Part shown: positions 1 through 64,000 of the stretch, piece after piece
Position numbering within the stretch: the first letter of the stretch is position 1
Layout of the letters: the number at the start of each line of letters is the position of its first letter
DNA from: Anaerolineae bacterium
GTDB lineage: Bacteria > Chloroflexota > Anaerolineae > B4-G1 > SLSP01
DNA length: 64,000 bases
Assembly: GCA_035415725.1 (NCBI GenBank)
Contig: DAOOGN010000002.1
Coordinates: 42,137 to 106,136 of the forward strand
Direction of reading: 5' to 3'
Position numbers and translations under genes: made by a program
Notes under the pieces: generated by a model
The model's database searches: none
What the model was told of the DNA's origin: nothing
What the model saw: the letters and a program-made list of their open reading frames with translations, nothing else

Positions 1-3000
1 GGCATCTGCTGGCAACGGGTCATCGGCGTTGCCGGATGCCGGGAAAGTTTCCGGCGGCGTCAAAGGTTTGAGATGGACTTCCTGGAAGCGTTTGCTTTCA
101 TCAGCGATTCTGTCGTAGAACATATTCATCGTGTCGGTATCTTGTTGCTCAAAATAATAATTGGTCGCCTTGTAGAAGGCTGTCATCCGCAAGACTGATT
201 GTCGCAACAACCAGGCATTATAGACCGCATGACGGCGACGCTCTTTCAAATGGGCTTCGCTACCTAAAACATCCGGCAAAGCCTGTCCCGTAGTGACATG
301 CATCATACCTTCTGCAGCGCGCAGATGCCAGGCAGCGCGTTCAAAAGCGGCGTCATCTTGCACACGCCGCACGGCTTCGCGCAATGCCTGGGTATAATCA
401 CGCCAGATTTGCGCTTCGCTAAAACTCGATGCCATAGATAGTACCTGGTTATAGGCTGTGATGGCGGTAGGATAGTCGCGGCTGAGCAGCGAATCCCACC
501 CCTGATTCATTGCATGACGCAAGTCAGGCAATAGAGCTTCAACGGTTTCAAACCGCTCCCTGAGGTTGAGCAAATCCACATCCGCCGGCGCGATCTTGAA
601 GCCTTGCGTGAACAGCCCCGGCAATGCGCTCAACCGCCAGGCATCTAACCCGGCCTGAATTTGCTGCCGTATCTTGACCAGGGCGGCTTCCTGTTCTTCA
701 CGGATTTGTTGCTGCAAAGTGCGGATGTCGTCGCGAGGGTCTAAACGCAACGCCAGGTCACACAATTCCAATCCGTGTGTAAATTCGCCAGCCCTGCGCT
801 CTACTTCAGCATGCGTCTTCAACCGATCTTGTAAATCTTTGATAGCGCTCTGCACGCGCGGGTAGTCGGGCGCCTCGCCGCGCACTCTTAAGATCCGCGT
901 GACAGCGACTGCCCATTGTTTCGCGCCGATCTCTGTGTGTAGCTCGCGCAGATCGTCATGAACACGATCTAACAACGTACGCAGCGCACGGATACGTTCC
1001 GCCAAATCATCCAGCCGCTTATCCGTGCGCGGCGCGGCAATCCTGATCGCTTTCTCCAGGGCGGTTGTGGCGCCGGCGGGATCATACGCGACCAGCGCTT
1101 TCTCCGTGTCGTCGAGAGCGATATCCAGCTTGGCATTTTGTAACCTCGCGCGCAGGTCAGCGATACGCCCCTGGCGATCCGCCTCCGGCTTGATAATCTG
1201 GGCCGCATCCGCCAGCGCGGAGTGTACGCCCTGTTCGTCGAGGCGTTGCAGCGCTGTTTCAGCTTTTTGTAATTGCGCGTTGAACGCCGCGGTCTGCTCG
1301 CCGGGCAAGCCGGCTGCCCAATCCCGGGTGTCTTGATCCAACTGTGGCACCTGCCTGAGAATGTCAGCGCACTCCAACGCCTGGACATACTTAAGTTCTT
1401 TGATGGCGACTTCCATCGTCATTCTGAGGTCGTCTCTGACCCGCAGACACTGTTCGGTAAAGGCCGTCTCATGGGTGATCTGGGGCGAAGCGTGTTCCAG
1501 CGTTTGCACCGCGCCCGCGTAGTCTTTGGGCGTCCCCAGGAAGGTGCCAATCTCTCGCTTCAGTTTATCCAACAACTGGCGACTTTCGGCCGCCTCCGCT
1601 TCTTGACGCTGCGCCTCCGCCGCCTCTTTTTCCTTTTGGATACGCAGTTGTTCGGCTTTCTCTTCCAGCGTGTGACGCAAGGTCTGCGCGCGCCCTAATT
1701 TGGATATGTCCGGCGGCAAAGCTTTGAAGACGTCCAACGTGCGGGACAGGAGGGAAGGACGTTGTTGATACGCTTCCCAGGCTTCCAACGCTTCCAACAA
1801 CAACTCCCACTGCCGAATCGGGGTATCCGGTTGATCGCCAGGGCACAACCGCTCGGCCTCTTCCAACGCTTTCTTGGCCTCTGCCAGATTGCCCTCCGGC
1901 GCTTGCAGGAGCGCGGCGGCCTGCGCCACACACTCCTGACTGGCCAGCCAGTTGCGCAGCCGATCGTAATCCCGGCTCACCAGCGGCGTGATCCAACCGG
2001 CGGTTTCGGCCTGAGTCAATTTCGCGCGCGCGGCAACGGTGTCCGGCGGGGTCTGATTGAGGAAGTCCGTCACTTCAGCCACCACGCGCTCGCGCAACCG
2101 TTGATAGCAGCGTTCCATATCCTTGTCTGGCGCCGGCTCAAAGTTAGCATCCAACTCTAAAACCCGGCGATACTCCTGTAAAGCCAGGTCCCAGGCTTCA
2201 TTGTTTTGATGAACTTCTGCGCGAGAGAGGGCGCTGATGATTTCCCGTTGGCGTTCATAGGCGGTCTTGAGCAATAGCGAGACGCCGGCGCCGCGCAACT
2301 CAATTTCGGCGTCGCGGAAACGCTTGTTCCCGGCCAGGTCGCGGGCGCGTTTCATCGCGTCTTGGGTGCGCTCAAAGGTGTCCAACGCATTCCGCACCCA
2401 CGTCGCTAATTCCCGCGCCGGGCCATCGTTTTCGTAGCCCTTGACCTGGAAGACTTCTTTGACAGCGCTCTCGAGCCGCTCCAGGTCAATCCGGCCCGGC
2501 GATTTTTTGGCGATATACCCGGCGTCCTCAAGCTGACTCTGCAAAGCGCGCGCGGCGGCCATTTTTTGGTTATAGTCCTGTTCCAGCCGGGCGCGGATAG
2601 AACCCTGGTGGGCTTCGTGAATCTCGGCCGCCAGGGATGCGGCATCCAACGTAATGTCAAACTCCACCTGCACGCCCAGTGCCTCGGCTTCTTCCTGGAC
2701 GGCTTTGACGATATCCAACGCGGCCTGCGGCGTGCCGCGCATCCCCTCTCGCCGCCAACTCTCGAAGCGTTCGCGCGCTTCTTCCAGCCGCAAGCGCAGG
2801 CGGCGTGTGCGTGTTTCGCGCAGCAGGTCTTCAAATTGCCGCACCCAATGGCTCTCCGGCGGCGGATCGAGGATCAGGAAAGGTTTCAATTGCGCCTCAA
2901 GATCGCGCAACTGTTCCTGTTCCAATCGTTTTTGCAACTGTCCCCGCGCGGTTTGCGCCTGTTTTTCCGCCCAGCGGTTGACAATCAGGTTTTGCAGCGT

Positions 3001-6000
3001 TTGGAGTTCATCCAATAGTTCCGGCGCAGCAGTGCGCCCGGTGGCCTGTTTGCAACGATTCCACGCCTCGGCATATTCGCCGTCGCGGTAAAGTTCCTGA
3101 ATTGGATGCACTACGCGCGTCCACTGTTCTTTCTCCAGTTCATCCACCAATTGTTGCGTCTTGTTGAACTTTTCTGGATCAACATTCTGGCGCGAAAGGT
3201 CAGTCAATAGTTCGCGCGCTTCTTTAAATCGTTCCTGCTTAGCCAAAGCCTCTACCTGAAGGAAAGTCTTGTCCGCATTGATCACCGCCTCCAGTTGCCG
3301 CTTGAGCAGACGCGCTTCAGGATCATCTGGGCGTTTCTCAAGCACAGTTTCCACCAGTTGCAGTGCTTCTTTGTATTTGCCAGTCTGCTGCGCCGTGCGG
3401 GCTTTCTCCAGCATTTCCTGTGTGATGCGTTGCTCGCGGATTTGCGTCTGTAACGCCAGGGCTTCTTTGGACGCCGGGTCGCTTTCCAGAATCTTCTGCA
3501 CGATATCCTGCGCTTCTTTGAATTGCCCATTGGCTAACCACTGTTGGGCTTCGGCCAGGGCGCGCTGCATTCCCAGCGTGCTCTCGCGCGCCTCCTCAAT
3601 GCGTTGACGCAGGTAGCCGGCCTCCTCGGCGATGCTCTCGGCATAGCGGTTGTTTTCGGCAAACCGCTCCAGATCGGTCAGATCCAGCAGGGCGTTATCG
3701 GCCTGCCGCTCTTCATTCCACCAGCGCTGCGCGCTTTGCAGTTTGGCGCCCGCGCGCGCGGCGCGCAACAAGTCCCCGGCTTCCGTCGCGCCCAGGCGAA
3801 CGGCCTTTTCAAATAACATGCGCGCTTCAGCGTACTTTTCAGCATCCAGGGCGGCCTGCCCCTCTTTCAGGGCCGCGTCGCGTTCCTGCTGCCCGGCGGC
3901 CAACTTCTCCAGTTCATCCCGGAGCATCTCCAGATACGGGCGTTTGTGACCTTCACGCAGAGTCTTCAGGGTCTCATTGACAGCTCGCAATGCGCCGGCG
4001 TAATCCTGTTCTTGCCGGCAGACCTCAATTTGTTCTTCCCAGACGGCGCCGGCCGCCCAGTCCTCGCGCTGCTGGCGCACGTCGCTCAGAACCTGGAAGT
4101 AGCGATTGCGCTCGTCCACGTCCAACACTTGCAGGTTGATTTCCTTTTGAAGTTTGTCCAGTCGGTTAAGGTAATCGCTCAACTGCTCCACCGTCGTCGC
4201 CAGGTGGCGTCCTGTTTCAATCTGGCTCATCACGTCGTGCAAGGTTTTGCGGGTGGCCTCGACGCGCGCGTTGGCGATTTGCTCGTGCAGCTTCTGCACC
4301 TCGGCATCCAGGTCAGGCAGTTCCTTCAAGGCCGGCAGTGTTTCCAGCGCTTTCTCGGCGGCGTCCCATTCGTTATTTAGATAAGCCTGGCGCGCTTTCT
4401 CAATCTCGGGGCGCGCCTTTTCATCCAAGGCTTGGAGTTTCTCTGCCTTTTCCTGAAATTGTGTAATGGCTTCCCGTATTTCCTGTACCGAGGGTTGACC
4501 CTCTAAAAGTGTAGGAAATTCATGATCGATCTGGTTATAAAATTCTTGCTCGATATCTTGAAGGTTATGCAATGCCGCTTGAAATTCACCGGCGTTCAGA
4601 GCATTTTGAGCGCGCTGCACGCGCTTGTCGGCCGCTTCATTGGCCCGGTTAATCAGCGCTTCAGTACAGTCTGTTAACTGTTGAATGGCCTCCGCATCTC
4701 TAGGATGTCCCTTGATATATTCGGTAGCCGCTCGATAGGCATCGATGAGCTGGCCTAATTGTGTCGCCGATGCTATCACGCCCCTGAGGGCATTATCGTG
4801 CGCCAGGCGGATCCATTGATCCACAAAGAATTGCGCGCGTCCGGCGGCCCAACTTTCCTGACGCAAATTGCCCAACACTCCAAGCCGATCTTGCGCGGTC
4901 TGCCAGTGGTCCGCTTGCCCTAGCGCCAATCCATCATCGCGATCCCCCATCTGAGTCAATTGGTTGAGGATTTCGCGTACTTGTTGCGGCAGCGCTACAT
5001 CCGGTTCCAAGAGTGTATTGAGACCCCGGCGCCAGGTCCGCATCGCATCCATCGGGCTGCTGGCCTGTTGCTCTTCAGCTTCGCGTTCTATCGCGCGCAG
5101 CTTTTCTTCCAGCATACGGCGCTGGCGAATTTCTGCGTAGAGTTTGGCCGTTTCGGTATCGCTCGGATCGAGTTCGCGCACCAGACGCAGCTTCTCCTCC
5201 GCCTCGGTGAGGTCGCCGGATTGGATGGCGGTCTGGGCTGCGAGTTTGGTGCTGTTGATCTTTTCGCGCGCCTTTTCCTCCAACTGCGCGCGGACAGCCT
5301 CCAGTGTGGGATCACTGCCGCGCATTTTTATGACTTCTTGAATCTTGAGCAGGCCGTCAGAGGCTACGAGATTTCGCGCCGCGTCGGCCGCTGCTGTCGC
5401 CCGCTCGTCCAGGTCCTTGAGTTGTTTTTGTAGTGTGCTCAACTCGGCGGGCAATAGCCCGCCCGCATCAGTGGCCTGGGTTTCGACCTCTTCTAATCGC
5501 TTGCGCGCCGGCTCCACGTGCCGGAGCGCGGCGTCGTCCAAAGCGTCGGCAATTTCTACCGGCGTCTCGCCGTCCGCCGCTGCGGCGTAAGCGACCTGTG
5601 CCTGTGACAGCGCGGCACCAGCGGCGCTGCGTGCGGCCTCCAATTCTCGCGCCAGCGCTTCCCATTCGTGCAATTGGCGGCGCGCGCCGGACGGCGCCGA
5701 GTCCCCCATCGCCTCCACGGCCTGTTTCAACGTGACTACGGCCGCCCCCCATTCGCCTTTGTCGCGGCTCTGTTCGGCGCGGGTGTGCGCTGTTTCGTAG
5801 TCCTGCCAGGCGTCGCGCGCGGCGCGCAGCGTTGTGTGCAATGCTTCCAGACCAGCGCACAGGTCGGGCCAGTCAGCCACCAGGTGCAACGCGGATTCCA
5901 AATCTTGCAATAGTGGATCGAGCGCACCGGCCTGGAGGGTGGCCTGTTGTTGTAACGCCGCCCAATCCTTTTTCACTTGCGCAAGCGTGGCTTCCGCCTT

Positions 6001-7584
6001 AGGTTTAGCGCCACACATTCCCACACAAGCTTTAGCCGCATTGTTATCGGGGTTTAGCCCCAGGGCCTCGTTGCCATAGCCGGCCGCTTCCGTGAGCCGC
6101 CCCGCATTGAAAGCGCTTTCGCAGGCCTGCACCAACTGGCTTTCCAGCGCCTCGGTCACCCCGGGGCCGGCAGCCCAGACTTCGTGCGCTTCCTGATAAG
6201 CGCGAACCGCCACGAAAACATCGTTCGCAGCTTTGCCCCGGCCCATCAACGCATTAAATTTTTCAATTTTGGCCTCGACGCGGCGCAAGCCTTCGGCGGC
6301 CTGGCGTTGATGTTCTGGCAGAAGCGCACCGAGGGTCTCCTCAAACAGCGCTCTGGCCTTGCTCAGGTCGCTGCACTCCCACAGGCTCTCGGCGTTGCGC
6401 AGGCGGCCGGCTTCCTCCTCAATGCGCCGGATTTCTGCGGTGACGGTGTTGTGCATCGTCTCCACAACCGCGCCGACGGCGGTGTAATCGCGCCCCTCGG
6501 ATTTGGCGTGCGTTAGACGTTGCAACGCCAATTTCAGGGATTGCGCGGCTTCGTCGCGGCGGCCCTCATCCCAATCCAGACGTGCTTGCTTCTGTTGTGC
6601 GGTGATGGCAACCAGGTCCACACTTTCGTCGCGCAGGCCGGTGGCGTCCAGGTGGGCGGGGTAGATTGTTAGCACCTCCTCGAAAACCTTCTGCGCGCCT
6701 TCAAACTGGCGCTTCGCCTGATCAAAGGAGCGCTGTTGGTTTTGCTGTCGCCCGGCTTCCAACAATTGCCGCCCGTAAGTCATGCCGGCCTGGAGGTAAA
6801 GTTGTTGCCACAACGGCACGTCCTGATACCGGCTGCGCTGCTGTTCCAACTGCGCCAGCGCGTCGGTCCAGCGACTCTCGGCGATGGCTTTCTCAATTGC
6901 CGCCAGGTCGCGTTTCTGGCTGTCCAGATAGCTGCGAGCCTGGCGCAACCATCCCTGCGCCTGAGCATACAAGGGCGAGGCCTGGGGGATGTTTTCCAGC
7001 AGCATGATGCCCTGTTCAAACTCCCGCGCGCGAAGGGCTTCTTCGGCTTTGCGCAGCAGGGCTTGATGGTCGCCCTGGCTCAGCGCATTCGTGCGGACGT
7101 TTTCCAGTTCACTTCTCAGCGGTTGGTAGACCGGCTCCTGGGGTAACTGTCGTAACATATCTGCGGCGGCGTTGGCGGCGGCTTCCCAATCGCCGACGGC
7201 GTTGACCTTGCGGATTTCAGCCTGGGCGTTGTGCACCCGCGTCTGCCAGTTGTGCAGATCAAGGGCCTGATTGCGCTTGTGTTCCAAATCTGTGTGGAAC
7301 TTCAGAATCCGGGGCGAGGCCACCGCGAAGTCGGTGATGGCGATGTACTCGTCCGCCGCGTTGCGATAGTCGCCCTGCGCCATCAGCGCGTCGGCCTCGG
7401 TCAGGCGTTCTTTGATTTCGGCCTCTTTTTCAACCGCGCGCTGCGCCAGACGCAGCCCCTGATCGGCTTTGGGATTGTTGGCATCCAGGTCGCGCGCCTG
7501 TTGATAGAGCCGCTGCGCCTTTTCCCAGTCGCCTTCGGTCATCGCTTGTTCGGCTTGTTGTAAGAGATAGGGTAACTGAGACAT
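1..7584 (-). CDS. Giant alpha-helical TPR-like repeat protein, 5' portion only (>=2528 codons in window; continues past position 1). Not in ORF track because no stop in window.
   Basis: Reverse-complement of 7582-7584 is ATG preceded by AGGAGG (rc of cctcct at ~7589-7594), 4 nt spacer; translation begins MSQLPYLLQQAEQAMTEGDWEKAQRLYQQARDLD... Frame checked by hand at ~2960-3000 (..LQNLIVNRWAEKQ..) and ~470-501 (..GWDSLLSRDYP..), both consistent with one continuous minus-strand frame; all other-frame ORFs in 1-7600 are short (<160 aa). Sequence is all-alpha, Ala/Leu/Glu/Arg/Gln-rich with recurring TPR-like A..A..Y..A spacing. Confidence 0.7.
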   Translation of the reverse strand, partial: MSQLPYLLQQAEQAMTEGDWEKAQRLYQQARDLDANNPKADQGLRLAQRAVEKEAEIKERLTEADALMAQGDYRNAADEYIAITDFAVASPRILKFHTDLEHKRNQALDLHNWQTRVHNAQAEIRKVNAVGDWEAAANAAADMLRQLPQEPVYQPLRSELENVRTNALSQGDHQALLRKAEEALRAREFEQGIMLLENIPQASPLYAQAQGWLRQARSYLDSQKRDLAAIEKAIAESRWTDALAQLEQQRSRYQDVPLWQQLYLQAGMTYGRQLLEAGRQQNQQRSFDQAKRQFEGAQKVFEEVLTIYPAHLDATGLRDESVDLVAITAQQKQARLDWDEGRRDEAAQSLKLALQRLTHAKSEGRDYTAVGAVVETMHNTVTAEIRRIEEEAGRLRNAESLWECSDLSKARALFEETLGALLPEHQRQAAEGLRRVEAKIEKFNALMGRGKAANDVFVAVRAYQEAHEVWAAGPGVTEALESQLVQACESAFNAGRLTEAAGYGNEALGLNPDNNAAKACVGMCGAKPKAEATLAQVKKDWAALQQQATLQAGALDPLLQDLESALHLVADWPDLCAGLEALHTTLRAARDAWQDYETAHTRAEQSRDKGEWGAAVVTLKQAVEAMGDSAPSGARRQLHEWEALARELEAARSAAGAALSQAQVAYAAAADGETPVEIADALDDAALRHVEPARKRLEEVETQATDAGGLLPAELSTLQKQLKDLDERATAAADAARNLVASDGLLKIQEVIKMRGSDPTLEAVRAQLEEKAREKINSTKLAAQTAIQSGDLTEAEEKLRLVRELDPSDTETAKLYAEIRQRRMLEEKLRAIEREAEEQQASSPMDAMRTWRRGLNTLLEPDVALPQQVREILNQLTQMGDRDDGLALGQADHWQTAQDRLGVLGNLRQESWAAGRAQFFVDQWIRLAHDNALRGVIASATQLGQLIDAYRAATEYIKGHPRDAEAIQQLTDCTEALINRANEAADKRVQRAQNALNAGEFQAALHNLQDIEQEFYNQIDHEFPTLLEGQPSVQEIREAITQFQEKAEKLQALDEKARPEIEKARQAYLNNEWDAAEKALETLPALKELPDLDAEVQKLHEQIANARVEATRKTLHDVMSQIETGRHLATTVEQLSDYLNRLDKLQKEINLQVLDVDERNRYFQVLSDVRQQREDWAAGAVWEEQIEVCRQEQDYAGALRAVNETLKTLREGHKRPYLEMLRDELEKLAAGQQERDAALKEGQAALDAEKYAEARMLFEKAVRLGATEAGDLLRAARAGAKLQSAQRWWNEERQADNALLDLTDLERFAENNRYAESIAEEAGYLRQRIEEARESTLGMQRALAEAQQWLANGQFKEAQDIVQKILESDPASKEALALQTQIREQRITQEMLEKARTAQQTGKYKEALQLVETVLEKRPDDPEARLLKRQLEAVINADKTFLQVEALAKQERFKEARELLTDLSRQNVDPEKFNKTQQLVDELEKEQWTRVVHPIQELYRDGEYAEAWNRCKQATGRTAAPELLDELQTLQNLIVNRWAEKQAQTARGQLQKRLEQEQLRDLEAQLKPFLILDPPPESHWVRQFEDLLRETRTRRLRLRLEEARERFESWRREGMRGTPQAALDIVKAVQEEAEALGVQVEFDITLDAASLAAEIHEAHQGSIRARLEQDYNQKMAAARALQSQLEDAGYIAKKSPGRIDLERLESAVKEVFQVKGYENDGPARELATWVRNALDTFERTQDAMKRARDLAGNKRFRDAEIELRGAGVSLLLKTAYERQREIISALSRAEVHQNNEAWDLALQEYRRVLELDANFEPAPDKDMERCYQRLRERVVAEVTDFLNQTPPDTVAARAKLTQAETAGWITPLVSRDYDRLRNWLASQECVAQAAALLQAPEGNLAEAKKALEEAERLCPGDQPDTPIRQWELLLEALEAWEAYQQRPSLLSRTLDVFKALPPDISKLGRAQTLRHTLEEKAEQLRIQKEKEAAEAQRQEAEAAESRQLLDKLKREIGTFLGTPKDYAGAVQTLEHASPQITHETAFTEQCLRVRDDLRMTMEVAIKELKYVQALECADILRQVPQLDQDTRDWAAGLPGEQTAAFNAQLQKAETALQRLDEQGVHSALADAAQIIKPEADRQGRIADLRARLQNAKLDIALDDTEKALVAYDPAGATTALEKAIRIAAPRTDKRLDDLAERIRALRTLLDRVHDDLRELHTEIGAKQWAVAVTRILRVRGEAPDYPRVQSAIKDLQDRLKTHAEVERRAGEFTHGLELCDLALRLDPRDDIRTLQQQIREEQEAALVKIRQQIQAGLDAWRLSALPGLFTQGFKIAPADVDLLNLRERFETVEALLPDLRHAMNQGWDSLLSRDYPTAITAYNQVLSMASSFSEAQIWRDYTQALREAVRRVQDDAAFERAAWHLRAAEGMMHVTTGQALPDVLGSEAHLKERRRHAVYNAWLLRQSVLRMTAFYKATNYYFEQQDTDTMNMFYDRIADESKRFQEVHLKPLTPPETFPASGNADDPLPADA

Positions 7585-7629
7585 GCATCCTCCTGAAACG
7601 TGATCTGCGTTCGTAATTCGTTGTTCGCC

Positions 7630-9558
7630 CTATTGTTTGACCACCAACGGTAGAAACACTTTGACCGGCCAGTAGCGAGTGACGGTTTCGTTACTGGGCT
7701 GGCAGCCGCCGAGTTCTTTACTGCAAATCCAGGCTGTATTACTGACAACAATGTCTGGCGGCGTTGGGACAAGTGGGGGCACATCTGTCTTATAGCCAAG
7801 CTGTAAGGTGTCACTGGTACAACTGGGTTTGACCGTCCCTTCTATATCCGGAGCCACAGCTTGCGCGTCCACTCGTTGCGTATATGACACCAGATCCTGT
7901 AAACGGATCGTGTAGGTTAGCGGCATCCGGGTACTGAACTCTTCTATGACGCACGTTGTTACCGTTAAGTAACCGGTTTGTTGAATGATGCCGGGCACGC
8001 GCCAGATCACGTCATGCCCGTTGAGGGCAAATTCAGAACCCGGTACACTTGATGCAATGCTATCCCCCTTCTTGGGATAAAGCTGGGGTGGCAATGTTCC
8101 CGTGACCAGGATGCCGGAAGACACCTCGGGCGACTGGGGTGTAGGGGTATAGATGATTGTATAGATTATCTCCGATTGTAAGAGCCACGTGGTATTCTCC
8201 GGCGTCCAGACAGCCCGGCGCGCGCTCGCCAATTCCCACTGCGACGCCGATTGAGCATCAACAACCCGCACCGTGAATGCAGCTTCCCCATTAGCTCCCG
8301 GCGACAGCGCGCCGATATTCCAACGCAATATGCCAGCCTCCGGTGTGACGCTGCCGGAGGCTGTGATCCATGTTGTATTGGCCGGTACGGTATCTGTGAT
8401 CACCACACCGGTCTGTCCATCGGGATGCGGCCAGGGATTGGCATAGCGGAGGGTGTAGGTGATGAGCTTGCTGTAGGCAAAGTCGCCGTCCAGCGCGGCG
8501 GATTTGTGGAGGGTGAGGGTGGCGGCGGGAACAGGCAGGACACCTTTCCATACTGCGTTGGTATACCCATCAGCCGTTTGTCCACCGAGTACATAAAGCT
8601 CGCCAAAGCGCGAAGCGACAGAAAGTCGCCGGTTGCCGCCGCCGGGCATCGGCGAGGATGCCCACTCACCCACAAAATCGCAGGTATCAGGGTTGATGCC
8701 GATGCTGTAAACTTGATCGTTCAGCGCGCCGCCGGTGGTCTCGCCGCCCAGGACGTAGAGGGTGTTTTGGTCAATGGCAACATCGTGGTAAGCAAGAGAA
8801 ATTGGCAAGCTCCCGGCATTTTGCCACGCAGTTATCACACCTGATTCACTATGATCCCAAATAGCGCGATAGATTTCTGCACGATTGGCATTACTAACTC
8901 TACCACCAATTATATAAAGGCACGTGTCCAATGCCGCTAGTTTTGTGTACGCCAACTTGTCAGGTAAACTTCCTTCTGCACGCCATGCCCCTAGAACACC
9001 ATCAGTATCCATAGGGGCGGACCAAACCAGCTCAGAGAAAGAACCATTGGTTGTAACGCCGCCAGCGATATACAGCCGATCTTGGGACACCGTTGCCGCG
9101 GAAAATCTTAATGCCTGGGGCATCGCAACCTCGCTACGCCAACTCACACCGTCAAATGAATCTACTCGCATAAGAAGCGTAGTACCATCGTACCCACCCA
9201 TGACGTAGGCTCTCCCATTAGCAGCCGTTGCCGCAGCACCGAAACGTGGCGTTTCAAGGGCATTGGTTGTATTCCACTCCGTACCTAGAGGTTTCAGGTT
9301 CAACTGATGCACAGCATTGAATGGACTTTGGGCGCTTCCCACCCAACCACCTACGTAATAAAGGACATTATTTAATACAAAGGCGACGCCATCGCCTGCG
9401 GATTGAGACAGTGGTGGCAACGTTGTCCATTCAGGTGTCGCGGCGAGTGCTGTGTGTTCTGCGCCACTCACGAGATGAGCATTGCCGGCTATAAAGCTCA
9501 TCCCCGTTACCAACATACAAATCCATATTCCGATAACCAGACTAAATTTCCTACGCAT
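7630..9558 (-). CDS. Secreted Kelch-repeat (galactose-oxidase-like beta-propeller) protein with C-terminal DUF11/Ig-like region
   Basis: N-terminal hydrophobic signal-like segment (KFSLVIGIWICMLVTGMSFIAG); repeated LYxxGG / VMGGYDG / LYIIGG / LYVLGGQT Kelch blade motifs; C-terminal beta-rich segment. Confidence 0.7.
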   Translation of the reverse strand: MRRKFSLVIGIWICMLVTGMSFIAGNAHLVSGAEHTALAATPEWTTLPPLSQSAGDGVAFVLNNVLYYVGGWVGSAQSPFNAVHQLNLKPLGTEWNTTNALETPRFGAAATAANGRAYVMGGYDGTTLLMRVDSFDGVSWRSEVAMPQALRFSAATVSQDRLYIAGGVTTNGSFSELVWSAPMDTDGVLGAWRAEGSLPDKLAYTKLAALDTCLYIIGGRVSNANRAEIYRAIWDHSESGVITAWQNAGSLPISLAYHDVAIDQNTLYVLGGETTGGALNDQVYSIGINPDTCDFVGEWASSPMPGGGNRRLSVASRFGELYVLGGQTADGYTNAVWKGVLPVPAATLTLHKSAALDGDFAYSKLITYTLRYANPWPHPDGQTGVVITDTVPANTTWITASGSVTPEAGILRWNIGALSPGANGEAAFTVRVVDAQSASQWELASARRAVWTPENTTWLLQSEIIYTIIYTPTPQSPEVSSGILVTGTLPPQLYPKKGDSIASSVPGSEFALNGHDVIWRVPGIIQQTGYLTVTTCVIEEFSTRMPLTYTIRLQDLVSYTQRVDAQAVAPDIEGTVKPSCTSDTLQLGYKTDVPPLVPTPPDIVVSNTAWICSKELGGCQPSNETVTRYWPVKVFLPLVVKQ

Positions 9559-9584
9559 TGTTTCCTCCTGATGAAATTAAAATT

Positions 9585-10883
9585 CTACGGACATGTACAC
9601 ACTTCATGTGGGTTACAGTCGTATTCCTCTTCACTAACACATATAACCTTTTCATTTGTATCCGTGCCCCATTCAGCACACCTTTTGCACTTGTCATATT
9701 CCGTCCTACAGCTAGGACAGCCACCATTTTGCCCACAAGTTTTATCCGGGCAACCGTCGTTGGGCAAATCAGGGCAGACACTACCGGCATCTGGGAAACC
9801 GTCGCCATCTCCATCCGGGCAACCTCGGATTGTTCCAGGCGTGTCCGGGCAACAATCCTCTTTGTCCAAGACGCCATCGCCGTCGCTATCCGGGCAACCG
9901 TCTTTTCCGGCAGCCTTTTGAGCGGCGTGGGGGCAGGCATCGGTCTTGAGCGCCGGGCAGGCTTTGTCGTTTTGTTCCACAAAGCCATCGCTGTCGCTGT
10001 CTGGGCAACCGCTCAAGGCGGGAACGCCAGCCCTTTGTGGGCAGCAGTCTGATATATCCGGCACGGTATCGCCATCGCTGTCCAATTGAAGCGTCAGGTT
10101 CAAGGCTAGCACGAACTCGCGGTCTGGGAGATTGTATTGTGCGCCATCGGGCTTCAGAAATTGCAATGTCAAGGTGATGGTATGTCGCCCCTCTTCTAGT
10201 GGTGGCCAGGCATAGTCAAATTTGAATATCTGTCCGGCATTGAAGAGCAACGCCGGTGCATCGGCGACCACTTCAAAACCCTGATTCAAGTCCAATATCT
10301 GGGCTTGAATCAAGCGGCATTGACCTGTATTGCTCAAGATGAAGGTGGTCTTCAGTCCCTCTACCGGCGATTCCAGAGAACGAACCGTACGGGTAATCTC
10401 AGCCGGGCTTTCCTGGTACACACCAAAATCGAAGTCGGGAATGTCATCCTCATCCTCAGCAGTGTTGATAGTACAGCCAGCCAATAAGTCACCCAACGGT
10501 AAAGGCGTAGGCGTGGGCGTGGGGGTGTTCGTGGGCGTAGGAGTGAAGGTAGGAGGAAGTGGCGTGGGGGTGGGGAATGGTGTATAGGTAGGTTGTGGAG
10601 TAGGTGTAGGTTCGAGCGTTGGCGTTGGGGTGCATAAACCACTGGCAGCGTCACAGACAAATGCCGGGATAGTCACAGCGCCGGCCGACCACAACCCTCC
10701 CAGGATTACACCTGCGAGCAACAGGGCTAAGGGAATGCCAATCAAAAGGACTTTGCGCAATGAGAACCCACCTGATTGAGCACGCAAAGTCTCGCAATTC
10801 TCCATCGCCTCGGCGTGCAGTTGCGCCCACAGTTCACCTACTTCGGGCGGTACAGAATTTCTAAGGGTTAAGCGTTCACTCAT
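9585..10883 (-). CDS. Single-pass membrane protein with Pro/Thr linker and thrombospondin type-3-like Ca-binding repeats (DxDxDG-x-D, Cys-paired)
   Basis: TM helix LLIGIPLALLLAGVILGGLW; long PTPTP linker; repeated CPDSDSDGF / CPDSDGDGVLD / CPDGDGDGFPD motifs typical of TSP3 repeats. Start only 5 nt after stop of upstream gene. Confidence 0.65.
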   Translation of the reverse strand: MSERLTLRNSVPPEVGELWAQLHAEAMENCETLRAQSGGFSLRKVLLIGIPLALLLAGVILGGLWSAGAVTIPAFVCDAASGLCTPTPTLEPTPTPQPTYTPFPTPTPLPPTFTPTPTNTPTPTPTPLPLGDLLAGCTINTAEDEDDIPDFDFGVYQESPAEITRTVRSLESPVEGLKTTFILSNTGQCRLIQAQILDLNQGFEVVADAPALLFNAGQIFKFDYAWPPLEEGRHTITLTLQFLKPDGAQYNLPDREFVLALNLTLQLDSDGDTVPDISDCCPQRAGVPALSGCPDSDSDGFVEQNDKACPALKTDACPHAAQKAAGKDGCPDSDGDGVLDKEDCCPDTPGTIRGCPDGDGDGFPDAGSVCPDLPNDGCPDKTCGQNGGCPSCRTEYDKCKRCAEWGTDTNEKVICVSEEEYDCNPHEVCTCP

Positions 10884-10888
10884 AATCG

Positions 10889-13800
10889 TTACCTCTTTGG
10901 CGGCGCCTGCCGCAGTGTCGGGCGGGCGGCGCCAGACTTGTTGGCCGGCGCAGCGACTGGACGGGTCACAGGTTCGGCGGCGGGGGCGGCAGTCTTCGTT
11001 TGCGCTGGTTTGGACTTGTTCCGGGATGATTTCCTCTTTTGGGGCGCGACTTGGCCCTCAGTCGCCCACGGCTCCGTGGCCTCTTGCACGATCTCCCACA
11101 GCCGGCTGGCCGTGTCGCGGCGGCCTTCGGCCTCGGCGTGGCTTGCCTGTTCATCCACGCCCTGGCGGATCGCCTGGTAGGCTTTTTCGGCCAGCCAGCG
11201 CGATTGCGGCACGGTCAAAATCTGCTGTTGCAACTGCGTCACTGCGTCGGGCAGCGCCAGGATGCCCGCGATCTGGCGGCCCAGGGCGGCAATCAGCTCT
11301 TGTTGCAGGGCCTCATAGTTGATCTGCAAGGCCTGGCGCGGCAGCGCCAACAAGGAGGAGGCATTCTCGTCCAGGCTATTGAGCATCCCACTGTTTTCCA
11401 ATTCTTTGTAAAGCAGCGCCAACCCTTGCATCGCCTGGCTGGTGCGGAGCCGTTGCGCCTCGCCCAATTGCGTCGCCACGGTGTAGTGAGTTCCAGCCTC
11501 TTTGCCCACCTGCGCTAACCCCGCGCGGTCGTTCCAGAGCAATTCGAGCGCCTGCCACAGGTCGCGCAACCGTTTGACCGCTTGTTGGACGTCGCGGGTC
11601 AGGGTTTGGAGCGCGCGGACTTGTTCAGCGTCGTAACGGTAGACCGGCGCGGACGGGAGAGACTCTGGCGCGCTGGTCGCGTCGGGCGCTTCCGTCGCCA
11701 CCGGCGCGGCAGACGGCATGGCCTGCGGCGTCTGGAGTTTAACTTGACCCGCTTCTTCAAGCAGTTTCTTAAATGCGCCCACCTGCTCCTTTAGCGCGTT
11801 CAAAGCGCCGTCGGCAATGCGCCATCCCGTCCCAATGTCGGCGGGATGCATTTTCTCCGGCAAGAAAGGCACTTTGTCCAACGGCAGGCTGCCCAAGGCG
11901 TTATTAAACGCTTCGGCGCGCGTCAACAACAGTTCCGGTTCGCGGAACCCACTCATATCGTGGAGTATCAGCAGTTGTTCGGCGGCGGCGGCCAGGATAG
12001 TTTTCGGCAATTCCAGCGTCGCCCGCATTTCCGGGGAAGGCAATTCCAGCGCAATGGTTCTTTGCCACCACGCCTGGTAATAAAGCGCCAATACCCGCTG
12101 CGGATCGGCGGTGGGATGTTGTTTTTGCTCGTTCACCGCCTCCTGCAAGGCGCGGTGCAGGCCCTGCACGGCGGCGCGCTCGGCAGTCTTCAGGCTTTCG
12201 CGCAAGGCCTTTGTGCGGAGGGGGGTGGCCTGCGCCAAGGCATCCAGGGGCGTATCGGCCAGGTCGCGGCCAATGTGGATAACCTGCGCGTAATTTTTCC
12301 GACCGGCTTCGGGTTCCAGGTCGTTCACCGGCTGTAACGCGGCAGCGAGTTCCATCGTGGCCGCGCGTTCCAATTCGGCGCGGGCCGCGGCCAGGTCGTT
12401 GGTGGATACGGCGGCGTGCGTCGGGAAGGCAACGGTTTTGCTTTCCTGCGCGGCGGCCTGGAAGCTATAATCAGGGGTGGTCGCTAGGCGATTCAGGAGC
12501 GCACCCAAGTCGTGTTCCGCTGCCAGGCGCGTGCGCAAAGCCCCACTCAGGTTACGGAGCCGTTCCTGGACAGTGGTTGACAGTCCATTATGCAGTACCT
12601 GCGGAATGTCATTCCATAGCGCATCAAGTTCTTCCAGGGCGGGGCGGAATTCGTGGGAGCGGGCGCGTTTTTCAAGGCGTTCCAGTTCTTCCTGGATAAA
12701 GTCTTCCAGGTGCGTCAGCAGGGTTGCGCGCCACTCTGTCGTGCGTTGACGCAACTCTGTCCAACTCTGTGGCCCGGCCAGCACGTCCAGGTCTTCGGCC
12801 AGGCGTGCCAGCGTCTCTTGCCGGTCGGCCAGGCTCAGCCAGTAGGGGCGGCCCTCGCCTTGTAGCCGCTGCGCCACCGCCATAGCCCGCTCTACCAGCG
12901 CGTTCATCCCGCTGAATACGGCCTCGCTCTGCGGGAAGCGCTGCGCTCCCTCGCGGAGGCGCGCGCCAAGTTGCCCCAGGCCATCCTGGGCTAAAGCCTG
13001 GCATAAAACCTGCCACTGTTCGGCCGCCCGGTTGCGCGATTCCTGTGCAGCGCGCCCCTGATCGTCGCGCAGGTCGTCCAGCGCCTGGCGCAGGTCATCA
13101 AAACTCTGCGGTTGAGCCAGCAACGCCGCCGCACTCAAGCGGTTCGCCACACGGCGCCGGGCCTCTTCATGTTTCTGGCGCAGCCCGGGCGTCAGGGGCG
13201 TGCGCGTTTGCAGCGCTTCGCACAGACTGACCGCCTCGGCGTAATCGCCCTCATCCCAGGCGCGCTGGATGTTGCGAGCGGCGTCGCGGGTGATTTCAAT
13301 CCGCTGTTGTAGCGTCCCCGCCTCGCTGCGCAGCTCAGTTTGCAGGTGGAAGGGCCGCGCCCCGACCGCGTCGGGCAACGTCTGCCCGCCGGCCAGGTCG
13401 CGCAAGGCGCGCCGATCCCAACCATCGAAACGCTGCAACTGCGCCAGGGCCTGCTCGAATTCCTCATTATTCAGATAGGTTTCGGCGTTTTGCCGGCAAC
13501 TGCGCGCCTGTTCCAACAAGCGCGCGCCGGCCTCGGCCTCAGCTTGCATCTCGCGGGCCTGGGTGCGGGTGGGGGCCAGTTGTAGCACCACGCGCACCTG
13601 TTCCAGGGCGGCGTCATAACGCCCGGCGACGATTTCCTGTTGCGCGGCGTGAAGTGCCAACGCCTGTTGGCGCAGTGCGTCGGTCACTTCTATGCGGGTC
13701 TGCATCTGTCGCGCAAAAAGCTGCGCCCGGCGTTGGGCGGGGTCCTCGCGCAGGATGGCGTCAAAGCGTTCCGCCGCCGCCGCGAATTTCTGCCGCACGT

Positions 13801-15523
13801 TTTGGTAGGTTTCGGCAGCCTGAGCGTAATCGGCCTGCGACTCATCGGCGGCGCGCGCTTCCTTCAACGCAGTTTCGCCTTGCGCCACGTTCTCATCCGC
13901 CTGCACGTAATGGGTCAGAAAGTTTCGGCGCTGGCTTTCCCGCGTGCGTTCCAACGTCAACCGTTCCTTGAATTCCGGCTCAAAGGGCGCCAACTCCTGC
14001 ACTTTTTCCAGTTCTTTCACCGCCCCGGCGTGGACGTCAATTTTTTTCGCTTCGACGGTCAACCAGTCCGGCGTCAGTTCATCCAGGTGATTTTCGGCTT
14101 CGGCGAGCGCAGCGGCGATCTCACGGGTGTAGCGCGTGCCTCCCGTAATCCAATGCTCCAAATCTTGAAGAGGTTCCCAGGTGCGGCTCTCCGGGCGCAG
14201 ACGTATCACTTCCGCCAGCGCGCCCTGGGCATCCTGCCAGCGACGCTCAACCAGAGCTTTGATCATACGGCTTTCCAGGACTTCCCATTCGGGCGTGCGG
14301 CGCTCGTCGGCGCCCTGATGTTGTAACTTGAGCAACTGCCCAACCCGCGCGAACCGCTGGTAGATGGTTGCCAGGCGCGCTGCCTCGCTCTCCGGCGACA
14401 AGATTTTAAGCTGCGCGGCAAATTCCTGGTCGGCCTTTTCGTAAGCACGGGTTCCCAACGTCACCAGCGCCTGGGCAATGGGCAACCAATTCTCTTTGTC
14501 CAGTTCGTCGTGCGCCTGTTTGCGCGATTGCTCGAAGGATTGGCGGGCGTCAGCAGGCGGATTAAGACGCAACGCCAGGTCGGCAATCGCCAGGACGCGG
14601 TCGTAACGCGCCGCGGGTTTGGCCTGCCACAGGCGGTCGTCCAGGCGGCGGAAAACGCCGGAGGTTTCAATTTGCGCCAACACGTCGTTCCACCAGGCCA
14701 CGTCAGCCGCCAGCACTTCGATCTGAGGGTAACGGCGTTTAACATCGCGGTGGAGGAGTCTGGCGACGATTTGCCGGCTGCCGGCGGTTAAATTGCTCCA
14801 CCCCAGGTTGCCCATACCCAGGTTCGCCGGCGGGCGGCCCTCGGCATCCACTGGGATGTGGTGTCCGGTCAGCAGATAGTAAAGATGCCCGCCGAAGAAG
14901 AAGAGGTCCTGTGCCATTGATTCCGGTCCACCCGTAACGTTCCAGTCAATCATCTTGAAGATGAAATCATGATGTTCTTCATCCAGCCATTGCACACGGA
15001 AGCGGTCGCCCTTGGTGGCCGGTTCGAAATCCTTGAGCGACATCCCGCTGTGGTGCGTCAGCGCGATCACGTCCACTACCGCCTGGGCGATGGCGAAGAC
15101 GCGGCGCTCATCGGCGGGCGAGGTCACGTCGAAGCGTTCCAGAGTTGGCGGTGCGATCTCCTGCACCACAAGTGGTTGTCCCGGTGCCATGTCGCCGGTG
15201 TCCAACAGGGCGATGATACGGCGCTTAGAGGCAGTTTCCTGGGTACGCCGGTAGCGTGACATAGCGTCAGGAAGGCGCTGCCAAGTATCGTCTTCAGCTT
15301 GATTGAGCTGCGTAAGGACCTGGGCTTCACGTTGCAGGGCGGCAGCTTTGCCTATATCGTCAGCCGCATCGTCACGCACGATTTTGAGCACCACCTGCGC
15401 GTTCTCTATACCATCCAGCAACGCCAGATAGGCATCCGAGATCGCGCCGCGTCCCAGGCGCTCGCCCTGCACACGATAGCGGGCGGTATTAAACGTTATG
15501 ACTTCGCCGTCGTAAAATTTCAT
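10889..15523 (-). CDS. 1544-aa protein: N-terminal degenerate protein-kinase-like domain followed by ~1200 aa all-alpha (TPR/coiled-coil-like) region and Ala/Pro/Lys-rich tail
   Basis: Gly-loop-like LGRGAISDAY and VVLKIV (beta3 Lys) near N-terminus; catalytic-loop position reads HHSGMSLKDFEPA and DFG position reads IDWNVTGG (non-canonical), suggesting pseudokinase or atypical kinase; rest helical, E/A/R/Q/L rich. Confidence 0.7.
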   Translation of the reverse strand: MKFYDGEVITFNTARYRVQGERLGRGAISDAYLALLDGIENAQVVLKIVRDDAADDIGKAAALQREAQVLTQLNQAEDDTWQRLPDAMSRYRRTQETASKRRIIALLDTGDMAPGQPLVVQEIAPPTLERFDVTSPADERRVFAIAQAVVDVIALTHHSGMSLKDFEPATKGDRFRVQWLDEEHHDFIFKMIDWNVTGGPESMAQDLFFFGGHLYYLLTGHHIPVDAEGRPPANLGMGNLGWSNLTAGSRQIVARLLHRDVKRRYPQIEVLAADVAWWNDVLAQIETSGVFRRLDDRLWQAKPAARYDRVLAIADLALRLNPPADARQSFEQSRKQAHDELDKENWLPIAQALVTLGTRAYEKADQEFAAQLKILSPESEAARLATIYQRFARVGQLLKLQHQGADERRTPEWEVLESRMIKALVERRWQDAQGALAEVIRLRPESRTWEPLQDLEHWITGGTRYTREIAAALAEAENHLDELTPDWLTVEAKKIDVHAGAVKELEKVQELAPFEPEFKERLTLERTRESQRRNFLTHYVQADENVAQGETALKEARAADESQADYAQAAETYQNVRQKFAAAAERFDAILREDPAQRRAQLFARQMQTRIEVTDALRQQALALHAAQQEIVAGRYDAALEQVRVVLQLAPTRTQAREMQAEAEAGARLLEQARSCRQNAETYLNNEEFEQALAQLQRFDGWDRRALRDLAGGQTLPDAVGARPFHLQTELRSEAGTLQQRIEITRDAARNIQRAWDEGDYAEAVSLCEALQTRTPLTPGLRQKHEEARRRVANRLSAAALLAQPQSFDDLRQALDDLRDDQGRAAQESRNRAAEQWQVLCQALAQDGLGQLGARLREGAQRFPQSEAVFSGMNALVERAMAVAQRLQGEGRPYWLSLADRQETLARLAEDLDVLAGPQSWTELRQRTTEWRATLLTHLEDFIQEELERLEKRARSHEFRPALEELDALWNDIPQVLHNGLSTTVQERLRNLSGALRTRLAAEHDLGALLNRLATTPDYSFQAAAQESKTVAFPTHAAVSTNDLAAARAELERAATMELAAALQPVNDLEPEAGRKNYAQVIHIGRDLADTPLDALAQATPLRTKALRESLKTAERAAVQGLHRALQEAVNEQKQHPTADPQRVLALYYQAWWQRTIALELPSPEMRATLELPKTILAAAAEQLLILHDMSGFREPELLLTRAEAFNNALGSLPLDKVPFLPEKMHPADIGTGWRIADGALNALKEQVGAFKKLLEEAGQVKLQTPQAMPSAAPVATEAPDATSAPESLPSAPVYRYDAEQVRALQTLTRDVQQAVKRLRDLWQALELLWNDRAGLAQVGKEAGTHYTVATQLGEAQRLRTSQAMQGLALLYKELENSGMLNSLDENASSLLALPRQALQINYEALQQELIAALGRQIAGILALPDAVTQLQQQILTVPQSRWLAEKAYQAIRQGVDEQASHAEAEGRRDTASRLWEIVQEATEPWATEGQVAPQKRKSSRNKSKPAQTKTAAPAAEPVTRPVAAPANKSGAARPTLRQAPPKR

Positions 15524-15594
15524 AGAAGCTCCTCAAAAGGCAGTTGCAAGAAAAATTTTAGCTCTACGTTCTCTGTACCTTTGCAGTGCCATGT

Positions 15595-16515
15595 TCATGG
15601 TAAATAGCGCAGCAAGGCAACACTGTTATCCTGCGTGGCTGCCGCCACGCAGCGGCCACACACCAGGGAAAGGTTATTGACCGTCACGCGCAAGGCTGTG
15701 GAGGCCAGTACAGCGCCGCTCGCGGCGTCCACGATAGCGACGCGGCCTTCGTAGCCGCCACCCACCGCAAGCAGCGGCGCGGCGGCGTCTGCAGCCAACG
15801 TCGCCGGGCTATCAAGGTTTTGCTTCCAGAGCACTTTGCCGAGGTCGGCGCTATAGGCGATCAGGCGCACTGCGTCGTATTCGTCCGGCGTGAGAACCGC
15901 GACGCCGGCGTTGTCGGCCAGCGCAGCGACGGCCATCACGGCGCCATCACACTCGCGGCGGTGCAGCGCCATGCCACTGCCGGCGTCCAGCGCGAGCAGC
16001 CAGTTGGTGCCGCTGCTTGCGCTGCCGACATAAAGTATATTGCCGTCTGCTGTCAGACTGACTGACCAGTTGCACCCGTGCACCGCCTCGCCACTGTCTT
16101 GCTGCCGCCACACCACGTTGCCTTCCAGATCAAGCATAGTCAAGGCAAAGGTGTAGTGCCCCAACACAATCCGTTCCGCCGCAAAATCCAGCGTATGGAT
16201 GCCGTTAACACTATGATGCAGATGACGGGGATCGAGACTGAAACGGCCCGCGGATGGTTCCAGGTCGCAGACAAGGAGGTCGCCCAGGCGCGTCGCCAGG
16301 GACAGGCGCGTGAAGTCGAGGGAGGTGCGAATTTGATGCACTGGCATCTCGGCGTCGGCGGCAGGATACGCACCCAGACGATGGCCACTCAGGTTGAAGA
16401 CGGCAGCACCAACTTCACTTCCTACAGCCACATACTGCCCATCACCGGACTGCGCGATGCTGGAGACCGGGCGGTAGACCTGGATCCATCTGAAGATTTC
16501 GAGGCGAGCGGGCAT
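15595..16515 (-). CDS. Beta-propeller repeat protein (WD40/PQQ-like)
   Basis: 306 aa with repeated short beta-strand blocks (VAVGSEVGAAVF, ILYVGSASSG, LLAVGGGYEGRVAIVD) typical of propeller blades; start 3 nt after stop of tubulin-like gene (tight coupling). Confidence 0.6.
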   Translation of the reverse strand: MPARLEIFRWIQVYRPVSSIAQSGDGQYVAVGSEVGAAVFNLSGHRLGAYPAADAEMPVHQIRTSLDFTRLSLATRLGDLLVCDLEPSAGRFSLDPRHLHHSVNGIHTLDFAAERIVLGHYTFALTMLDLEGNVVWRQQDSGEAVHGCNWSVSLTADGNILYVGSASSGTNWLLALDAGSGMALHRRECDGAVMAVAALADNAGVAVLTPDEYDAVRLIAYSADLGKVLWKQNLDSPATLAADAAAPLLAVGGGYEGRVAIVDAASGAVLASTALRVTVNNLSLVCGRCVAAATQDNSVALLRYLP

Positions 16516-16518
16516 GGC

Positions 16519-19500
16519 TCAGTTGCCTGCCTTTCGGGCAATTTCGGTCAACCGACCAATCTCGGCATTGAGAATGAGGTGCATTATGGTCCCCATATCG
16601 TACACGCGCTGCGTGGCAGTCTGCTTTTTGAATTCGGCCACGTGCCCGTCGCGGAACGCATTAAGTTTCTCAATGCGACGTTTGGCATTATGCGCCTGGC
16701 GTCTGGCGTCATCCGGTTCAGTCTGGGCATCCGGGCCGAGCGCATCCGTCACATTGCGCAACGCCTCGCCGAGAGCGCGCAAGGTCAGAGAGAATGGATT
16801 TTGGATGTGCCCCAGGTCCACACCCTGCCGGGTCAAGGTGTCCACAAGAATCATGATCATCGAATCCGGCACGCCGGGTTTCTGAGTGGCTTTGAGGACA
16901 AAGTTTTGCAAAGCATTCAAGTAACGCCGCGCGGTCTGGCCTTCAGGCGGTACGACGTCAAAGTTTTTGTCCAGTTGACGTAGGCGGCGGCTCTCGCTCA
17001 ACGGCATCAACCGTCCGCCGTGATTGCGTAGATCAAGGTAGACTTCGGTAGTTTCGACGCTGGTTTCGGCATCGTAGTACAGGCCCTCTTTGATCAAGCC
17101 ATACGCGCAGGCCAGGGTGAAGATCTTGAGTTTGTCCTCATCGCCCATCGCGATAACCAGTTCGGGCGACAGAGGACGCATGCGGTTCTCCGGCTCGCCG
17201 AGCTTCTCAATCATGTTTTCGTAGTCGGTCACAATTTGTTCTTCGGGGAAGAGATGAATGCTTTCTTTACCACGATCCAGCTTGACGCGATAATCGTTCT
17301 CGCAGGCGATGAACTGATCCACCGCGCGTAACTTGACACCGCGCGCTACCTCGACAACGGTGCAGGCAACGCGGCTTTCAGCCGCCGCATTCACCGTGCG
17401 TCCCTGGTCGCCCAGGATGGCCCGTGCACGATCCAGGAATTCCCGCGCTTCCTCTGTAGTAGCACCGGCAAGGTTGAATGAGATGTAGCGCTCGTGCCCC
17501 ATGGATTTGCCATTGGCTGAAGGGTTATAGCGTAGAAACGGCTCGTTGATTTGTCCCACGACATTGACGAAACTGGAATAGGATTTGAACTCCACAGCAA
17601 TGCGGTCGGCGACGGAAATGTTGTCACGTACCACCTGGAACAGTTCCTTGGAACCGGCAAAGAATTTGCGGGCGATGTCCTCCGCCCCTTTGGCTTCCTG
17701 CGCCCACATGCTGACCATTTTGTAATCCAGAGGCGCAGTGTCATCTTTGCGCTCCCACGTCAGCCCCTTGACGCCGCGCACCTCGCCCAATACCTGCGCC
17801 GCCACAAATTCGACGTACTCCGGCTGCCGGTACAACTGGTCTTCAAACTCCGGGCTGGTGAGATAGCGGCGCACCTTGATCTGGCGCTTTTCGCGGCGGT
17901 TGTTCTCATGGATGCGCGACCAGTCCTGGAGAACTTTGCTGGTTGCCTGCAAAGTGCCCTGCCAGGCTTCCAACTCTTGCGCAGCCTGATCCACCACACT
18001 CAAATTGCCGCTCTGATCCATCTCACCGGCGCCGAGGGCATCCAACACATCCAGCACTACGCGGTAAATACGACGGTGCAGCAGTAGGTTCATTTTCTCA
18101 CTAAACCAAGCGGTGTAGGAATCCTGCGCCTGACGCGGCTTGGACTTCTTGGGAAACAACCCACCGGACTCCTCTTTGGTATCCTGCATCCAGGCGATGG
18201 CATCACGCAGACCCTCACTGGCCTGGCGTAAGCGGCTCTCGGTCTCGGAACGACGATATTCCTCCTCAAGAATTGTTTTGAAGCTGACCAGACGGTCCTT
18301 CAGCGCGGCGACAAGGGCGCGCGCCATGGGCAGTTGCGCTTCGACCAATATCTTGGAGCGCGGGTCGCGGCGATTGAGGATATCCAGTAATTCCACGTCC
18401 AAAGCTTCGGAGAAACGCAAGCGCAGCGCATCGCGGTAACGCGCCAGAATGATATCCCACTGACCGCCCTCGCGGGCTTCTTCGTCATCGGGATTGTATT
18501 GCGGGCCCAGGCAATCATCCATGAATTGGTCACTGAAGTTGATGAGGCGGGTATACCCGTCATCGAAGCTTTCCTGTTTATATTCACCGTCTTTGGTGGC
18601 GATCAGACCGCCATAGAGATAATCCATCCACTGTTGAATGGTCTGGTAGTCCTCGGCAAAGGCGCCTTCGGAGAGCGCGATCATGTTGAACAGCCCGGAC
18701 CAGCTCATATCGGGCATTTCCGGGTCTATCTTTTTGGTGGCCACAATGGCTTTCTGCACCACGCCGGGATTGACACGCCCCCTCACGTTCGTATCGGCAA
18801 ACACTCGCTCCACCTCTTTGGCGGCAGCCAGTACAACCTGCGCTTGCGCCTTTTTGTCGGGGATGGGCAAGTACTGCCGGCGTAGCAGTTCTTGCAGGAA
18901 ACGGTAGGAGAAACTCTCAATGATGTCGTCCACAGGCAAGATGTAGGTATAGACGTTAAAACTGCTGTATTGCCAGCCTTCTTCTTTATCATAGTGCAAG
19001 CCGGCATTGGAACGCATACTGGCGAGCGCATCGCCCAGAGTTTGGTCAATATGCGCCATCACAAAGTCGGAAATGATGGGGAAGACGCCGCGCTTCGGAT
19101 CGCCGCTCAAATTCATGTCGCCGGCGGCGCTGGGACAGGTGGTATCCACCAGGTAGATGTGGTCTAGCGGCTGATTCGTGCTCCATGTAATTGAACGTAG
19201 ATCATCGCCGTAGCGGATCATATAGGGCAGCATGTTGCTGTGAGTGCGCACGAAGCGATCCAATTCACGCAACGCAGCGTAGGTGTTGGGCTTGAGATTT
19301 GTCGGATCGTTCATCATGGTGGTGTAGGAACTGAAAGCGTCGGGCAGCACAATGACGGCTGAGACATCCAGGGATTGCCATTTAGAATTGGACTGCTTGG
19401 CATGGCCGACCAAGTTAGCAACGTCCACCATGAAGCCGGAACCGGTGCCGCCAGCTACCGAGCCAATGATGAAAATCTGGCGTTTGCTTTGCTCAATTTT

Positions 19501-19992
19501 GATCGCATCCACTGCTTTTTCTTCTTCTGAATCGTCGCCATACATTTGACCGATGGCGCTGACAATCGAAGAGTAAATAGGATTATCCCAACGCTGAAAC
19601 AGGGCTACGCGCCCTACCGGCCGGCGCTGCTGCGCGCCACCGCGGATATCCCTTTCAGCAGGTCCGAGAATACGCGACAGTTTCTCTTTTTCCAACCATT
19701 GCATATAAGACAGGCTGCGCCCGGCGGCTATATCGGCAAAAATGGTATCCATCGTGACGCCGGGTTTGCTGATCACATGTCTAAATTCCGGATTGCGTCC
19801 CCGCTCATCAGTTTGCCCCGAAAGTTGTGTGCTGGCAAACATGTCCTCATTCCGCAAGTCATCGGTATCCAAGGACAACAACACCACATTCTCCGGTACC
19901 TGGCCGTAGGTTTCTTCCAGCCGCTCTTTGAGAATAGTCAGAGCAGCCTTTCCAGAACCGCCAACTCCAATCGCTAAGACTCGTTTTGGCAT
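16519..19992 (-). CDS. Tubulin/FtsZ-superfamily GTPase domain (N-terminal ~350 aa) fused to ~800-aa alpha-helical extension; 1157 aa
   Basis: T1-like loop AIGVGGSGKAAL at N-terminus (GK followed by A, so not a Walker A). PROSITE tubulin signature [SAG]-G-G-T-G-[SA]-G matched as AGGTGSG (residues 180-186; encoded on minus strand at 19435-19455: rc = gct ggc ggc acc ggt tcc ggc). Downstream T5/T7-like hydrophobic/NxD-like segments (VIVLPD; GDMNLSGDP). Confidence 0.7.
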   Translation of the reverse strand: MPKRVLAIGVGGSGKAALTILKERLEETYGQVPENVVLLSLDTDDLRNEDMFASTQLSGQTDERGRNPEFRHVISKPGVTMDTIFADIAAGRSLSYMQWLEKEKLSRILGPAERDIRGGAQQRRPVGRVALFQRWDNPIYSSIVSAIGQMYGDDSEEEKAVDAIKIEQSKRQIFIIGSVAGGTGSGFMVDVANLVGHAKQSNSKWQSLDVSAVIVLPDAFSSYTTMMNDPTNLKPNTYAALRELDRFVRTHSNMLPYMIRYGDDLRSITWSTNQPLDHIYLVDTTCPSAAGDMNLSGDPKRGVFPIISDFVMAHIDQTLGDALASMRSNAGLHYDKEEGWQYSSFNVYTYILPVDDIIESFSYRFLQELLRRQYLPIPDKKAQAQVVLAAAKEVERVFADTNVRGRVNPGVVQKAIVATKKIDPEMPDMSWSGLFNMIALSEGAFAEDYQTIQQWMDYLYGGLIATKDGEYKQESFDDGYTRLINFSDQFMDDCLGPQYNPDDEEAREGGQWDIILARYRDALRLRFSEALDVELLDILNRRDPRSKILVEAQLPMARALVAALKDRLVSFKTILEEEYRRSETESRLRQASEGLRDAIAWMQDTKEESGGLFPKKSKPRQAQDSYTAWFSEKMNLLLHRRIYRVVLDVLDALGAGEMDQSGNLSVVDQAAQELEAWQGTLQATSKVLQDWSRIHENNRREKRQIKVRRYLTSPEFEDQLYRQPEYVEFVAAQVLGEVRGVKGLTWERKDDTAPLDYKMVSMWAQEAKGAEDIARKFFAGSKELFQVVRDNISVADRIAVEFKSYSSFVNVVGQINEPFLRYNPSANGKSMGHERYISFNLAGATTEEAREFLDRARAILGDQGRTVNAAAESRVACTVVEVARGVKLRAVDQFIACENDYRVKLDRGKESIHLFPEEQIVTDYENMIEKLGEPENRMRPLSPELVIAMGDEDKLKIFTLACAYGLIKEGLYYDAETSVETTEVYLDLRNHGGRLMPLSESRRLRQLDKNFDVVPPEGQTARRYLNALQNFVLKATQKPGVPDSMIMILVDTLTRQGVDLGHIQNPFSLTLRALGEALRNVTDALGPDAQTEPDDARRQAHNAKRRIEKLNAFRDGHVAEFKKQTATQRVYDMGTIMHLILNAEIGRLTEIARKAGN

Positions 19993-20027
19993 CTCTCATA
20001 CTCCTTTTCTAAGCCGAATAAGCTGAA

Positions 20028-22367
20028 TTAACATTTAAGCCTAGTTTTATCGAGGCAAACCCGCAATTTAATATCGCTAATACTGGTAGTTACATCTGTA
20101 ACGATATCCCGGAAGGTTGTCTTCCGTATCCCTTTTTCAGCATCGAAGATGTTAACAGTATTGCCTTCGCGGATAACGTAAAATTCCACCGGTTTTAATC
20201 CTTTAATGTAAATGTCCACCTTCTTACGATTGCCGCCTATAATGATTTTGCGCCGGCGGTGTGACATTCCCAAGGTATAGGTAGACATAGGCCCCTTTGA
20301 TTCCTTGTCGGGACCGCAGACCAGCACATATCCATTCGGCGGCGGCGAGATATGTACGATAAACCAGGGAATGCCATACAAAATGATAAAAACTAGTAAC
20401 CCCAATCCCAAAATTCCACCTGCCAGGTACGGCCACCAGGGGCAGCCTTGCAATTGTGGAATACCTGGCCGGTCAGGGCAGTTGTCTGCACCGCAATCAT
20501 TGAGGCCATCACCATCGCGGTCAGAGCAAGGTGTGGGGGTAGGCGGAAGGGGCGTCGGGGTAGGTGGAAGGGGCGTGGACGTCGGGGTGCAGGTAGGCGC
20601 TACAATCAGTACCGGCATATCACGCTCTACCGGCGGCATGGGGCCGGTCTTGAGTTGTGCAGTCAGGCGCAGACGTAACGTAGTGTCGGTCTGTGTGGAA
20701 CATGGCGTTTCCGCCGATAAAGCCGTGCAGAGCGCGGAAAGATCACTGTTGAATATGCCAGGTGAGGTGCTGCTCAGTTGGACTTCCTGACCACCACCGA
20801 ATGCGCGCAGTTGGATGGTTTTGGCAACGGCCAGGTCGTAATCAGCGATGGTCACCGTCAATTCTGGGCGGGTGCCGCCACATACCAAGGGAGAGGGCAC
20901 AATGTCGGCGATATACGGCGCGCGCCCCACATCCACCATCAAGCGGGCGATGGCAATAGGAATACGTGTGGCCTCGGCGTCCTCTTCCAGTGCGGAGCCG
21001 GCATTCAGGATAAAGATGAAACGGCCAGGGGCCTCCATAATCGCCGGGTACGCGCTGGCGAAGTCAAAGCGAACTTCGTACTCACCGCTACTGTCGGGCG
21101 CGAGGTTTTCGGGAATCCGTAGGGAAGTTTGCAGGCCATCGGGTGTGATGACATCACCCCATATCGGTTGCGGTTCACTGCCGTAACAATCGCTGGAAAG
21201 TGTGAATCGTATGGCAAACTCGCGATTGGGGGTTTGACGCTCGGTTGCCAGATAGATGTTAGTGATCTCGGTAAGGCTCACTTCCGGCGCTTCAAAGTGG
21301 ATCCCGTAGGCGCCGCGGCGATCCAGGTGCACCTTCACCGGTTTGTCCGATTCAATTGTCCACATATCGTTCTTTAGATCATCAGTCAGCCGTGCCGCGC
21401 CGATGGAGATGACTTCTACGGGATTGTCAGTGCCACGGAAGCGCTTGACACCAGGCGTTGTGTCCAGATCAACAGTGTTTGATTTGGGGTCCTTAACGAT
21501 AATGTTCCCTTTAGCTTCGCCAGTTCCATGTTTGACTGTAATGACAATTTCCTGTACGCACTTACTAACGAAGAAGGGGTGAGGTGTACCAGCGGGGACA
21601 TCAGTGCCTTCTTCGTCAGGAATTGTGTTTTGCAATTGGGCGATAATGCGGTTGTAGGTGCTATCAATCTGATTGCGGTCGGTGATGCGATAGGTGAAAA
21701 CGTGATCATAGCGCGTCTGCATCTGCTCCCAAAAGCGGACGTACTTTTCATAATCTGCGTCAGTGGGGTCCTGTAATAACATTATGAAAAATGGAATATC
21801 GGGATTGGCACTCACCAGCCGCTCTATTTCGGCGTCGCTTTGTCCGGCTTCGGGATAAGGGCGGCCATCCGTCATCAGCACCACCGCCGGGAGATTGGTG
21901 GCGCGGCGTGCAGGTGAGGTGCGCAATTCCTGGTAGGCCAATTTGATGGCCTCGATCATATTTGTTCCCAGTTCTGGGGCTGGGTCAGCGACTAGCCGTG
22001 CTATCGCATCGCGCGCGCCGCTGACCGGTTGCAACGGCGCTACCAAAGTTGCGGTGCGGCCCAGGCTAATCACCCCGGCCTGATATTCTAACTCATTGAC
22101 CTCGGCAAATCCCAGGCGTGCGACAAACAGATTGACGCCGGCAATGCGCAGAAAGTCAGGGTCATTGCCCCAGACTTCGCAACCGGCTACAATTTTGTCG
22201 CGTGGGAACATACTGCAAGAGTTGTCGACAACAAGCATCATATCAATAGGTTTGCGGTCGAGATCTGACTGCGCGGCGGCCGGGTAGAAAGGCACAAGGA
22301 GACATACTATCAGAACGATATACAGCAAGGTTTTTATGAAACTGGATGATAGTTTAAGGATATACAT
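20028..22367 (-). CDS. Secreted/membrane-anchored von Willebrand factor A (VWA) domain protein with PT linker, TSP3-like repeat, C-terminal TM helix and ~130-aa cytoplasmic tail
   Basis: Signal-like N-terminus (LLYIVLIVCLLVPFYPAAA); MIDAS motif DxSxS in MLVVDNSCSM, plus LMTDGRP; PTPTPLPPTPTPLPPTPTP linker; CSDRDGDGLNDCGADNCPD repeat; TM GGILGLGLLVFIILYGIPWFIV; basic cytoplasmic tail. Confidence 0.8.
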   Translation of the reverse strand: MYILKLSSSFIKTLLYIVLIVCLLVPFYPAAAQSDLDRKPIDMMLVVDNSCSMFPRDKIVAGCEVWGNDPDFLRIAGVNLFVARLGFAEVNELEYQAGVISLGRTATLVAPLQPVSGARDAIARLVADPAPELGTNMIEAIKLAYQELRTSPARRATNLPAVVLMTDGRPYPEAGQSDAEIERLVSANPDIPFFIMLLQDPTDADYEKYVRFWEQMQTRYDHVFTYRITDRNQIDSTYNRIIAQLQNTIPDEEGTDVPAGTPHPFFVSKCVQEIVITVKHGTGEAKGNIIVKDPKSNTVDLDTTPGVKRFRGTDNPVEVISIGAARLTDDLKNDMWTIESDKPVKVHLDRRGAYGIHFEAPEVSLTEITNIYLATERQTPNREFAIRFTLSSDCYGSEPQPIWGDVITPDGLQTSLRIPENLAPDSSGEYEVRFDFASAYPAIMEAPGRFIFILNAGSALEEDAEATRIPIAIARLMVDVGRAPYIADIVPSPLVCGGTRPELTVTIADYDLAVAKTIQLRAFGGGQEVQLSSTSPGIFNSDLSALCTALSAETPCSTQTDTTLRLRLTAQLKTGPMPPVERDMPVLIVAPTCTPTSTPLPPTPTPLPPTPTPCSDRDGDGLNDCGADNCPDRPGIPQLQGCPWWPYLAGGILGLGLLVFIILYGIPWFIVHISPPPNGYVLVCGPDKESKGPMSTYTLGMSHRRRKIIIGGNRKKVDIYIKGLKPVEFYVIREGNTVNIFDAEKGIRKTTFRDIVTDVTTSISDIKLRVCLDKTRLKC

Positions 22368-22391
22368 ATCAGGACCTCCCTCGGGTTCAGA

Positions 22392-22874
22392 TTACATGGA
22401 GTGTTCCAGCCTGCGCCCAATATCTTGTGCAAATTCCTCCGCGGCTTGTTCGGGAGGACGATATACCATGACGATATCGTTATTCTCTCTGCCTAACACT
22501 TGGGCCACAGCCGTGCGTGCCATGTCGAGTCCTTGAGGACAAACCGCAAGGACGCCGCCTTGCTCTATGACCTGATGTATAAGCTGATGGACACGTGGAT
22601 CGGCTTCCAGGGCGGACAGGTTGCGTTCACTCCCCGGCAAAATGATCATGGGCACCGTTACAATATCGATGATGCGCTCCAAGGCGGTCAGGCTGAAATC
22701 TGGCTTGATAAGAATGCCGTGCGCGCTATTGATGGTCCCGCCGATAACACCGACACTTTTTACACAAATCCCCATACGACGCAGGACACTGAGCAGCACT
22801 ATCGTTTCAATCTCGTTGAACCCATCCGCCAGCATGACAAGCACACACTGCGTTGAGACATCTTTAGTATTCAA
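22392..22874 (-). CDS. DJ-1/PfpI family (class I glutamine amidotransferase-like) protein; first gene of the minus-strand array
   Basis: VLVMLADGFNEIE N-terminal strand-helix, nucleophile-elbow-like LAVCPQG at the position of AICxGP in DJ-1/PfpI; 160 aa. Confidence 0.6.
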   Translation of the reverse strand: MNTKDVSTQCVLVMLADGFNEIETIVLLSVLRRMGICVKSVGVIGGTINSAHGILIKPDFSLTALERIIDIVTVPMIILPGSERNLSALEADPRVHQLIHQVIEQGGVLAVCPQGLDMARTAVAQVLGRENNDIVMVYRPPEQAAEEFAQDIGRRLEHSM

Positions 22875-23175
22875 TGTCCGCTCCTTTCTTCATTTTTACT
22901 CGACATCGACCATGGTTGTCCATCTCCGGTTCCGGTAGCCCGCCAAGACTTGACTTCTCATCATCGCTTCAGCAATTTTGAAACGGCTCGAATTGCTTAT
23001 GCAAGCTTTATGATCATTTCTAGTAAGTTTGACCGACAAAATAAAGTTTGATGGGGAGTAAATCCTGTCCTTTATTGTAGCGTTTGAATGTCTGTTTAGA
23101 TCTTAAAATAATCTAGAAGTTTCGTCGCCTGGATGGGTAAATCTGTAAAAAACTGTAGATTTCTGGGCGGCGACT

Positions 23176-23204
23176 TTTGTAGTCCCTGGCTTCGGTGTTA
23201 TAAT
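23176..23204 (+). promoter_or_regulatory. Candidate sigma70-type promoter with extended -10 (TGtTATAAT at 23196-23204; -35-like TTTGTA at 23176-23181, 17-nt spacer) in AT-rich divergent region upstream of the NB-ARC gene
   Basis: Read directly in sequence: cgacTTTTGTAgtccctggcttcggTGtTATAATctcc; lies ~128 nt upstream of ATG 23332. The 22875-23331 region is conspicuously AT-rich relative to the flanking coding DNA. Confidence 0.4.
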
Positions 23205-23331
23205 CTCCATAGGAAATAGAAAGCTGGTGAAGGTCCACTTATGCGTTTCAATCCGCGACGTCCGGCTTTGGGGGTCTATCATGGTCCCAGCAGTATCATC
23301 CTTAACCTTCGCCAGGTGGGGCATACATTGA

Positions 23332-24795
23332 ATGATGGTAGATATGGCAATCAACAACTCTCACGATGTCGCTTTTCCCGCTGATTTTGTCAAGCGTGTG
23401 CACCAGGCATTGAAAGCCTGGCATACGCAGTCGACAGAGAATATGCTGACCGATCTTGTGTTGACGCAGCAAACCCGCATCAGGCGCAACATCATCTCGC
23501 CGCGGCTACTCTGCAATCAAATCCTGATGTACGGTATGGATGAGCTGAAGTCTACTCATCGAGAAGCCTATGAATTATTGCAACGGCGCTTTCTTAATAA
23601 AGAAACGGCCCAAGAAGTTGCCTATAGCCGTAACATCACGGTGGACGTCGTTTATCAGCATCAACGCCTCGCGCTTGAAGAGTTGGCACAGGCCATTTGG
23701 AGCCAGGAGCTAGAGGCTCGGGCGCAACAGGCGCGGCGGATTGCGATGCGCCTGGAGTTTCCCACCTATACGCGGCTCTTCGGCGTTGTTGAGAAAAGCG
23801 CCGAACTCTGCGCCAGGCTCGAAACGTTTCACGAACCCTGGATTGTGGCGTTGGAAGGTATGGGGGGAGTCGGCAAAACGGCGCTGGCTGATGCCTTAGT
23901 CCGCACGTTAGCGCATCATTCGCATTTTCAGGATATTGCCTGGCTTAGCGCGCGACAACGTCTGTTTCGTTCTACTGGCATGGTTGAAACTTTGCCCTTC
24001 GTCCCCACACTGACATTGACGGAAATGGTCGATCGGTTGATCGACCAATTTGACTTGGGTGGGTTGAAACGACAAACGGACAAAGAGAAGTTTTGGGGGC
24101 TAAAAGATTATTTGAAATCGCAGCCATGTTTGGTGGTGATTGACAACCTGGAAACCATTCACGATTACTATGCGCTTATACCCGCTTTGCGCGAGTTAGC
24201 CAATCCTGGTAAATTCCTTCTTACCACCCGCTATTCGCTGCGCGGTGAGAGTGGCGTGTACCTGTTCCCGCTGCAGGGTTTGGCAATGGCGGATGCGTTA
24301 GCTTTGGTACGTTATGAGGCCGAATTACAGGGCCTGACCGACCTGGCTACGGCTACTGATGACGAACTAGGGTCGCTCTACACGGTCACGGGGGGTAACC
24401 CCTTAGCCATCAAATTGATTGTTGGACAAACCCACACCTTTCCACTGTCGCTGATCATACAACGTCTTGGCGCATCGCCGGTTGATCGAGGCATGGACCT
24501 GCTGGATTTCATCCATGCCGACGCGTGGAAAATGTTGTCCTCCGACCATCGAAGGATCATGCAAGCACTAACGTTGGCGCCGGATGGGGGGGGGCGATTG
24601 GAACAGTTGGCGGCAGCCTCTGGCCTCCCTGCTGCCGACGCCGTGACTTGTCTGCGCACTTTGACCAGCCTCTCGTTGGTCATGACGCTGGGCGGTTTGT
24701 CTGAGCGTCGTTATGCGCTACATCCCCTGACACGCACCTTTGTGCTGCGGCAGAAACTGGAAGAATTACCTGATGCGGACGATTGCCGGGGCTAA
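23332..24795 (+). CDS. STAND NTPase, NB-ARC type (P-loop, GxP motif, winged helix)
   Basis: Walker A GMGGVGKTALA; Walker B-like CLVVIDNLE; NB-ARC GxP-like motif TVTGGNPLAIKLIVG; WH-like RYALHPLTRTFV near C-terminus. Ends 23 nt inside the following TPR ORF, in a different frame. Confidence 0.8.
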   Translation: MMVDMAINNSHDVAFPADFVKRVHQALKAWHTQSTENMLTDLVLTQQTRIRRNIISPRLLCNQILMYGMDELKSTHREAYELLQRRFLNKETAQEVAYSRNITVDVVYQHQRLALEELAQAIWSQELEARAQQARRIAMRLEFPTYTRLFGVVEKSAELCARLETFHEPWIVALEGMGGVGKTALADALVRTLAHHSHFQDIAWLSARQRLFRSTGMVETLPFVPTLTLTEMVDRLIDQFDLGGLKRQTDKEKFWGLKDYLKSQPCLVVIDNLETIHDYYALIPALRELANPGKFLLTTRYSLRGESGVYLFPLQGLAMADALALVRYEAELQGLTDLATATDDELGSLYTVTGGNPLAIKLIVGQTHTFPLSLIIQRLGASPVDRGMDLLDFIHADAWKMLSSDHRRIMQALTLAPDGGGRLEQLAAASGLPAADAVTCLRTLTSLSLVMTLGGLSERRYALHPLTRTFVLRQKLEELPDADDCRG

Positions 24796-25954
24796 TGCGC
24801 GCTACTGGTTGGACTATCTCCACACTATCGCGGCCGACAGTCCTCTCACCGAAGACGATATGCAAGGCGCGCTTCGCGCCCTGGATGCGGCCATCGTCAC
24901 CCCCGAAGCCTGGCCTTTGCTTCGCCCCTTAACGGCATTAGTGCACCCTTACATGGAACGCCAGGGCGCATGGACAGGATGGGACGAATTGTTGCATTAT
25001 TTGATTGCTTATGCGCAACAACATGCCGATCCAGAAACGCAGATAACTTTCTTAACGCGCCTGGGGAGCTTACAACGTCGCCGTGGCGACCTGCAGGCGG
25101 CCATCGTCTCTTTCAGGCAGGCGTGGCGACTCTGTCGACATACCGATGATCGGTTTTGGCAGGCCATCATTTTTTCTAATTTAGGCGATTTATATTGCAT
25201 CTATGACGACTTCTGGCGCGCTGAGGTGCTATGTGACAAGGCCCGCGCACTCTTTACGGCATTAGGCGACCTGATGCGCCTGGGGTATACCGAGAATCAT
25301 TTGGGTTGGATTGATCTTCGTCAACGACAATGGGATGCGGCATGGCTTCACTTCCAACGTGCCGAGGAACTCTTCCGGCAGATCGAAGATGAAAATGGCC
25401 TGGCCATGCTATGGCAGAATATGAGCGTCCTTTGCCATTATCTCCAGCAATCTCAAAAGGCATTGGACTATATGACGCAAGCCCTGCGTTATTATGAAAA
25501 AACGGGAGATCATTATCGTATTGCTACTATCTACCTTGATCAGGGCAATACGTATCAGGCTTCCGGCGATTTTGAACAAGCGGAACAGGCCTCTCTCCAG
25601 GCTGAGGCTATGTTTGCTCAGTTAGAAGACCGTCCCAACCTGGCGCGCGTACGCCATAACCTGGGAATGATTTATACACACACTGGCAACTGGCAAGAGG
25701 CCGAACGCTGTTTCCTCTGGGCTTTGGACTCCTGGCGGCAGCAGCAGGACAGCTATAACCTGACTAACACGCTGGGTGAGCTTGCCACTATGTATATTGC
25801 GTGGGGGCAAAGACAACAGGCACAATACTATCTTGATGCATTTGAACAATGTGTTACGTTACATCACCACGATCCGGCCTACCAGGGTTTGCATCGAGAA
25901 TTGATCGAACGGCGGGAAAAACTGGCTATGCTGTATGGGGATAACCGAATCTGA
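24773..25954 (+). CDS. TPR-repeat protein (probable sensor arm of the STAND NTPase; start taken at ATG 24773, ORF opens at 24740)
   Basis: Multiple 34-aa TPR-like units (W..A....F..A..L..A, e.g. ...LGDLYCIYDDFWRAEVLCDKARALFTALGD...); overlaps upstream NB-ARC ORF by 23-56 nt in +1 frame. Confidence 0.7.
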   Translation: MRTIAGANARYWLDYLHTIAADSPLTEDDMQGALRALDAAIVTPEAWPLLRPLTALVHPYMERQGAWTGWDELLHYLIAYAQQHADPETQITFLTRLGSLQRRRGDLQAAIVSFRQAWRLCRHTDDRFWQAIIFSNLGDLYCIYDDFWRAEVLCDKARALFTALGDLMRLGYTENHLGWIDLRQRQWDAAWLHFQRAEELFRQIEDENGLAMLWQNMSVLCHYLQQSQKALDYMTQALRYYEKTGDHYRIATIYLDQGNTYQASGDFEQAEQASLQAEAMFAQLEDRPNLARVRHNLGMIYTHTGNWQEAERCFLWALDSWRQQQDSYNLTNTLGELATMYIAWGQRQQAQYYLDAFEQCVTLHHHDPAYQGLHRELIERREKLAMLYGDNRI

Positions 25955-25955
25955 T

Positions 25956-25992
25956 GAAGCCCCTCCCCCAGACAGGGGTGGGGGCTTCTTGT
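25956..25992 (+). terminator. GC-rich hairpin (14-bp stem, 5-nt loop) followed by TTGTGG directly after TPR gene stop; candidate intrinsic terminator
   Basis: gaagcccctccccc-agaca-ggggtgggggcttc then ttgtgg; one G-U and one mismatch in stem; U-tract weak. Confidence 0.35.
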
Positions 25993-26043
25993 GGCATTGG
26001 GGTCAAGCGAGCATTTCTGGCGCTGATGATAACTACACTCTTG

Positions 26044-26193
26044 CTATTGGCCCAGGGGACATCCATTGCCACTGTTGGTGCTGCACCCTTCAGCCAAAAC
26101 AATGTTCCCTGCTCCAGGGGAAAATGGGGCGATTAGAATGGCAAGAGCCAATAGTATAGCCATAACAAGCGTTTTTAAGGATCTTCCGGACAT
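26044..26193 (-). CDS. Candidate 49-aa small hydrophobic/Cys-containing peptide (MSGRSLKTLVMAILLALAILIAPFSPGAGNIVLAEGCSTNSGNGCPLGQ) with strong SD
   Basis: Minus-strand sequence gaAAGGAGacgcagATGtcc gives AAGGAG 6 nt before ATG at 26193; one predicted TM/signal helix then Gly/Cys-rich C-terminus; sits antisense between NB-ARC/TPR and ATPase-wHTH genes. (ORF track lists a longer 26044..26301 version; upstream part lacks SD.). Confidence 0.35.
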   Translation of the reverse strand: MSGRSLKTLVMAILLALAILIAPFSPGAGNIVLAEGCSTNSGNGCPLGQ

Positions 26194-26445
26194 CTGCGTC
26201 TCCTTTCTCTGAGAGAAAATGAGCAAGACGCGGGTCCCCCCAGTCGCTGACTGGCTTCGAAGACGTCCGGCTGTGAATAAACTTGGTGAGCGCGCTTTCA
26301 TTTATCACTATAGCCGAAATCAGGTATACGTGCTATAGTAGCATGTTGAAAACGCCCTGATTCTGTACTGAAAATGGCTGAAAGTTTTGCTCTATAAATG
26401 AAGTCACGTTGACGAACTTGTATTCCTTGTAAGGTGGAGTCTCTT

Positions 26446-27840
26446 GTGGAAGTTGTGCATGGGGTTTCTCCTGGTTATCGTCAGGCTGAACGGCAAATCC
26501 TGGCGCGCTGGATAATGTCTGGGCAGAGTGGCGCAGTCATTGGGTTGCCCGGTTGTGGACGCTCGAGTTTGCTGGAGTTTTTGTGCGCCCAGTCCGAGCC
26601 TCTTTTGGATCGTACATCTGCCGTTACGGAGTGCATGGTGTTAGTTCCGGTAAACTTGTTCACGTTGCCGGCCACGGATATGGCTACATTCTATCGCGTA
26701 TTGCTACGCGCCTTCTATCACGCTTCCCGACATTTCAGCCCTATCTTACGAGATATGGCAGCCCATCTCTATCGTGAAAACATTGAAGCTCAGGATCCTT
26801 TTTTACCGCAGAGCGCGCTTCAAGAGTTGCTCCTGTGCTTCCACGATAACCATACCCGCGTTGTTTTGGTGTTGAATCATTTTGACTATTTTTTGCAGGA
26901 AGCTACGCCCCCTATGGTGAATACTCTACGGGGTCTGCGCGATAGTTTCAAGCACACGTTAAGTTTTATTGTTGGTATGCAGCAGGAAGTCGCCTACTTG
27001 CCCGATCCGGAGGCATTGGGTGAGATGTATGACTTGCTGGATAGAAATGTGTGTTGGGTGGGCGCGATGGGCCACGAAGATGCGCAAGGGGTGATTGCAC
27101 AAACCCTCCATGCGACAGCCGACTTCCCCACCGCTGCCGAGATGGATATGATGTTGCGCCTATCCGGAAACTTCCCGGCGCTTTTGCAATTGGTTGCCTA
27201 TTGGTGGCAAAAAATTTCTCCACGCCCGCTGGTTTCAGAGTGGTCGGCAGCACTCCTGGCAGAAAACAATGTCCGCCGTCGCTTAACCAAAATGTGGGAT
27301 GGACTGACCCAGGAGGAGCAGTTTTTTTTATCCGCGATTGCCGGGATGCAAATGCATTCCCCTACTGAAATGGAAAGTGTTCAGTGTCTGAAAAATGTAG
27401 GGTGCGGACTGGAGCGTCAGAATTTGCTGCTGCGCCTTGCTCACAAGGGGGTATGCGAACAAACACCGACAGGTTGGAGTATCCGGGGAGATTTGTTTCT
27501 GGCTTATGTCAGAGAAGCCGGCATGTCCAGTCGTGGGCGGATCTGGTTGGACAAAGAAACCCAAGTGATTAACCAGGGGCTTACCCACATCACAAACTTG
27601 ACGCCGTTGGAAAGGAGACTGCTTCAATACTTCATTCTGAACCCCTATAAGCCGCATGAGAGCGAAACATTGATCTCCTATATTTGGGAAGATAAATCCG
27701 ACGACATGGTGGATAATGATCTCCAACAGTTGATTTATCGGCTGCGAAAAAAGATCGATGGAGTTCCACCCCAATACATCATCACCTGGAAGGGCCGTCC
27801 AGGCGGGTATCAGTTCTATCCTGAGGGACGTCCAAAATAA
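26446..27840 (+). CDS. P-loop ATPase (AAA/STAND-like, atypical Walker A with Arg) fused to C-terminal OmpR/PhoB-type winged-helix DNA-binding domain
   Basis: GLPGCGRSSLL (GxxxxGRS, not GKS/T); Walker B-like VVLVLNHFD; C-terminus LTPLERRLLQYFILNPYKPHESETLISYIWEDK...LQQLIYRLRKKIDG...IITWKGRPGGYQF matches trans_reg_C pattern. Start chosen at GTG 26446, 6 nt after AGGTGGAG; ORF opens at 26434. Confidence 0.7.
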   Translation: MEVVHGVSPGYRQAERQILARWIMSGQSGAVIGLPGCGRSSLLEFLCAQSEPLLDRTSAVTECMVLVPVNLFTLPATDMATFYRVLLRAFYHASRHFSPILRDMAAHLYRENIEAQDPFLPQSALQELLLCFHDNHTRVVLVLNHFDYFLQEATPPMVNTLRGLRDSFKHTLSFIVGMQQEVAYLPDPEALGEMYDLLDRNVCWVGAMGHEDAQGVIAQTLHATADFPTAAEMDMMLRLSGNFPALLQLVAYWWQKISPRPLVSEWSAALLAENNVRRRLTKMWDGLTQEEQFFLSAIAGMQMHSPTEMESVQCLKNVGCGLERQNLLLRLAHKGVCEQTPTGWSIRGDLFLAYVREAGMSSRGRIWLDKETQVINQGLTHITNLTPLERRLLQYFILNPYKPHESETLISYIWEDKSDDMVDNDLQQLIYRLRKKIDGVPPQYIITWKGRPGGYQFYPEGRPK

Positions 27841-27852
27841 ACGGGGTATTTT

Positions 27853-30777
27853 ATGCTCCCGAGCATTGACATCGAGGGTACACTTCGGTTGCCGGAAAAC
27901 GGGCGGGCTATTCTGCAGACGCTATTTCCCGCGCATCAACGTGTCATTGTTAAAAGGGAATTCACCGGCAACCTCAGCGGCAGCCGTGTCTTTCTGGTAC
28001 AACCTATTACAGCACAAGGAACAGAATACCCCGTTGTCGTCAAATTTGCTGCGCTAAGTTTGATCGAGAAGGAGTGGCGCGCCTACCAGCGTATACGGCA
28101 GACGCTTTACGGCGTCGTGCGGGTACAAAACAAAGTTCTACCAAGCGACGGGGAATGGGCTGCATTGAGTTACCCCCTCCAGGGTGGGGGAATGTTCGAA
28201 GTCGACAATCTCTACGATTATTGTCAGCATTGTCATGCGCGCGAAATTCTACAAACATTCTACAGAGTGTTTAAAACCCTTGAGGGCATACACAATCAGA
28301 GTCGTGCCGTCTCAGGGTTCTTTTGGCGCGCCAGTTACGATCACATCTTGCCAGTGAATTTGCTCATGGCCTCTGCCGATCTCCCTGCGGACGTCCCTGT
28401 CCAAATTTTGGATGTGTCGAACGTGGAGGTCGGAAATGTGCAACTGGGCGACTGGGTAGAATTGCGCGGGTTTACCGTGACCAAAGTTGACTTACGCGAT
28501 CATACGGTCACGCTTAATCTACCTTATAAAACGGAGCACTCCGACTCGTTTTGTGTGCGGGTGATGGTGACGGAGAGTCCTGCTATTTATCACGAGCATC
28601 AAATCGTACCGTCTTTTACAGGTCAGGTTATGGCGACCCGCCCCAGTCAGTTACAGACTTACGCGCAATCCCTGCTGGCGGCAGAAGCGGCAGCGACGGC
28701 TCCCTCATTTTCTGCCGATGGGGTATCACTGCCCAATCCATTTTTGCGGGTAGCGACGATTCTCAACCAATACCGTGACGTGCGCACAGCGTTGATCCAT
28801 GGTGATCTGAACTTGTACAATGTCCTGGTCGATGTGGATACCGGCTATATCAGTCTGATTGATGTCACCGAAGCGCATGAGGACCACATTCTGCACGACT
28901 TCTTGCGTATGGAAACAGAAGTTGTGACCAAGTTGTTGCCGGACTTATTGTCCGCGGTAGCTCTGTCGGTGCCTCGTACGATGTTCGAGTTTTATCAGGC
29001 GTTGCACTGCGCGACTTTCGAATCGCCCACACTGCACGATTATCGCCTACCCTTAGACCTGGAGAAACCCTTTGAAGCTATTCGCTCTATCCGGCGGATG
29101 GCCGCGCGGCATTTCTACAGCGACGATCCGTCCGAATACTATCAGGGCTTATTGCTATACCTCGTCGGGGCACTTAAATTCAGCAACCTGGATCGGCATC
29201 CAACCGCACCGCTTCCTAAGCAGGCCGCGCTGTGGGGAGCGGCGACGGTTGCCTGGCTGTTGGACTCTGCCCCGGTTTGTCAACCACACTCAATGCCAAT
29301 GCTGGAGGCAGCTCCCCCGGCTGCATTGTTGATCGATTATACGCCTGAAGTCAAAGTGTTGCGTAAGGATACTGAGTGTTTTGTTCCGGCGGCGTATGGC
29401 ATGCCGCTCTATCAAGGGGATGTGGTTAGCACCTTTACGGCAGCTCACGCTTTGATCTATTGCCGGAATGGTTCACTTCTGGCAGTGCCGGATGAACATA
29501 ATCAGTGTATCGATGCTTCTCATATTCCTTCTGAACGTGTCTGGGCGCACTTGGAGAGATATGATATAACTTACTGGCCCTTCCTCATCAACCACGTGTC
29601 TTTCAATCTGACATTGCCGCCAGAAACAGTCTCGCCTTTGTTGCTCGCCCCCCGTCAAACGCGCCTTCAGGCTACTCGCCCTACATTTTATTGGCGTGCA
29701 GTGGTCGGCGCAACTGCTTATCGCTTATCACTGCGTATGCCCAACGGGATAATCTGGCAGCGTGAAACCCCGTTCACGACATTGCTTTACCCTGATGATG
29801 CCCCTGCGCTGACCCCTGGCAGTGGCAATACGGTGGTTTTGGAAGTCGTCCATGCGCCCTCTCCATCCGAAACGGTGTACCTGGAAATGCTTAGGGAAGA
29901 AGAGCTGGCTATGGTTCAGACGCAAGAGGGCATCATTCGGGAATTGCACCCCAATGCAGTTGCCGAATGTTATCTGTTGGCGTTGCTATACCGCCGATGG
30001 GGATTATGGGGTGCGGCAATCCATCAGCTCGAACAGCTTGCATGCGGGATGCCATCGCTTTCGTCTGCGTTCTGGTTGCTCTTGGGAGAACTTTATCTGC
30101 GCATTGGACTGTATGCTCAATCTGAAGAACAATATCTTCAGGCATTGAGCTACGGGAAAATCGAACAGAACATGACGGCCCAGACGCTGGCCTATATGGG
30201 GTTGGTGTGCGCATCCGGTGCACAATCCCATTATCTCCAGGCGCAAAATTACCTCGAGGCCGCAAACTTACAAGAAGATAAAGCCCTGCTACAGTTTGTG
30301 CATGACCAACTAGAGCCTGTGCCGCGTCGTGCCTATTCTGTTGTTACAACTCCGGTGGGTTTGTTTGACTATGTACGTTCTCTGGCAGAGCAGATTGCTG
30401 TTCACCTGACCGATGAAATACGGCATATTCCGGAACGATTCCTTGAACAACTGCAGACGATGTCCCCATACACTCTCAGACCCACCGCCGATGGCTGGAG
30501 CACACTCGGTTCCGATAAATTAGCGGCCATGGAAATGTTGGCTATGACCTACATCACAACACGCACGCTTTTGGAAGCATTTCCCCGCGCAGAATTCGAG
30601 CGTCAGATCCAGACCGGGCAGATCGAGCAGCTATTGCGCGACCACGCTCAACAGATAGTGCAGACGACGCTGGGCGTGTCGGTGGAGAAGGCGGCGGATT
30701 TTGCCAATCGCTATACAGCCATGGTGAGAGATCATCTTGACATCCTACGACAGTTATTGGATTCCCAGGAACTATAA
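27853..30777 (+). CDS. 974-aa protein: N-terminal protein-kinase/aminoglycoside-phosphotransferase-like fold domain, C-terminal TPR-like helical region
   Basis: Catalytic-loop-like ALIHGDLNLYNVLVD (cf. HGDLxxxNxL of APH/ePK-like kinases) followed by ISLIDVTEA at DFG position; C-terminal half helical with TPR-like periodicity. Confidence 0.6.
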   Translation: MLPSIDIEGTLRLPENGRAILQTLFPAHQRVIVKREFTGNLSGSRVFLVQPITAQGTEYPVVVKFAALSLIEKEWRAYQRIRQTLYGVVRVQNKVLPSDGEWAALSYPLQGGGMFEVDNLYDYCQHCHAREILQTFYRVFKTLEGIHNQSRAVSGFFWRASYDHILPVNLLMASADLPADVPVQILDVSNVEVGNVQLGDWVELRGFTVTKVDLRDHTVTLNLPYKTEHSDSFCVRVMVTESPAIYHEHQIVPSFTGQVMATRPSQLQTYAQSLLAAEAAATAPSFSADGVSLPNPFLRVATILNQYRDVRTALIHGDLNLYNVLVDVDTGYISLIDVTEAHEDHILHDFLRMETEVVTKLLPDLLSAVALSVPRTMFEFYQALHCATFESPTLHDYRLPLDLEKPFEAIRSIRRMAARHFYSDDPSEYYQGLLLYLVGALKFSNLDRHPTAPLPKQAALWGAATVAWLLDSAPVCQPHSMPMLEAAPPAALLIDYTPEVKVLRKDTECFVPAAYGMPLYQGDVVSTFTAAHALIYCRNGSLLAVPDEHNQCIDASHIPSERVWAHLERYDITYWPFLINHVSFNLTLPPETVSPLLLAPRQTRLQATRPTFYWRAVVGATAYRLSLRMPNGIIWQRETPFTTLLYPDDAPALTPGSGNTVVLEVVHAPSPSETVYLEMLREEELAMVQTQEGIIRELHPNAVAECYLLALLYRRWGLWGAAIHQLEQLACGMPSLSSAFWLLLGELYLRIGLYAQSEEQYLQALSYGKIEQNMTAQTLAYMGLVCASGAQSHYLQAQNYLEAANLQEDKALLQFVHDQLEPVPRRAYSVVTTPVGLFDYVRSLAEQIAVHLTDEIRHIPERFLEQLQTMSPYTLRPTADGWSTLGSDKLAAMEMLAMTYITTRTLLEAFPRAEFERQIQTGQIEQLLRDHAQQIVQTTLGVSVEKAADFANRYTAMVRDHLDILRQLLDSQEL

Positions 30778-32133
30778 ATGGCTGGCGGTAAGATATTTTT
30801 GGATGCGTTGATCGACCAGCAGCGCGATCCGGTTGCCTTTTTGCACGGTCTGCGCTGTTACCGGCGCCGGCTGTGGTGGCCGGCCTGGGGTATACGCGCG
30901 GGGGCATGGGCAGCGCTGTCAGCCGTATTGGGGATCATTGCCTGGTTGACCCCTACGAAATGGGACCTGTTATTGGCGCCCATTCTGATCTTGCCCCTGA
31001 TGACGCAAATACTTTGTGCACTCTTAATCACCATCCTGGGTGAAGCACAATTTTGGCTTCTTTATGCTTACTCTCCTTTACTGATACTTATGGGCTGGTT
31101 GTGGGGATTAGGGTCATTATCGCCATTAGGAACATGGCTGGGGTTGCAGGTAGGATTTATCTTTTACGTTGGGAAACTCATCGCTGATGGCTGCACAATG
31201 TGGGTGCATCGTCAATTGGAAGAGGTGCAGGATGAACAGCAGCGACACCGCGGAACATGTCTGCCCATCACGGCCACGGTGATGCCGGCGTGGCAGCGTG
31301 CCAGGAAGATACGGGTATGGGCGGCAGTCGGCCTGAGTGTTGTTATCCTTTACATTTATCATGCTCTGCCGGCACAAGAGTTGTGCGGCTACAGCACTTG
31401 CGGCGAAGAAATCCTTATTTTGCACGCTATCATCTCTGTTGGCGCCGGCATGTTTGGCTGTCTGGGACTTGATGCAACGCTACTTGCCATCTTGAAAGCG
31501 AAGCCAGCGCTATGTTTTACCGCCGGACAATGGCAACCTACTTACATCGGACGAGTAGCCTTATGGACGCCGATGCGCTATATCCATCGTCTTTTTTTGT
31601 CAGAACGAGCTTTGTCCGATCAAAGCTACATGATGTGTACTTTGCTGACACAAGGATACCTGGGGCCGGTTGTGCGTCGGGTTTGTCGTTCCTGGTCGGC
31701 GATGCACTTGCAGCAACTTCTTGTGGCGCTTAGTATGCAGGAGGGCGGCAGTGCTGTCATTCGTTATCTTCTCCCTTCCTTGCCCCCCTCATTGCAAACT
31801 GTAGGAGCATTTTACGCGCATCTGGCAGATGAAGCGCTGAAGCCACCGGATTTGCAGTGTTGGCTTCACGTGTTGACGGCCTACTTCCCTTCAACCATAA
31901 TGCCGGATGACGGTTTCGAGACTTCTGCCATTTTGCTCCTCTCTCAAGTCCGCGACGCTTTATTGACAGTGACGGCAACTCCTGAACTTACCCAGACCCT
32001 TCGACGTATGTGCCGGCTGATCACACAATGGCGCGCAGCTACGCTTTTATCGGAAACGACGTCCACACCATCGTGGCCGTCCATGCTATTATGGCGCCTT
32101 GAACAACACCAGAAACGATTGCAAATAATATGA
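30778..32133 (+). CDS. Polytopic integral membrane protein (about 9-10 predicted TM helices), function unknown
   Basis: ATG immediately follows TAA of upstream gene (ctaTAAATGgct), suggesting translational coupling; many long hydrophobic stretches. Confidence 0.55.
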   Translation: MAGGKIFLDALIDQQRDPVAFLHGLRCYRRRLWWPAWGIRAGAWAALSAVLGIIAWLTPTKWDLLLAPILILPLMTQILCALLITILGEAQFWLLYAYSPLLILMGWLWGLGSLSPLGTWLGLQVGFIFYVGKLIADGCTMWVHRQLEEVQDEQQRHRGTCLPITATVMPAWQRARKIRVWAAVGLSVVILYIYHALPAQELCGYSTCGEEILILHAIISVGAGMFGCLGLDATLLAILKAKPALCFTAGQWQPTYIGRVALWTPMRYIHRLFLSERALSDQSYMMCTLLTQGYLGPVVRRVCRSWSAMHLQQLLVALSMQEGGSAVIRYLLPSLPPSLQTVGAFYAHLADEALKPPDLQCWLHVLTAYFPSTIMPDDGFETSAILLLSQVRDALLTVTATPELTQTLRRMCRLITQWRAATLLSETTSTPSWPSMLLWRLEQHQKRLQII

Positions 32134-32142
32134 GGTCGCCCC

Positions 32143-34005
32143 ATGACTAAGTTTAGCCCATGGACATCCTTTCCTGTTGTTACCTATGAAACGCTCGTTG
32201 TGCGTTTTATACGTCAGACTTACTATGCGGACGATAGCATTTTCCAGTTGGAAGTGCGTCAAACGCCTGCCCCTTTACCCGGCGGCGTATTTCGTGCAGA
32301 TATTGAAGCACAATTGGCAAGTTTTCAGAGCCTTTTCACCCAACAAGTGACCTTCAATCAATTCTTCAGTCGCTTCGAAAGTCCTCCTACACCTTCCACA
32401 AACCTCGGTGATATGCAAGAACTGGGACGGCAATTATACGCGCTCTTGCCCCTAGCTTTTCAGCAATCTTTTCAACGTGTGATTCAAAGCGTTTTTGAAA
32501 AAGGACATGGATTACGTTTTATCCTTGAGGCCCGCGCGGGCGACAAGGCAGATCACCTGTTGGGTTTGCCATGGGAATTGCTCTTTTTCGAGACCACGGG
32601 CACATTTTTGGCACGCTCGCCGCGTGTTTTGATTGTACGTCGCCTGCTTGAGGCGTTACGCCGTAGTCCAGTGCAGATGCAGCCACCCTTTAACGTTATC
32701 CATGTCATTGCCGCCACGGAGGGGGCCTCTCCCAAGTATGAGATCAATGAAACATTGCAATCGCTCGAGCGGGATACGATTCGCCAGGCAATACAACCGG
32801 GGGTCTATCGTTTGGTTGAGAAGCCCGGTGCAGTTGAGACGATGCTGGCCGCATTGAGTGAGGATGCCTACCATATTGTTCACTTCTTAGGGCATGGTGA
32901 GATTCTAGAGCATGAGTCTGAACCCTGCCGTCATATCCAACGCGGTTACTTGCGTTTCGTTGATATGGACAACAACACGCAGTGGGTGACCGGCGAGCAA
33001 CTGCAACACTTTCTTGAATTCACTCCTGCCGTGCAACTGGTTGTCCTCAATGCTTGTCATGGAGGAGCTAACGTTGCCAGAAGTGTCGCTCTGGAGCTGG
33101 TGTACAATGGGCTACCGTATGTTGTCGCCATTCAGGGGGATATCTTACAAGAGTCCGCCAAACATTTTGTCACAGCGTTTTACACGGCCTTACAAGGTGG
33201 TGATGATATTGCCTACGCTGTTGCAATCGGCCGCGCCGCCATCGCTGCACACATTCCCCAAACACTGGATTGGTGCTTGCCGGTGCTGTATACCAATGTC
33301 GGCCTCAATGAAGTTCCGGCCGGGGTCGAGCGCGCCGCGCGACTCTGGCAATGGATGAGTACGCTGCGGGCCCGCAAGCAGATAGGAGCAGGCCATCTGC
33401 TTTTTGGGGGATTGCACCTGATCGTGGGACTGTTGTTGTTCATAAGTCGGCCAGTGTTGGCCCTGCCATCGGCTTCTCTTCTTGGCGGCATCACAGCCGT
33501 GTTCGCGGCATTGCCCCTTATGACAGCATTTATCTTCTATTGGCGCATGACTCCACCACCACCAAAATCTTGGGCATTCACCGGCCGGTTAGCCCTGTTT
33601 ATATGCGTCCTTGACGCCGCCTCCTTGAGCTTTGGACTATCTTTGTGGTACGTTTGGAGTATCTGGTTATTGGTTATCGCAACCGGCTTATGGAATATCC
33701 TTAACTCTCTAGCCCAGGGAGTTCTGGTAAGCCTGATTCTTGTAGCTGGACTGCTGTTGAGCAGTGAGTTGAGTTATTCACAAATGTGGGGACATACACA
33801 AGCGTTTATCTCCGCGGCACATATTGAACCCCCCAGCTTTAAGTGGAGTGACCTTATCATTGCCCTTGGAGGGTATGTACTCCTGTCCATTCCGTGGTTT
33901 ATCAACGCCTTTTACGCAGCATGGGCAACCCCACCCTGGGGAAATATGTGGATTGGCATTGTATTATTAACGTTTGGCTCCATGTTCTGGAAAGAAAACG
34001 AATAG
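32143..34005 (+). CDS. CHAT-domain (caspase-like His-Cys dyad) protease with C-terminal multi-TM membrane anchor
   Basis: HFLGHG (catalytic His block) and VVLNACHGG (catalytic Cys block) at caspase/CHAT spacing; C-terminal ~200 aa has ~6 hydrophobic helices; GAGG 8 nt upstream of ATG. Confidence 0.75.
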   Translation: MTKFSPWTSFPVVTYETLVVRFIRQTYYADDSIFQLEVRQTPAPLPGGVFRADIEAQLASFQSLFTQQVTFNQFFSRFESPPTPSTNLGDMQELGRQLYALLPLAFQQSFQRVIQSVFEKGHGLRFILEARAGDKADHLLGLPWELLFFETTGTFLARSPRVLIVRRLLEALRRSPVQMQPPFNVIHVIAATEGASPKYEINETLQSLERDTIRQAIQPGVYRLVEKPGAVETMLAALSEDAYHIVHFLGHGEILEHESEPCRHIQRGYLRFVDMDNNTQWVTGEQLQHFLEFTPAVQLVVLNACHGGANVARSVALELVYNGLPYVVAIQGDILQESAKHFVTAFYTALQGGDDIAYAVAIGRAAIAAHIPQTLDWCLPVLYTNVGLNEVPAGVERAARLWQWMSTLRARKQIGAGHLLFGGLHLIVGLLLFISRPVLALPSASLLGGITAVFAALPLMTAFIFYWRMTPPPPKSWAFTGRLALFICVLDAASLSFGLSLWYVWSIWLLVIATGLWNILNSLAQGVLVSLILVAGLLLSSELSYSQMWGHTQAFISAAHIEPPSFKWSDLIIALGGYVLLSIPWFINAFYAAWATPPWGNMWIGIVLLTFGSMFWKENE

Positions 34006-34155
34006 CCGCTAGTTCAGAAACCCAGTTAGTCACATCTTGCCTTGCCCTGGCTTACCCACACACTTTAGAACCGCATCCAATCTCTTATGCTGTCAGAGGT
34101 GTTGCAATTGGGAAACGTCGTGACGAAAATCTGGGTGGTTCCGGCCTGCCCGCCC

Positions 34156-36810
34156 TTAGTGCTTGAACGTGAACGGGAACATCACAACCTCGCCTTCCGG
34201 TGCCGCCAGCGGCGTGAGGCGGAAACGTTCGTACACCGTGATAGCCACTGTGGTGGGGCTTTCTGTAACGTTGAAAGGGTGCGGATCGAGCAGTGAACCA
34301 TCACGGATGATCCACTTGAGCGTGGGCAGTGCGCCGAGGCCGGGCTGGATGTCGTGCATGCCGAGCCACGCGCCGTTGGCTCCAAGGAACCGCACGCTGA
34401 CGGCGTAATCGTTGACGATGGGCCGCGCCACACGCCAGTGCAGGTTGAGCACCGGTGTTCCGTCGCGTGGCGCTGCGTCACTGCCGGTCAACACCATCTC
34501 ATCGCCAAAGGGGACGTAACGCTCGCCGGATGAGGGGGCGGGCAAGGGCAGACCGAGCCAGCGCACCGGGCTGCCATCAGGACGTGTTAGTGTCAACTGC
34601 GGCGGCGCATTGGGCGGAATAGGAACCCGCACCGTCTGACACTTTCCCGGTCCCAGAGGATGCACCAGAGCGCGATTGTCGCCGGACCGGATGATTAGCG
34701 CCTGCCCCGGACCGCACCAGTGCAAGTACGCCATCGCGCCGGCGTCATCGGTATTGTAATCGACGCCACGCAGCCACGGCCCCCCGTCGCTGACGACGCC
34801 GGGCCACCAACGGCTCACCGGCAGGGTGGGAAAGTCACACCCGCTTGTCCATTCAGGCAAAGAAACGCTCCCCAAATCCTGAAAGGCGTTATCCTGCACA
34901 GTATATGCGCCGAGCGTCGGGTAGATGACGGCCGTGCAGCGGTCCACCGGCATCTGCAGAACCAGATGGGTGAATCGTACCTCCCCCACGGCAGTATCAC
35001 CGCCCAGAGAGCGATCGGCCTGCGCCAGCAAAACGCCATCTGCATCCCCCAAGCGGGCCGTGAAGGAGGGGGCCGGTTCCTGCGGGCCGTTTGCCCGCCA
35101 GGCCAGATGCAATTCCACCTGGCGCCCCGGCTGCACTTCGCCGACGATGCGATAGCCCAACACCTGCACGGCGCCCAGGTCGGCATCCAACGGCGTGAAA
35201 TTCAGCTCTTCGGGCAACGCCATGAGCGGTCGCCGGTAGAAGCGGAATCCACCGCCCACCGGTGTGGAGGTCCAGCCCTCCCATGCGTAACCGTGGGTGG
35301 TGAAGACGGGTCGGTTTCCGGCGTCCTCGACGCGCGTGTGCCATACATCCTCGTACTCTTCGCCGGCGACGGGGTAGACGTAAGCTACTTCCACCTGGGG
35401 ATGGCGTCCTTCGACCTGTTGCAATACCCACAACGGCGTGGCCCAGTGCCAGTCGGCGAGGATCAGCGCGTCCGGCGATGCCGCGTCCAGCAAAGGCTCC
35501 GTTCTGGCGCGGATGGACGTATCGGCGGCAAGAACGGCAAAATCAGGCACGAGCACGACCAGACGAAGGAGCAAAACGCAAAAAATAAGGAGTAAGAAGT
35601 AGGGAGTAAGAAGTAAGAAGATTCGCCGCTTCGTTGCTTCGTTGCGTCGCTGCTTCGCCGTGCGCCATTTGCCATTTGCCATTCCGCCTATGCCCAGTCC
35701 GAACACGAGCACCATCGGCACGTAGGCCGGCATCAGATATTCGATGGTCTGGGGGGCGCGGTAGGTGATGGTGACGAAGGTGTGCAGGGCCCAGGCGAGG
35801 AAGAATGCCGCCGCCAGTTTGCCGTCGCGCCGGAGCAGCCACAACCAGCTCAGGCCGATGGCGACCAGCAGAAGTGGCGGAAATTGCTGCCGGAAGAGCG
35901 TGGGCAGTAGCGGCAAACGTAGGGCCAGGTCGGTTCGGGTGGCGAAAGCGAACATGTCGCCGCCAAAACCACGCGCCAGCACGTGATCCCAGAATCCCGA
36001 CCACGTCGCCAGATCGCCGGGGGCAAGGGGGACGTGGAGCATGCTGTCGCGCAGAGGCAGGTAAAGCTGCGGGATGAACCACGCCAGCCCCGCGACAAGC
36101 ACGGCCTTCCACCAGCGCCGCGGTTGGATGAACAGGCGCGGATCGATGAGCAGCAGGTAAAGCGCCCAGCCGACGGCGATGAAAATCAGCGATGGGTGGT
36201 GTCCCACCCCTAATCCCAGCGCCAGAGCAAGTTCGGTCAGAGGGGAGATTTTGCCGCTGTACGATCTCCTCTGCGCGGCGCGATAATGCGCCAGCGCTAA
36301 AAATCCCCAGGCCGCAAAAACCATCGTCGGCATGCGAATGTTGGCGCTGGTCGCCTGCGCCCAGAACGTCGCGGCGCCGCCGAACAAGAGCGCCGCCGCC
36401 ACTCCCCCGATCTCTGTCGCGCGCGGTGTGCATCCCCAGGCCGAGGCCCAGGTGCGCACGGCGGCAGCAACGAGCACAAGCGTTGTGGCCGCCAGCACGG
36501 CGCTGAACAGGTTGACGCGAAAAACCGCCGCCCCCACGGGGAACAAACGCATCCACAGCGCACTGGCGACGGTGTAGAGCGGGTAGCCCGGCGGGTGGGC
36601 AATGCCCCATTTTGCCGCGGTGAGTTGGAATTCGCCGCTGTCTGCCGGGAGCACATCGCGCGCTGTCGTCGCGGCGTAAAGCAGGAAGAAAGCCATCCAC
36701 AGTAGACAGGAGACGGCAGACGGTAGACGACGACACCGGCGGGCACGGGAAAATCGCGCGCCGGGGTGCGACGCGCGATCTACGGATGCTACGGTGTGCC
36801 GGTCGGCCAC
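34156..36810 (-). CDS. DUF2723-family polytopic membrane protein (GT-C/PMT-like glycosyltransferase fold) with large C-terminal extracytoplasmic beta-rich domain
   Basis: N-terminal motif DSGEFQLTAAKWGIAHPPGYPLYT typical of DUF2723/TMEM260-like proteins; ~12 TM helices then ~450-aa soluble domain. True start may be the internal Met (..LLWMAFFLLY..). Confidence 0.65.
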   Translation of the reverse strand: MADRHTVASVDRASHPGARFSRARRCRRLPSAVSCLLWMAFFLLYAATTARDVLPADSGEFQLTAAKWGIAHPPGYPLYTVASALWMRLFPVGAAVFRVNLFSAVLAATTLVLVAAAVRTWASAWGCTPRATEIGGVAAALLFGGAATFWAQATSANIRMPTMVFAAWGFLALAHYRAAQRRSYSGKISPLTELALALGLGVGHHPSLIFIAVGWALYLLLIDPRLFIQPRRWWKAVLVAGLAWFIPQLYLPLRDSMLHVPLAPGDLATWSGFWDHVLARGFGGDMFAFATRTDLALRLPLLPTLFRQQFPPLLLVAIGLSWLWLLRRDGKLAAAFFLAWALHTFVTITYRAPQTIEYLMPAYVPMVLVFGLGIGGMANGKWRTAKQRRNEATKRRIFLLLTPYFLLLIFCVLLLRLVVLVPDFAVLAADTSIRARTEPLLDAASPDALILADWHWATPLWVLQQVEGRHPQVEVAYVYPVAGEEYEDVWHTRVEDAGNRPVFTTHGYAWEGWTSTPVGGGFRFYRRPLMALPEELNFTPLDADLGAVQVLGYRIVGEVQPGRQVELHLAWRANGPQEPAPSFTARLGDADGVLLAQADRSLGGDTAVGEVRFTHLVLQMPVDRCTAVIYPTLGAYTVQDNAFQDLGSVSLPEWTSGCDFPTLPVSRWWPGVVSDGGPWLRGVDYNTDDAGAMAYLHWCGPGQALIIRSGDNRALVHPLGPGKCQTVRVPIPPNAPPQLTLTRPDGSPVRWLGLPLPAPSSGERYVPFGDEMVLTGSDAAPRDGTPVLNLHWRVARPIVNDYAVSVRFLGANGAWLGMHDIQPGLGALPTLKWIIRDGSLLDPHPFNVTESPTTVAITVYERFRLTPLAAPEGEVVMFPFTFKH

Positions 36811-36813
36811 AGG

Positions 36814-38820
36814 CTATTCCGCCATCAACTTCATGGCCCGCTCGGCGATTTGGGCGGGGGTAAAGCCGAATTCCTCCTTGAGACGTTGATAGGGCGCGGA
36901 GGCGCCGAAACGGTCGAGGCCGATGATGTCACCGTAGCTGCCCACGTAACGTTCCCAGCCCAGGGTGACACCGGCTTCAATCGCCAGACGCTTGATGACG
37001 TTGGGGGGCAGGACGGTGTGCCTGTAGAAGAGCGGCTGTTGCTCGAAGAGTTCCCACGACGGCATACTCACCACCCGCGCACCGATGCGCCGCTCCTGCA
37101 ACAGCTTCTGCGCCGCCAGCGCGTCACAGACTTCGGAACCGGCAGCGATGAGGATGATGTCCACCCGTTCCAGCGGAGAGTCGCGGAGGATGTACGCGCC
37201 GCGGGCGACGCCCTGCATGGCCTGCTCGGCGGCTTCTTCCAGGAGGGGAAGGTTCTGGCGGGTGAGCGCCAGGGCCACGGGTCCGTGTTTGTGCTCCAGG
37301 GCGACCTTCCACGCGGCGGCGGTTTCATTCGCATCCGCCGGGCGGATCACCGTCAGCCCGGGGATAAGGCGCAGCGCCATCACGTGCTCCACCGGCTCAT
37401 GGGTGGGGCCGTCCTCGCCCACGTAGATCGAATCGTGGGTGAAAACGTAGATCACGGGCAGCTTCATCAATGCGGCGAGGCGCACAGCAGGGCGCGCGTA
37501 GTCGGAGAAGACCATGAAGGTGCCGCCGTAAACCTGGAGTCCGCCGTAGAGCGCCATCCCGTTCAGCAAGCTACACATCGCATGCTCGCGCACGCCGAAA
37601 TGAAGGTTGCGGCCTTCCGGCGTCTCTTTCGAGAAGTCTCCGTAACCCTTCAGGTACGTGTTGTTCGACGGTTCCAGGTCCGCCGATCCGCCGATGAGTT
37701 CGGGGAGGGCCGGGGCGAGGGCGTTGAGCACTTTACCGGAAGCGGCGCGGGTAGCCATCGTGCTGCCGTCGGGGCGGAAGTGCGGCACGGCCTTTTCCCA
37801 CCCGGCGGGTAGTTCACCCTTGAGGATGCGCTGCAATGCGGCGGCCTCTTGGGGATACGCCGCCTCGTAGTCGGTGAACAGCTCGCGCCATTTGGCCTCG
37901 GCGCGCTCGCCCTGGGGGATGGCCAGCCGGTAGTGCGCGATCACATCGTTGGGGACGAAGAACGGCTCTGGTGAAGGCCAGCCGAATCCCTCTTTCGTCA
38001 GGCGAATTTCTTCGTCGCCGAGGGGGGCGCCATGCGCTTTGGCGCTACCCTGCATGTTCGGGCTGCCGTAGGCGATAGTGGTTGTGCAGGCGATCAGGTG
38101 CGGCTGCCCCTTCACCGTTTTGGCCGCGCGGATGGCGGCATCGATAGCATCGATGTCGTGCCCGTTCACGGCCTGCACGTGCCAGCCGTAGGCGCGGAAG
38201 CGCGCCTGCACGTCCTCGGTGAAGGCGATGTCGGTAGAGCCTTCGATAGAAATGCCGTTGTCATCGTAGAAGTAGATCAGGCTATCCAGCCCCAGATGTC
38301 CGGCGAGCGAGGCGGCTTCGTGCGACAGGCCCTCCATCATATCGCCATCGGAGACGATGGCGTAGATGAAATGGTTGAGCAGTGCGAAATCGGGGCGGTT
38401 GAAGCGCGCCGCCAGATGTTTTTGCGCGATTGCCATGCCGACGCCGTTGGCGAGGCCTTGCCCCAGCGGACCGGTGGTTGTTTCGATGCCGAGGTCGAGA
38501 TTGTATTCGGGATGGCCCGGCGTTTTGCTGTCCCACTGGCGGAACTGTTTGAGGTCTTCCAGCGCCATGGGATAACCCGTGAGGTACAGCAAACTGTAGA
38601 GCAGCATGGAACCATGGCCGGCCGAAAGGATGAAGCGGTCGCGGTTGGGCCAGCGCGGATTGCGCGGGTTGTGCTTCAAATGGCGCGTCCATAGGACGTA
38701 GGCGACGTCGGCCATGCCCATCGGCATACCGGGATGGCCGGACTTGGCCTTTTGGACGCCGTCCAGCGCTAAAACACGCAGAGCGTTGATACAATTTTGG
38801 TCTAGGTTTGTTTTTGGCAT
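36814..38820 (-). CDS. tkt: Transketolase
   Basis: Canonical N-terminus ...[30 protein letters not shown]...[18 protein letters not shown], thiamine-diphosphate-binding and pyrimidine-binding regions, full length 668 aa. Confidence 0.95.
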
Positions 38821-38845
38821 AAAAATCTCTCCTGGTTATCGTTGT

Positions 38846-39619
38846 TTAGCATCCCCACACCATCTCCATAATGAGTTCGGTTGGGAAGATTAACGTTTCT
38901 CCGGCAGCCTCCGCTTCGGCGACAGCGATTTTGATCCGTTGCACGCCTGTTGCGTACTCCGCATCGCTCAACAAGGCAAGCTGCGACGACGCGTGCCGCT
39001 GTAAAAACGGGTCGTTGAGCACGCTCACATTCGTTTTGTGATCGATGATGCGTTCGACCGGTCGGCGCTCGACGTTCTGAAACCCGGCGGCGCGCATCCA
39101 GTCTATCACGGTTTCCCACGATGGGAAGCGCGCCAGGTCGGTCTCGTAAACGCCCTCGAAGTACTCGTAGATGTACCAGGTATGGCGTTGCTCGCGCGGG
39201 GTCATACCGATCACGGCCAATGCTCCGCCATCGCGCAGCACGCGCCGTGCCTCCTGGATGAACGTCTGTTGCCCGTCCATGTGGTGGATGGCGTTGACAC
39301 AGTACACGAGATCGAACATTGCATCGGAGAAGGGCAGGCGCTCGCCGCGTCCACGGGCCAACCGCAGTCGCAGATTGCGTCCATAGGCTTGGGCCAACAT
39401 CCCTTTGGAGGGATCAAGGCCGTAACAGTGCTTTGTGAACGTATGCAGCTCCGCCAGCCAGCGTCCCGTGCCACAGCCGACTTCCAGCACGCGCTGTACG
39501 TTGAGGTTGCCCGCCAACTCAAGCAGTGTGCGAGCGGTCGCGGGCCGGTCTTTGTCTTCCTCGAACCGCCGGTTGTATGTCGGCGCGAGGGCATCGTAAT
39601 TGACGTGAGTATCCTTCAT
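38846..39619 (-). CDS. Class I SAM-dependent methyltransferase
   Basis: Motif I VLEVGCGTGRWL; motif post-I/II spacing consistent with Methyltransf_11/25-like proteins; 257 aa. Confidence 0.8.
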   Translation of the reverse strand: MKDTHVNYDALAPTYNRRFEEDKDRPATARTLLELAGNLNVQRVLEVGCGTGRWLAELHTFTKHCYGLDPSKGMLAQAYGRNLRLRLARGRGERLPFSDAMFDLVYCVNAIHHMDGQQTFIQEARRVLRDGGALAVIGMTPREQRHTWYIYEYFEGVYETDLARFPSWETVIDWMRAAGFQNVERRPVERIIDHKTNVSVLNDPFLQRHASSQLALLSDAEYATGVQRIKIAVAEAEAAGETLIFPTELIMEMVWGC

Positions 39620-39707
39620 GCTAGAGTCCTTGAAAGGATGTGATCTTTCGATCAGCAGATTGAGGGATGAAGCAGATTCTCTTTACTGTCGCCAAGTGAA
39701 AATCTGC

Positions 39708-40370
39708 TTAATCTGCTGACCGGGCTTCCATATTCGCCAACGCGCGCAAAGCCACGGTGACGCGGCGCGGCGATTCGGTGAGCAGGCCGAGATCCTCCCA
39801 GGACTGCGCCAGCCGGGAAAGGACTCGTCGGGAGATCTGCCCCTGAAAAGCTGCGTACAGCTTGCCGAGCGTGAAGTAGCCGTTCAGTTCCTCGATGGCG
39901 TAGGCGACGATCTCGCGTTCCAGCGCATTCAGCTCCGGGAACGACGACGGCGGGCGCACCTGCGGATCGATGACCGCTGCCGACAGCATCTGCATCCAGA
40001 GGATCGCCTCCTCGATCAGGTGCCCCATCTGGAAATAAAGGCGGTTGGACCACTCGGCCTCGCCGTCCAGATCGTGGATGAAGGGCGGAGAATCGACCAG
40101 CGTGCCGTAGGCGGCGAAGGGGAAGTCGGCGGCGTTGAAGAGGCCGACTGTCGGCGTGACGGCTTCGGCGCGCAACACATCCCATCGCTGTTCCGTCACC
40201 GTGAAGTCCATTTCAAACGTCACGATGATGCCGCCGGTCAGTCGCCAGTACCAGGCCGTGCCGACGCGCCCCTGATAGCCCGGCACCCGCGCCGCGATTG
40301 CTTCCAGTATTTGATCGGCCAGCTTCAATGTTTGATAGGAAGGGTAAAATCGAGCCATACGTATATCCAC
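39708..40370 (-). CDS. Hypothetical protein with C-terminal winged-helix-like segment
   Basis: Longest frame in interval, codon usage consistent with neighbours; no recognisable catalytic motifs. Confidence 0.45.
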   Translation of the reverse strand: MDIRMARFYPSYQTLKLADQILEAIAARVPGYQGRVGTAWYWRLTGGIIVTFEMDFTVTEQRWDVLRAEAVTPTVGLFNAADFPFAAYGTLVDSPPFIHDLDGEAEWSNRLYFQMGHLIEEAILWMQMLSAAVIDPQVRPPSSFPELNALEREIVAYAIEELNGYFTLGKLYAAFQGQISRRVLSRLAQSWEDLGLLTESPRRVTVALRALANMEARSAD

Positions 40371-40427
40371 AATCCTGCAAATCCACGCGCCTCTCCTGAA
40401 ATTCAGGGGACAGGCGTGATTCGCGGT

Positions 40428-43124
40428 TCAAGGGTTGGAATTCTGCGCTGCCACTATCGCGCCAACCCGCTGTTCTTCGTCCTCGCGGGTGGCAATTTCG
40501 CCGTCGAGACGCCCGGCGCGGAGGGCCTCGAAGATCTGCCGGTACACCGGGCCGGGTGCCAGCCCCAATTTTTTCAAGTCCTTACCGGTCAGCAGCGGTT
40601 GGATGTGTCGCCATTCGCGGTTATAACGTTCCAACTTATCTTTGACGCCGGCGTTGTCGGTTGCAATCCAGCCGAGCGCCAGAAGCTCGTCCGGCAAAGG
40701 CTCCAGCCAGGTGACGATATGGCTGGGGCGCTCCAGAGTCTCCACTTGCGCCAGGGCCTGGTGCAAGACCGGCAAGAGACGCAGTCCGGCGCTGAGTTGA
40801 TGTCGCATCAACATACGTTGGACAAGGCTTTCCAGGGATTCCGGGTTCAGTCGATAGACAAACAATCCCCAATAGAGAAAGTCCATCCCCTGCTCAGGGT
40901 CCATGTTCCACAAACCCAGGGCCGGCGTCTGCCGCAGACGCGCGAAACGCTCGTGGAGCCAGGCATCGCTGACCAGCCCCGGTTGGATGTAGGTGAGGGC
41001 GCCGAGCGTTTGGAGTCGATCCAGCGCTGCTTCCGGTTCGGCTTCGCGGAAGATGAGATCGAGTTCGTGGCGGATACGCCCACCGGTGATGCGACCGAGC
41101 AGCGGCAGCGCATCGGCGATCAACGCTTCGCTTTGCGCGTCCAGGTGAAAACCCAGCCGCGCCTCAAAGCGTGCAGCGCGCAGGATGCGGGTGGGATCGT
41201 CGACGAAGCTCAGGCTATGCAAGACGCGGATCACACCGTCTTCGAGATCGGCCTTGCCGCCGTAGAAATCCAGCAGCTCGCCCCAGCGCTGGGGATCCAG
41301 GCGAATGGCTAAGGTGTTGATCGTGAAATCGCGCCGGTGCAAATCTTGCTTGATCGAACTGCGTTCCACCAGCGGCAGCGCCGTTGGATGCTCGTAGAAC
41401 TCCGTCCGCGCCGTCACCAGATCGATAAAGTGGGGTAGCGAGGAGGAGAGGCGAGATGGGGAAAAAGGAGAAGGAGAGACGGGAGAAGAGGAGACGGAAG
41501 AGCGTTGTTGGATATCTTCCTTCTCCTCACTCCCAATTTCTAATTTCTCCTCCAAATCCGCCGGAAGCATCCATTTGACGGTGCCGAAGCGGCTATGGCT
41601 GTGAATCTCTCCGCCAAAATGTTGCGCCAGCGTGTGCCCTAGCTCGATGGCCTTGCCCTCGACGACAATATCGACATCGACGAGAGGTTGCCCCAGCAAA
41701 AGGTCACGCACGATACCGCCCACGAAATAAATGTTGTATCCCAGGTGCGCGGCCTGCGCGCCAATCTGGCGGATCAGTGTCAACAGCGGCTTGGAGAAAT
41801 AGCGCTCCATCCGCTGGACGATGTCTTGTTGTTCGGCGTTCGCTTCCACAAGCGGCAGGTGAATCATATCGGTGCGCGTCACGACGCCGATGAGCTGTCC
41901 ATCCTCGACGACGGGAATCTGTCCCCAGCCGGTGTGGATCATCAACGTGCGCACCCGTTCGGTCGAATCATCCGGCGACACAGTGACCTCGCCAGGCCGC
42001 ATGATGCGTTCCACGGGTTGATGCTCCCATTGATGCTGCATAGCGCGGTCCACAGCATTGCGCGTCACCAGTCCCAGGATTTTACCCTCTGGATCAACGA
42101 CGGGGAACCCTTCGTGCCCGGTGCGCAGCATAAGCTGGGAGACCTGTTGGATCGGATCGGAGGGATGCACGGTGCGGACGCCAAGCGACATCACGTCGCG
42201 CACTTTGATGCGTGGATGCACGAAATCGGGGAGTTTGTCGCGCAATTCGGCGAAGACGGCGGCAGCCGGACGCTGCCGGATCAGCGCGGCGGCGGCGTGG
42301 TTGTGCCCTCCCCCGCCGAAGTGCGCGGCGACGTTGGCGACGTTGATGTCGTCCGTGTTGCTGCGCGCGACCAGTTGGGTGTTGCCGCCAATCTCGACAA
42401 GGACGAACAGCGCCGAAGGGTCGAGCAGATCGCGTAACTTGTGTGCGAGTGTTGAGATCTCCTCATCCGTATCGGGAGGAGACGTCGCCCAGCTCAAAAC
42501 GACCGGATGCCCATCGATCTGTAATGTTTCGACGTTTTCTTCGAGCCTATCGTAGATCATTTGCTGGGTAGGGGTGAGGGGATGTTCCAGGAATTCGGCG
42601 ACGATTCCCAGGTTGGCCCCCTGATCCACAAGCCACGCGGCGGCGTGCAGGTCGCGGGACGCGGTGCCGGCGTAAGTCAGACTGCCGGTGTCCTCGTAAA
42701 TGCCGGCGAGCATTAACGTGGCCTCGACGCGGCTGATAGGGATCATGCGTGTAGAGAGCGCTTCGACGAGCAGCGTCGTCGTCGCCCCCACCGTCTCCCC
42801 CTGGAAACGCCAGCCGTCGGGCAGAACTTCGGGGGGCGTGTGGTGATCGATCACGAGCACGTCGTTGATGTCCTTGCTCATCCCACGGACATAGGTGAGA
42901 CTCTGCGTATCGACCAGGATCACGCGGCGGACGTGCTGTCCGCGGGGGAGTGTATTCGGATCGACGAACGGCAGTTCGACGCCATACAGTGCCAGGAACG
43001 CCTGAACGTTCGCATTGACGCGATGCGGCAGCACCGGCCTGGCGTGTGGGTAGAGCTTGTACGCGCCCAACAGACTGGCAATCGCGTCGAAATCTGCATT
43101 TTCGTGCGTCAGAATGACTTGCAT
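40428..43124 (-). CDS. Multidomain DHH/DHHA1 phosphoesterase - CBS pair - poly(A) polymerase/CCA-type tRNA nucleotidyltransferase fusion protein
   Basis: N-terminal MQVILTHENADFDAIAS and DHH motif VIDHHTPP; GGGH of DHHA1; CBS-like VRDVMS... segments; nucleotidyltransferase head NIYFVGGIVRDLLLGQPLVDVDIVVEG. Start placed at ATG 43124 (domain begins here); ORF track start 43277 adds a Pro-rich non-domain leader. Confidence 0.8.
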   Translation of the reverse strand: MQVILTHENADFDAIASLLGAYKLYPHARPVLPHRVNANVQAFLALYGVELPFVDPNTLPRGQHVRRVILVDTQSLTYVRGMSKDINDVLVIDHHTPPEVLPDGWRFQGETVGATTTLLVEALSTRMIPISRVEATLMLAGIYEDTGSLTYAGTASRDLHAAAWLVDQGANLGIVAEFLEHPLTPTQQMIYDRLEENVETLQIDGHPVVLSWATSPPDTDEEISTLAHKLRDLLDPSALFVLVEIGGNTQLVARSNTDDINVANVAAHFGGGGHNHAAAALIRQRPAAAVFAELRDKLPDFVHPRIKVRDVMSLGVRTVHPSDPIQQVSQLMLRTGHEGFPVVDPEGKILGLVTRNAVDRAMQHQWEHQPVERIMRPGEVTVSPDDSTERVRTLMIHTGWGQIPVVEDGQLIGVVTRTDMIHLPLVEANAEQQDIVQRMERYFSKPLLTLIRQIGAQAAHLGYNIYFVGGIVRDLLLGQPLVDVDIVVEGKAIELGHTLAQHFGGEIHSHSRFGTVKWMLPADLEEKLEIGSEEKEDIQQRSSVSSSPVSPSPFSPSRLSSSLPHFIDLVTARTEFYEHPTALPLVERSSIKQDLHRRDFTINTLAIRLDPQRWGELLDFYGGKADLEDGVIRVLHSLSFVDDPTRILRAARFEARLGFHLDAQSEALIADALPLLGRITGGRIRHELDLIFREAEPEAALDRLQTLGALTYIQPGLVSDAWLHERFARLRQTPALGLWNMDPEQGMDFLYWGLFVYRLNPESLESLVQRMLMRHQLSAGLRLLPVLHQALAQVETLERPSHIVTWLEPLPDELLALGWIATDNAGVKDKLERYNREWRHIQPLLTGKDLKKLGLAPGPVYRQIFEALRAGRLDGEIATREDEEQRVGAIVAAQNSNP

Positions 43125-43130
43125 ACAGTG

Positions 43131-43139
43131 ATTATAACA
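43131..43139 (-). promoter_or_regulatory. Extended -10 element (TGtTATAAT on minus strand) ending 6-7 nt before ATG 43124: candidate promoter producing a leaderless mRNA for the DHH-CBS-CCA gene
   Basis: Minus-strand reads catgTTATAATcactgtATGcaagtc; distance from -10 to ATG equals typical -10-to-TSS spacing; no SD possible. Confidence 0.35.
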
Positions 43140-43291
43140 TGAATGGGACTGACGCAAATTTCCGTTGGGGGTGAGAGCATACGGCGGTGGCCGGGCACGG
43201 TCAGAGACTGGCCCGAGCGTATTTGAATAGGCCACCGTCGGCCCAGGGGTGGGCGGACAGAGAAGGGACAAGAGCAACCCTACGGATTTTT

Positions 43292-43300
43292 CTGTTATAA
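43292..43300 (+). promoter_or_regulatory. Extended -10 element TGtTATAAT upstream of cysS (divergent from the one above)
   Basis: ttttcTGtTATAATgagattgacg, ~48 nt upstream of ATG 43348 which has GGAGGAGG SD. Confidence 0.35.
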
Positions 43301-43347
43301 TGAGATTGACGACTTTGACCCTGTCACTTTCACCGGAGGAGGAAACG

Positions 43348-44730
43348 ATGATGCCCTTGAAATTCTACGATACCTATACTCGTTCGGTGCGCGAATTCGC
43401 GCCCTTGCATCCGCCGGAAGTGGGGATGTATACCTGCGGACCGACAGTCTACGATTACGCTCATATCGGCAACCTGCGCACCTACATTTTCGAAGACGTA
43501 CTGCGTCGCGTGTTGACTTTTAGCGGCTACACCGTCAGGCACGTGATGAACATCACCGATGTGGGCCATCTGACCTCTGACGCCGATACCGGCGAGGATC
43601 GGATGGAGAAAGGCTCGCGGCGCACCGGCATGTCGGCGTGGGAGATCGCGGCTATGTACACCCGGGAATTCAAGGCGGACCTGCAACGTCTGAACATCCA
43701 GGAGCCGACGATTTGGTGCCGCGCGACCGACCATATCGCCGAGCAGATCGAGACCATCCGCTGTATCGAAGCACACGGATTTACCTATCGCACGTCAGAC
43801 GGCATCTATTTCGATACATCGAAACTGCCGGATTACGGCTATCTGGGGCGGTTGGACATTGAAGGCTTGCAATCCGGCGCGCGCGTGGAGCGGGGCGAGA
43901 AGCGCAGCAGCACCGATTTCGCACTGTGGAAATTCAGCCCGCCCGGACAGCAGCGCCAGATGGAGTGGGACAGCCCCTGGGGGGTGGGATTCCCCGGCTG
44001 GCACATCGAGTGTTCGGCGATGTCGGTCAAGTACCTGGGGCCGTTTTTCGACATCCACTGCGGCGGCGAAGACCATATTACGGTGCACCATCCCAACGAA
44101 ATCGCGCAAACCCAGGCGTGCTACGGCACACGCTTGGCGAACTTCTGGATGCACGGCTACTTCTTGCAGATCGATGAAGCGCGGATGGGTAAATCCGCCG
44201 GCAATTTCCTGCGCGTGCAGACACTTCTCGACCGCGGATACGATCCACTGGCCTACCGCTTGATGTGCCTCGGCGCGCACTATCGCTCGCGGTTGAGCTT
44301 CACATGGGAAGGGCTGGAAGGGGCGCAGACGGCGCTCAATCGCCTGCGCGCGGCGGTGTATGCATGGGGCCCCGCCGGCGGGGCGGTGGATGAGAACTAC
44401 CTCGGCCAATTCACAGACCATGTCGGCGATGACCTCAACACACCGCGCGCTGTGGCGTTGACCTGGGACCTGGTCAAAAGCAGCCTGCCCGAAGCGACGA
44501 AAAAGGCGACACTGATCGCCTTCGACCAGGTGCTGGGATTGCGTTTGGCAGAGTGGCAGCCGGTCGCAGAGGCGATTCCCCCCGATATCATGGTGCTTGT
44601 CGAACAACGCGCCGTCGCCCGCCAGGAAAAACGCTGGAAAGACGCCGACGCTCTGCGCGCCCAGGTGACTGCCGCCGGCTACGAGATCGAAGACACGCCG
44701 CAGGGGCCGCGGGTGCGCCGGCGCGCCTAA
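43348..44730 (+). CDS. cysS: Cysteinyl-tRNA synthetase (class I aaRS)
   Basis: MPLKFYDTYTRSVREFAP..VGMYTCGPTVYDYAHIGNLRTY (HIGN variant as in Bacillus CysRS), NITDVG, GEKRSSTDFALWK, Zn-binding HIECSAM..HCGGEDH, KMSKS-like RMGKSAGN; start at ATGATG 43348 after GGAGGAGG. Confidence 0.9.
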   Translation: MMPLKFYDTYTRSVREFAPLHPPEVGMYTCGPTVYDYAHIGNLRTYIFEDVLRRVLTFSGYTVRHVMNITDVGHLTSDADTGEDRMEKGSRRTGMSAWEIAAMYTREFKADLQRLNIQEPTIWCRATDHIAEQIETIRCIEAHGFTYRTSDGIYFDTSKLPDYGYLGRLDIEGLQSGARVERGEKRSSTDFALWKFSPPGQQRQMEWDSPWGVGFPGWHIECSAMSVKYLGPFFDIHCGGEDHITVHHPNEIAQTQACYGTRLANFWMHGYFLQIDEARMGKSAGNFLRVQTLLDRGYDPLAYRLMCLGAHYRSRLSFTWEGLEGAQTALNRLRAAVYAWGPAGGAVDENYLGQFTDHVGDDLNTPRAVALTWDLVKSSLPEATKKATLIAFDQVLGLRLAEWQPVAEAIPPDIMVLVEQRAVARQEKRWKDADALRAQVTAAGYEIEDTPQGPRVRRRA

Positions 44731-44808
44731 CCTCGCAACCCAAGTAGGGGAGATGCGTACATGTTTCTGATTTCTCATTTCTCATTTCCATCAAAGGAGA
44801 GCCATGCC

Positions 44809-45597
44809 ATGAAGAGTCACGAGATCGATTATCAAATTTTTGGTGACGACCTGCAATTCGTCGAAATCGAACTGGACCGCGGCGAAACCGTGATCGCCGA
44901 AGCCGGGGCGATGGTCTATATGGAAAGCGGCATCACCTTCGAGTCGAAGATGGGGGACGGTTCCAAGCCCAGCTCAGGCTTCTTCGACAAAATGTTGGAT
45001 GTGGGCAAGCGCGCGGTCACGGGCGAGTCGCTCTTTATGACCCACTTTACCAGCGTCTACGAGGGCAAACGCCACATTGCCTTCGGCGCGCCGTATCCGG
45101 GCAAAATCATCCCCATTGACCTGGACGAAGTCCACGGCGAACTGATTTGCCAGAAGGACTCATTCCTCTGTGCAGCGATGGGCACGGAGATCAGTATCGC
45201 TTTCAACAAGAAGATCGGTGTGGGCTTGTTCGGCGGCGAGGGCTTCATTTTGCAAAGGTTGCGCGGCGATGGGATGGTCTTCATCCACGCCGGCGGCACG
45301 ATTGTAGAAAAGCGCCTGGAGAACGAGAAAATTATGGTGGATACCGGTTGTATCGTCGCTTTTGAAAGCCAGATCAGCTACAACATCGAGCGCGCGGGCA
45401 ACCTCAAGTCCATGATCTTCGGTGGCGAGGGGCTTTTCCTGGCGACGTTGCAGGGCACGGGGCGCGTATGGATTCAATCGCTGCCCTTCTCGCGCCTGGC
45501 GGATCGCATCCTGCAATCCGCGCCGCACAACGGCGGCGGCAAGACGGTGGATGAAGGCTCGGTCGTGCGCGGCCTGACCAGGTTGATGGGCAGTTAG
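44809..45597 (+). CDS. AIM24/DUF124 (TIGR00266) family protein
   Basis: Characteristic repeated Gly-rich beta segments ([27 protein letters not shown]; [23 protein letters not shown]); AAGGAG SD 7 nt upstream of ATG 44809. Confidence 0.7.
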
Positions 45598-45635
45598 CGC
45601 GCTGGCGTCTATGCCGCGCGCGTGATAAGGGTGCA

Positions 45636-45670
45636 AACCGCCGGAATCTTTTCGATTCCGGCGGTTTTGT
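45636..45670 (+). terminator. Intrinsic terminator after AIM24 gene: perfect 13-bp stem aaccgccggaatc / gattccggcggtt, loop ttttc, followed by TTTGTG
   Basis: Read directly; perfect reverse-complement arms. Confidence 0.7.
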
Positions 45671-46278
45671 GATCACGTTAAGTCACCTGGCGCTGTGGCA
45701 TATTTTTCCAAGTAAAGTACAATATCGTCTGGTTTATTCCTCCGGTTCTCTGGGACTTCGCCGGGTGATGGAAAAACGGCTTGAGTTTCTGTCACGGATG
45801 ACACGGATTGCACTGATTTTTGTATCTATTCAGGCTAGTAAACCTGACGAAGTCACTTATCCCCTATACCAGGTTTGGCGTGGATTTCGGTATGCCTGGT
45901 GCTTGTGGATGACGAGATAGGCGTGTTTCTATCAGCCCATCCCCCCTCTTTTTCGCCCCCTTCTTCCCCGCTGGCGGGGGAGAAGGGGGTTGGGGGATGA
46001 GAGGGCCAGCGCCTATAGCCGAAGTGTCAACCTATGATGCACCCTCCCCCAAGTCCCGTTTGCCACCTGGCAAGGATGGCTGAATAGTTACTGATTTTTT
46101 ATGCTTTGCGTGTCAATCCGTGAAATCCGTGGCTGGTTTCTTATTTCGACCCCACGAACCCCTGAAGAACCATTCTTTCGCCTGCGGACAGGATCGCCGT
46201 GTAGCGTGAGGGGTCAACTCGCGGCACAGGGCAAATGGCCAATTCGTCCTACAAAGAAAATGATCATAGGAGGGTGAG

Positions 46279-46728
46279 ATGCGCATAAAATATCATGCTT
46301 TATGGTTGCTTGTGGGGGGTGTGTTGCTTGTGGGCTGCGCTACCCCGGCGCCGGCCACGCCACAAGCAGTGCCTCAGGAGACCGCGCCGACAGCGGTGCA
46401 GCCGACCCCGCTGCCGGCGGATGTAACACCCAAAATGGTGGAAGAACTGCGCGCGACCGGCGCAATCGTCATCATCGACGTGCGTGAAGCGGACGAATAT
46501 GCCGTAGGCCATATTCCCGGTGCGGTGTTGATCCCCTTAGGAGCATTGCCGGATCGACTGGACGAAGTTCCCACCGACAAGCCTGTGGTGATGGTGTGCC
46601 GTAGTGGAAGTCGCAGCGCGCAGGCGGTGCAAATCCTGCACAAGGCGGGTTTCACGAATGTGCACAATATGACCGGCGGGATGAATGCCTGGCTGACGGC
46701 CGGCTATGTGCCCGAAGCAGAGCGCTAA
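46279..46728 (+). CDS. Rhodanese-domain sulfurtransferase lipoprotein
   Basis: Lipobox LLVGCATPAP; rhodanese active-site loop VMVCRSGSRS; AGGAGG SD upstream. Confidence 0.8.
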   Translation: MRIKYHALWLLVGGVLLVGCATPAPATPQAVPQETAPTAVQPTPLPADVTPKMVEELRATGAIVIIDVREADEYAVGHIPGAVLIPLGALPDRLDEVPTDKPVVMVCRSGSRSAQAVQILHKAGFTNVHNMTGGMNAWLTAGYVPEAER

Positions 46729-47543
46729 TCCCGCCGGTTGTGATGGGCAATCTGCTGTTCGATGAAGGTCCGCGACGCCCGCAGTGTGGTGACATCTTCG
46801 ACGTTTGCCAGCTCGATGATGAGTGGCCCGGCGTAGCTAACGGCATCCAGGGCGCACAGAATAGCGCGCCAGTCAAGTTTGCCCGCGCCGAGCGGTAGGT
46901 GACGCGGTCCGGCAGGGTCGTAGTCGGCGAGATGTACCGTGGTCAGCCGCCCGCCCATGGCGTGGATCAGAGCGACGGGATCGGTAGGCGTTTCGCCGGC
47001 CTGGAAGCTATCGAAAGTGAAACCTACCGGTACCCCATGCTCATCGAGCGCGTGTATTTGCTCCGGCGTGCGCAAGTAGCACCAACTGACGTTTTCGAGG
47101 CACAGGGTCACGCCTGCCGTGCGAGCCTGTTCGGCGGCCCAGGCGACGCCGTCCAGGAAACGGGCGACAAACGCGGGATTTTTGAAGCCAAAACGGATGC
47201 CGTGCCACGTGAGGGCCTGCGCTTCCAGGCGGACGGCGATGTCCAACGTGTGCCGGAAGCGCGCGCGAGCCTCATCCAACATACGGCGGTAGGGTGACCA
47301 GAGTTCGAAGAAATCGTTGTGGAGATGCAGTGAGTGGACGCGCATCCCGCAGGCGCGGCGGCGCCGATCCAGCGTTCTCCCGAAATCCGGCGTGTACTCT
47401 TCCCGTGACTGGAGAAAGACTTCTGTGACCGGGAAGCCGAGTTTGGCGGCGGCGGTCAAGGCGTCTTCGGTGAGATAGGCGGGGTAGAACGCCGCCGTAG
47501 AAACGCCGATTTCCGGTTGTAATGGCGCTGGGGTCGTCATCAA
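46725..47543 (-). CDS. Sugar phosphate isomerase/epimerase (xylose-isomerase-like TIM barrel) family protein
   Basis: 272 aa, conserved His/Glu/Asp-containing beta-strand ends (HLHNDF.., TLCLEN); start codon overlaps stop of upstream MFS gene by 4 nt. Confidence 0.65.
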   Translation of the reverse strand: MMTTPAPLQPEIGVSTAAFYPAYLTEDALTAAAKLGFPVTEVFLQSREEYTPDFGRTLDRRRRACGMRVHSLHLHNDFFELWSPYRRMLDEARARFRHTLDIAVRLEAQALTWHGIRFGFKNPAFVARFLDGVAWAAEQARTAGVTLCLENVSWCYLRTPEQIHALDEHGVPVGFTFDSFQAGETPTDPVALIHAMGGRLTTVHLADYDPAGPRHLPLGAGKLDWRAILCALDAVSYAGPLIIELANVEDVTTLRASRTFIEQQIAHHNRRD

Positions 47544-48931
47544 TCGGCGGCGACCGGTGCGGAGGCGGGCACCGGGGGCACAGCATCGTGATCCGGCAGG
47601 AGGTCTTCGGCGTTACGGATCACCGGGAAGAGGTAGCCGCCCAGACCTACGACGAGGACGAAAAACCCGGCGAACGCGAATTGCAGTCCCATGCCGGCGC
47701 CGTGGCCTACACCGGCGAGCCGGCTAAAAATTGGCGTCAATGCACCGCCTTCCTGCATCGCCGGTTCGAATACCCGGTCGGCCAGCGGCCCGGCGAGTAA
47801 CTGACTCAACGGGCTGACAAGCCAGGCGATCAATCGGCGACTGGCAAAGACGCGCCCCTGGACGTCGGGCGGCACTTTCACCTGCCAGATAGCCTGATTG
47901 GAGCCGTTGATGAGAGGGATCAGCATGGAGGTGCAGAAACCCGCGACGAGCCATCCGGGCAGAGTGCGGGAAAGTCCGGCGGCGACCATGCCGGCGCCGC
48001 TCAAGGCCCACCCCAGTAAGACCCCGTGGACGCGGCGTTTGAAGCCGCCCCACGCGCTGATCGCCAATCCGCCTACAACGCCGCCGATAGCGGCTGCACT
48101 CTCCACGCTGCCGAAGGTGACGGCGTTGTTTCCCGTGCGCGCCAGAATCATCGCGGCGTAGATCGCCGATCCAAACGAACTGAAAAAGTTGCCGAGCAAA
48201 AAGACGATCTGCAGGCCGAGCAAGCTGGGTTGTTTGAAGATGTATTGGAAGCCGAAGGCGGCTTCGTGCATGAAGTTGCCGTGCGCCTGTTCGCCGATCG
48301 CGGTGCGTTTGGGTTGCGGAATGTCGACGAAAAGCAAAGTGCCGATGGCAAACGAGGCGCTGAGTAGATCCATCGCCAGCAGGCCCAGGAGTCCCGGCTG
48401 GCTGCCCAGTCGGGCAACAAACGCCGGATCGAAGGTGGCGCGGATGACGTTCCCCAACGGTCCGATGAGCGCTCCGGCGATCACCGGCGCGAGGATGCCC
48501 GAGGCGGAGCCGGCCGTTTCCAGCATGGCGTTGGCGCGGGTGTAGTGTTTCTTGTCCAGCATCGTGCTGATGGCGGCAGAATACGCCGGCCATTGAAAAC
48601 CCTGGAAGGTTCCGGTGATGAACGCCGTGACGTAGAGATGCCAGATTTGCAGGTTGCCGCTGAGGTAGAGGATGAGGATGAAGAAAGTCGCCGTAGCCGC
48701 CGCCAGGTCGCTGAGCATCATCATCAGCTTGCGGTTGGCGCGATCCACCAGCACCCCCACGATGGGCGCGAAGGCAACCATAGGGGCCATAAAGAAAAAG
48801 CCGACGAGCGCGAGTGGCGTCGCCTGCCCGCCGCTGGCGTCGAAGGCCCACAACGTCAAGCCGAACTGCCCGACGGCCGTGCCGAGAAGTGAAAGAATCT
48901 GACCGACCCAGATGATGATGAAGACCCTCAT
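47540..48931 (-). CDS. MFS transporter
   Basis: 12 predicted TM helices, MFS loop 2-3 motif-like VDRANRKLMMM; start at ATG 48931 (MRVFIIIWVGQ..) with GAGG upstream; track ORF extends to 49030 with unlikely leader. Confidence 0.75.
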   Translation of the reverse strand: MRVFIIIWVGQILSLLGTAVGQFGLTLWAFDASGGQATPLALVGFFFMAPMVAFAPIVGVLVDRANRKLMMMLSDLAAATATFFILILYLSGNLQIWHLYVTAFITGTFQGFQWPAYSAAISTMLDKKHYTRANAMLETAGSASGILAPVIAGALIGPLGNVIRATFDPAFVARLGSQPGLLGLLAMDLLSASFAIGTLLFVDIPQPKRTAIGEQAHGNFMHEAAFGFQYIFKQPSLLGLQIVFLLGNFFSSFGSAIYAAMILARTGNNAVTFGSVESAAAIGGVVGGLAISAWGGFKRRVHGVLLGWALSGAGMVAAGLSRTLPGWLVAGFCTSMLIPLINGSNQAIWQVKVPPDVQGRVFASRRLIAWLVSPLSQLLAGPLADRVFEPAMQEGGALTPIFSRLAGVGHGAGMGLQFAFAGFFVLVVGLGGYLFPVIRNAEDLLPDHDAVPPVPASAPVAAD

Positions 48932-48965
48932 TTTATAACCTCGCAACGAAAAATAATTCTGCGCC

Positions 48966-50738
48966 TCACGGCAATTTCGAGGGATCAACGATGGCCCAAT
49001 AAGCATACTTGGCCTGCAATTGCTCGTCAAAAAGCAGTGGCAGGTTGAGACGTCGCGTAGGGGAAGTCTTCAGCCACGTGGTATCGTCGGCCAACCCCCA
49101 GAACGTCACCGAGCCGATGGAGTCGGCATGGCGTTTGAAGATTTCGAAGATGTCTCTGTAGCGATAACCCTGCTGGAGCAGGATTTCGTCCGGTACCGTC
49201 GCATACGCATCGACGTTGTTGGTGTAAAGGCTCATGTCCATCTCGGTAATGTGGACTTCACCCAACTCGGCAAACCGCTCAATGGCTGCTTCGATGGAGG
49301 GCAGAGAGGGAATTTGAATGTTGATGTGCATCTGCATCCCCACGCCGTCCACCGGCACCCCCATTTCTTGCAGGTTATGCACCAGATTGTAGATACACTC
49401 GCGCTTTTTGATCGACGTCGTGTCGTAGTCGTTCAGAATCAACGTGGCGTCCGGCGCTTCTTCGTGCGCGACGCGGAAAGCCGTGACGATGTAATCGATG
49501 CCGGTGACATCGTACCACACACTTCTGCGCATGCAGTCGGGCCGATTGGCATCGACCACCTCATTGACCACGTCCCAGATATTCACGTCGTCCTTGTAAC
49601 GCCCGACGACCGCGCGAATGTGGGTTTCCAGCCGTTGCAGTAGCAATTCTTTGTCCTCCGGCGTCGCCTCCAGTTTATTTCCGTTGGCGTCCAGGAACAT
49701 CCAGTCCGCCGTCTGCTGGTGCCACACCAACGTGTGACCGTGAACGGCCATCCCGTGCTCCCTGGCGAATTGGACCAGCCTGTCGGCGTCAGCCCACCTG
49801 AAGTCCCCCTCGGCGGGCTGAATTGGACCGGGCTTCATCGCGTTTTCAGGTGTGAGACTGTTAAAGTGGCGCGTCAGCAACGCGGTATGGCGCTCGCTGT
49901 CGAGCTGGCTTGGACTGAACGCCGCGCCGACCGGGAAGTAGGCGGCGAGTGTCTCATAGACCGAGGGAATGTCGGTTTGGATCGGGAGCTGCCATGACCG
50001 GCCAACCGTTACATCGTCAAGGTAGAAAGAGACGAGTTCAGAATCGGGGCTTTCCACGTAGAGCAGCAGTTCCGCTGCCTCACCGCTGAAGGAATACTGC
50101 CCCTGGAGATGGACCCACTCGCTATCCGTCACGCCGTTTTCGGCGCTGGGCGCGATCCATTCGTACACAGTCTCTCCGCCGGTTGGCGTGCGCTGCATGG
50201 TGATGATCACCCGGCTGGACGGTGCCCCTGCCGCCAGCCGCACGTATGCGCTGATCTCATACGTGTTGCCCGGCTTCAGCAGTGGCGACATATCGACCGC
50301 CGCCCCATGCCACGCGGCGGTGCGATTTGTCACCAGCAGGCTGTGAGCGCCGGAATGGGCCACGTCAGCGGCGATGCTGACCGCGGCTTCACCACGCGGC
50401 GCCCATCCCTCGGTGTCGTTCTCGAAATCGTACCGCGCCACTATTTCTGTGGACGATGCCGTTGTCGCCGTGGCTTGCGACGCCGCGATGGTGGCCGTGG
50501 GTTCTGCTGTGGCCGGTTCTGTCGCGGTAGGTTCTGCTGTGGCCGGTTCTGTCGCGGTAGGTTCTGCCGTAGGCGATTTTGTTGCCGCAGGCGCTGCCGT
50601 GGCAGGCGCCCCTGTAACCGTCGGCTCAGGCGGGGGCTGAGATTCAGGTTGGGATAGGCAGGCGGTCATAACCATCAGCGCCACCAATGCGACCCGAACA
50701 ACAGGCTGGTTTTTTTTAACGAACGGCTTTTTGAACAT
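48966..50738 (-). CDS. Secreted endo-1,4-beta-xylanase, GH10 catalytic domain with N-terminal carbohydrate-binding module and TATEPA-repeat linker
   Basis: GH10 motifs WDVVNEV (acid/base Glu) and ITEMDM (nucleophile Glu); signal peptide; CBM4/9/22-like beta-sandwich region (YDFENDTEGW...). Confidence 0.9.
   Translation of the reverse strand: MFKKPFVKKNQPVVRVALVALMVMTACLSQPESQPPPEPTVTGAPATAAPAATKSPTAEPTATEPATAEPTATEPATAEPTATIAASQATATTASSTEIVARYDFENDTEGWAPRGEAAVSIAADVAHSGAHSLLVTNRTAAWHGAAVDMSPLLKPGNTYEISAYVRLAAGAPSSRVIITMQRTPTGGETVYEWIAPSAENGVTDSEWVHLQGQYSFSGEAAELLLYVESPDSELVSFYLDDVTVGRSWQLPIQTDIPSVYETLAAYFPVGAAFSPSQLDSERHTALLTRHFNSLTPENAMKPGPIQPAEGDFRWADADRLVQFAREHGMAVHGHTLVWHQQTADWMFLDANGNKLEATPEDKELLLQRLETHIRAVVGRYKDDVNIWDVVNEVVDANRPDCMRRSVWYDVTGIDYIVTAFRVAHEEAPDATLILNDYDTTSIKKRECIYNLVHNLQEMGVPVDGVGMQMHINIQIPSLPSIEAAIERFAELGEVHITEMDMSLYTNNVDAYATVPDEILLQQGYRYRDIFEIFKRHADSIGSVTFWGLADDTTWLKTSPTRRLNLPLLFDEQLQAKYAYWAIVDPSKLP
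50500..50570. repeat. Tandem 30-bp (15-bp sub-period) repeat, 2.4 copies, encoding (TATEPA)n linker of the xylanase
   Basis: gggttctgctgtggccggttctgtcgcggta repeated back-to-back at 50500-50529 and 50530-50559, partial third copy. Confidence 0.8.
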
Positions 50739-50802
50739 GGCTCCTCCTTCACGTTAACTGCACACAAGGCCACCCTTACACAGGGCGGCCTTGTGCTGCC
50801 TA

Positions 50803-53800
50803 TCAATAGTTGCGTGCGACCAGCGGTAGGAAAATCTGCCACTCCTGTTGCACGGTGAAGGCGACCTCGGCTGTGCCAGGGGCCGCGTTATCCGCGACGA
50901 ACACGGCGGTGTTGGTGATCGTCTGGCCGTACAGCGCCGGGTCGTCGTGCAGGGTGGCCCGGAAGATGATGACCCCGAACGCGCCGGCCCCCAGGTCGCC
51001 GCTCCAGGTGATGACGTCGTCGGTCACGCTTGCGTCGTTCTGTACCACCCAACCGTCGAAGTCCAGGGCGGTGGGCAGTGTATCGGTCAAAACCACGCCG
51101 CCGGCCACACCCAACGGGTTGTACAAGCGGAGCGTGTAGGTGACGGTATCACCGGGGAGAACGGACCCCCGCGTTATCACCGTCTTGGTGAGCGTCGGTT
51201 CGGCCACCCCGCCCAGATAGAACGTGGCCGAGGCTGATCCGCCGGTGAAGTTGGCGGCGACGAATATGGCGCTGTTGACCACCGGATGGGCGACGATGAA
51301 CGAGTCAGTGCGCACGGCGGCGCGGAAGCTGATGGTGACGGCCTCACCGCCGGCCAGGTCGCCGCTCCAGGTGATCACGCCGTTGTTCACCGTGGCGGTA
51401 GCGCTGATAATCCAGGTCACGAAGTTCACTTCCCAGGGCAGCACATCGGTCAGCGCGATGCCGGTAACCGGCACGCCGTTGCCGTTGTGCAGTGTGAGTG
51501 TGTACGTGATCTCATCGCCGGGATAGACGCCGGCTGTGGGTGTCACGGTCTTGGTGAACGTGATCTCCGCCAGCGAGCCGAGTTTGGTCACATCATCGGC
51601 GATGGCAGGGTGCATCTTGTAGTTGCGCACGCGGATGCACCGCCCGTCGCCGTCCTCCGCAATCAGCCCCTTGACCGTGACGATGTCGCCCGCAGCAATG
51701 TCGCTAAAGTCGCCGTTGTAGCCGTCGAGGAAGGCGCGGATCGGGCCACTGCCGTCGTCCACGAGGATAGCTTCGTTGCCGACTTTGCTCGTGACCGTGC
51801 CGGTGATCTGCACCAGCCAGCCCTCGTTGCTTTCGCGTGCGGCGTCGGCGGTAGTGAACGGCCGGGGGGCAACTTCGCCGGTGGACGGCGCAAGCACCTG
51901 CACCATCTCGGCCTCGAAGAATTCGATTTCGGTGTCGCCGTTGTAGGCGCCGATGGTGCCGACGACGCGCACGGTCGTCCCACGAGTGTATTGCGTCGCG
52001 GAAATATCGCCGGCCGGCGCGTGGACGGTGATGCCGCCGGTGTCGTCCTGCACGTAGAGGACGTTGAAGAATTCGCCGTAGGCCGCCGTGATCTTCCCCT
52101 CTACCCACACCAGCTTGTCGAGGTTGTCGGGGGTGTTGTCCAGTTCGGCGTCCGCGCGCGCCTGGGCGATGGTGGACTTGTGCAGGGGTTGGCCGAGCAG
52201 CCACATCACCGTCTGCAGGTTGAACAGTTCGTTCTGCTTGCCGTCGCCGGCGGTGTAGGCAAAGGTAGTGAAGGGATCGTTGGAGTCGCCGTAGAGCATG
52301 ATGCGTCCGCCCACGCCGGGCAGATCAGCCACGGCCGCCATCGGGACGGGGATGGCGTCGGGCTGTACGTAGGTTTCACTGGGATAGTTGGCGTGCGTCC
52401 AGTCGGGGTTGTAGATGTAGGCGTCGTTTTGATTGTCCGCATCTTCGTTGTAAGTGTGGTTCGGGTCATACCAGGAGGGCGGTCCGTAACCGGGATCGAG
52501 GTCGCCCTGGACAACGATGGTGACGCCAGAGGTCGCCGCGGTGAGCGGATCGTTGACGGTGCGGCCACGGATGGAATTGAGGCTCCACGAGGTGATCGTT
52601 TCCACGTTCACGCCGATGCTGGTCGTCGCCTCGCCGGGGAAATCGCGCCAGTAGACGCCGAAGACGTAGCCGTTGTTGTCGTCGGCGTCAATCACTTCGT
52701 CGTCGTTCATGCGCATGTTGATGTCTGTCCCGACCCGTGTCTCAATCGCAGTGAGGATGGCGTTGAGGCGGTCGGCGACGGTGTTGGCCCACGCCACTTT
52801 GCCGGTGTAGTCGGCCAGGCCGCAAAGCCACAGGCTGCCGCCGTTCGCCACGTAGTCGGCGATGGCGTTCAGTTCGTCGGTGGTGTAGGCCAGTTCTGGC
52901 GCAGTGATGAGCAGCAACTTGACGGTGTCGGTGTTCAGATCGGCGGCGGTGAGGGCATCCAGGTTCTTGAGGACGTTGTACTGGTGATCCGACAAGTCCT
53001 GGATGAACATGCGCATCTCACGTCCCATAGCGTTGGTGTTGCCGTGCCCCGCGTCAATGAGGATGAGCGGCAGTTTCTGGTCGGTCACATCGAGCACGAG
53101 TTGGCCCGCATTGTCGTCGGGGTTGTCGCCGACAGGGGCGCCGCTCAGTGCGGCGGTGACGGTCGCCACCCCGGTGACGGTCGGCTGCCAGCTAAAGTTG
53201 GCATAGGCGTCGGCGTTACCCGAGACCATGACCGGGAGTGGATTGCCGATAGGTACGCCGTTGACGGCCATCGTCACGGTGACAGAGCGCACTGCGGCGA
53301 CGCGATTGGTCACGCGCGCGGTCAACAGGGACGGGTTGTGAATGGTGGGGATGGTCGGCTGGATGACGACGTCGGTGATGGCGATGTCCTCGTCGCCCGT
53401 CGTCCACACCGGCGAACTCACGATGCGGTCGCCGTCGGCCTGCGTCGCCTTGACGTAGTAGTAATGCACGCCGGGCGTGATGCTGAGGTCAAAGCCCCAG
53501 ACGAAGTCGGCGACGGTGGGCGCCGTTTCCGTGATGACCTGGCCACCATCGCTGATGAGTTGCAGGGCGGCGGGGATTTCCCCGTCGGGGTCGGCGTAGG
53601 CCACTTCAAAGATCACGGCGCCGGTGTTGGGGATTTCCGTCCCCATCCACGTGCCGTTGGCTTTGAGGTAGAGGTCGGTGTTGGCGTCTTCGGTGGCGAA
53701 GGTGCGGCGCGCGCGCAAGGCTTCCAGCAAGTCGGCCTTCCTGAGGGCGGCCATCCACACGCCGGTGCGATGGGGCGTGTTCGTTCCCCAGTAGGTGGAG

Positions 53801-56800
53801 TGGGTGTCGGCGTTGTTCGTCGCCCCGACTTTCCAGCCGTAATCCAGCGAGCGGATGTATTCGTCCTCGGAGAAGGCGTAGGACGCGCCGCTGCCGTTGC
53901 CCACTTCTTCCAGGCGGGCCGTATCGCCCACTTCGGGATGATAGGCCCAGTCGTTGAAGTTGATCCAGCCGGGGTGATTGAACTGCATCACCGTGCCGGC
54001 GTCATCCAACGCCACGGTGCCGGTGATCGCCAGCCAGGGGTAGAAACCCTGTACGGTGACGCCGGCTTCCAGGTTGGGGGTGTAATCGCAATAGGCGCAG
54101 CCGGTATTGGTGCGCACGGCGTGGCGGACGGTGTTGTAGACGTTGATGTGGCCTTCCGCGCCCTGGGTGTACTCGAAGCCGCGCAGTGCGACGAAGGTAC
54201 CGTCCACCGTCGCTGCATTGACGGCGCTGAGGATGTCGCCCCACTCGCTATCGTCGATAGCGTAGGAGTGGTCGGTGATCGCCATGAAGTCGAATCCGGC
54301 AGCGCGCCCGGCGGCGAGGGCTTCGGTCGGCGTGCCGGAGCCGTCGGAATAGGAGGTGTGGTTGTGGATGTCGCCGTGATAGGCGGACATCGGCGGTTCC
54401 ACGGCAGTCTCGAAGTTCCACGTACTCGGCGTGCCGAGGGTGTTCCCGGCCCAGTCGGCCACATCCGCCGCTACGGTCGCTGTGTAACGCGCGGTGGGCA
54501 GCAGGTTGGAAGACGGGTTTAGGGTGACGACAAAGGCGGTCGCATTATAGCTCAGGGCGACGGGAACTGCGCCGTAAGGCCCGGTGAGGGTGAAATGGCC
54601 GGGGAGCGTCGCCGGATCGAGCGCCTCGGAGAAGGTGACGACGACGTTGACGGAAAGCGGCACGTCGGCGGCGTCCGGGGCGGGGGCGCGCCCGGTGATG
54701 GTGGGCGCTGTTGTGTCCTCATCGCCGGTGGTGAAGCTCCACACGTAATCCGCCGCCATGGGGATACCGTGCGTTGCCTCGATGCCCGTGGTGAGCGTGG
54801 CGGTGTAGCGCGTCTGGGCGTCGAGTGCGGTGGCGGGCTCGAAGGCGGCGGTGCGCGTTCCGGCGTCGTAGCTGACCGCGCCCTCAACCGGACCGAGCGC
54901 GTCTTCCAGCGTGAAGGTCTCCGTCGTTACCGTCGCTGCGTCCAGCGCCTTGCTGAACGTCGCGGTGATAGGGAAGTAGGGATACACGTCGCTCGCATCG
55001 GCGGCGGGATACGTTGCCGTGACCTGCGGCGGGAGCATATCCCAGATGTCGCTTTGGTAGCGGGGCATGACTTGCCGCGTGCCGTTGTAGTTGCCCACAA
55101 AGCCGATGATGGTCAGTTGTTGCCCGCTGGTGTAGCCGCGCAGGTCGATGGCGGTGTCCTTATCCACAAACACCTGCACCCCGCCGGAACCATCGTTGAT
55201 GCTGGTGACGGTGAAATCGCTCGCGCCGGGCGCCGGCGGCGTTCCGCTCCAGGTGGCTGCACCGGTCACGCGGACGAGCCAGCCTTCATTGGCGGCGACG
55301 GCGCCGGTCGTGAGAGATAGCGGGTCGGGCGGCGTGCCACTGCCCAGGTTGGCGATGCCGGTCATCGGGTCTATTTCCAGCAGGCCGTTATAGAGCTTGA
55401 GCGTTCCGGTGACACGCACAGTATCACCAAGTGAAATAGCCGGAAGCGTTGTCCCGCCGGTGTAGATGTACAGCCCGCCGGTGTCGTCCTGAATCACGAA
55501 GGCGTTGCCGCGATAGATGCCCGGCGGCACCGTGACCTTTCCCTGGATGGAGCCATTCCACCCCGCGCCGGCCGCACGCGCCACTGCAATTGGCGTAACC
55601 CCGGCCCCTAGCACGGCGGTGTTCACTGCCGAACCGGTTTCGGGCGTGAGCCAGTTGGAGGCCCAGGCCGCGTACGAACGGTTGCTGAGCATGGCCGACT
55701 CGGTGGGCGCGGTGACAAAGATGGTGACGGTGAGTGCTGTATCGTGCGCGAGGGTCGTCTCCGTCCAGGTAATCGTGTGCGTGGCCGCGTCCCACGTCCC
55801 TGCCGGAACGGCGGAGGCGAAGTCCGCATCGAGCGGCAGCGTATCGCTTACGACGAGGTCGTTCAACTGCGTGGCGGTCTGATTTTCTACTACGAGCGTG
55901 TAGCTGAACACACTTCCCGCTGTTGTGGTGGCAGGGCCGGTCTTGCTGACCAGCAGACCGGTCGGCGTTCCGGGAACCACGTCGCCGGCGTCGCGCGGTT
56001 CGATTTTGAAGTTGCTGTTGGCATAGTTGAGCATCCCGCGTACTGTACTCAGGAAGTCGCCGAGGGATGGCGTGTAGACGTAGCCCAAATCGTTCACGCG
56101 CACAGAAGCCCCGCCGTCGGTCACACTCCATTCACCGTAGCCCAGATTGGCGCCGTCTACTGTCACGTCGTTGACTTCCACCAGCACGCTTTCGTAGCTC
56201 TCGGCGGTTGCCGATTCCGTTGCGATGTCACCGACATCCGCTATGGAGGCGGCGTAAGGCGTGTTGCCCGAACTGAGCACGGTGAACGAGGAACCAGTCA
56301 ATTCGGTCATGTTGAAATATTCGTCCACCGTGCCGGTCACGCTCAACTCGTCACCCATAGCGGGTTTCGCGCCGCCGCTGCCGGTGTAGATGTAAAGGCC
56401 GTGCCAGGGGCCGGCGGCGTCGGCAATGGCATAGCCGACCGGGTACACGGCGTAGACGACGCCCTCCACCGTGGCCGGATAGCCATCGCACAGCGAGTTG
56501 CCGCTGCTATCCCGGTTCGATTGAATCTTCTCGATGGAACCACAATCATTGACAACGGTAGAGACGGCGGAACCGGAAGTGGGCGTGACCCACTCGATGG
56601 CCCAGGCCGCGTAATCGGCGTTGGAGACAGCGCCCCAGGTCGTCGGCGCGGTGACGGCGAGGGTGTAGGTGAGCGTGGCGGCGTCGGCGAACGTGGCCTG
56701 CGTCCAGGTGATCGTGTGCGAGGCTGCGTCCCACGTCCCGGCAGGATCGGAAGAGGCGTAACCTACATCAATGGGGAGCGTGTCGCTGAGGACGACGTTA

Positions 56801-57543
56801 GTGAGCAGGCCACCGGTGGCATTCTCCACGGTGAGGGTGTAAGTGTAGGACGCGCCGGGCAGCACGGCGGCGGGACCGGTTTTGGCGACGATGAGAGCGC
56901 CGCCGGGCATACCACAACTATGCGTCGGTGAGGCGCTGTGGCGAGGTGTAGGCGCTCCGGTGCTGAAATCGGCGGCGTTGTTGTCGGTATCTGTACAACC
57001 TTCGGCCGCGCGAAGCGCTGCTGTGGTGTTGGTCAGGGCTGGTGCGGGTCCGCTGCCTTCGTAACAGTTGGCGCTGCCGTAACCGACCATGTCCATCAAG
57101 CCGGTTGGACACGCGCCGCTGAGCGCGGTTGTGCTATTCACTAGCGCGACTTTGCCGTTGCTGCTGCTCATCGCAATGGTCCCAGTCGCATCGGGCGTCG
57201 GCAGTGGCGTCGTTCCTCCTGTCCCTTGTGCTTCTTGAACCAGATAGTATTCACCGGGTCCGATAGATCTGGAGAGGTTGGTAACTTGCCATGAGGTTCC
57301 TGTGGAAGAGGCGTACTGTACCGACCACCCTGCCAGGTCTACAGTGGCAGCGCCAGCATTAAACAGTTCAATGAAATCGTGGGTGTATGTGGCACCAGAG
57401 TTGCCGCCGCCGCCATACACCTGGCTGATACGAATGTCATTGGCCTGCGGTGCGGCTGCGACCGGCGTCGTCGGCATTCCCCAGCCGGGGAGCATACCGA
57501 CGATCCATGCCATGGTGAGTAGAATCCTTCCTAGTCTGTGCAT
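50803..57543 (-). CDS. 2246-aa secreted multidomain protein: N-terminal lamin-tail domain, three OB-fold-like modules, DUF11 repeats, Ig-like domains, central PHP phosphoesterase domain, C-terminal alpha/beta domain and DUF11 repeats
   Basis: LTD: IRISQVYGGGGNSGATYTHDFIELFN...WSVQYAS; PHP: HGDIHNHTSYSDGSGTPTEALAAGRAAGFDFMAITDHS; OB-like modules with FVIQDDTGGLYIYTGG / LYVQDDTGGITVHAP; DUF11-like YTLTVENATGG..LSDTLP repeats; GGAGG SD before ATG 57543. Confidence 0.8.
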   Translation of the reverse strand: MHRLGRILLTMAWIVGMLPGWGMPTTPVAAAPQANDIRISQVYGGGGNSGATYTHDFIELFNAGAATVDLAGWSVQYASSTGTSWQVTNLSRSIGPGEYYLVQEAQGTGGTTPLPTPDATGTIAMSSSNGKVALVNSTTALSGACPTGLMDMVGYGSANCYEGSGPAPALTNTTAALRAAEGCTDTDNNAADFSTGAPTPRHSASPTHSCGMPGGALIVAKTGPAAVLPGASYTYTLTVENATGGLLTNVVLSDTLPIDVGYASSDPAGTWDAASHTITWTQATFADAATLTYTLAVTAPTTWGAVSNADYAAWAIEWVTPTSGSAVSTVVNDCGSIEKIQSNRDSSGNSLCDGYPATVEGVVYAVYPVGYAIADAAGPWHGLYIYTGSGGAKPAMGDELSVTGTVDEYFNMTELTGSSFTVLSSGNTPYAASIADVGDIATESATAESYESVLVEVNDVTVDGANLGYGEWSVTDGGASVRVNDLGYVYTPSLGDFLSTVRGMLNYANSNFKIEPRDAGDVVPGTPTGLLVSKTGPATTTAGSVFSYTLVVENQTATQLNDLVVSDTLPLDADFASAVPAGTWDAATHTITWTETTLAHDTALTVTIFVTAPTESAMLSNRSYAAWASNWLTPETGSAVNTAVLGAGVTPIAVARAAGAGWNGSIQGKVTVPPGIYRGNAFVIQDDTGGLYIYTGGTTLPAISLGDTVRVTGTLKLYNGLLEIDPMTGIANLGSGTPPDPLSLTTGAVAANEGWLVRVTGAATWSGTPPAPGASDFTVTSINDGSGGVQVFVDKDTAIDLRGYTSGQQLTIIGFVGNYNGTRQVMPRYQSDIWDMLPPQVTATYPAADASDVYPYFPITATFSKALDAATVTTETFTLEDALGPVEGAVSYDAGTRTAAFEPATALDAQTRYTATLTTGIEATHGIPMAADYVWSFTTGDEDTTAPTITGRAPAPDAADVPLSVNVVVTFSEALDPATLPGHFTLTGPYGAVPVALSYNATAFVVTLNPSSNLLPTARYTATVAADVADWAGNTLGTPSTWNFETAVEPPMSAYHGDIHNHTSYSDGSGTPTEALAAGRAAGFDFMAITDHSYAIDDSEWGDILSAVNAATVDGTFVALRGFEYTQGAEGHINVYNTVRHAVRTNTGCAYCDYTPNLEAGVTVQGFYPWLAITGTVALDDAGTVMQFNHPGWINFNDWAYHPEVGDTARLEEVGNGSGASYAFSEDEYIRSLDYGWKVGATNNADTHSTYWGTNTPHRTGVWMAALRKADLLEALRARRTFATEDANTDLYLKANGTWMGTEIPNTGAVIFEVAYADPDGEIPAALQLISDGGQVITETAPTVADFVWGFDLSITPGVHYYYVKATQADGDRIVSSPVWTTGDEDIAITDVVIQPTIPTIHNPSLLTARVTNRVAAVRSVTVTMAVNGVPIGNPLPVMVSGNADAYANFSWQPTVTGVATVTAALSGAPVGDNPDDNAGQLVLDVTDQKLPLILIDAGHGNTNAMGREMRMFIQDLSDHQYNVLKNLDALTAADLNTDTVKLLLITAPELAYTTDELNAIADYVANGGSLWLCGLADYTGKVAWANTVADRLNAILTAIETRVGTDINMRMNDDEVIDADDNNGYVFGVYWRDFPGEATTSIGVNVETITSWSLNSIRGRTVNDPLTAATSGVTIVVQGDLDPGYGPPSWYDPNHTYNEDADNQNDAYIYNPDWTHANYPSETYVQPDAIPVPMAAVADLPGVGGRIMLYGDSNDPFTTFAYTAGDGKQNELFNLQTVMWLLGQPLHKSTIAQARADAELDNTPDNLDKLVWVEGKITAAYGEFFNVLYVQDDTGGITVHAPAGDISATQYTRGTTVRVVGTIGAYNGDTEIEFFEAEMVQVLAPSTGEVAPRPFTTADAARESNEGWLVQITGTVTSKVGNEAILVDDGSGPIRAFLDGYNGDFSDIAAGDIVTVKGLIAEDGDGRCIRVRNYKMHPAIADDVTKLGSLAEITFTKTVTPTAGVYPGDEITYTLTLHNGNGVPVTGIALTDVLPWEVNFVTWIISATATVNNGVITWSGDLAGGEAVTISFRAAVRTDSFIVAHPVVNSAIFVAANFTGGSASATFYLGGVAEPTLTKTVITRGSVLPGDTVTYTLRLYNPLGVAGGVVLTDTLPTALDFDGWVVQNDASVTDDVITWSGDLGAGAFGVIIFRATLHDDPALYGQTITNTAVFVADNAAPGTAEVAFTVQQEWQIFLPLVARNY

Positions 57544-57796
57544 TTTTTCCTCCGTTTATGGATCGAGTTAAGTTGAGACCGGCAAGTAACCGGGTAAGTC
57601 TTATGTCCAGATGGGACGCAGGTATTATAGCGCCCAACGGAATATGGGCAATAGCTCAATGGGTATCGGGTCAATGATGGGGAAGTGCGCGGGGCGGCGG
57701 TGGCTCGGGCGGGAAGACTTTAGTGCAGTCACATAGATCCCTGAGGATGCGTTTTTCTTGACGGATTGGGCTGCCACGCTACCATGGGGGTTGATG

Positions 57797-58744
57797 AGTA
57801 ACGTTGCCGTGCGGTTGATTTCGCTGATTATGCTGCTCCAGTCGCGCCCCATGTGGAAGGTCGCCGATCTCGCCGACGAGTTGGGCGTCTCCGAGCGCAC
57901 CGTCCACCGCTATATGGGAATGCTGGAAGAGTTAGGCATCCCACTCTATTCTGAGCGCGGCCCTTACGGCGGCTTTGCTCTGGTGCGCGGCTATAAACTT
58001 CCGCCGTTGATCTTCACGGCGGAAGAAGCCACCGTGCTCTACATGGGCGCGAATCTGGTCGGCGAGGTGTGGGGGCAGACATACAAGGACGCGGTCACGG
58101 CAGTCACGGCCAAACTGGACAATGTGCTGCCCGACGATCTGCGCCAGGATGTAGCCAGCGCGCGCCAGAGCCTGGTCATCAGCGGGTTGGCGGCGCGGGA
58201 TTATCGTCCCTGGGAACCAACGATTCATACCCTGCGCAGTTGCATCATCGGACGGTGCTGTGTGCGCATCGTGTATCAGGATTTTTCCCTCGAAGAGACC
58301 TGCCGCGACGTTGAGCCTTATGCGCTCACTTTCCATAGCGGATTGTGGTATCTGGCGGGCTTCTGCCGCCTGCGCCAGGCTATGCGCACTTTCCGTGTGG
58401 ACCGCATCCAGCAGGTTACGCCGTTGAAAATTTCCTTTACCATCCCCCGCGATTTCTCGGCGCGCGATTATATCGTCCAGGCGCTGAGTTTTGAGCAAAA
58501 TTACACCGTCGTTGTCGATGTTGCGGCCGGCGTTGCGCCGCACATCCGCGAGCGTTACGGCCATTGGATGGAACTCATTGAGCATGACGATGGTTCGGTC
58601 ACGGCGCGGTTTGGCGCGTCCACGCTGGAATGGGCCACAGGCTGGGTGCTCAGCTACGGCGAGGCCGTGCGGGTGCTCGAACCGGCGGAACTGGTCGCCC
58701 GGGTGCGCACCGCCGCCGGGGCCATCCTTCGCCAGTACCCGTAG
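57797..58744 (+). CDS. YafY-family transcriptional regulator (HTH + WYL + WCX domains)
   Basis: HTH ...VADLADELGVSERTVHRYM..; WYL-region motif ...YALTFHSGLWYLAGFC...; start taken at ATG 57797 (ORF opens 57758). Confidence 0.75.
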   Translation, partial: SNVAVRLISLIMLLQSRPMWKVADLADELGVSERTVHRYMGMLEELGIPLYSERGPYGGFALVRGYKLPPLIFTAEEATVLYMGANLVGEVWGQTYKDAVTAVTAKLDNVLPDDLRQDVASARQSLVISGLAARDYRPWEPTIHTLRSCIIGRCCVRIVYQDFSLEETCRDVEPYALTFHSGLWYLAGFCRLRQAMRTFRVDRIQQVTPLKISFTIPRDFSARDYIVQALSFEQNYTVVVDVAAGVAPHIRERYGHWMELIEHDDGSVTARFGASTLEWATGWVLSYGEAVRVLEPAELVARVRTAAGAILRQYP

Positions 58745-59016
58745 GATGGCCTTGAAGCGCTCGGCCTCGCTTCCGCGCCAACGTTGCAGGGCTCACACGG
58801 CTTTTCAGGGTGATGATGACAAGGGGTCAGCGGGCGGGTGACGGCAGACCGTCTCCTTCCGTCAGACGTGAAGCGCCGCGCGCCGGTAGCCAAAATACGG
58901 CTGAAACTGGCGTCATCCTGGTTCACCGGGCTTGCCGAAGTTGGAAGTTCAGGTAGCATGAAAGTATCTATCGTGCCCAACGTTCATGGCTTAAAGGCGT
59001 GAAAGGATGGTGCCCC

Positions 59017-62000
59017 ATGGAAAAGTCTCGCTTGCTGGTGATGGGGAACGAGTACACGGCGGTCCACGATGTCGTTGCCGGGTTGCGGGCTGCCGATTAC
59101 CAGGTGGAGGGTGTAGTGACGCCGATGGAAGCGTTGGCCGATCATCCCACATGGGCGGCGGCGCCGGCGGCGATCGTGATCGATGTGGCGCCCGACAACG
59201 CGCTCGCTAGCCTGCAAGTCGTCGAAAAACTCCGCGCCGGCCTCGATACGCCGATTCTCTATCTCGCTTTTGCCGCGGATGCGCTCCTTTTGCAACGCGC
59301 CGGTCTCACGGCACCTTCCGGCTATCTTCTCAAACCCCTTCAGGCGGACGAGTTGTGCCGCGCCGTCGCCGAGATGTTGTACCGGCATGCCAGTGAGAAA
59401 AAGCTGGCCGAGCGTGAGGCAAGTTATCGCGGCCTTTTCGAGGATGCGCCTTTCTCGGTGTGGGAGGAAGATTTCAGCGCCGTCAAAGCCTATCTCGACG
59501 GGCTGGGCATGTCGGTAGAGGAGTTGGAGAGCTGCCTGCGTCACAACCCGGATGTGGTGCAGCATTGCGCTTCCCTCGTCAAAATCGTGAATATCAACCA
59601 GGCTTCGGCGGTGTTGTTCGGTGCTGCGGATAAAACCGCACTGTTGCCGGGGCTGGAGAAACTGTTTGTCGAACAATCCCTGGCCGTTTTTGCCGATGAA
59701 CTGATCGCCTTTTCCCGCCGGCAACAGCGTTTCGAGAGCTATATTGTGGGGCGCAAGCTGAACGGCGAATTGATGGACACACTGTTCCAGGCGACCCTCG
59801 TCTCCGGTTATGAGGATACGTGGGGCAAGGTGTTTATCACGGCCACCGACATCACGGCGCGCAAGGCGGCGGAAGAGGCACTGTTGCAAGAGCATCGGTT
59901 GCTGCGCGCCGTGGTGGACAATCTGCCCGACGCGATCTATGTGAAAGACCTGCAAGGGCGCAAAACACTGGCGAACCGGGCGGACCTGGATAACATGGGC
60001 ATCGCTACGGAAGAGGAAGTATTGGGTAAGACCGATGCCGACATTTTCCCGCCGGAGGTAGCGGCGCACTTCGATACCATTGATCAGCAGGTGTTCAGCA
60101 CGGGGAAACCGCGGCTCAACCATGAGGAATTCCTCTGCAACCGCGAGGGGCGGTGTGTCTGGTTGCTCAGCTCCAAACTGCCGCTCAGGGATTCAGCGGG
60201 ACAGGTGGTCGGACTGGTGGGCATCGGTCGTGACATCACCGAGCGCAAACGCATGGAACTGGAACGCAATTTGACTATGGCGTTGCTGCACGTGATCAAT
60301 GAGAAAGAGGATGTGCTCGATCTCATTCGCGCCGTCCTGGACTTGCTGCAGCACGAGTTGGACTATGAAGCCATAGGCGCGCGTCTCCGGCAAGGGGGTG
60401 ATTTTCCGTACTACGAGACGCGGGGATTTCCGCCTGAGTTTGTGGAGGCCGAAAGTTCACTGTGCGGGATCGATCAGCGGGGCGAGCTGCTGCGCGACAG
60501 GACGGATAATCCCGTGTTGGAATGTGTATGTGGCGATATCCTCTGCGGGCGTTTTAATCCGGCATTGCCGTTCTTTACCGCGCATGGCAGCTTTTGGACC
60601 AACAGTACCACCGCCTTACTGACTTCGATGCGTGAAGCAGACCGGCCGGCGCGCCTGTGCCGTTACTGCAACGGCGCCGGCTATGAATCCGTAGCGCTGA
60701 TCCCTTTGCGCGCCGGCCCCGAGATGCTGGGATTGTTGCAGTTCAATGACCGGCGTCCGGGGCGTTTCAATGCCCAAACGGTGGCTTTGTTGGAGCGTCT
60801 GGCCGACAGTCTGGCTACTGCGATTGCCCACCGGCGCGCTGAAGAAGCGCTGCGCGAGAGCGAAGCTCGGTACCGTGCCCTGGTTGACGCAACGACCGAT
60901 GCGATTTACGGGCATTATGTGAGCGCGGATGGTCTGCCTGGACAGATCTTTGAGGTAAACGAGGTGGCGTGCCGGATGCTGGGGTACACACGCGAGGAAT
61001 TGCTGCGCATGGTGATCCCCGAAGTTGATGCACCTGACTCCGACGTGGATACCCGGGCTGTGGTACGCGAATTAAAAGCGGGCAAGGATGTGCTGTTTTC
61101 GCAGACACATCTCACGCGCGATGGGCGACATCTGCCGGTGGAAGTTCACGCGCGCATGGCGACATACAAAGGGAGACTGGCGATTTTCTCGACGGTACGA
61201 GATATCAGCGAACGGCAACGCGCTGAAGCGGAGCGCCGGCAGGCGGAAGCGGCGCTCAAACGTAGTGAAGCGACGTTGCGCAGCATCTTCCGCGCCGCCT
61301 CCATCGGCATCGGCCTGGTCTCTAACCGCATCCTCTTGCAGGTGAACGATCACATTTGTGAGATGACGGGATACACATCCGCCGAACTGATCGGGCAAAA
61401 CGCCCGTATGCTCTATCCCACCGCTGAAGATTTCGAGCACACCGGGGTGGAAGGATATCGTCAGATCCATGAAGGCGGGACCGTCACCGTTGAAACGCGC
61501 TGGCGACGCAAGGATGGCGAGATTCTTGATGTGTGGCTCAGTTCGACGCCTCTTGATCCGACGGACCTGGATGCCGGGGTCACGTTTACCGTTTTGGATA
61601 TTACCGGGCGCAAACGGGCCAGGCGCGAGCGCGAGCGTTTGCTGGATCAAGTGCAAGAACAGACCCGGCAGATGCAGCAGATCATGGACACGGTTCCCGA
61701 AGGCGTCGTGCTGCTGGACGCTGCACTGCGCCTGCTGCTGTGTAACCCCTCCGCCGTTACCTATCTGCCGATTTTAACGTCCACGCCGACCTGGGAAGCC
61801 GGGCAAATGTTGACCCAGCTTGGCGGACATCCCCTGGCCGAACTGCTCAGCCCGCCGCCCCATGGGTTGTGGCATGAAGTGAACGTAAAGCAGTTTCATT
61901 TCCAGATCACCGCACGCGCCATCGAGACTGACCCGATGCGGGGTGGTTGGGTGCTGGTGATTCGCGATGCGACCGAGGAACATGCCTTTCACGAGACGGT

Positions 62001-63150
62001 GCAGCGCCAGGAGCGACTGGCAACGGTGGGACAGCTCGCCGCCGGCATCGCTCACGATTTCAACAACATCCTGGCAGGAATCGTGCTCTACAGTCAAATG
62101 TCCCTGCGGACGCCGGGCCTTTCGCCTCAACTGCAAGAGCGCCTGACGATCATCACAGACCAGGCGCACCGCGCCGCTACCCTTATCAACCAAATTCTGG
62201 ACTTTAGTCGCAGTTCTGTCTTGGATCGTTTGCCGTTGGACCTCGTCCCCTTGTTGAAAGAACAGGTTAAGCTGTGGGAACGCACGCTGCCGGAAAGCAT
62301 CCAGGTCACGTTCACCTACGACGTGGATGCTTACATCGTCAATGCCGATCCAACACGGATGCAGCAAGTGTTTATGAACCTGGTGCTCAACGCGCGTGAT
62401 GCCATGCCGGAAGGCGGAAAGCTCTGCATCGATCTAAAGCGTTGGCATTTTGCCACAGCAAAACAGACGCCGCTGCCCGATATGCCGCCGGGGGATTGGG
62501 TGGAGGTGTCGGTGACGGACACCGGCGGGGGTATTCCCGATCATGTTTTGCCTTATATCTACGATCCCTTCTTCACGACTAAACCGGCAGGCAAAGGCAC
62601 CGGCCTGGGATTATCGCAAGTGTACGGCATCATCTCCAGCCACGCCGGCTACATTGATGTCAAAACGCAGGTAGGGGTAGGAACGACGTTTACTCTGTAC
62701 TTGCCGGCGCTGGCGTTGCCGGAATCGCCGCCGCCCGTCGTCTTCGACGATCTCCCTATGGGCCACGGCGAGACGATTCTGGTGGTCGAAGACAACGCCG
62801 CTGCGCGCGCGGCCATCGTCGCCAGCCTGGAACTGCTCAACTACCATGTCTTAGAAGCGGCCAATGGAAAGATTGCGCTGGAAGTTTTCACCGCGCACCG
62901 TGAGGATATTGCCGTGGTGTTGACCGACCTGGTGATGGCGGAAATGGGTGGCAAGGCACTAGCTCAGGCGTTGCGCCGTCAGGACCCGGCGGCACGCGTT
63001 GTCGTGATGACCGGACATCCGTTGACGGAGGAACGCGAGGCTCTGCGCGATATAGGCGTACTGGCGTGGATTCAAAAGCCACCGGAGCTGGCGCATCTTG
63101 CCGAGGTGATGCTAGATGCCTGTTCAGGTGCAGCACACTTTGACCCTTAA
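59017..63150 (+). CDS. Hybrid sensor histidine kinase: degenerate N-terminal receiver-like domain, multiple PAS/GAF sensor domains, HisKA, HATPase_c, C-terminal receiver
   Basis: HisKA H-box LAAGIAHDFNNIL; HATPase N/G boxes (MNLVLNARDAM, DTGGGIP, GLGLS); C-terminal REC with ILVVEDN and VLTDLVMAEMGG; several PAS-like blocks; start ATG 59017 after AAAGGA (track start 58999 is GTG). Confidence 0.85.
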   Translation: MEKSRLLVMGNEYTAVHDVVAGLRAADYQVEGVVTPMEALADHPTWAAAPAAIVIDVAPDNALASLQVVEKLRAGLDTPILYLAFAADALLLQRAGLTAPSGYLLKPLQADELCRAVAEMLYRHASEKKLAEREASYRGLFEDAPFSVWEEDFSAVKAYLDGLGMSVEELESCLRHNPDVVQHCASLVKIVNINQASAVLFGAADKTALLPGLEKLFVEQSLAVFADELIAFSRRQQRFESYIVGRKLNGELMDTLFQATLVSGYEDTWGKVFITATDITARKAAEEALLQEHRLLRAVVDNLPDAIYVKDLQGRKTLANRADLDNMGIATEEEVLGKTDADIFPPEVAAHFDTIDQQVFSTGKPRLNHEEFLCNREGRCVWLLSSKLPLRDSAGQVVGLVGIGRDITERKRMELERNLTMALLHVINEKEDVLDLIRAVLDLLQHELDYEAIGARLRQGGDFPYYETRGFPPEFVEAESSLCGIDQRGELLRDRTDNPVLECVCGDILCGRFNPALPFFTAHGSFWTNSTTALLTSMREADRPARLCRYCNGAGYESVALIPLRAGPEMLGLLQFNDRRPGRFNAQTVALLERLADSLATAIAHRRAEEALRESEARYRALVDATTDAIYGHYVSADGLPGQIFEVNEVACRMLGYTREELLRMVIPEVDAPDSDVDTRAVVRELKAGKDVLFSQTHLTRDGRHLPVEVHARMATYKGRLAIFSTVRDISERQRAEAERRQAEAALKRSEATLRSIFRAASIGIGLVSNRILLQVNDHICEMTGYTSAELIGQNARMLYPTAEDFEHTGVEGYRQIHEGGTVTVETRWRRKDGEILDVWLSSTPLDPTDLDAGVTFTVLDITGRKRARRERERLLDQVQEQTRQMQQIMDTVPEGVVLLDAALRLLLCNPSAVTYLPILTSTPTWEAGQMLTQLGGHPLAELLSPPPHGLWHEVNVKQFHFQITARAIETDPMRGGWVLVIRDATEEHAFHETVQRQERLATVGQLAAGIAHDFNNILAGIVLYSQMSLRTPGLSPQLQERLTIITDQAHRAATLINQILDFSRSSVLDRLPLDLVPLLKEQVKLWERTLPESIQVTFTYDVDAYIVNADPTRMQQVFMNLVLNARDAMPEGGKLCIDLKRWHFATAKQTPLPDMPPGDWVEVSVTDTGGGIPDHVLPYIYDPFFTTKPAGKGTGLGLSQVYGIISSHAGYIDVKTQVGVGTTFTLYLPALALPESPPPVVFDDLPMGHGETILVVEDNAAARAAIVASLELLNYHVLEAANGKIALEVFTAHREDIAVVLTDLVMAEMGGKALAQALRRQDPAARVVVMTGHPLTEEREALRDIGVLAWIQKPPELAHLAEVMLDACSGAAHFDP

Positions 63151-63275
63151 GGCGCCACTTCAGCCTGACAGCGCGTCGCCATCTCTCGCGCGGCGTCGAG
63201 CAGCATCTTTGTATCCAGCCCCACGGAGATGAAGCGGAAGCCTTGCGCGACACGCTGCGCCACTTCGCCGGAGAG

Positions 63276-64000
63276 TTACAAACTTTTTACCATCGGCAGC
63301 GTCAACAGCGCGTGGGGGACGATGAGCACGTCCAGTACGCTTCCCAAATCCGCGACGACGATCCGCCATGCCTCTTCCATGGTCTGCGCCGGAATCATTT
63401 TGCACGCGGTGACGATCTCCGGACATTCGCTGCCGACGATGATGACGTGGCATTGTTCCAGGACTTTTGCCATGACAAACGCGCGCTGGCCGCCGGGAGG
63501 GTAGCCATTGGCGCGCGCCTCGTCGAGGATGGAGGGCACGTCAGGGGCGTCGCGCATGGCGGCCAGAAACCGCTGTTCACCGACGCCTGCGCCCGCGCCT
63601 TCCTGACAACGCGCCGGCGTGATGTAATAGCCGCCCGGTCGCACGACCGGCGTCGGCGCAAAGTGCAAGTATGAAGGAGCACGGCTGGCCTGGTAGAGAT
63701 TGACGTCTTTGGGAAAGCCTACGCCGCCAATGGCGACATCGACCTGCTGGGGAATGGCTACCTCGTACATAGCCCGTGCAAACTCGACCAGACGCCGGTG
63801 TGTTTCGACCGGCTCGCCGGCCATCACACACACGACGTGCCCGTCGTCATCCAGCACGGCGTTGATGATGAAGCGTAGCCCGGCGCGTAACGCTGCTGCG
63901 GTGATGGCTTCGTGAAAGGGGTTGCCCTCGATTTGTCCCAAACGGGTGTGAGGATCGTCTATAAAGCGTGGACTGTGGCTGTAGGCGATTAACGCCTCGC
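63276..64000 (-). CDS. Partial (3' part) gene, possibly LarA-like nickel-dependent racemase/DUF2088 family; continues beyond window end
   Basis: Only the C-terminal ~240 aa is present; motif GFPKDVNLYQASRA loosely resembles LarA-family conserved region; weak call. Confidence 0.35.
   Translation of the reverse strand, partial: EALIAYSHSPRFIDDPHTRLGQIEGNPFHEAITAAALRAGLRFIINAVLDDDGHVVCVMAGEPVETHRRLVEFARAMYEVAIPQQVDVAIGGVGFPKDVNLYQASRAPSYLHFAPTPVVRPGGYYITPARCQEGAGAGVGEQRFLAAMRDAPDVPSILDEARANGYPPGGQRAFVMAKVLEQCHVIIVGSECPEIVTACKMIPAQTMEEAWRIVVADLGSVLDVLIVPHALLTLPMVKSL

What the first reader, a model, noticed from the sequence alone, without database searches (positions are those of the whole stretch)
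1..22874. Nine-gene (>=22.9 kb) minus-strand array combining DJ-1, VWA, tubulin-like GTPase, beta-propeller, pseudokinase, TSP3, Kelch and giant TPR proteins: candidate undescribed multi-component system
All nine ORFs are co-directional with intergenic gaps of 3-71 nt: 3, 5, 24, 26, 35, 45, 71. The array is bounded upstream by an AT-rich divergent control region. Products mix cytoplasmic NTPase/scaffold parts with exported Ca-binding adhesion-type parts. Cytoplasmic: tubulin-like GTPase, beta-propeller, kinase-like helical giant, >2500-aa TPR. Exported: VWA with MIDAS, TSP3 repeats, Kelch, PT linkers. That combination suggests a trans-envelope assembly or signalling machine, or a conflict system of the kind enriched in multicellular bacteria. 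I know of no described system with this composition.
Basis: inference. Interest (0 to 1): 0.8.

Follow-up and report, generated by a model that had tools for sequence, protein, structure and literature searches.

The report
Tubulin-like, vWA, kinase trans-envelope system
This is a real, conserved multi-gene system of filamentous Anaerolineae, built around a divergent tubulin/FtsZ-like GTPase and a membrane receptor with a von Willebrand A domain; its core was predicted in 2010, nobody has tested it, and its relatives carry cell-suicide enzymes, which suggests an immune-type signalling machine.

Summary
The array is real, but the window holds eight minus-strand ORFs, not nine. A matching contig adds at least two more genes beyond the window start. 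All seven listed gaps and the AT-rich divergent region are confirmed.

The central protein belongs to Pfam Tubulin_2, which is the FtsZl1 family. Operons combining vWA, FtsZl1 and a Ser/Thr kinase were described by Makarova & Koonin (2010). Tubulin-vWA conflict systems were described by Kaur et al. (2020). "Undescribed" is therefore overstated: this is a new Anaerolineae variant of a known but uncharacterised kind.

The core order is vWA, FtsZl1, beta-propeller, kinase giant, membrane protein, TPR giant. It is syntenic in every locus long enough to show it where FtsZl1 is 42-91% identical.

New here:
- The vWA protein looks like a receptor: MIDAS head, Ig-like stalk, one TM helix, and a cytoplasmic tail predicted to fold as an FHA domain.
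- The "pseudokinase" keeps the four key catalytic residues of PknB-like kinases.
- The DJ-1-like protein lacks a conserved catalytic Cys.
- Exported parts are swapped or fast-diverging, while cytoplasmic parts are 79-92% conserved.
- Close FtsZl1 orthologues are fused to, or followed by, SIR2, CHAT/caspase and STAND modules.

Favoured reading (about 0.55): a trans-envelope, phosphorylation-gated, GTPase-scaffolded conflict system.

The parts
1..7584 (-). g8: giant TPR/alpha-helical cytoplasmic protein. 2528 aa are seen in the window; the full length is 2699 aa on contig L001. It is truncated by the window start.
   Evidence: Open frame. TPR_2 3.6e-11 and other TPR models. Full length and the two following genes come from L001. 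No TM segment. N-terminal ~290-650 aa orthologous (24-92% id) at the same relative position in L007, L009, L011 and L014; L017/L018 have a g8-like gene directly after the propeller.
7630..9558 (-). g7: exported Kelch beta-propeller plus DUF11 protein. It has an N-terminal signal or anchor. It is fast-diverging and mosaic.
   Evidence: Kelch models up to 8e-21 and DUF11 2.8e-9. N-terminal hydrophobic segment at 5-23. Only 53-55% identical to L007/L009, where neighbouring genes are 79-92%, apart from an internal block at ~250-400 that is 72-92% identical.
9585..10883 (-). g6: single-pass membrane protein. It has a ~45-aa cytoplasmic N-terminus, a TM helix, a Pro/Thr linker, and a Cys/Asp-rich ectodomain resembling TSP type-3 repeats. 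This slot behaves as a variable-ectodomain cassette.
   Evidence: TM at 45-63 and PT run at 92-127. TSP_3 E=0.016 and a TraB-like hit 6e-8 at residues 266-331. The cytoplasmic motif 'VPPEVxxLWxQLHAEA' is conserved in L007, L009 and L011, while the ectodomain is unrelated in L007.
10889..15523 (-). g5: 1544-aa cytoplasmic giant. The N-terminal ~285 aa form a Hanks-type (PknB-like) Ser/Thr kinase domain with a divergent catalytic loop. The remaining ~1250 aa are Ala/Leu/Glu/Arg/Gln-rich with no Pfam match.
   Evidence: No Pfam hit for the single sequence. PADLOC PD-T4-6 kinase N-lobe 9e-6. The orthologue profile matches PknB in the PDB at E=1.6e-19. K47, E66, D165 and D193 are invariant. The orthologue in L005 hits PF00069.
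15595..16515 (-). g4: cytoplasmic beta-propeller (PQQ_2/WD40-like), 306 aa.
   Evidence: PQQ_2 1.9e-11. No strong TM segment. Called directly after FtsZl1 in L001, L004, L005, L006 and detected 0-170 nt downstream of it by tblastn in L007-L009, L011-L014, L016-L018.
16519..19992 (-). g3: FtsZl1 / Tubulin_2 family GTPase, 1157 aa. [quoted passage not shown]
   Evidence: PF13809 2.5e-47. The T1 'GVGGSG', T3-like 'GGAQQRRPVGR' and T4 'AGGTGSG' motifs are invariant. The only PDB matches are FtsZ, CetZ and TubZ at the T1 and T4 loops, E 0.06-0.9. 112 orthologue clusters at 40-100% id. 1568 relatives among 1.84e9 cluster representatives.
20028..22367 (-). g2: receptor-like vWA membrane protein. In order: signal/anchor, MIDAS vWA head, beta-sandwich stalk, Pro/Thr linker with a TSP3-like Cys motif, TM helix, and a cytoplasmic tail with a predicted FHA fold.
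22392..22874 (-). g1: short DJ-1/PfpI-fold protein and first gene of the array. It is probably not an enzyme. The TTG start is uncertain.
   Evidence: DJ-1_PfpI 2.4e-12. The nucleophile Cys is present here but replaced by E, D, G, G and N in five homologues that lie upstream of FtsZl1, on the same strand, in their loci. A DJ-1 gene also opens the operon in the distant locus L088.
22875..23331 (.). AT-richer divergent intergenic region between g1 and the NB-ARC gene. It is presumed to be the shared control region.
   Evidence: GC 38-45%. Sequence read. Promoter and terminator scans were not above chance.
23332..25954 (+). n1 + n2: STAND NTPase encoded as two overlapping ORFs. n1 is an HTH-like N-terminus plus NB-ARC at 23332-24795. 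n2 is TPR_12 at 24740-25954. It is a likely sensor or regulator linked to the array.
   Evidence: NB-ARC 6.8e-11 and TPR_12 2.8e-29. Sigma70_r4 only E=0.062. Homologues lie divergently upstream of FtsZl1 operons in L007, L009, L014, L026, L031 and L038.
26434..27840 (+). n3: AAA_22 ATPase with a C-terminal OmpR-type winged helix (Trans_reg_C).
   Evidence: Conserved in L007 and L009 (58-60%) and in L032.
27853..34005 (+). n4-n6: a TCAD9 kinase-like protein (27853-30777), a multi-TM protein (30778-32133), and a CHAT caspase-like protease with a C-terminal multi-TM region (32143-34005). This is a candidate effector module. Its link to the array is inferred, not shown.
   Evidence: TCAD9 2.9e-37 and CHAT 4e-19. 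Sequences read. n4 is conserved in L007 and L009. CHAT genes follow FtsZl1 directly in L092 and L093.

Best explanation
Identity (well supported). This is an Anaerolineae variant of the FtsZl1-vWA system. It is a conserved operon of at least 10 genes encoding a machine that spans the cytoplasmic membrane.

Outside the membrane:
- A MIDAS-bearing vWA head on an Ig-like stalk (g2).
- Variable exported or anchored partners: g6 (TSP3-like), g7 (Kelch) and g9 (SH3b-like).

Inside the membrane:
- The FHA-fold tail of g2.
- The short conserved cytoplasmic N-terminus of g6 and the TPR N-terminus of g9.
- These meet the FtsZl1 GTPase (g3), a beta-propeller (g4), a PknB-like kinase giant (g5), a 2699-aa TPR scaffold (g8) and a Metallophos phosphoesterase (g10).

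Proposed working (inferred):
1. Binding or loss of a ligand at the ectodomains is relayed through the single-pass proteins.
2. The kinase and the phosphoesterase set a phosphorylation threshold.
3. Above that threshold, FtsZl1 assembles with GTP on the TPR and propeller scaffolds into a membrane-attached higher-order complex.
4. The output is most likely of the conflict or immune type: growth arrest or cell death of an infected or damaged cell in a filament. In relatives this would be executed by SIR2 or CHAT/caspase effectors. Here it might be executed by the membrane-bound CHAT protein of the divergent STAND-TCAD9-CHAT operon.
For: Shown by computation:
- Tight co-directional array.
- Tubulin_2 2.5e-47.
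- Conserved order vWA, FtsZl1, propeller, kinase giant, membrane protein, TPR giant at 42-91% FtsZl1 identity.
- The same vocabulary appears in distant Chloroflexota FtsZl1 loci: vWA, kinase, FHA, PP2C or Metallophos, TPR giants, DJ-1 as first gene, and a divergent STAND.
- The g2 topology and FHA-fold tail. A distant vWA orthologue carries a faint Pfam FHA hit.
- The kinase domain is homologous to PknB at 1.6e-19, with K, E, D and D invariant.

For the conflict reading:
- FtsZl1 orthologues 54-75% identical over their full length are fused to SIR2_2 or to nSTAND1/AAA_22 modules.
- In all four extended variants examined, the next gene encodes SIR2, AAA_35-SIR2-caspase, CHAT, or AAA_35-CHAT. 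NACHT-FGE-sulfatase, HSP70, EAD7 and Trypco2 lie nearby.
- The window's own neighbours are NB-ARC, TPR, AAA-wHTH, TCAD9 and CHAT.
- NB-ARC/TPR pairs recur divergently upstream of FtsZl1 operons.
- Divergence is mosaic. g2-g5 and g8 are 79-92% identical, while g1 is 46-48%, g7 is 54-55%, and the g6 ectodomain is swapped.

Literature: Kaur et al. 2020 independently classed tubulin-vWA neighbourhoods as conflict systems.
Against: - No experiment exists for any FtsZl1 protein.
- PADLOC models find no known defence system.
- The canonical FHA phosphothreonine-binding residues (GR, SxxH, NG) are not evident in the g2 tail. Neither sequence profiles nor hhalign detect FHA. Phospho-dependent docking is therefore unproven.
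- The kinase catalytic loop lacks the canonical Lys and Asn in this clade.
- No effector domain lies inside the array itself. The link to the CHAT operon rests on adjacency only.
- The vWA head is the most conserved part of g2, at 60%. That does not fit a diversifying antigen receptor.
- STAND and CHAT genes are abundant in Chloroflexota generally, and I could not run a matched-background enrichment test.
- Whether FtsZl1 polymerises at all is unknown. Makarova & Koonin could not find the T6-H7 elements.
Confidence: 0.55

Rival explanations
1. A cytoskeleton-envelope apparatus for membrane remodelling, cell-cell adhesion or filament morphogenesis. This combines the original Makarova-Koonin hypothesis with an integrin-like reading. 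The vWA/Ig/TM/tail protein would couple extracellular adhesion (Kelch, TSP3-like, SH3b partners) to an intracellular tubulin-like polymer. Ser/Thr phosphorylation would regulate the coupling.
For: - The g2 architecture resembles integrin I-domain, ANTXR2 and pilus-tip adhesins.
- A tubulin-superfamily GTPase sits at the centre.
- Four membrane or exported proteins carry adhesion-type modules.
- The host class is filamentous.
- The vWA head is well conserved, as expected for a structural ligand.
- Makarova & Koonin argued for membrane remodelling.
Against: - It does not explain the FtsZl1 fusions to SIR2 and STAND, or the downstream SIR2, caspase and CHAT genes in close orthologues.
- The clade is patchy and rare, with about ten 50%-identity clusters at full length.
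- Accessory genes are swapped like cassettes.
- One relative sits among FtsK, ParM-like and HTH_17 genes typical of mobile elements.
Confidence: 0.27
2. The array is not one machine. Only vWA, FtsZl1, propeller, kinase giant and TPR giant form a functional unit. The DJ-1-like gene, the TSP3-like and Kelch exported proteins and the Metallophos gene would be unrelated passengers that merely share orientation and perhaps a transcript.
For: - g1, g6 and g7 orthologues are found only in the closest relatives, and there they are far more diverged.
- No Kelch gene appears in the more distant loci.
- Promoter and terminator scans give no information either way.
Against: - The gaps are 3-71 nt with no terminator-like site between genes.
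- The slot after the kinase giant always holds a single-pass membrane protein, with a cytoplasmic N-terminal motif conserved across L007, L009 and L011 despite unrelated ectodomains.
- DJ-1-like and Metallophos genes recur in FtsZl1 operons whose FtsZl1 is only about 28% identical.
Confidence: 0.13
3. A trans-envelope transport or secretion device, as reviewer Jekely suggested for FtsZl1 neighbourhoods. FHA-like cytoplasmic domains would serve as docking platforms, as in the T3SS (YscD/PrgH) or T7SS (EssC).
For: - Several envelope proteins are present.
Against: - No ATPase, channel, secretin or translocase domain is found in any of the 10 genes.
Confidence: 0.05

Closest known systems
FtsZl1-vWA predicted 'membrane remodelling' system (Makarova & Koonin 2010, Biol Direct 5:33; PMC2875224)
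   Same: - The central FtsZl1 (Pfam Tubulin_2) protein is about 1100 aa with an N-terminal FtsZ-like GTPase domain.
- A vWA gene with intact MIDAS and signal/TM segments lies immediately upstream.
- A Ser/Thr kinase is in the operon.
- TPR and PQQ-propeller neighbours are already listed in their supplement.
   Different: - The diverged P-loop GTPase and the OmpA-like protein that they list as frequent components are absent here.
- This variant adds a stand-alone beta-propeller, a kinase fused to a 1250-aa non-catalytic C-terminal region, a 2699-aa TPR giant, a Metallophos gene, a DJ-1-like gene, and variable Kelch and TSP3-like ectodomain proteins.
- The 2010 paper lists one Chloroflexus member (Cagg_1316) and no Anaerolineae/Caldilineae member; this clade is absent from it.
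- The FHA-fold tail of the vWA protein was not noted there.
GAP1-N2 GTPase-centric systems with tubulin and vWA components (Kaur, Burroughs, Iyer & Aravind 2020, eLife 9:e52696; PMC7159879)
   Same: - A tubulin-superfamily protein with a C-terminal helical extension.
- A membrane-bound protein with an extracellular vWA domain.
- Themes with kinase, phosphatase and vWA.
- Extracellular SH3b-type domains.
- Bias towards multicellular bacteria, including Chloroflexi.
- A proposed conflict role through regulated assembly of cytoskeleton-like complexes.
- One close orthologue (L092) sits next to HSP70, NACHT-FGS and CHAT, exactly their vocabulary.
   Different: - The defining DO-GTPase with zinc ribbons, the GAP1 protein and the FNIII-repeat component are not detected here.
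- Their tubulin theme was reported as restricted to Firmicutes and Actinobacteria.
Threonine-phosphorylation pathway gating type VI secretion assembly in Pseudomonas aeruginosa (PpkA kinase with periplasmic vWA domain, Fha1, PppA phosphatase). Recalled from my own knowledge, not tested here.
   Same: The logic matches. A vWA domain outside the membrane, a Hanks-type kinase, an FHA domain and an opposing phosphatase together decide when a large envelope-spanning machine assembles.
   Different: - The parts are distributed differently. Here vWA, TM and FHA are in one protein and the kinase is in another.
- The phosphatase candidate is a Metallophos, not a PP2C.
- The assembled machine is an FtsZl1/TPR complex, not a contractile sheath.
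- There is no sequence relationship beyond the shared domains.
Integrin and anthrax-toxin-receptor (ANTXR) type vWA receptors
   Same: A MIDAS vWA head on Ig-like domains, a single TM helix and a short cytoplasmic tail that recruits intracellular scaffolds. These are structural matches.
   Different: This is an analogy of architecture only, with 10-17% identity. The tail here has an FHA fold, and the intracellular partner is tubulin-like rather than actin-linked.

Membership tests
FtsZl1 / Pfam Tubulin_2 (PF13809) | N-terminal FtsZ-tubulin GTPase domain with the T1 GxGGxG loop and the T4 GGGTG(S/T)G-type signature loop | tested here: met
   PF13809 E=2.5e-47 over residues 6-370, against a gathering score of 27. 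'GVGGSG' and 'AGGTGSG' are invariant in 14 relatives. The only PDB sequence matches are FtsZ, CetZ and TubZ at these two loops.
FtsZl1 / Pfam Tubulin_2 (PF13809) | Length of about 1000-1200 aa, with a long non-FtsZ C-terminal region (coiled coil plus alpha-helical domain) | tested here: inconclusive
   The length of 1157 aa fits. The C-terminal 780 aa are conserved across the clade. I ran no coiled-coil or structure prediction on this region.
FtsZl1-vWA operon (Makarova & Koonin 2010) | A vWA-domain gene with intact MIDAS adjacent to FtsZl1, often membrane-associated | tested here: met
   g2 lies 35 nt upstream of g3. MIDAS residues invariant or at least 90% conserved. Two hydrophobic segments.
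FtsZl1-vWA operon (Makarova & Koonin 2010) | A Ser/Thr protein kinase in the operon (frequent, not universal) | tested here: met
   The g5 N-terminal domain matches PknB at E=1.6e-19 as a profile.
FtsZl1-vWA operon (Makarova & Koonin 2010) | A diverged P-loop GTPase and/or an OmpA-like protein (frequent, not universal) | tested here: not met
   No GTPase or OmpA model hits any of the 10 array proteins in Pfam or NCBIfam.
GAP1-N2 GTPase-centric conflict systems (Kaur et al. 2020) | DO-type GTPase with N-terminal zinc ribbons, plus GAP1 and an FNIII-repeat protein | tested here: not met
   None detected in the array. The domain models for GAP1 and the DO-GTPase may not be in Pfam, so a very divergent copy hidden in g5 or g8 cannot be fully excluded.
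MoxR-vWA ternary systems (Kaur et al. 2020) | A MoxR-type AAA+ ATPase paired with the vWA protein | tested here: not met
   No AAA+/MoxR hit in the array. The AAA_22 and NB-ARC ATPases of the divergent operon are STAND-type.
Known anti-phage defence systems (PADLOC-DB v2) | A match of the component proteins to a curated defence-system model set | tested here: not met
   The only hit is a weak PD-T4-6 kinase N-lobe match to g5, at 9e-6.
Hanks-type (ePK) Ser/Thr kinases, for g5 | Beta3 Lys, alphaC Glu, catalytic-loop Asp and DFG Asp | tested here: met
   K47, E66, D165 and D193 are invariant in 7 orthologues and align to the PknB HRD and DFG positions.
Hanks-type (ePK) Ser/Thr kinases, for g5 | Canonical catalytic loop D-x-K-x-x-N | tested here: not met
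   The window clade has 'DFEPATKGDR'. The distant orthologue in L089 keeps 'DMKIEN'. Activity therefore cannot be read from the sequence.
FHA domain, for the g2 cytoplasmic tail | The 11-stranded beta-sandwich FHA fold | tested here: met
FHA domain, for the g2 cytoplasmic tail | Phosphothreonine-binding residues (Arg of GR, Ser/His of SxxH, Asn of NG) | tested here: inconclusive
   The sequence reads 'TIGG(D/N)RKK...LKPVEF', with no evident GR, SxxH or NG. There is no Pfam, PDB-profile or hhalign match to FHA. A residue-level structural superposition was not available.
DJ-1/PfpI, for g1 | A conserved nucleophile-elbow Cys | tested here: not met
   The Cys is present in the window copy only. 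It is replaced by E, D, G, G and N in the five homologues associated with FtsZl1 operons. All family scores are far below the NCBIfam cut-offs.

The most novel reading that the evidence does not exclude
FtsZl1 would be a GTP-driven polymerising scaffold for bacterial immune signalling, and so a tubulin-superfamily counterpart of eukaryotic inflammasome- or SMOC-type assemblies. It would be triggered from outside the cell by an integrin-like vWA receptor whose FHA-fold tail, together with a Ser/Thr kinase and phosphoesterase pair, sets the assembly threshold. Interchangeable ectodomain cassettes (TSP3-like, Kelch, FN3-like) would provide specificity. That would be outside-in transmembrane immune signalling in a bacterium, and a non-cytoskeletal use of a tubulin homologue.
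Probability: 0.2. Interest if true: 0.85.

Novelty: new variant of a known kind. Interest (0 to 1): 0.55.

Why it matters
FtsZl1 is the most divergent branch of the tubulin/FtsZ superfamily. Sixteen years after its prediction it still has no solved structure, and I found no experimental study of it.

This locus and its relatives give two things:

1. The most complete parts list so far for one clade:
- a receptor-like vWA protein with an FHA-fold tail,
- a kinase giant,
- a propeller,
- a TPR giant,
- a phosphoesterase,
- swappable ectodomain proteins.

2. Domain-fusion evidence (FtsZl1::SIR2, FtsZl1::STAND, and downstream CHAT or caspase genes) that turns the choice between 'membrane remodelling' and 'immune system' into a directly testable one.

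If the conflict reading holds, it adds a tubulin-family assembly module and a transmembrane receptor to the repertoire of bacterial immunity in multicellular bacteria. If the cytoskeletal reading holds, it would be an integrin-like adhesion-to-cytoskeleton link in a bacterium.

Tried and rejected
1. FHA in the g2 tail by sequence. A profile of 8 tails against the PDB, Pfam at E<=10, and hhalign against a real FHA protein all found nothing. Only structure prediction showed the fold.
2. Extending the contig beyond g10. Two exact-match scans of metagenome contigs, with a 49-mer and a 41-mer from L001, found nothing. The downstream end of the array remains unknown.
3. Promoter and terminator consensus scans over 7000-24000 were not above the shuffled expectation. 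They give no evidence for or against a single transcript.
4. PADLOC found no defence-system match.
5. NCBIfam gave nothing above its curated cut-offs.
6. Phage and plasmid collections returned only four distant megaplasmid FtsZl1 genes and one marginal phage hit. There is no evidence that this clade is phage- or plasmid-borne.
7. 'Pseudokinase' was rejected as stated, because K, E, D and D are invariant.
8. DJ-1 as an enzyme (glyoxalase or protease) was rejected as unlikely, because the Cys is not conserved.
9. Membership in MoxR-vWA ternary systems and GAP1-N2 systems was rejected, because their defining ATPase or GTPase is absent.
10. dN/dS on the ectodomain genes was not attempted. At 50-55% amino-acid identity, synonymous sites are saturated.
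11. Literature searches for experimental work on FtsZl1 or on tubulin-vWA defence found none.

Full report
**Observation.**
The minus strand of window 1-22874 carries eight ORFs, not nine:
- g1, 22392-22874
- g2, 20028-22367
- g3, 16519-19992
- g4, 15595-16515
- g5, 10889-15523
- g6, 9585-10883
- g7, 7630-9558
- g8, 1-7584, which is open at the window edge

An ENA contig identical to the window (L001) shows that g8 is 2699 aa. It is followed, still co-directionally, by a 286-aa TPR protein (g9, gap 54) and a Metallophos protein (g10, gap 3). The array therefore has at least ten genes, and its downstream end is unknown, because two exact-match scans failed to extend it. The 457-bp region upstream of g1 has 38-45% GC against roughly 48-57% in the adjacent coding windows. 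It is shared with a divergent NB-ARC gene. The window comes from an Anaerolineae MAG.

**What the genes are.**
Pfam confirms:
- g1: DJ-1_PfpI
- g2: VWA
- g3: Tubulin_2, 2.5e-47
- g4: a PQQ_2 beta-propeller
- g7: Kelch plus DUF11
- g8: TPR

g5 and g6 have no Pfam hit as single sequences.

A profile of g5 orthologues matches PknB-type kinases in the PDB at 1.6e-19. The beta3 Lys, alphaC Glu, catalytic Asp and DFG Asp are invariant. The catalytic loop is non-canonical in this clade ('DFEPATKGDR'), although a distant orthologue keeps 'DMKIEN'. 'Pseudokinase' is therefore not established.

g6 is a single-pass membrane protein with a Pro/Thr linker and Cys/Asp-rich repeats that resemble TSP type-3 repeats. 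The support is at motif level only: TSP_3 E=0.016 and a TraB-like hit at 6e-8.

g9 has a cytoplasmic TPR part, a TM helix, a Pro/Thr linker and an SH3b-like end.

g10 has the DxH, GDxxDxG, GNHD and GHTH motifs of PPP/ApaH-like metallophosphoesterases. It also has a weak match to PrpA-type protein phosphatases.

A hydropathy scan places g2, g6, g7 and g9 in or across the membrane, and g3, g4, g5, g8 and g10 in the cytoplasm.

**The vWA protein is receptor-like.**
An AlphaFold model built on 66 orthologues (pLDDT 91) gives these parts in order:
1. A signal or anchor segment.
2. A MIDAS vWA head. The first D and last S of DxSxS, plus the T and the D, are invariant, and the middle S is conserved in at least 90%.
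3. A stalk of beta-sandwich domains.
4. A disordered Pro/Thr linker.
5. A TM helix.
6. A compact beta-rich tail.

The ectodomain resembles pilus-tip adhesin PitA, integrin I-domains and ANTXR2.

Sequence methods do not see this, and the canonical phosphothreonine-binding residues are not evident. Phospho-dependent binding is therefore an inference. The tail could equally be a phospho-independent docking module like those of YscD, PrgH and EssC. In a distant FtsZl1 locus the equivalent vWA protein has a faint Pfam FHA hit and sits beside FHA, FHA-kinase and PP2C genes (L087).

**Conservation.**
The tubulin-like protein has 112 orthologue clusters at 40-100% identity, nearly all unnamed metagenomic proteins. 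Among 1.84 billion cluster representatives:
- 1568 relatives reach E<=1e-3.
- 52 reach E<=1e-30.
- About ten are full-length relatives.

In the loci long enough to show it where FtsZl1 is 42-91% identical (Anaerolineae, Caldilineales), the order is vWA, FtsZl1, propeller, kinase giant, a ~350-450-aa membrane protein (956 aa in L004; not resolved in L017-L019), then usually a TPR giant. One exception is L017, where no kinase giant was detected.

DJ-1-like, Kelch and TSP3-like genes occur only in the closest relatives. However, DJ-1-like and Metallophos genes reappear in FtsZl1 operons whose FtsZl1 is only about 28% identical. The DJ-1-like proteins lack a conserved nucleophile Cys, so they are probably non-enzymatic.

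**Mosaic divergence.**
Against the two closest loci (L007, L009), identities are:

| Gene | Identity |
|---|---|
| g2 | 79-83% |
| g3 | 90-91% |
| g4 | 79-80% |
| g5 | 80-87% |
| g8 | 87-92% |
| g1 | 46-48% |
| g7 | 54-55% |
| divergent genes n1-n4 | 47-60% |

g7 has one conserved internal block.

g6 keeps its first ~60 cytoplasmic and TM residues. In L007 it carries an unrelated ectodomain. In L004 the same slot holds a 956-aa FN3-like protein. Within g2, the vWA head is the most conserved part at 60%, and the tail the least at 39%.

**Wider neighbourhood.**
The divergent operon (sequences) encodes:
- n1: an HTH-like N-terminus plus NB-ARC
- n2: TPR_12
- n3: AAA_22 plus an OmpR-type winged helix
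- n4: TCAD9, a kinase-like family
- n5: a multi-TM protein
- n6: a CHAT protease with a multi-TM C-terminus

Housekeeping genes begin at 34156. NB-ARC/TPR pairs homologous to n1/n2 lie divergently upstream of FtsZl1 operons in six other loci, including three whose FtsZl1 is only 26-29% identical.

**Effector links.**
Four close orthologues of g3 carry C-terminal fusions:
- P0013, P0039 and P0054 (59-75% id) are fused to nSTAND1/AAA_22 modules.
- P0095 (54% id) is fused to SIR2_2.

In the two fusion loci I re-called with my own ORF caller (L090, L091), the fusion is a single continuous ORF.

Their contexts are:
- L090: vWA, then FtsZl1::SIR2, then SIR2.
- L091: FtsZl1::STAND, then AAA_35-SIR2-caspase.
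- L092: NACHT-FGE-sulfatase, then HSP70, then FtsZl1, then CHAT.
- L093: an EAD7-bearing STAND, then FtsZl1::AAA_35, then AAA_35-CHAT, then Trypco2.

These are the signature domains of the NTP-dependent conflict systems of multicellular bacteria.

**Comparison with the literature.**
Makarova & Koonin (2010) defined FtsZl1, which later became Pfam Tubulin_2. They described vWA/FtsZl1 operons with kinases, a diverged GTPase and OmpA-like proteins, and proposed membrane remodelling. Their supplement already lists TPR proteins and a PQQ-propeller-kinase fusion near FtsZl1.

Kaur et al. (2020) placed tubulin-vWA neighbourhoods inside the 'GAP1-N2 GTPase-centric' conflict systems. They reported the tubulin theme only in Firmicutes and Actinobacteria.

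The present array lacks the GTPase, GAP1, FNIII and MoxR components. It is therefore not a member of those specific systems. It is a member of the broader FtsZl1-vWA kind. I found no experimental study and no solved structure of any FtsZl1.

**Mechanism.**
*Shown by computation:*
- the parts and their topology,
- their linkage,
- the FHA fold prediction,
- retention of the kinase catalytic residues,
- the effector fusions in orthologues.

*Inferred:*
1. Ectodomains sense an extracellular or envelope cue. These are the conserved vWA head plus the variable g6, g7 and g9 modules.
2. The single-pass proteins relay the signal to the cytoplasmic face.
3. g5 and g10 set a phosphorylation threshold.
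4. FtsZl1 assembles with GTP on the propeller and TPR scaffolds.
5. The assembly activates a death or arrest output. This would be SIR2 or CHAT in relatives, and possibly the membrane-bound CHAT protein n6 here.

The closest analogy in logic is the vWA-kinase/FHA/phosphatase pathway that gates T6SS assembly in Pseudomonas. That comparison is from my own knowledge and was not tested here.

I give this reading about 0.55. The main rival (0.27) is an integrin-like adhesion or membrane-remodelling cytoskeletal apparatus. It fits the g2 architecture and the conserved vWA head, but not the SIR2, STAND and CHAT fusions.

**Verdict.**
This is a new, richly elaborated variant of a known, predicted and wholly uncharacterised system. 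It comes with new, testable clues: the FHA-fold tail, swappable ectodomains, and effector fusions. Interest is 0.55.

Noticed in passing
window 23332-25954 (+): The NB-ARC and TPR parts of a STAND NTPase are encoded as two ORFs in different frames that overlap by 56 nt. The same two-gene split (about 471 + 384 aa) is kept in L007, L009 and L014, so it is probably not a sequencing frameshift.
   Followed up: partly
window 17000-34000 versus the rest: GC content is 49-58% across g1-g3 and the whole divergent STAND/TCAD9/CHAT operon. It is 58-66% in g5, g8 and the housekeeping genes beyond 34 kb. This may indicate a horizontally acquired or recombining segment inside the island.
   Followed up: no
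window 50803-57543 (-): A 2246-aa surface protein with LTD, DUF11 x3, Big_5 x2, DUF5689, an OB-fold and DUF7927 domains. It is unrelated to the finding.
   Followed up: no
window 40428-43277 (-): A 949-aa fusion of a DHH/DHHA1 phosphoesterase, tandem CBS domains and a PolyA_pol (CCA-adding type) nucleotidyltransferase.
   Followed up: no
L087:10001-15644: Two tandem Tubulin_2 genes (934 and 945 aa) lie downstream of TPR giants, PP2C, FHA, FHA-FHA-Pkinase and a vWA protein, in an Anaerolineaceae MAG. This is a two-tubulin variant, reminiscent of the two-tubulin Firmicutes type described by Kaur et al.
   Followed up: partly
L089:10001-14083 and protein P0116: There are natural fusions of vWA with Tubulin_2 in one 1360-aa protein, and of Tubulin_2 with an EF-Tu-type GTPase domain in a 796-aa protein.
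   Followed up: no
L005:1394-4089: In this relative the FtsZl1 operon lies next to FtsK/SpoIIIE, an actin-like ParM (ALP_N) and HTH_17 genes. That suggests carriage on an integrative or plasmid-like element.
   Followed up: no
window 7630-9558 (g7), residues ~250-400: One internal block of the Kelch/DUF11 protein is 72-92% identical to L007 and L009, while both flanks are 30-57% identical. The gene may be a recombination mosaic.
   Followed up: partly
L004:1-1038 and 3591-5357: A JetD (Wadjet) gene and a CHAT gene lie within 10 kb upstream of the FtsZl1 operon in this 60%-identity relative.
   Followed up: no

Follow-up and report, generated by a model that had tools for sequence, protein, structure and literature searches.

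A giant TPR-like protein of Anaerolineae, most likely a non-enzymatic scaffold in a conserved gene cluster around a poorly understood tubulin relative

Does the edge of the 64,000-nucleotide stretch of DNA analysed here (the window) encode a single giant protein, and if so, what might that protein do beside a bacterial relative of tubulin? A preliminary description, made from the sequence alone, had proposed a minus-strand open reading frame (ORF) of at least 2,528 codons that starts at an ATG behind an AGGAGG Shine-Dalgarno sequence and runs off the window edge. We translated the minus strand computationally from position 7584 down to 1 and found 2,528 codons and 0 stops; both the start codon and the Shine-Dalgarno sequence could be read directly.

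1..7584, minus strand: partial CDS, residues 1-2528 of a 2,699-aa protein (stop-free frame, identity to P0001, dN/dS)
7589..7594, minus strand: Shine-Dalgarno sequence AGGAGG, 4 nt upstream of the ATG at 7584-7582 (direct sequence reading)

Across 1-7584 each of the five other frames holds 40-97 stops, the base composition predicts ~88 stops in the frame of the giant ORF (P(no stop) ~1e-39), and every one of 200 shuffles of the stretch contained at least 64. GC content by codon position (0.69/0.41/0.67) follows a coding pattern, and the N-terminus, MSQLPYLLQQAEQAM, is kept among homologues, which supports the ATG as the start. Following the gene beyond the window, as the preliminary description had advised, yielded the complete product, P0001 (2,699 aa; 100% identity over the whole 2,528-aa query), which is deposited as GenBank HQE91277.1/HQH36940.1, a hypothetical protein from an Anaerolineae metagenome-assembled genome (MAG); the gene continues 171 codons past position 1, leaving 171 aa of the protein outside the window. 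The product is large, but its placement among the largest bacterial proteins was an overstatement, as bacterial proteins of more than 10,000 aa exist. We found the identical protein on 15 contigs from several sources, and a dN/dS of 0.13 against an orthologue at 87% aa identity (0.16 at 67-70%) indicates purifying selection. The giant ORF is a genuine, selected gene. That it could be a chance open frame, a pseudogene or an assembly artefact is scarcely credible: the sole point in favour is its absence from the ORF list, which is explained by the lister omitting ORFs that run off the end of the source, and this is contradicted by the vanishing probability of a stop-free frame, the identical copies, the low dN/dS and colinear homologues down to 22% identity. 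The annotation lesson is mundane, in that the ORF was invisible only through crossing the window edge.

The product had been described as all-alpha and TPR-like, and this was borne out. Two AF2 models, which leave out residues 1201-1300, were all-helical in fold (81% helix; pLDDT 88.4 and 84.2), with short helices (median 14 aa) alternating with long ones (median 32 aa).

88..7575, minus strand: predicted alpha-solenoid array, residues ~4-2499, ~45 predicted TPR-derived hairpins (AF2, helix statistics, hhalign, unit consensus)
7474..7566, minus strand: first, near-canonical TPR motif, residues 7-37 (Pfam TPR_2, AF2)
3292..3411, minus strand: TPR-like units recognised by Pfam (TPR_19, TPR_14, Fis1_TPR_C), residues 1392-1431
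2140..2223, minus strand: TPR_1-like unit under the Pfam cutoff, residues 1788-1815
1585..1665, minus strand: charged, low-confidence insert, residues ~1974-2000 (AF2 pLDDT, alignment gaps)

Over the whole protein, Pfam TPR_2 scored 42.7 bits (cutoff 27) and Fis1_TPR_C 30.6 (cutoff 25.3), and the precomputed Pfam annotation of the 2,699-aa P0001 consists of PF14853 and PF07719 only; few units of the array are recognised individually. The best TPR_2 stretch, residues 7-37, aligns to profile positions 4-34 of 34 and is covered by AF2 helices 4-17 and 20-33. The long helices are spaced by a median of 55 aa rather than by the 34-residue period of a TPR, and the unit is a 34-aa TPR whose helix A is lengthened by ~20 aa. 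In the TPR signature of 34 aa, positions 8, 11, 20, 24 and 27 are taken by hydrophobic residues, small or large, and a helix-breaking proline stands near position 32; the consensus of 32 structure-delimited units, '..A..al.aG.(W/F/Y).eA..lLe.vl.l.P.d.dA', carries this signature of the superfamily. Profile-profile similarity within the array is pervasive (hhalign, probability 90-97%), and we detected no relevant DNA-level tandem repeats in 1-7700; the repeats are ancient and degenerate. The charged insert (AF2 pLDDT <50 at segment 674-700 of model 2) lies in the gap-rich alignment blocks 1951-2150, the most indel-prone part of the family alignment. No NTPase domain of the kind that a STAND protein contains (NB-ARC, NACHT, AAA_16 or nSTAND) was found in the 2,528-aa query by Pfam or NCBIfam or in the precomputed Pfam annotation of P0001, the NCBIfam search giving one spurious sub-threshold match. 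The protein consists, judged by the models, of ~45 degenerate TPR-derived hairpins and has no enzymatic domain; it is unusual in size and repeat design yet within a known class.

For both halves of the protein the best Foldseek matches were long TPR scaffolds of eukaryotes (probability up to 1.0, E down to 3e-9), namely Ski3, IFT-A TTC21B/IFT139, Ctr9, Naa15, the TPR subunits of APC/C and P58IPK. These share with the giant protein an all-helical succession of tandem TPR-type hairpins, and in P58IPK likewise elongated connecting helices, and they serve as non-enzymatic platforms for multi-subunit complexes, a likeness that may extend to the giant protein. The matches are local (TM-scores at most 0.1), and together with the pTM of 0.35-0.37 this means that the models do not establish a global superhelix. 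There is no detectable sequence homology to PDB chains either (nothing at E<=0.01 with the full protein); the bacterial unit measures ~55 aa against 34 aa, the whole protein has roughly double the length of Ski3, and, unlike the eukaryotic scaffolds, it ends in a disordered tail with a candidate docking peptide. Any long TPR array would be read as a scaffold by default, which counts against inferring one from the fold.

A profile search with a four-sequence N-terminal alignment gave at least 53 full-length family representatives of 2,182-2,861 aa. Residues 1-1200 align to residues 1-1177..1243 in 20/20 homologues, down to 22% identity, and conservation is uniform along the array, with no hypervariable region; a ~55-aa 'long-helix-A' TPR unit repeated ~45 times, in a count that stays fixed at such divergence, is an unusual repeat design. 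The family is patchy, a genome scan having found it only in a few Anaerolineae MAGs, and we found no description of it in the literature searched. A tblastn search with residues 1-1200 against phage and plasmid collections returned no match and hence no evidence for a mobile-element origin. Three paralogues (P0014, the L007 ORF and P0005) fuse the same type of array to an nSTAND6/AAA_16 NTPase, which follows after ~1,500, ~1,880 or ~2,500 residues; in two related genomes such a STAND-NTPase-fused paralogue ('giant-2') lies ~22-26 kb downstream of the giant gene on the same strand. Another member, P0010, ends in a TRADD-N-associated 2TM domain. The 2,246-aa ORF at 50803-57543 in the window was considered as a paralogue and proved to be an unrelated surface-type protein (Big_5/DUF11/LTD).

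Upstream of the giant gene the window contains the first part of an operon.

20028..22367, minus strand: first operon gene, 779-aa vWA protein with signal peptide and intact MIDAS (DNSCS) (Pfam, sequence)
16519..19992, minus strand: FtsZl1-type tubulin homologue, 1,157 aa, Tubulin_2 with a long helical C-terminal extension (PF13809)
15595..16515, minus strand: cytoplasmic PQQ/BamB-like beta-propeller, 306 aa (Pfam, topology)
10889..15523, minus strand: 1,544-aa cytoplasmic protein with kinase-like N-lobe, TPR-like repeats and a helical half (BLASTP, NCBIfam, PADLOC, profile-profile)
9585..10883, minus strand: 432-aa bitopic membrane protein with a TP-rich linker and Asp-rich DxDxDG-type repeats (sequence, topology)
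7630..9558, minus strand: 642-aa Kelch beta-propeller and DUF11 protein with signal peptide (Pfam, N-terminal hydrophobic segment)

The tubulin homologue matches PF13809 over profile positions 1-355 of 356 (E=2.5e-47) and carries the GTP-binding signature AGGTGSG, thus joining an FtsZ-like GTPase with a GGGTGSG-type loop to a helical C-terminal region, as is typical of FtsZl1. The 1,544-aa protein, whose composition had suggested paralogy with the giant protein, is related to it in part: residues ~300-800 are of the giant's repeat type in profile-profile comparison (BLASTP E=2e-4 over ~200 aa only), and the kinship extends neither to the helical C-terminal half nor to the N-terminal ~290 aa. 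The latter resemble, weakly, a Hanks-kinase N-lobe (StkP/PknB match, E=7.5e-5) with catalytic motifs that look degenerate by eye; PADLOC gave only weak PD-T4-6 kinase-like matches.

The preliminary description took the giant gene for the terminal one of the operon, but on longer contigs of the same genome at least nine same-strand genes come after it; its position is central within a conserved cluster that counts 16 genes or more. The genes after it encode a bitopic TPR-TM-SH3b-like protein, a calcineurin-like phosphoesterase, vWA proteins and a P-loop NTPase, in an order kept in distant homologues. In the 286-aa bitopic partner, two cytosolic repeat units of the giant type (hhalign probability 97% against the giant's repeats) are followed by a TM helix, a TP-rich linker and a domain that was identified as SH3b-like only by eye; the partner is conserved in 8 loci, and in the three loci with both ends listed its start lies 2-5 nt past the end of the giant gene or overlaps it. 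In locus L011 the contig ends 2 kb upstream of the giant gene and those 2 kb contain no tubulin gene, so that it is the genes downstream, and not FtsZl1, to which the giant gene is tightly linked. Three vWA genes of the cluster have MIDAS motifs (DNSCS, DGSNS, DQSGS) and each an N-terminal signal peptide or anchor, in keeping with the intact (DxSxS) and often membrane-associated vWA proteins of FtsZl1-vWA operons. By predicted topology the cytoplasmic products are FtsZl1, the beta-propeller, the 1,544-aa protein, the phosphoesterase, a 281-aa protein and the 433-aa P-loop NTPase; the membrane or extracytoplasmic ones are the three vWA proteins, the Kelch/DUF11 protein, the Asp-rich-repeat protein and multi-pass membrane proteins.

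FtsZl1-vWA operons were described computationally in 2010 by Makarova and Koonin, who, in the part of their article available to us (PMC2875224), noted protein kinase and diverged GTPase components as frequent, proposed membrane remodelling, and reported no demonstration of filament formation. The cluster shares with those operons, as that part presents them, an FtsZl1/Tubulin_2 protein of the architecture described there, vWA with intact MIDAS, a P-loop NTPase, a weakly kinase-like protein and a large number of lineage-specific proteins associated with membranes. A search of PMC2875224 for the terms 'TPR', 'phosphatase' and 'large protein' gave zero occurrences, and in the part available a giant TPR-like component, a calcineurin-like phosphoesterase and a STAND-fused paralogue go unmentioned. 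The literature searched contained no experimental characterisation of FtsZl1 tubulin homologues. One could see in the giant protein a structural cytoskeletal element or molecular ruler, a rod or superhelix of fixed length that works with the FtsZl1 GTPase in housekeeping morphogenesis and sets a dimension of, or shapes the membrane or septum of, filamentous cells. Such a role would fit the strongly conserved length and colinearity, the linked genes for an FtsZ/tubulin homologue and for adhesive domains at the membrane or outside the cytoplasm, and the proposed membrane remodelling; we nonetheless hold it to be distinctly unlikely, given the patchy family, a neighbourhood rich in conflict-type genes and, in the available part of PMC2875224, no evidence that FtsZl1 polymerises.

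The tail of the giant protein begins inside the window.

1..84, minus strand: start of the P/S/T/E-rich disordered C-terminal linker, residues 2501-2528 (P0001 C-terminus, composition)

The linker is ~190 aa long, disordered, and placed behind the helical array; its remainder and the terminal peptide lie outside the window. This peptide is conserved, aromatic and acidic (..W..G[FY]...[ST]YD[DE]E), and by a crude criterion 36/53 full-length representatives have it. Neither a signal peptide nor a TM segment was found in the giant protein (no hydrophobic 19-mer above 1.06), and it is predicted to be cytoplasmic. We considered whether the acidic tail might dock in the MIDAS site of a vWA protein or in the propeller of the Kelch protein, and rejected this because all four of these proteins have signal peptides or anchors, which by prediction places them outside the cytoplasm, in another compartment than the giant protein. 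Many giant bacterial proteins are adhesins, and the adjoining genes encode secreted Kelch/DUF11 and vWA proteins, so that a secreted or surface adhesin-like repeat protein might be imagined here; with an all-alpha TPR-like fold instead of Ig domains or a beta-helix, no export or membrane segment and no DNA-level tandem repeats, this reading is very improbable.

The genomic company of the cluster recalls biological conflict systems. In one homologous locus an nSTAND3/EAD7 gene lies near the giant gene, in a homologous locus a NACHT-FGE-sulfatase gene does, and in related genomes the STAND-fused paralogue, Peptidase_C14, Tox-GHH and CAP are among the neighbours; within the window, NB-ARC, TCAD9 and CHAT genes lie divergently upstream of the operon.

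23332-25954: NB-ARC-TPR pair

Kaur, Burroughs, Iyer and Aravind (2020) described conflict systems of multicellular prokaryotes that contain superstructure-forming TPR repeats, tubulin homologues and vWA (PMC7159879), all of which the cluster has in common with them; further shared themes, in the cluster or its surroundings, are STAND NTPases, EAD/TCAD domains, caspase-like peptidases and calcineurin-superfamily phosphoesterases. The cluster likewise comes from a filamentous lineage, of Chloroflexota. Unlike in those systems, its vWA proteins appear extracytoplasmic, and a scan of cluster genes assigned none of them to a MoxR, GAP1 or DO-GTPase family, so that neither defining core, MoxR AAA+ with vWA or DO-GTPase with GAP1, was seen in the genes covered. 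The conflict-system domains near the cluster (EAD7, TCAD9, nSTAND, Peptidase_C14) are of the accessory type only, and no PADLOC-DB 2.0 protein model matched the giant protein.

We also weighed whether the giant protein could act as the sensing arm in an immune or cell-death switch of the STAND type, in which the array would sense a ligand of invasion or damage and signal to an NTPase, either the 433-aa P-loop protein encoded four genes downstream (GGPGYGKS Walker A, weak NPHP3_N/AAA_35 matches) or giant-2, co-assembling through homologous arrays. The fusions of the array to nSTAND6/AAA_16, the nearby giant-2, the 2TM domain of P0010, the STAND, caspase, EAD and TCAD neighbours and the P-loop gene itself speak for this, and the pairing of an array with a P-loop switch in P0005, P0014 and the L007 ORF resembles STAND NTPases with TPR arrays such as MalT or the NB-ARC-TPR pair of the window. 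The giant protein, however, has no NTPase domain of its own; its uniform conservation and low dN/dS contrast with the hypervariable region usual for immune sensors; PADLOC offered no match; and the array is 5-10 times longer than the usual STAND TPR array. Classical STAND proteins have their repeats behind the NTPase, the paralogues in front of it. We also looked by BLASTP for a Rosetta-stone link of the 433-aa protein with the STAND module of the paralogues, and the two showed no significant similarity. On balance we consider a sensor arm unlikely, if still a serious candidate.

The giant protein is most likely a non-enzymatic scaffold in a conserved cluster around a poorly understood tubulin relative, and we lean, by a little, towards a cytoplasmic scaffold, tethered to the membrane, within an envelope-spanning FtsZl1-vWA system that may be a conflict system. 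As the scaffold of such an assembly, it would owe its place at the membrane to the bitopic protein encoded directly downstream, whose cytosolic repeat units may stack onto or cap the giant solenoid. The long array would offer many peptide-binding grooves to other cytoplasmic subunits, and the tethered C-terminal peptide could dock on another such subunit or in a TPR groove. The whole would then be an FtsZl1-vWA machine, of a type predicted to remodel membranes, and the nearby STAND NTPases, caspase-like proteases, EAD7, TCAD9 and Tox-GHH suggest a role in conflict or programmed cell death, which would be set in filamentous, multicellular Anaerolineae.

A bolder proposal, and an improbable one, is that the giant protein is a self-assembling platform of fixed length, whose '...YDDEE-COOH' end is caught by a TPR carboxylate-clamp groove to build a membrane lattice or ruler. 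The groove might belong to another giant copy, to the membrane-anchored partner or to giant-2, and the lattice or ruler would organise the tubulin homologue and couple it to the extracytoplasmic vWA, Kelch and SH3b modules. If true, the platform would parallel, in a prokaryote, the TPR-scaffold/tubulin machines of eukaryotes, and it might trigger a caspase/STAND cell-death response in a multicellular filament.

Around one FtsZl1 the cluster supplies a parts list that is conserved and largely complete, and its predicted topology would put the GTPase, the giant scaffold, the phosphoesterase and the NTPase on the cytoplasmic side and the vWA, Kelch and SH3b-like modules on the extracytoplasmic side. 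The likely stoichiometric membrane anchor and the candidate docking peptide would be concrete handles for reconstitution.

The open frame proposed in the preliminary description held on full translation: the minus strand from 7584 to 1 comprises 2,528 sense codons without a stop (~88 expected in this frame from base composition, probability of none ~1e-39), the remaining five frames of this stretch carry 40-97 stops each, and the minimum among 200 shuffles of it was 64. GC at codon positions 1/2/3 is 0.69/0.41/0.67. The preceding gene ends at 7630, and the start was read from the sequence:

Start region of the giant gene
7594-7589, minus strand: AGGAGG, 4 nt upstream of the giant ATG
7584-7582, minus strand: start ATG of the giant ORF

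The ORF had gone unlisted because the lister leaves out ORFs running off the source; the puzzle made of the 'only short overlapping ORFs' seen here was itself a display artefact. A search of 5.8 billion proteins returned a 2,699-aa protein, 100% identical across the whole query, on 15 contigs, the longest recorded being ~285 kb (deposited as 'hypothetical protein PLH19_00190 [Anaerolineae bacterium]', HQE91277.1 and HQH36940.1); just the last 171 residues therefore lie outside the window. dN/dS was 0.13 against orthologues at 87% aa identity and 0.16 against those at 67-70%. The giant gene is real, under selection and already in databases as hypothetical, and an artefact is excluded; to rank its product among the largest bacterial proteins, judged from general knowledge, was an overstatement.

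The product is A/L/E/R/Q-rich, its most hydrophobic 19-residue window reaches 1.06 (Kyte-Doolittle) and it has no signal peptide, and it is therefore cytoplasmic. Residues 1-1200 and 1301-2500 were modelled with AlphaFold2 from an alignment of 21 sequences (mean pLDDT 88.4 and 84.2). Both models are wholly helical; together their 93 helices take up 81% of residues, short ones (median 14 aa) interleaved with long ones (median 32 aa). The earlier 'TPR-like, all-alpha' was right, with the qualification that the unit is 55 aa, the median period in the models. When 150-residue windows from the family alignment were compared profile against profile, internal similarity proved pervasive, dozens of pairs reaching a probability of 90-97%, and the consensus of 32 model-delimited units, '..A..al.aG.(W/F/Y).eA..lLe.vl.l.P.d.dA', is a TPR signature with a G-x-aromatic turn joining helices A and B. 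Unit 1 is a near-canonical TPR (Pfam TPR_2 at positions 4-34; helices 4-17 and 20-33), and in the units after it an N-terminally lengthened helix A forms the long helix and helix B the short one. Few units are individually recognised by Pfam (TPR_2 whole-protein score 42.7 bits; Fis1_TPR_C and TPR_19 near residues 1392-1438). Foldseek searches of the PDB with both halves returned long TPR scaffolds, namely Ski3, IFT-A TPR subunits, Ctr9, Naa15, APC/C subunits, OGT and P58IPK (E down to 3e-9, probability up to 1.0), at TM <=0.1 and with model pTM of 0.35-0.37; on these models the local fold class is TPR-like. The gene holds no DNA-level tandem repeats, and we therefore regard the array as ancient. 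Beyond residue ~2500 follows a P/S/T/E-rich linker of ~190 aa terminating in an aromatic/acidic peptide, e.g. ...SIFGAGWWANSENYDDEDTR.

Of the 24 relatives recovered by a word-indexed search, nearly all measure 2,400-2,860 aa. A profile built from the first 1,200 residues, run against 1.84 billion cluster representatives, matched 502 at E<=1e-3, of which 96 reached E<=1e-30. The 53 full-length representatives among these matches span 2,182-2,861 aa (median 2,611). Query residues 1-1200 align with residues 1 to 1,177-1,243 in 20/20 homologues, at identities down to 22%, and the family is strikingly colinear; conservation is even over the array, only residues ~1950-2150 and the tail being indel-prone. 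By a crude criterion, 36 of the 53 carry the disordered linker and aromatic/acidic terminus, with the recurrent pattern ...W..G[FY]...[ST]YD[DE]E. A non-exhaustive scan of the GTDB species set with two peptide patterns found the family in Anaerolineae/Anaerolinea MAGs only, and residues 1-1200 had no match in phage and plasmid collections. One related protein (P0010; 1,658 aa, on an 11.5-kb contig), 76% identical to the query in its first half, has a 'cyanobacterial TRADD-N associated 2TM' domain at its end, which reflects either a true exchange of domains or a chimera produced in assembly.

Six same-strand genes precede the giant gene, with gaps of 3-71 nt, and further same-strand genes follow it on longer contigs of the same genome, so that calling it the terminal gene was wrong.

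Cluster genes upstream of the giant gene
Upstream, minus strand: vWA protein with signal peptide and MIDAS motif DNSCS
Upstream, minus strand: FtsZl1-type tubulin homologue, 1,157 aa (Tubulin_2 E=2.5e-47, AGGTGSG loop)
Upstream, minus strand: cytoplasmic PQQ-like beta-propeller
10889-15523, minus strand: 1,544-aa protein
9585-10883, minus strand: bitopic 432-aa protein with TP-rich linker and Asp-rich repeats
Upstream, minus strand: secreted Kelch/DUF11 protein

Cluster genes downstream, in order, all on the strand of the giant gene (coordinates where given are those of locus L001)
L001 18155-19015: 286-aa TPR protein, directly downstream of the giant gene
Next: calcineurin-like phosphoesterase
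Next: second vWA protein
L001 22337-23182: conserved 281-aa Cys-rich protein (CGECPECS...GCC) without Pfam match, possibly a zinc ribbon
Next: P-loop protein (GGPGYGKS)
Next: multi-pass membrane protein
Next: third vWA protein
Next: further membrane protein, then at least one more gene

A 476-aa cluster protein (L001 24561-25991), conserved and without Pfam match, is soluble in its N-terminal part and has several hydrophobic segments after it. Homologous loci at 67%, 42%, 34%, 28% and 24% identity keep the order giant, TPR protein, phosphoesterase (and vWA); the full order from Tubulin_2 onward occurs at 28% identity, and a gene series of matching sizes at 30%. The proposed paralogy of the 1,544-aa neighbour stands for a repeat type shared over residues ~300-800 (profile comparison; BLASTP against the giant, E=2e-4 across ~200 aa), and not for the remainder. 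Its N-terminal ~290 aa weakly match Hanks Ser/Thr kinase N-lobe models (StkP E=7.5e-5, PknB, PD-T4-6), and the protein is possibly a pseudokinase joined to repeats of the TPR-like type; by eye its catalytic-loop and DFG regions seem degenerate ('SLKDFEPAT', 'IDWN').

The 286-aa protein, conserved with equivalents at seven loci (L003, L004, L005, L006, L009, L010 and L011), begins in the cytosol and spans the membrane with a single TM helix, whose juxtamembrane motif LAQ[LVI]N..I.WP..C is conserved; the rest is a (T/P)n linker and, at the C-terminus, a region SH3b-like by eye. Its cytosolic part consists of two giant-type repeats (profile match 97% probability). In the three locus tables listing both ends its gene starts 2-5 nt past the giant gene end or overlaps it, which suggests that the two are translationally coupled. 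A juxtamembrane/linker motif, 'C......LCTPTPT', is common to the 286-aa family and the 432-aa protein.

Two related genomes carry another giant gene, giant-2, ~22-26 kb downstream of the first and on its strand.

Giant-2 genes
L007 9989-18251
L012 10001-15760
L013 10001-18586

The first 1,200 residues at L007 are 50% identical to the query, and the initial ~54% of the query aligns with the paralogue P0014 at 56% identity. The array is followed, after ~1,500, ~1,880 or ~2,500 residues, by an nSTAND6/AAA_16 NTPase module. The L007 frame is divided into 2,248-aa and 521-aa ORFs with a 50-nt overlap, which may reflect a frameshift or sequencing error. Flanking genes encode HerA/FtsK-like ATPases, an SPFH-like protein, DUF4230, YbjN, an AAA_35/nSTAND1 protein, a CAP-domain protein, a caspase-family peptidase (Peptidase_C14) and, in one genome, a Tox-GHH protein. 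This NTPase fusion and the gene neighbourhood favour the main rival explanation, that the giant is the sensor of a STAND-type switch, but the giant itself is without an NTPase, and its uniform conservation and low dN/dS also weaken the case for that role.

Within the window, a block on the plus strand at 23332-34005, divergently upstream of the operon, has lower GC (50-53% vs. ~59%).

Genes within 23332-34005, all plus strand
NB-ARC STAND NTPase
TPR_12/MalT-like TPR ORF, overlapping the NB-ARC ORF (possibly one gene split by frameshift)
Trans_reg_C protein
TCAD9 'ternary complex associated domain 9' protein
451-aa protein, unknown
CHAT (caspase-like) protein

The block looks like a conflict-system island adjoining the tubulin-like operon. 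Two large ORFs adjoin elsewhere, the first unrelated to the giant:

50803-57543, minus strand: 2,246-aa surface-type protein (Lamin-tail, DUF11, Big_5, DUF5689, OB-fold)
58999-63150, plus strand: 1,383-aa PAS/GAF hybrid histidine kinase with receiver domain

Conflict systems with vWA, tubulin, TPR, phosphoesterase and STAND components are enriched in multicellular prokaryotes (PMC7159879), a picture that the giant cluster fits; their defining cores, MoxR-vWA and DO-GTPase/GAP1, were not found among the cluster genes scanned, and we therefore speak of resemblance and not of membership.

The giant is cytoplasmic and non-enzymatic, a TPR-like array whose length is fixed and to which a conserved peptide is tethered, and its gene is embedded in a conserved cluster of cytoplasmic and membrane or extracytoplasmic proteins. 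An adhesin is excluded, and a housekeeping morphogenetic or ruler role is possible. We favour a scaffold role for it, on the cytoplasmic side of an FtsZl1-vWA assembly that would span the envelope; the bitopic 286-aa partner would tether the giant, whose grooves and terminal peptide would recruit partners. This fits the 2010 prediction that FtsZl1-vWA operons encode membrane-associated complexes (PMC2875224). The giant would be a long-helix TPR scaffold within a so far uncharacterised FtsZl1-vWA supercluster.

What the first reader, a model, noticed from the sequence alone, without database searches (positions are those of the whole stretch)
23332..34005. Divergent plus-strand cluster: NB-ARC STAND NTPase/TPR, ATPase-wHTH, kinase-like TPR protein, membrane protein, membrane-anchored CHAT caspase-like protease
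This sensor-NTPase plus TPR plus caspase-like protease combination is typical of NTP-dependent conflict and programmed-cell-death systems catalogued in multicellular bacteria. CHAT was named for its association with TPRs. The last four genes are tightly linked: a 12-nt gap, a TAA-ATG junction, and a 9-nt gap. Here the protease is separately encoded, membrane-embedded via ~6 C-terminal TM helices, and preceded by a ~10-TM protein. That suggests a membrane-targeted effector stage. The cluster shares the AT-rich control region with the tubulin-like operon, so the two may form one island.
Basis: partly seen in the sequence, partly recalled or inferred. Interest (0 to 1): 0.75.

Follow-up and report, generated by a model that had tools for sequence, protein, structure and literature searches.

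The report
STAND, kinase, membrane-caspase signalling island
An uncultured filamentous Anaerolineae bacterium carries a conserved gene island that links an ATP-driven sensor, a small secreted peptide, a DNA-binding switch, an active kinase and a membrane-anchored caspase-like protease to a tubulin-like operon; it looks like an undescribed variant of bacterial immunity/cell-death signalling, but nothing about it has been tested experimentally.

Summary
The six ORFs, their domains and the tight junctions are real. The gene order is conserved in at least five Anaerolineae lineages, down to 40% identity.

- NB-ARC and TPR are two separate genes.
- The "kinase-like" protein is a TCAD9 (APH-like) kinase with all catalytic residues intact.
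- The "10-TM" protein has about 6 TM helices plus a helical soluble domain.
- The ATPase-wHTH has a degenerate P-loop (GR/N).
- A conserved 49-aa secreted Cys-loop peptide gene between the TPR and ATPase-wHTH genes was missed.

The conserved core is NB-ARC, TPR, peptide, NTPase-wHTH and a TCAD9 protein. It recurs in about 25 Chloroflexota loci. The TCAD9 partner varies between loci: CHAT fusion, caspase, beta-propeller, EAD. Phased CTGAR direct repeats lie upstream of the wHTH gene.

The membrane protein and the membrane-anchored CHAT protease (TM-CHAT) occur only in the window's clade. Only there is the cluster joined to the widespread vWA-FtsZl1 operon. A second, differently built cluster with an F-like TM-CHAT flanks that operon in another lineage.

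Best reading: a new variant of the STAND/caspase NTP-dependent conflict systems, switched on at the level of transcription (about 0.45). A HetF-like developmental role is a serious rival. No known defence-system model matches.

The parts
22392..22874 (-). DJ-1/PfpI-fold protein (160 aa), probably catalytically inactive, transcribed divergently from A. It is the first gene of the minus-strand operon.
   Evidence: Pfam DJ-1_PfpI 2.4e-12. The nucleophile Cys position is C/N/E/S/Q among five orthologues. The gene sits divergent to A in the window clade and in L013 and L040.
22875..23331 (.). Divergent control region with 44% GC. It holds a conserved ATCTGT(A/G)GATTTC(T/C)G element at about 23141-23170.
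   Evidence: Alignment and motif counts. The element is conserved in the window, L004, L006 and L010. L008 has six ATCTG(T/C)A copies, five in one orientation at 10-30-nt spacings and one inverted (23.8 per kb against 0.2 per kb background).
23332..24795 (+). A: active NB-ARC STAND ATPase (487 aa) with an N-terminal sigma-70 region-4-like HTH (weak evidence).
   Evidence: NB-ARC 6.8e-11. Walker A GMGGxGKT, Walker B hhhhDNLE, GNPLA and the LH motif are invariant in 7 orthologues. Sigma70_r4 is the top sub-threshold Pfam hit in 3 orthologues (E 0.012-0.053). RpoH and an ECF sigma factor are the top PDB profile hits (E 0.3-0.4).
24773..25954 (+). B: TPR protein (393 aa), a separate gene that overlaps A by 23 nt in another frame.
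   Evidence: TPR_12 2.8e-29 and TPR_MalT 4.8e-12. Called as a separate gene in all independent assemblies. Sub-threshold NCBIfam similarity to the AfsR TPR (9e-18) and to the HaaT RiPP-associated TPR (2e-18).
25965..25984 (+). Terminator-like GC hairpin followed by a T-rich tail, just after the stop codon of B.
   Evidence: Consensus scan. This is a pattern match only.
26044..26193 (-). pep: 49-aa ORF, MSGRSLKTLVMAILLALAILIAPFSPGAGNIVLAEGCSTNSGNGCPLGQ. It has a signal-peptide-like N-terminus and a C-terminal C-x(4-9)-C loop, and is predicted to be a secreted disulfide-loop peptide.
   Evidence: AAGGAG lies 6 nt upstream of the ATG. Orthologous ORFs occupy the same gap and orientation in 15 loci, which is 12 of the 13 loci where A is seen. 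dN/dS is about 0.2 against L004. The exact sequence is absent from the protein collection.
26215..26275 (-). Conserved block CTTCGAAGACGTCC plus a two-tier hairpin, upstream of the pep start codon. It is either a leader RNA or an operator.
   Evidence: The block is nearly invariant in 6 loci. RNAalifold predicts 15 pairs, 6 of them with compensatory changes. No Rfam match.
26346..26399 (+). Four phased direct repeats, TTGAAAA / CTGATTC / CTGAAAA / CTGAAAG, spaced 11, 11 and 10 nt, followed by TATAAAT. This is a pho-box-like operator/promoter for the C-D-E-F genes.
   Evidence: Read from the sequence. Across 31 loci CTGA[AG] is enriched 4.6-fold upstream of C, and 17 of 20 spacings are 10-11, 22, 33 or 44 nt.
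26434..27840 (+). C: STAND-like P-loop NTPase with degenerate catalytic residues (GR, N), fused to a C-terminal OmpR/PhoB-type winged helix (468 aa).
   Evidence: Trans_reg_C 7.7e-13. PhoB/OmpR DNA-binding domains are matched in the PDB at 1e-7. R43 is invariant in 9 orthologues. In 89 family members the Walker A/B residues are K/D in 49 and R/N in 23. The family has 116 clusters at E<=1e-30.
27853..30777 (+). D: TCAD9 (APH-like) kinase, followed by two Ig/FN3-like beta-sandwiches, TPR repeats and a helical bundle (974 aa).
   Evidence: TCAD9 2.9e-37. K64, E74, H316-G317-D318, N323 and D337 are invariant in 45 diverse members. The AF2 model has pLDDT 86.4. Foldseek hits include APH(3')-Ia, FN3, the MtxA Ig-like domain and CTPR proteins.
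30778..32133 (+). E: membrane protein (451 aa) with about 6 TM helices and a helical soluble domain. It has no known family or fold.
32143..34005 (+). F: N-terminal domain, CHAT caspase-like protease and about 6 C-terminal TM helices (620 aa).
   Evidence: CHAT 4e-19. The His (HFLGHGE) and Cys (LN[AT]CHGG) are invariant in 6 orthologues. Hydropathy shows the TM segments. PDB 8tl0, a CHAT protein, is matched at 1e-4. HetF is matched sub-threshold at 6.5e-8.
20028..22367 (-). vWA protein (779 aa) with a signal-peptide-like N-terminus, an intact MIDAS motif (DNSCS), a Pro/Thr linker, one TM helix near the C-terminus and a cytoplasmic tail of about 110 aa.
   Evidence: VWA_2 2.2e-6. The topology is read from the translation and is an inference. 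It is 65-83% identical across the clade.
16519..19992 (-). Tubulin_2 / FtsZl1-family GTPase (1157 aa).
   Evidence: PF13809 2.5e-47. It is 76-92% identical across the clade. The family has at least 130 clusters.
1..16515 (-). The rest of the minus-strand operon: a beta-propeller (15595-16515), a 1544-aa protein (10889-15523), a 432-aa protein (9585-10883), a Kelch/DUF11 protein (7630-9558) and a TPR giant of more than 2528 aa that runs off the window (1-7584).
   Evidence: The same order is found in L048-L053 and L055.

Best explanation
The plus-strand cluster is a modular, NTP-dependent signalling system. It is of the kind predicted to act in biological conflict (anti-invader or programmed cell death) in multicellular bacteria. 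It has two stages.

**Stage 1: a sensor and transcription switch**
- An active NB-ARC ATPase (A) is split from its TPR sensor (B).
- A divergently encoded small secreted Cys-loop peptide (pep) accompanies them.
- C is a STAND-like NTPase whose catalytic residues are degenerate in this clade, fused to an OmpR-type winged helix.
- Inferred steps: a ligand binds the TPR. The ligand is invader-derived or is the peptide itself. Binding drives nucleotide exchange and oligomerisation of A. A recruits C. The arrayed winged helices of C bind the 10-11-nt-phased CTGAR repeats that replace the -35 region of the C-D-E-F promoter, and switch that operon on.

**Stage 2: the output**
- D is a catalytically competent APH-like TCAD9 kinase carrying Ig/FN3, TPR and helical scaffolding.
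- D licenses the membrane pair E-F. F is an intact caspase-like CHAT protease anchored by about 6 TM helices.
- Inferred step: F cleaves a membrane-proximal target. Candidates are E, the cytoplasmic tail of the adjacent vWA receptor-like protein, and a regulator of the vWA-FtsZl1 operon.

**Shown versus inferred**
- Shown: the domain identities, intact or degenerate catalytic residues, the conserved gene order, the C-TCAD9 linkage, TCAD9-CHAT fusions in relatives, and the phased repeats.
- Inferred: every interaction, the ligand, the substrate and the biological role.
For: **Conserved order**
- DJ-1<- ->A,B,<-pep,C,D,E,F is conserved in five further lineages, with different neighbours beyond F in the four loci that extend that far.

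**C-TCAD9 linkage and its variable partners**
- C is followed by a TCAD9 protein in 19 of 25 non-redundant Chloroflexota loci.
- The partner varies between loci: an EAD1-TCAD9-CHAT fusion (L028), caspase C14 + TPR-CHAT + TCAD9 (L025), beta-propeller-TCAD9 (L040) and TCAD9 + an EAD7 gene (L030).
- In L011 the partner is a DEAD-helicase/HNH protein, with a DNA methylase upstream.
- A constant core with swapped effectors is the signature of conflict systems (Kaur et al. 2020, PMC7159879).
- TCAD9 relatives are fused to caspase, CHAT, TIR_2, NACHT/NB-ARC-TPR, WD40, S/T kinase, vWA, FHA and EAD modules.

**Catalytic state**
- The kinase catalytic residues are invariant.
- The CHAT dyad is invariant.
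- The motifs of A are intact.
- C carries R/N in place of the Walker A Lys and Walker B Asp, whereas most of its family has K/D.

**DNA binding**
- C carries an OmpR/PhoB wHTH.
- CTGAR repeats are enriched 4.6-fold upstream of C, and 17 of 20 spacings are multiples of about 11 nt.

**Evolution and neighbours**
- The sensor-side genes evolve fastest: dN is 0.40 for A, 0.28 for B and 0.48 for DJ-1, against 0.08 for Tub2. All genes whose dS could be estimated are under purifying selection.
- Neighbours in relatives include HEPN, BrxL, PglZ, a transposase, TCAD2, a recombinase and FtsK.
- E is found only with F.
- An F-like TM-CHAT in a different cluster (sigma70_r4 / 274 aa / CHAT) flanks the vWA-Tub2 operon in L049. 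The same sigma gene is seen in L056.
Against: - No PADLOC model matches any of the 13 proteins tested, beyond weak generic hits.
- No match was found in plasmids.
- There are no expression or phenotype data.
- A, B and C have the domain content of ordinary STAND transcription regulators (AfsR/SARP, MalT).
- A secreted peptide suggests cell-cell signalling rather than invader sensing.
- The best named relative of F is HetF, a developmental protease (PMC8406250).
- The conserved synteny is confined to related Anaerolineae and could partly reflect vertical descent.
- The GC evidence for horizontal acquisition is ambiguous. Parts of the minus-strand operon have 63-66% GC, like the flanks.
- The homology of C's NTPase to STAND is only weakly supported: hhalign probability 4%, although the GxP and W..L motifs align.
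- The assignment of the CTGAR boxes to C is inferred.
Confidence: 0.45

Rival explanations
1. This is a developmental or cell-envelope control module, not immunity. F would be a HetF-like membrane CHAT protease that regulates, by proteolysis, the adjacent vWA-FtsZl1 apparatus (membrane remodelling or septum-related) in a filamentous bacterium. The secreted peptide would be a cell-cell patterning or quorum signal read by the TPR/STAND/wHTH switch.
For: - The best named match of F is HetF (6.5e-8, sub-threshold).
- HetF is a membrane CHAT protease of the Anabaena divisome, and its proteolysis of PatU3 couples division to differentiation (PMC8406250, PMC9457339).
- An F-like TM-CHAT recurs beside the vWA-Tub2 operon in two different cluster designs.
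- The peptide gene is conserved with A/B.
- A, B and C have regulator-type domains and operator-like repeats.
- Tub2 and vWA are highly conserved, at 76-92% and 65-83% identity.
Against: - Most vWA-Tub2 operons lack any such cluster (L050-L053).
- Most C-TCAD9 loci lack the tubulin operon.
- The system is rare and patchy. E has 8 clusters and full-length D has 14.
- The TCAD9 partners swap between CHAT, caspase, TIR, helicase-HNH and EAD modules, which is typical of conflict systems and not of housekeeping.
- Some Tub2 homologues are fused to SIR2.
- The HetF match is far below the family cut-off (31 bits against 1200).
Confidence: 0.27
2. Three independent units are juxtaposed, with no joint mechanism. 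(i) A-B-pep-C would be an AfsR/SARP-like split STAND regulator with its own peptide, for example a RiPP-like or pheromone circuit. (ii) D-E-F would be an unrelated kinase/protease membrane module. (iii) The vWA-FtsZl1 operon would be a third unit. Their co-occurrence in one clade would reflect shared ancestry.
For: - A-B-pep-C occurs without D-E-F and without Tub/vWA in L011, L013 and L014.
- A terminator-like hairpin follows B.
- B resembles the AfsR TPR and a RiPP-associated TPR protein, and A resembles the FxSxx-COOH-system STAND protein, all sub-threshold.
- The Tub2 operon is autonomous elsewhere.
Against: - C is directly followed by a TCAD9 gene in most loci across 36-75% identity. The C-to-D linkage is therefore not clade-specific.
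- C, D, E and F are spaced by 12, 0 and 9 nt.
- TCAD9-CHAT fusions link D to F.
Confidence: 0.2
3. The cluster is decaying. NB-ARC/TPR would be a frameshifted pseudogene and the degenerate P-loop of C would mark loss of function.
For: - A and B overlap in different frames.
- C has GR/N in place of GK/D.
Against: - The split is present in every assembly and relative, and the two genes are cleanly separated in L006.
- dN/dS is well below 1 for every gene where dS could be estimated (Tub2, vWA, pep, C, D, E and F; it was not estimable for DJ-1, A and B).
- The catalytic residues of A, D and F are invariant.
- The R/N state is shared by 23 of 89 family members, so it is a stable subclade.
Confidence: 0.02

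Closest known systems
NTP-dependent ternary conflict systems of multicellular bacteria (MoxR-vWA-VMAP / iSTAND; Kaur, Burroughs, Iyer and Aravind 2020, PMC7159879; 2021, PMC8195603)
   Same: - The domain vocabulary is shared: TCAD9 (the APH-like 'small-molecule kinase' effector), EAD1/EAD7, CHAT/caspase, STAND and inactive STAND-like NTPases, and vWA.
- The logic of a constant core with variable effectors is shared.
- The host is a filamentous Chloroflexi bacterium.
- A vWA protein is paired with an NTPase next door.
   Different: - No MoxR AAA+ gene was found among the window ORFs scanned.
- There is no VMAP, iSTAND or TERNS3 Pfam match.
- The vWA partner is a tubulin-like GTPase.
- TCAD9 is not fused to the vWA protein.
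- The core includes an OmpR-type DNA-binding NTPase and a small secreted peptide. I did not find either among the components of those systems in the parts of those papers that I searched and read.
STAND transcription regulators (AfsR/SARP, MalT/LAL)
   Same: - The domain set is the same: NB-ARC ATPase, TPR sensor and OmpR-type wHTH, plus a sigma-4/LuxR-like HTH.
- Direct-repeat operators are phased with the DNA helix.
- AfsR is controlled by a Ser/Thr kinase (background knowledge).
   Different: - The domains are spread over three polypeptides.
- There is no BTAD.
- The wHTH is C-terminal to a second, degenerate NTPase.
- The module is linked to TCAD9-effector genes rather than to biosynthetic clusters.
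Type III-E CRISPR Craspase (gRAMP + TPR-CHAT/Csx29, Csx30, sigma factor)
   Same: - A caspase-like CHAT protease works with TPRs.
- The output is linked to HTH or sigma-type regulators. In L049 and L056, F-like CHAT clusters carry a sigma70_r4 protein.
   Different: - No CRISPR array or gRAMP was seen.
- Activation would be by a STAND ATPase or a kinase, not by RNA.
- The protease is membrane-embedded, and the TPR is on other proteins.
HetF of Anabaena (membrane CHAT protease of the divisome)
   Same: - The architecture is an N-terminal CHAT followed by TM segments.
- The host is a filamentous multicellular bacterium.
- There is a genomic or functional link to FtsZ-family machinery.
- HetF is the best named sequence match of F.
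   Different: - The match is far below the family cut-off.
- F lacks the TPR region of HetF.
- F is embedded in a rare, patchy cluster together with a STAND ATPase and a kinase.
vWA-FtsZl1 operons (Makarova and Koonin 2010, PMC2875224)
   Same: - The minus-strand operon is a clear member: Tubulin_2 next to a membrane vWA protein with an intact MIDAS motif.
- Kinase-like and uncharacterised membrane or giant proteins accompany them.
   Different: - I found no report of a divergent STAND / TCAD9 / TM-CHAT cluster beside these operons in the passages of that paper I retrieved (term searches only). A full-text search for FtsZl1/Tubulin_2/PF13809 listed only two later papers that mention Tubulin_2/PF13809, and I did not open them.
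Peptide-linked TPR systems (RRNPP quorum sensing; FxSxx-COOH peptide systems with NB-ARC-TPR proteins)
   Same: - A small peptide gene with a conserved C-terminus is encoded next to a TPR or STAND protein and a DNA-binding output.
   Different: - The peptide has a Sec-type leader and a C-x(4-9)-C loop.
- The receptor is split.
- There is no dedicated processing peptidase or radical-SAM gene.
- Only sub-threshold sequence similarity exists.
Avs/AVAST anti-phage STAND NTPases
   Same: - A STAND ATPase with a TPR sensor and a protease-type output.
   Different: - Avs proteins are single polypeptides with a fused effector.
- No PADLOC Avs model matches.
- Here the output is transcriptional and multi-gene.

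Membership tests
MoxR-vWA ternary conflict systems (VMAP / iSTAND / FtsH / beta-propeller types) | A MoxR-type AAA+ ATPase gene in the operon | tested here: not met
MoxR-vWA ternary conflict systems (VMAP / iSTAND / FtsH / beta-propeller types) | A vWA component carrying C-terminal effector domains | tested here: inconclusive
   A vWA protein is present at 20028-22367. It looks like a secreted/TM receptor with an unassigned cytoplasmic tail of about 110 aa, and no effector domain was recognised.
MoxR-vWA ternary conflict systems (VMAP / iSTAND / FtsH / beta-propeller types) | A third component of the VMAP, iSTAND, iSTAND2 or TERNS3 type | tested here: not met
   No such Pfam family is hit by A-F. 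C is a degenerate STAND-like NTPase but does not match the iSTAND model.
TCAD9 (PF19974) protein-kinase-like family | Score above the Pfam gathering threshold, with kinase catalytic residues | tested here: met
   129.3 bits against a cut-off of 40. K, E, HGD, N and D are invariant. The model matches the APH(3')-Ia fold.
CHAT (PF12770) caspase-like proteases | Score above threshold and a His/Cys catalytic dyad | tested here: met
   69.6 bits against a cut-off of 24. The dyad is invariant in 6 orthologues.
NB-ARC / AP-ATPase STAND NTPases | Walker A GKT, Walker B hhhhD, the GxP motif and a winged-helix His (MHD-like) | tested here: met
   A scores 42.3 bits against a cut-off of 23.5. All four motifs are invariant.
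SARP/AfsR regulators | A single polypeptide with an N-terminal OmpR-type wHTH, BTAD, NB-ARC and TPR | tested here: not met
   No BTAD is present. The domains lie on three proteins, and the wHTH is C-terminal to a different NTPase. NCBIfam AfsR scores 63.6 bits against a cut-off of 1430.
vWA-FtsZl1 operon (Makarova and Koonin 2010) | A Tubulin_2/FtsZl1 gene adjacent to a vWA gene with an intact MIDAS motif | tested here: met
   PF13809 2.5e-47 next to a vWA protein with DNSCS. The same operon is found in L048-L053 and L055.
Known anti-phage defence systems (PADLOC-DB v2) | A significant match of the component proteins to a system model | tested here: not met
   Only weak or generic hits were found: mad8 1.9e-3, SAVED_CHAT 1.2e-3, a TPR model, and PD-T4-6 9e-6 on the N-terminus of the 1544-aa protein.
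HetF (NF045509) | Score above the equivalog cut-off, and a role in the divisome | tested here: not met
   31.3 bits against a cut-off of 1200. The divisome role cannot be tested here.
Caspase/CHAT-gasdermin systems | A gasdermin gene adjacent to the protease | tested here: not met
   E is an all-helical protein with about 6 TM helices. It has no gasdermin Pfam hit and no informative fold match.
RRNPP-type peptide quorum sensing | Binding of the cognate peptide by the TPR receptor, and peptide-dependent DNA binding | not testable with these tools
   Only the genetic linkage of the peptide gene with A/B/C could be shown.

The most novel reading that the evidence does not exclude
This would be a communal alarm circuit. 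A secreted disulfide-loop peptide is read by a split STAND/TPR receptor. The receptor recruits a pseudo-NTPase with an OmpR-type winged helix and switches on a kinase and a membrane caspase-like protease. The protease in turn controls or activates the neighbouring extracellular-vWA / tubulin-like (FtsZl1) apparatus. In effect this is paracrine-signalled, caspase-executed containment or cell death in a filamentous bacterium. It would also give the first functional handle on FtsZl1-vWA operons.
Probability: 0.15. Interest if true: 0.88.

Novelty: new variant of a known kind. Interest (0 to 1): 0.66.

Why it matters
If the reading holds, it defines a previously unnamed system family with four consequences.

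1. **A new system family.** It would consist of the C-type NTPase-wHTH (about 116 sequence clusters with no Pfam model for its NTPase part), a TCAD9 kinase with swappable effectors, a split NB-ARC/TPR sensor and a peptide gene. It would extend the apoptosis-like STAND/caspase toolkit of multicellular bacteria with a stage gated at the level of transcription.

2. **A testable role for TCAD9.** TCAD9 has so far been treated only as an "effector-associated" domain. Here it would be a conserved, catalytically intact kinase hub placed between a STAND switch and caspase-like proteases.

3. **A handle on FtsZl1-vWA operons.** Their function has been open since 2010. The island links a membrane-anchored CHAT protease (TM-CHAT) to them in two independent cluster designs.

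4. **A possible signalling input.** It adds a candidate peptide signal to a STAND-type immune or death switch.

Even under the developmental rival, it would be a HetF-like proteolytic control circuit in Chloroflexota. Multicellular development in that phylum is essentially unexplored at the molecular level.

Tried and rejected
**Readings considered and rejected**
- *Frameshifted NB-ARC-TPR pseudogene.* Rejected: the split is conserved in all assemblies and relatives.
- *C as a family-wide inactive "iSTAND".* Rejected: most family members keep the Walker A Lys and Walker B Asp (K/D). Only a subclade that includes the window carries R/N at those positions. There is also no iSTAND Pfam hit.
- *GC-content island as evidence of horizontal transfer.* Judged ambiguous: 10.9-15.5 kb of the minus-strand operon is as GC-rich as the flanks.
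- *FHA-like fold for the cytoplasmic tail of the vWA protein.* My reading of the sequence was not supported by a PDB sequence search or by Pfam.

**Tests that gave weak or no signal**
- hhalign of C against A gave a probability of only 4%. The STAND ancestry of C therefore rests on motif order, not on statistics.
- No Rfam family matches within 22.3-34.4 kb.
- tblastn of the TCAD9 domain against 72,556 plasmids found no match.
- PADLOC gave no system-level hit.
- A search of the supplement of Kaur 2020 for "TCAD" found no occurrences.

**Limits of the tools**
- The afdb50 fold library was unavailable.
- The structure of C could not be predicted with an alignment.

Full report
**1. What is in the window**

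The plus strand carries six ORFs.

| Gene | Coordinates | Length |
|---|---|---|
| A | 23332-24795 | 487 aa |
| B | 24773-25954 (longest ORF starts at 24740) | 393 aa |
| C | 26434-27840 | 468 aa |
| D | 27853-30777 | 974 aa |
| E | 30778-32133 | 451 aa |
| F | 32143-34005 | 620 aa |

Pfam gives the following.
- A: NB-ARC, 6.8e-11.
- B: TPR_12, 2.8e-29.
- C: Trans_reg_C at residues 388-460, 7.7e-13, plus a weak AAA_22 hit at the N-terminus.
- E: nothing.
- F: CHAT, 4e-19 over residues 138-361.

- TAA, 12 nt, then ATG between C and D.
- TAA directly abutting ATG between D and E.
- TGA, 9 nt, then ATG between E and F.

A and B overlap by 23 nt in different frames.

The identical locus is present on 14 independently assembled metagenome contigs. 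The proteins are deposited as "Anaerolineae bacterium" MAG proteins named only "phosphotransferase" and "CHAT domain-containing protein".

**2. Surroundings**

A long minus-strand operon is transcribed divergently from A. In order it encodes:
- a DJ-1/PfpI-fold protein (22392-22874);
- a vWA protein (20028-22367);
- a Tubulin_2/FtsZl1 GTPase (16519-19992);
- a beta-propeller protein;
- a 1544-aa protein;
- a 432-aa protein;
- a Kelch/DUF11 protein;
- a TPR giant of more than 2528 aa that runs off the window.

Downstream of F lie a TMEM260-like gene and transketolase on the other strand.

GC content is lower (0.49-0.55) from about 16.5 to 34 kb. However, 11-16 kb, which is part of the same operon, is as GC-rich as the flanks. 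Composition is therefore not clean evidence of an acquired island.

**3. Conservation of the whole arrangement**

Full-length orthologues of D (38-100% identity, 14 clusters) sit in the same arrangement. That arrangement is Tub2<-vWA<-DJ-1<- ->A, B, C, D, E, F.
- It occurs in L004/L048, L006/L009, L010 and L008.
- L008 lacks B and has an extra inositol-phosphatase gene.
- L017 is cut at A.

The genes beyond F differ in each of the four loci that extend that far:
- TMEM260/transketolase in the window;
- ATPase_2, FtsK and a serine recombinase in L004;
- HEPN, BrxL, PglZ, a transposase and TCAD2 in L006;
- DUF5655 and an ABC transporter in L008.

Across these loci the proteins differ in how well they are conserved.

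| Protein | Identity across the loci |
|---|---|
| Tub2 | 76-92% |
| vWA | 65-83% |
| A | 40-58% |
| B | 47-62% |
| C | 53-74% |
| D | 40-68% |
| E | 35-61% |
| F | 52-73% |
| DJ-1 | 39-47% |

Against L004, dN is 0.08 (Tub2), 0.17 (vWA), 0.16 (C), 0.18 (F), 0.21 (D and pep), 0.28 (E and B), 0.40 (A) and 0.48 (DJ-1). dS is saturated. dN/dS is well below 1 wherever it can be estimated. All of these genes are therefore functional, and the sensor-side genes evolve fastest.

**4.

The 480-nt gap between B and C holds a minus-strand ORF at 26044-26193.
- It encodes MSGRSLKTLVMAILLALAILIAPFSPGAGNIVLAEGCSTNSGNGCPLGQ.
- AAGGAG lies 6 nt upstream of its ATG.
- Equivalent ORFs lie in the same gap and orientation in 15 loci, including distant Caldilineaceae loci. 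They are present in 12 of the 13 loci where A is detected.
- Each has a basic, hydrophobic signal-peptide-like N-terminus, a variable linker and a C-terminal Cys-x(4-9)-Cys loop that is often Gly-rich. Examples are ...AEECNGTGTTCPG, ...AAACSHSGGGCG and ...HACNDTSGAGGGC.
- By eye, an AxA-like site precedes the loop, which would give a mature peptide of about 10-15 residues.
- The exact sequence is not in the 15-billion-protein collection.

**5. The conserved core is A, B, pep, C and a TCAD9 protein**

Scans seeded with C found 39 loci. All of the named ones are Chloroflexota: Anaerolineae, Caldilineaceae and "Chloroflexi".

There are 25 non-redundant loci with enough downstream DNA. In 19 of them a TCAD9 protein lies downstream of C, and in 18 it is adjacent.

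Only the N-terminal half of D, about 470 aa, is shared. The rest varies from locus to locus:
- an EAD1-TCAD9-CHAT fusion in L028;
- beta-propeller-TCAD9 in L040;
- TCAD9 plus a separate EAD7 gene in L030;
- a C14 caspase, a TPR-CHAT protein and then TCAD9 in L025.

The exceptions are informative:
- L011 has a DEAD-helicase/MZB/HNH protein after C and an N6/N4 DNA methylase upstream of A.
- L013 and L014 have a convergent BTAD-NB-ARC-TPR giant.
- L038 has a subtilase.

TCAD9 homologues in the 5.8-billion-protein search are fused to caspase, CHAT, TIR_2, NB-ARC/NACHT-TPR, WD40, Ser/Thr kinase, vWA, FHA, AAA_35 and EAD modules.

This pattern, a constant core with swapped effectors that include caspase-like peptidases and EADs, is what Kaur et al. 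use to define conflict systems (PMC7159879). TCAD9 is the domain they describe as an APH-like small-molecule kinase among ternary-system effectors.

**6. State of the catalytic sites**

*A.* It keeps GMGGxGKT, hhhhDNLE, TTR, GNPLA and the winged-helix His. Its N-terminal 130 residues give Sigma70_r4 as the top, sub-threshold, Pfam hit in three orthologues (E 0.012-0.053). RpoH and an ECF sigma factor are the top PDB profile hits (E 0.3-0.4). This is suggestive only.

*D.* In 45 diverse TCAD9 proteins the invariant columns include K64, E74, H316-G317-D318, N323 and D337. These make up the full kinase catalytic set. The AF2 model of D (pLDDT 86.4) shows four parts:
- the kinase, residues 1-471;
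- two beta-sandwiches, about 490-680;
- TPR repeats, 682-820;
- a helical bundle, 837-971.

Its Foldseek matches are APH(3')-Ia, FN3/Ig-like domains and TPR proteins.

*F.* The His of HFLGHGE and the Cys of LN[AT]CHGG are invariant. About six hydrophobic helices follow residue 410.

*C.* It has GLPGCGRS and LVLN where Walker A Lys and Walker B Asp are expected.
- An exhaustive HMMER search finds 116 clusters at E<=1e-30.
- Of 89 full-length members, 49 are K/D and 23 are R/N, the window included.
- The family is therefore ancestrally an active NTPase, and the window's subclade has lost both catalytic residues together.
- The order of the conserved motifs is STAND-like: P-loop, hhhhD, RD, G-x-[YF]-P, W-x-x-L-[TS]-x-E-E-Q. 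hhalign against A aligns the GxP and W..L motifs but gives a probability of only 4%.

*DJ-1-like protein.* It lacks a conserved nucleophile Cys.

**7. Cis elements**

*Upstream of C.* The window has TTGAAAA, CTGATTC, CTGAAAA and CTGAAAG at 26346, 26357, 26368 and 26378. The spacings are 11, 11 and 10 nt, and TATAAAT follows.
- In 31 loci CTGA[AG] is 4.6-fold enriched in this position.
- 17 of 20 spacings are 10-11, 22, 33 or 44 nt.
- Helically phased direct repeats that replace a -35 box are the classical target of OmpR/PhoB-type winged helices (established knowledge).
- C is the only such protein in the locus.

*Between pep and C.* A block, CTTCGAAGACGTCC, is nearly invariant in six loci. The flanking sequence folds, on the pep strand, into a two-tier hairpin with six compensatory pairs. 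No Rfam family matches.

*Between DJ-1 and A.* The region carries a conserved ATCTGT(A/G)GATTTC(T/C)G element. In L008 there are six ATCTG(T/C)A copies within about 90 bp. Five are in one orientation at 10-30-nt spacings and one is inverted.

**8. E and F**

*E.*
- It has about six long TM helices (residues 33-240) and a helical C-terminal domain (model pLDDT 72, pTM 0.71).
- It has only 8 clusters among 5.8 billion proteins, all of them orthologues next to F.

*F.*
- Its closest named relative is HetF (6.5e-8, far below the cut-off).
- HetF is a membrane CHAT protease of the Anabaena divisome (PMC8406250).
- Its closest solved relative is a CHAT protein, 8tl0.

**9. Relation to the tubulin-like operon**

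The Tubulin_2 protein family is large, with at least 130 clusters.
- The operon vWA, Tub2, beta-propeller, a 1300-1900-aa protein, a further protein and a 2200-2700-aa TPR giant is conserved on its own.
- Its neighbours are unrelated in L050-L053 and L055.
- This matches the vWA/FtsZl1 operons of Makarova and Koonin (PMC2875224).
- Some homologues are fused to SIR2_2 or to STAND-like AAA modules.

The junction with A-F is therefore specific to one clade.

In L049 (Tub2 60% identical), however, the divergent position is occupied by a different cluster: a sigma70_r4 protein, a 274-aa protein and a 588-aa CHAT protein.
- That CHAT protein shares F's N-terminal domain, CHAT domain and C-terminal TM helices (blastp 1.5e-15 over F residues 32-383).
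- L056 repeats the sigma gene before its contig ends.

Two different cluster designs that both bring an F-like TM-CHAT and a sigma-4-type HTH protein next to this operon argue for a functional link. The sample is small.

**10. Mechanism and rivals**

The best-supported model has two stages.

*Stage 1: a STAND switch that ends in transcription.*
- A binds and hydrolyses ATP.
- B senses the ligand.
- C, a pseudo-NTPase, co-assembles with A. It binds the phased repeats and turns on C-D-E-F.

*Stage 2: a kinase-licensed protease.*
- D licenses the membrane caspase-like protease F.
- E is its dedicated partner.
- F acts at the membrane.

*Biological role.*
- The swapped-effector pattern, the EAD/TIR/caspase network, the defence and mobile-element neighbours and the fast-evolving sensor genes favour a conflict role (about 0.45).
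- The peptide, the regulator-like core, the similarity to HetF and the link to an FtsZ-like operon sustain a developmental or cell-envelope rival (about 0.27).
- A third reading treats the modules as independent neighbours (about 0.2). It is weakened by the C-TCAD9 linkage across 36-75% identity and by the TCAD9-CHAT fusions.
- Pseudogenisation is excluded.

**11. Comparison and novelty**

Several things do not match.
- No PADLOC model matches.
- MoxR and VMAP/iSTAND are absent, so this is not a member of the described ternary systems (membership table).
- It is not an AfsR/SARP: there is no BTAD and the architecture is split.
- It is not a HetF equivalog.

Literature searches found nothing that describes this architecture.
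- The searches for TCAD9 and for FtsZl1/Tubulin_2/PF13809 listed no paper whose title or abstract describes this cluster.
- The ternary-system papers were checked by term searches and by reading two sections.

I therefore rate it a new variant of a known kind: STAND/caspase NTP-dependent signalling systems of multicellular bacteria. Its distinctive features are:
- a split sensor;
- a C-type NTPase-wHTH family that has no Pfam model for its NTPase part;
- a linked secreted peptide;
- a dedicated membrane partner for a TM-anchored CHAT protease;
- a junction with a vWA-FtsZl1 operon.

Noticed in passing
window 26044-26193 (-): An unannotated 49-aa ORF with a signal-peptide-like N-terminus and a C-terminal C-x(4-9)-C loop. 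It is conserved in 15 related loci, always between the TPR gene and the NTPase-wHTH gene on the opposite strand. The exact sequence is not in the 15-billion-protein collection.
   Followed up: yes
window 26215-26275 (-): The block CTTCGAAGACGTCC is nearly invariant in six loci. It sits beside a two-tier hairpin with six compensatory base pairs, upstream of the peptide start codon. No Rfam family matches. It could be a leader RNA or a palindromic operator. GACGTCCGGCT recurs at about 23258 in the DJ-1/A intergenic region.
   Followed up: partly
window 26346-26399 (+): Four [CT]TGA[AT] direct repeats at 11/11/10-nt spacing, followed by TATAAAT, just upstream of the wHTH gene. The same phased repeats occur in distant relatives, for example GCTGAGA x3 in L026 and five copies in L041.
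   Followed up: yes
window 23141-23170; L008 5883-5974: A conserved ATCTGT(A/G)GATTTC(T/C)G element in the divergent promoter region. L008 carries six ATCTG(T/C)A copies within about 90 bp, five in one orientation at 10-30-nt spacings and one inverted. The binding protein is unknown. Candidates are the sigma-4-like HTH of A and the wHTH of C.
   Followed up: partly
window 22392-22874 (-): The DJ-1/PfpI-fold protein lacks a conserved nucleophile Cys: the position is C/N/E/S/Q in five orthologues. It is nevertheless retained divergent to A, including in Caldilineaceae loci that lack the tubulin operon. It is probably a pseudo-enzyme with a binding or regulatory role.
   Followed up: partly
window 1-16515 (-): The tubulin-like operon continues for more than 16 kb. 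It encodes a beta-propeller, a 1544-aa protein, a 432-aa protein, a Kelch/DUF11 protein and a TPR giant of more than 2528 aa that runs off the window. The N-terminus of the 1544-aa protein weakly matches the PD-T4-6 kinase models, and its counterpart in L051 carries a Pkinase domain. The order is conserved in L048-L053 and L055.
   Followed up: partly
window 20028-22367 (-): The vWA protein reads as a surface receptor. It has a signal-peptide-like N-terminus, an intact MIDAS motif (DNSCS), a Pro/Thr-rich linker with a DxDxDG-like Cys-rich motif, one TM helix and a cytoplasmic tail of about 110 aa of unknown fold. My guess of an FHA-like fold for the tail was not supported.
   Followed up: partly
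P0208 / L054 5161-10038; P0126, P0152, P0167: Some Tubulin_2 homologues are fused to SIR2_2. In L054 a second SIR2_2 gene and M48-like peptidases lie nearby. Others are fused to STAND-like AAA modules. This hints that FtsZl1-vWA operons may themselves be conflict-related.
   Followed up: no
L049 3591-6979; L056 310-1077: An alternative divergent cluster lies next to the vWA-Tub2 operon: a sigma70_r4 protein, a 274-aa protein and a 588-aa F-like CHAT protein with C-terminal TM helices. A JetD gene is nearby in L049.
   Followed up: partly
L011 3757-14045: A variant of the A-B-pep-C core in which the TCAD9 gene is replaced by a DEAD-helicase/MZB/HNH protein. An N6/N4 DNA methylase lies upstream. 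The content is restriction-like or DISARM-like.
   Followed up: no
window 57758-58744 (+): An HTH-WYL-WCX regulator of the BrxR/CapW/PafBC type, next to a large PAS/GAF hybrid histidine kinase (58999-63150). There is no obvious link to the island.
   Followed up: no
window 50803-57543 (-): A 2246-aa surface-type protein carrying LTD, DUF11, Big_5, DUF7927 and OB-fold/PHP fragments. It is unrelated to the finding.
   Followed up: no
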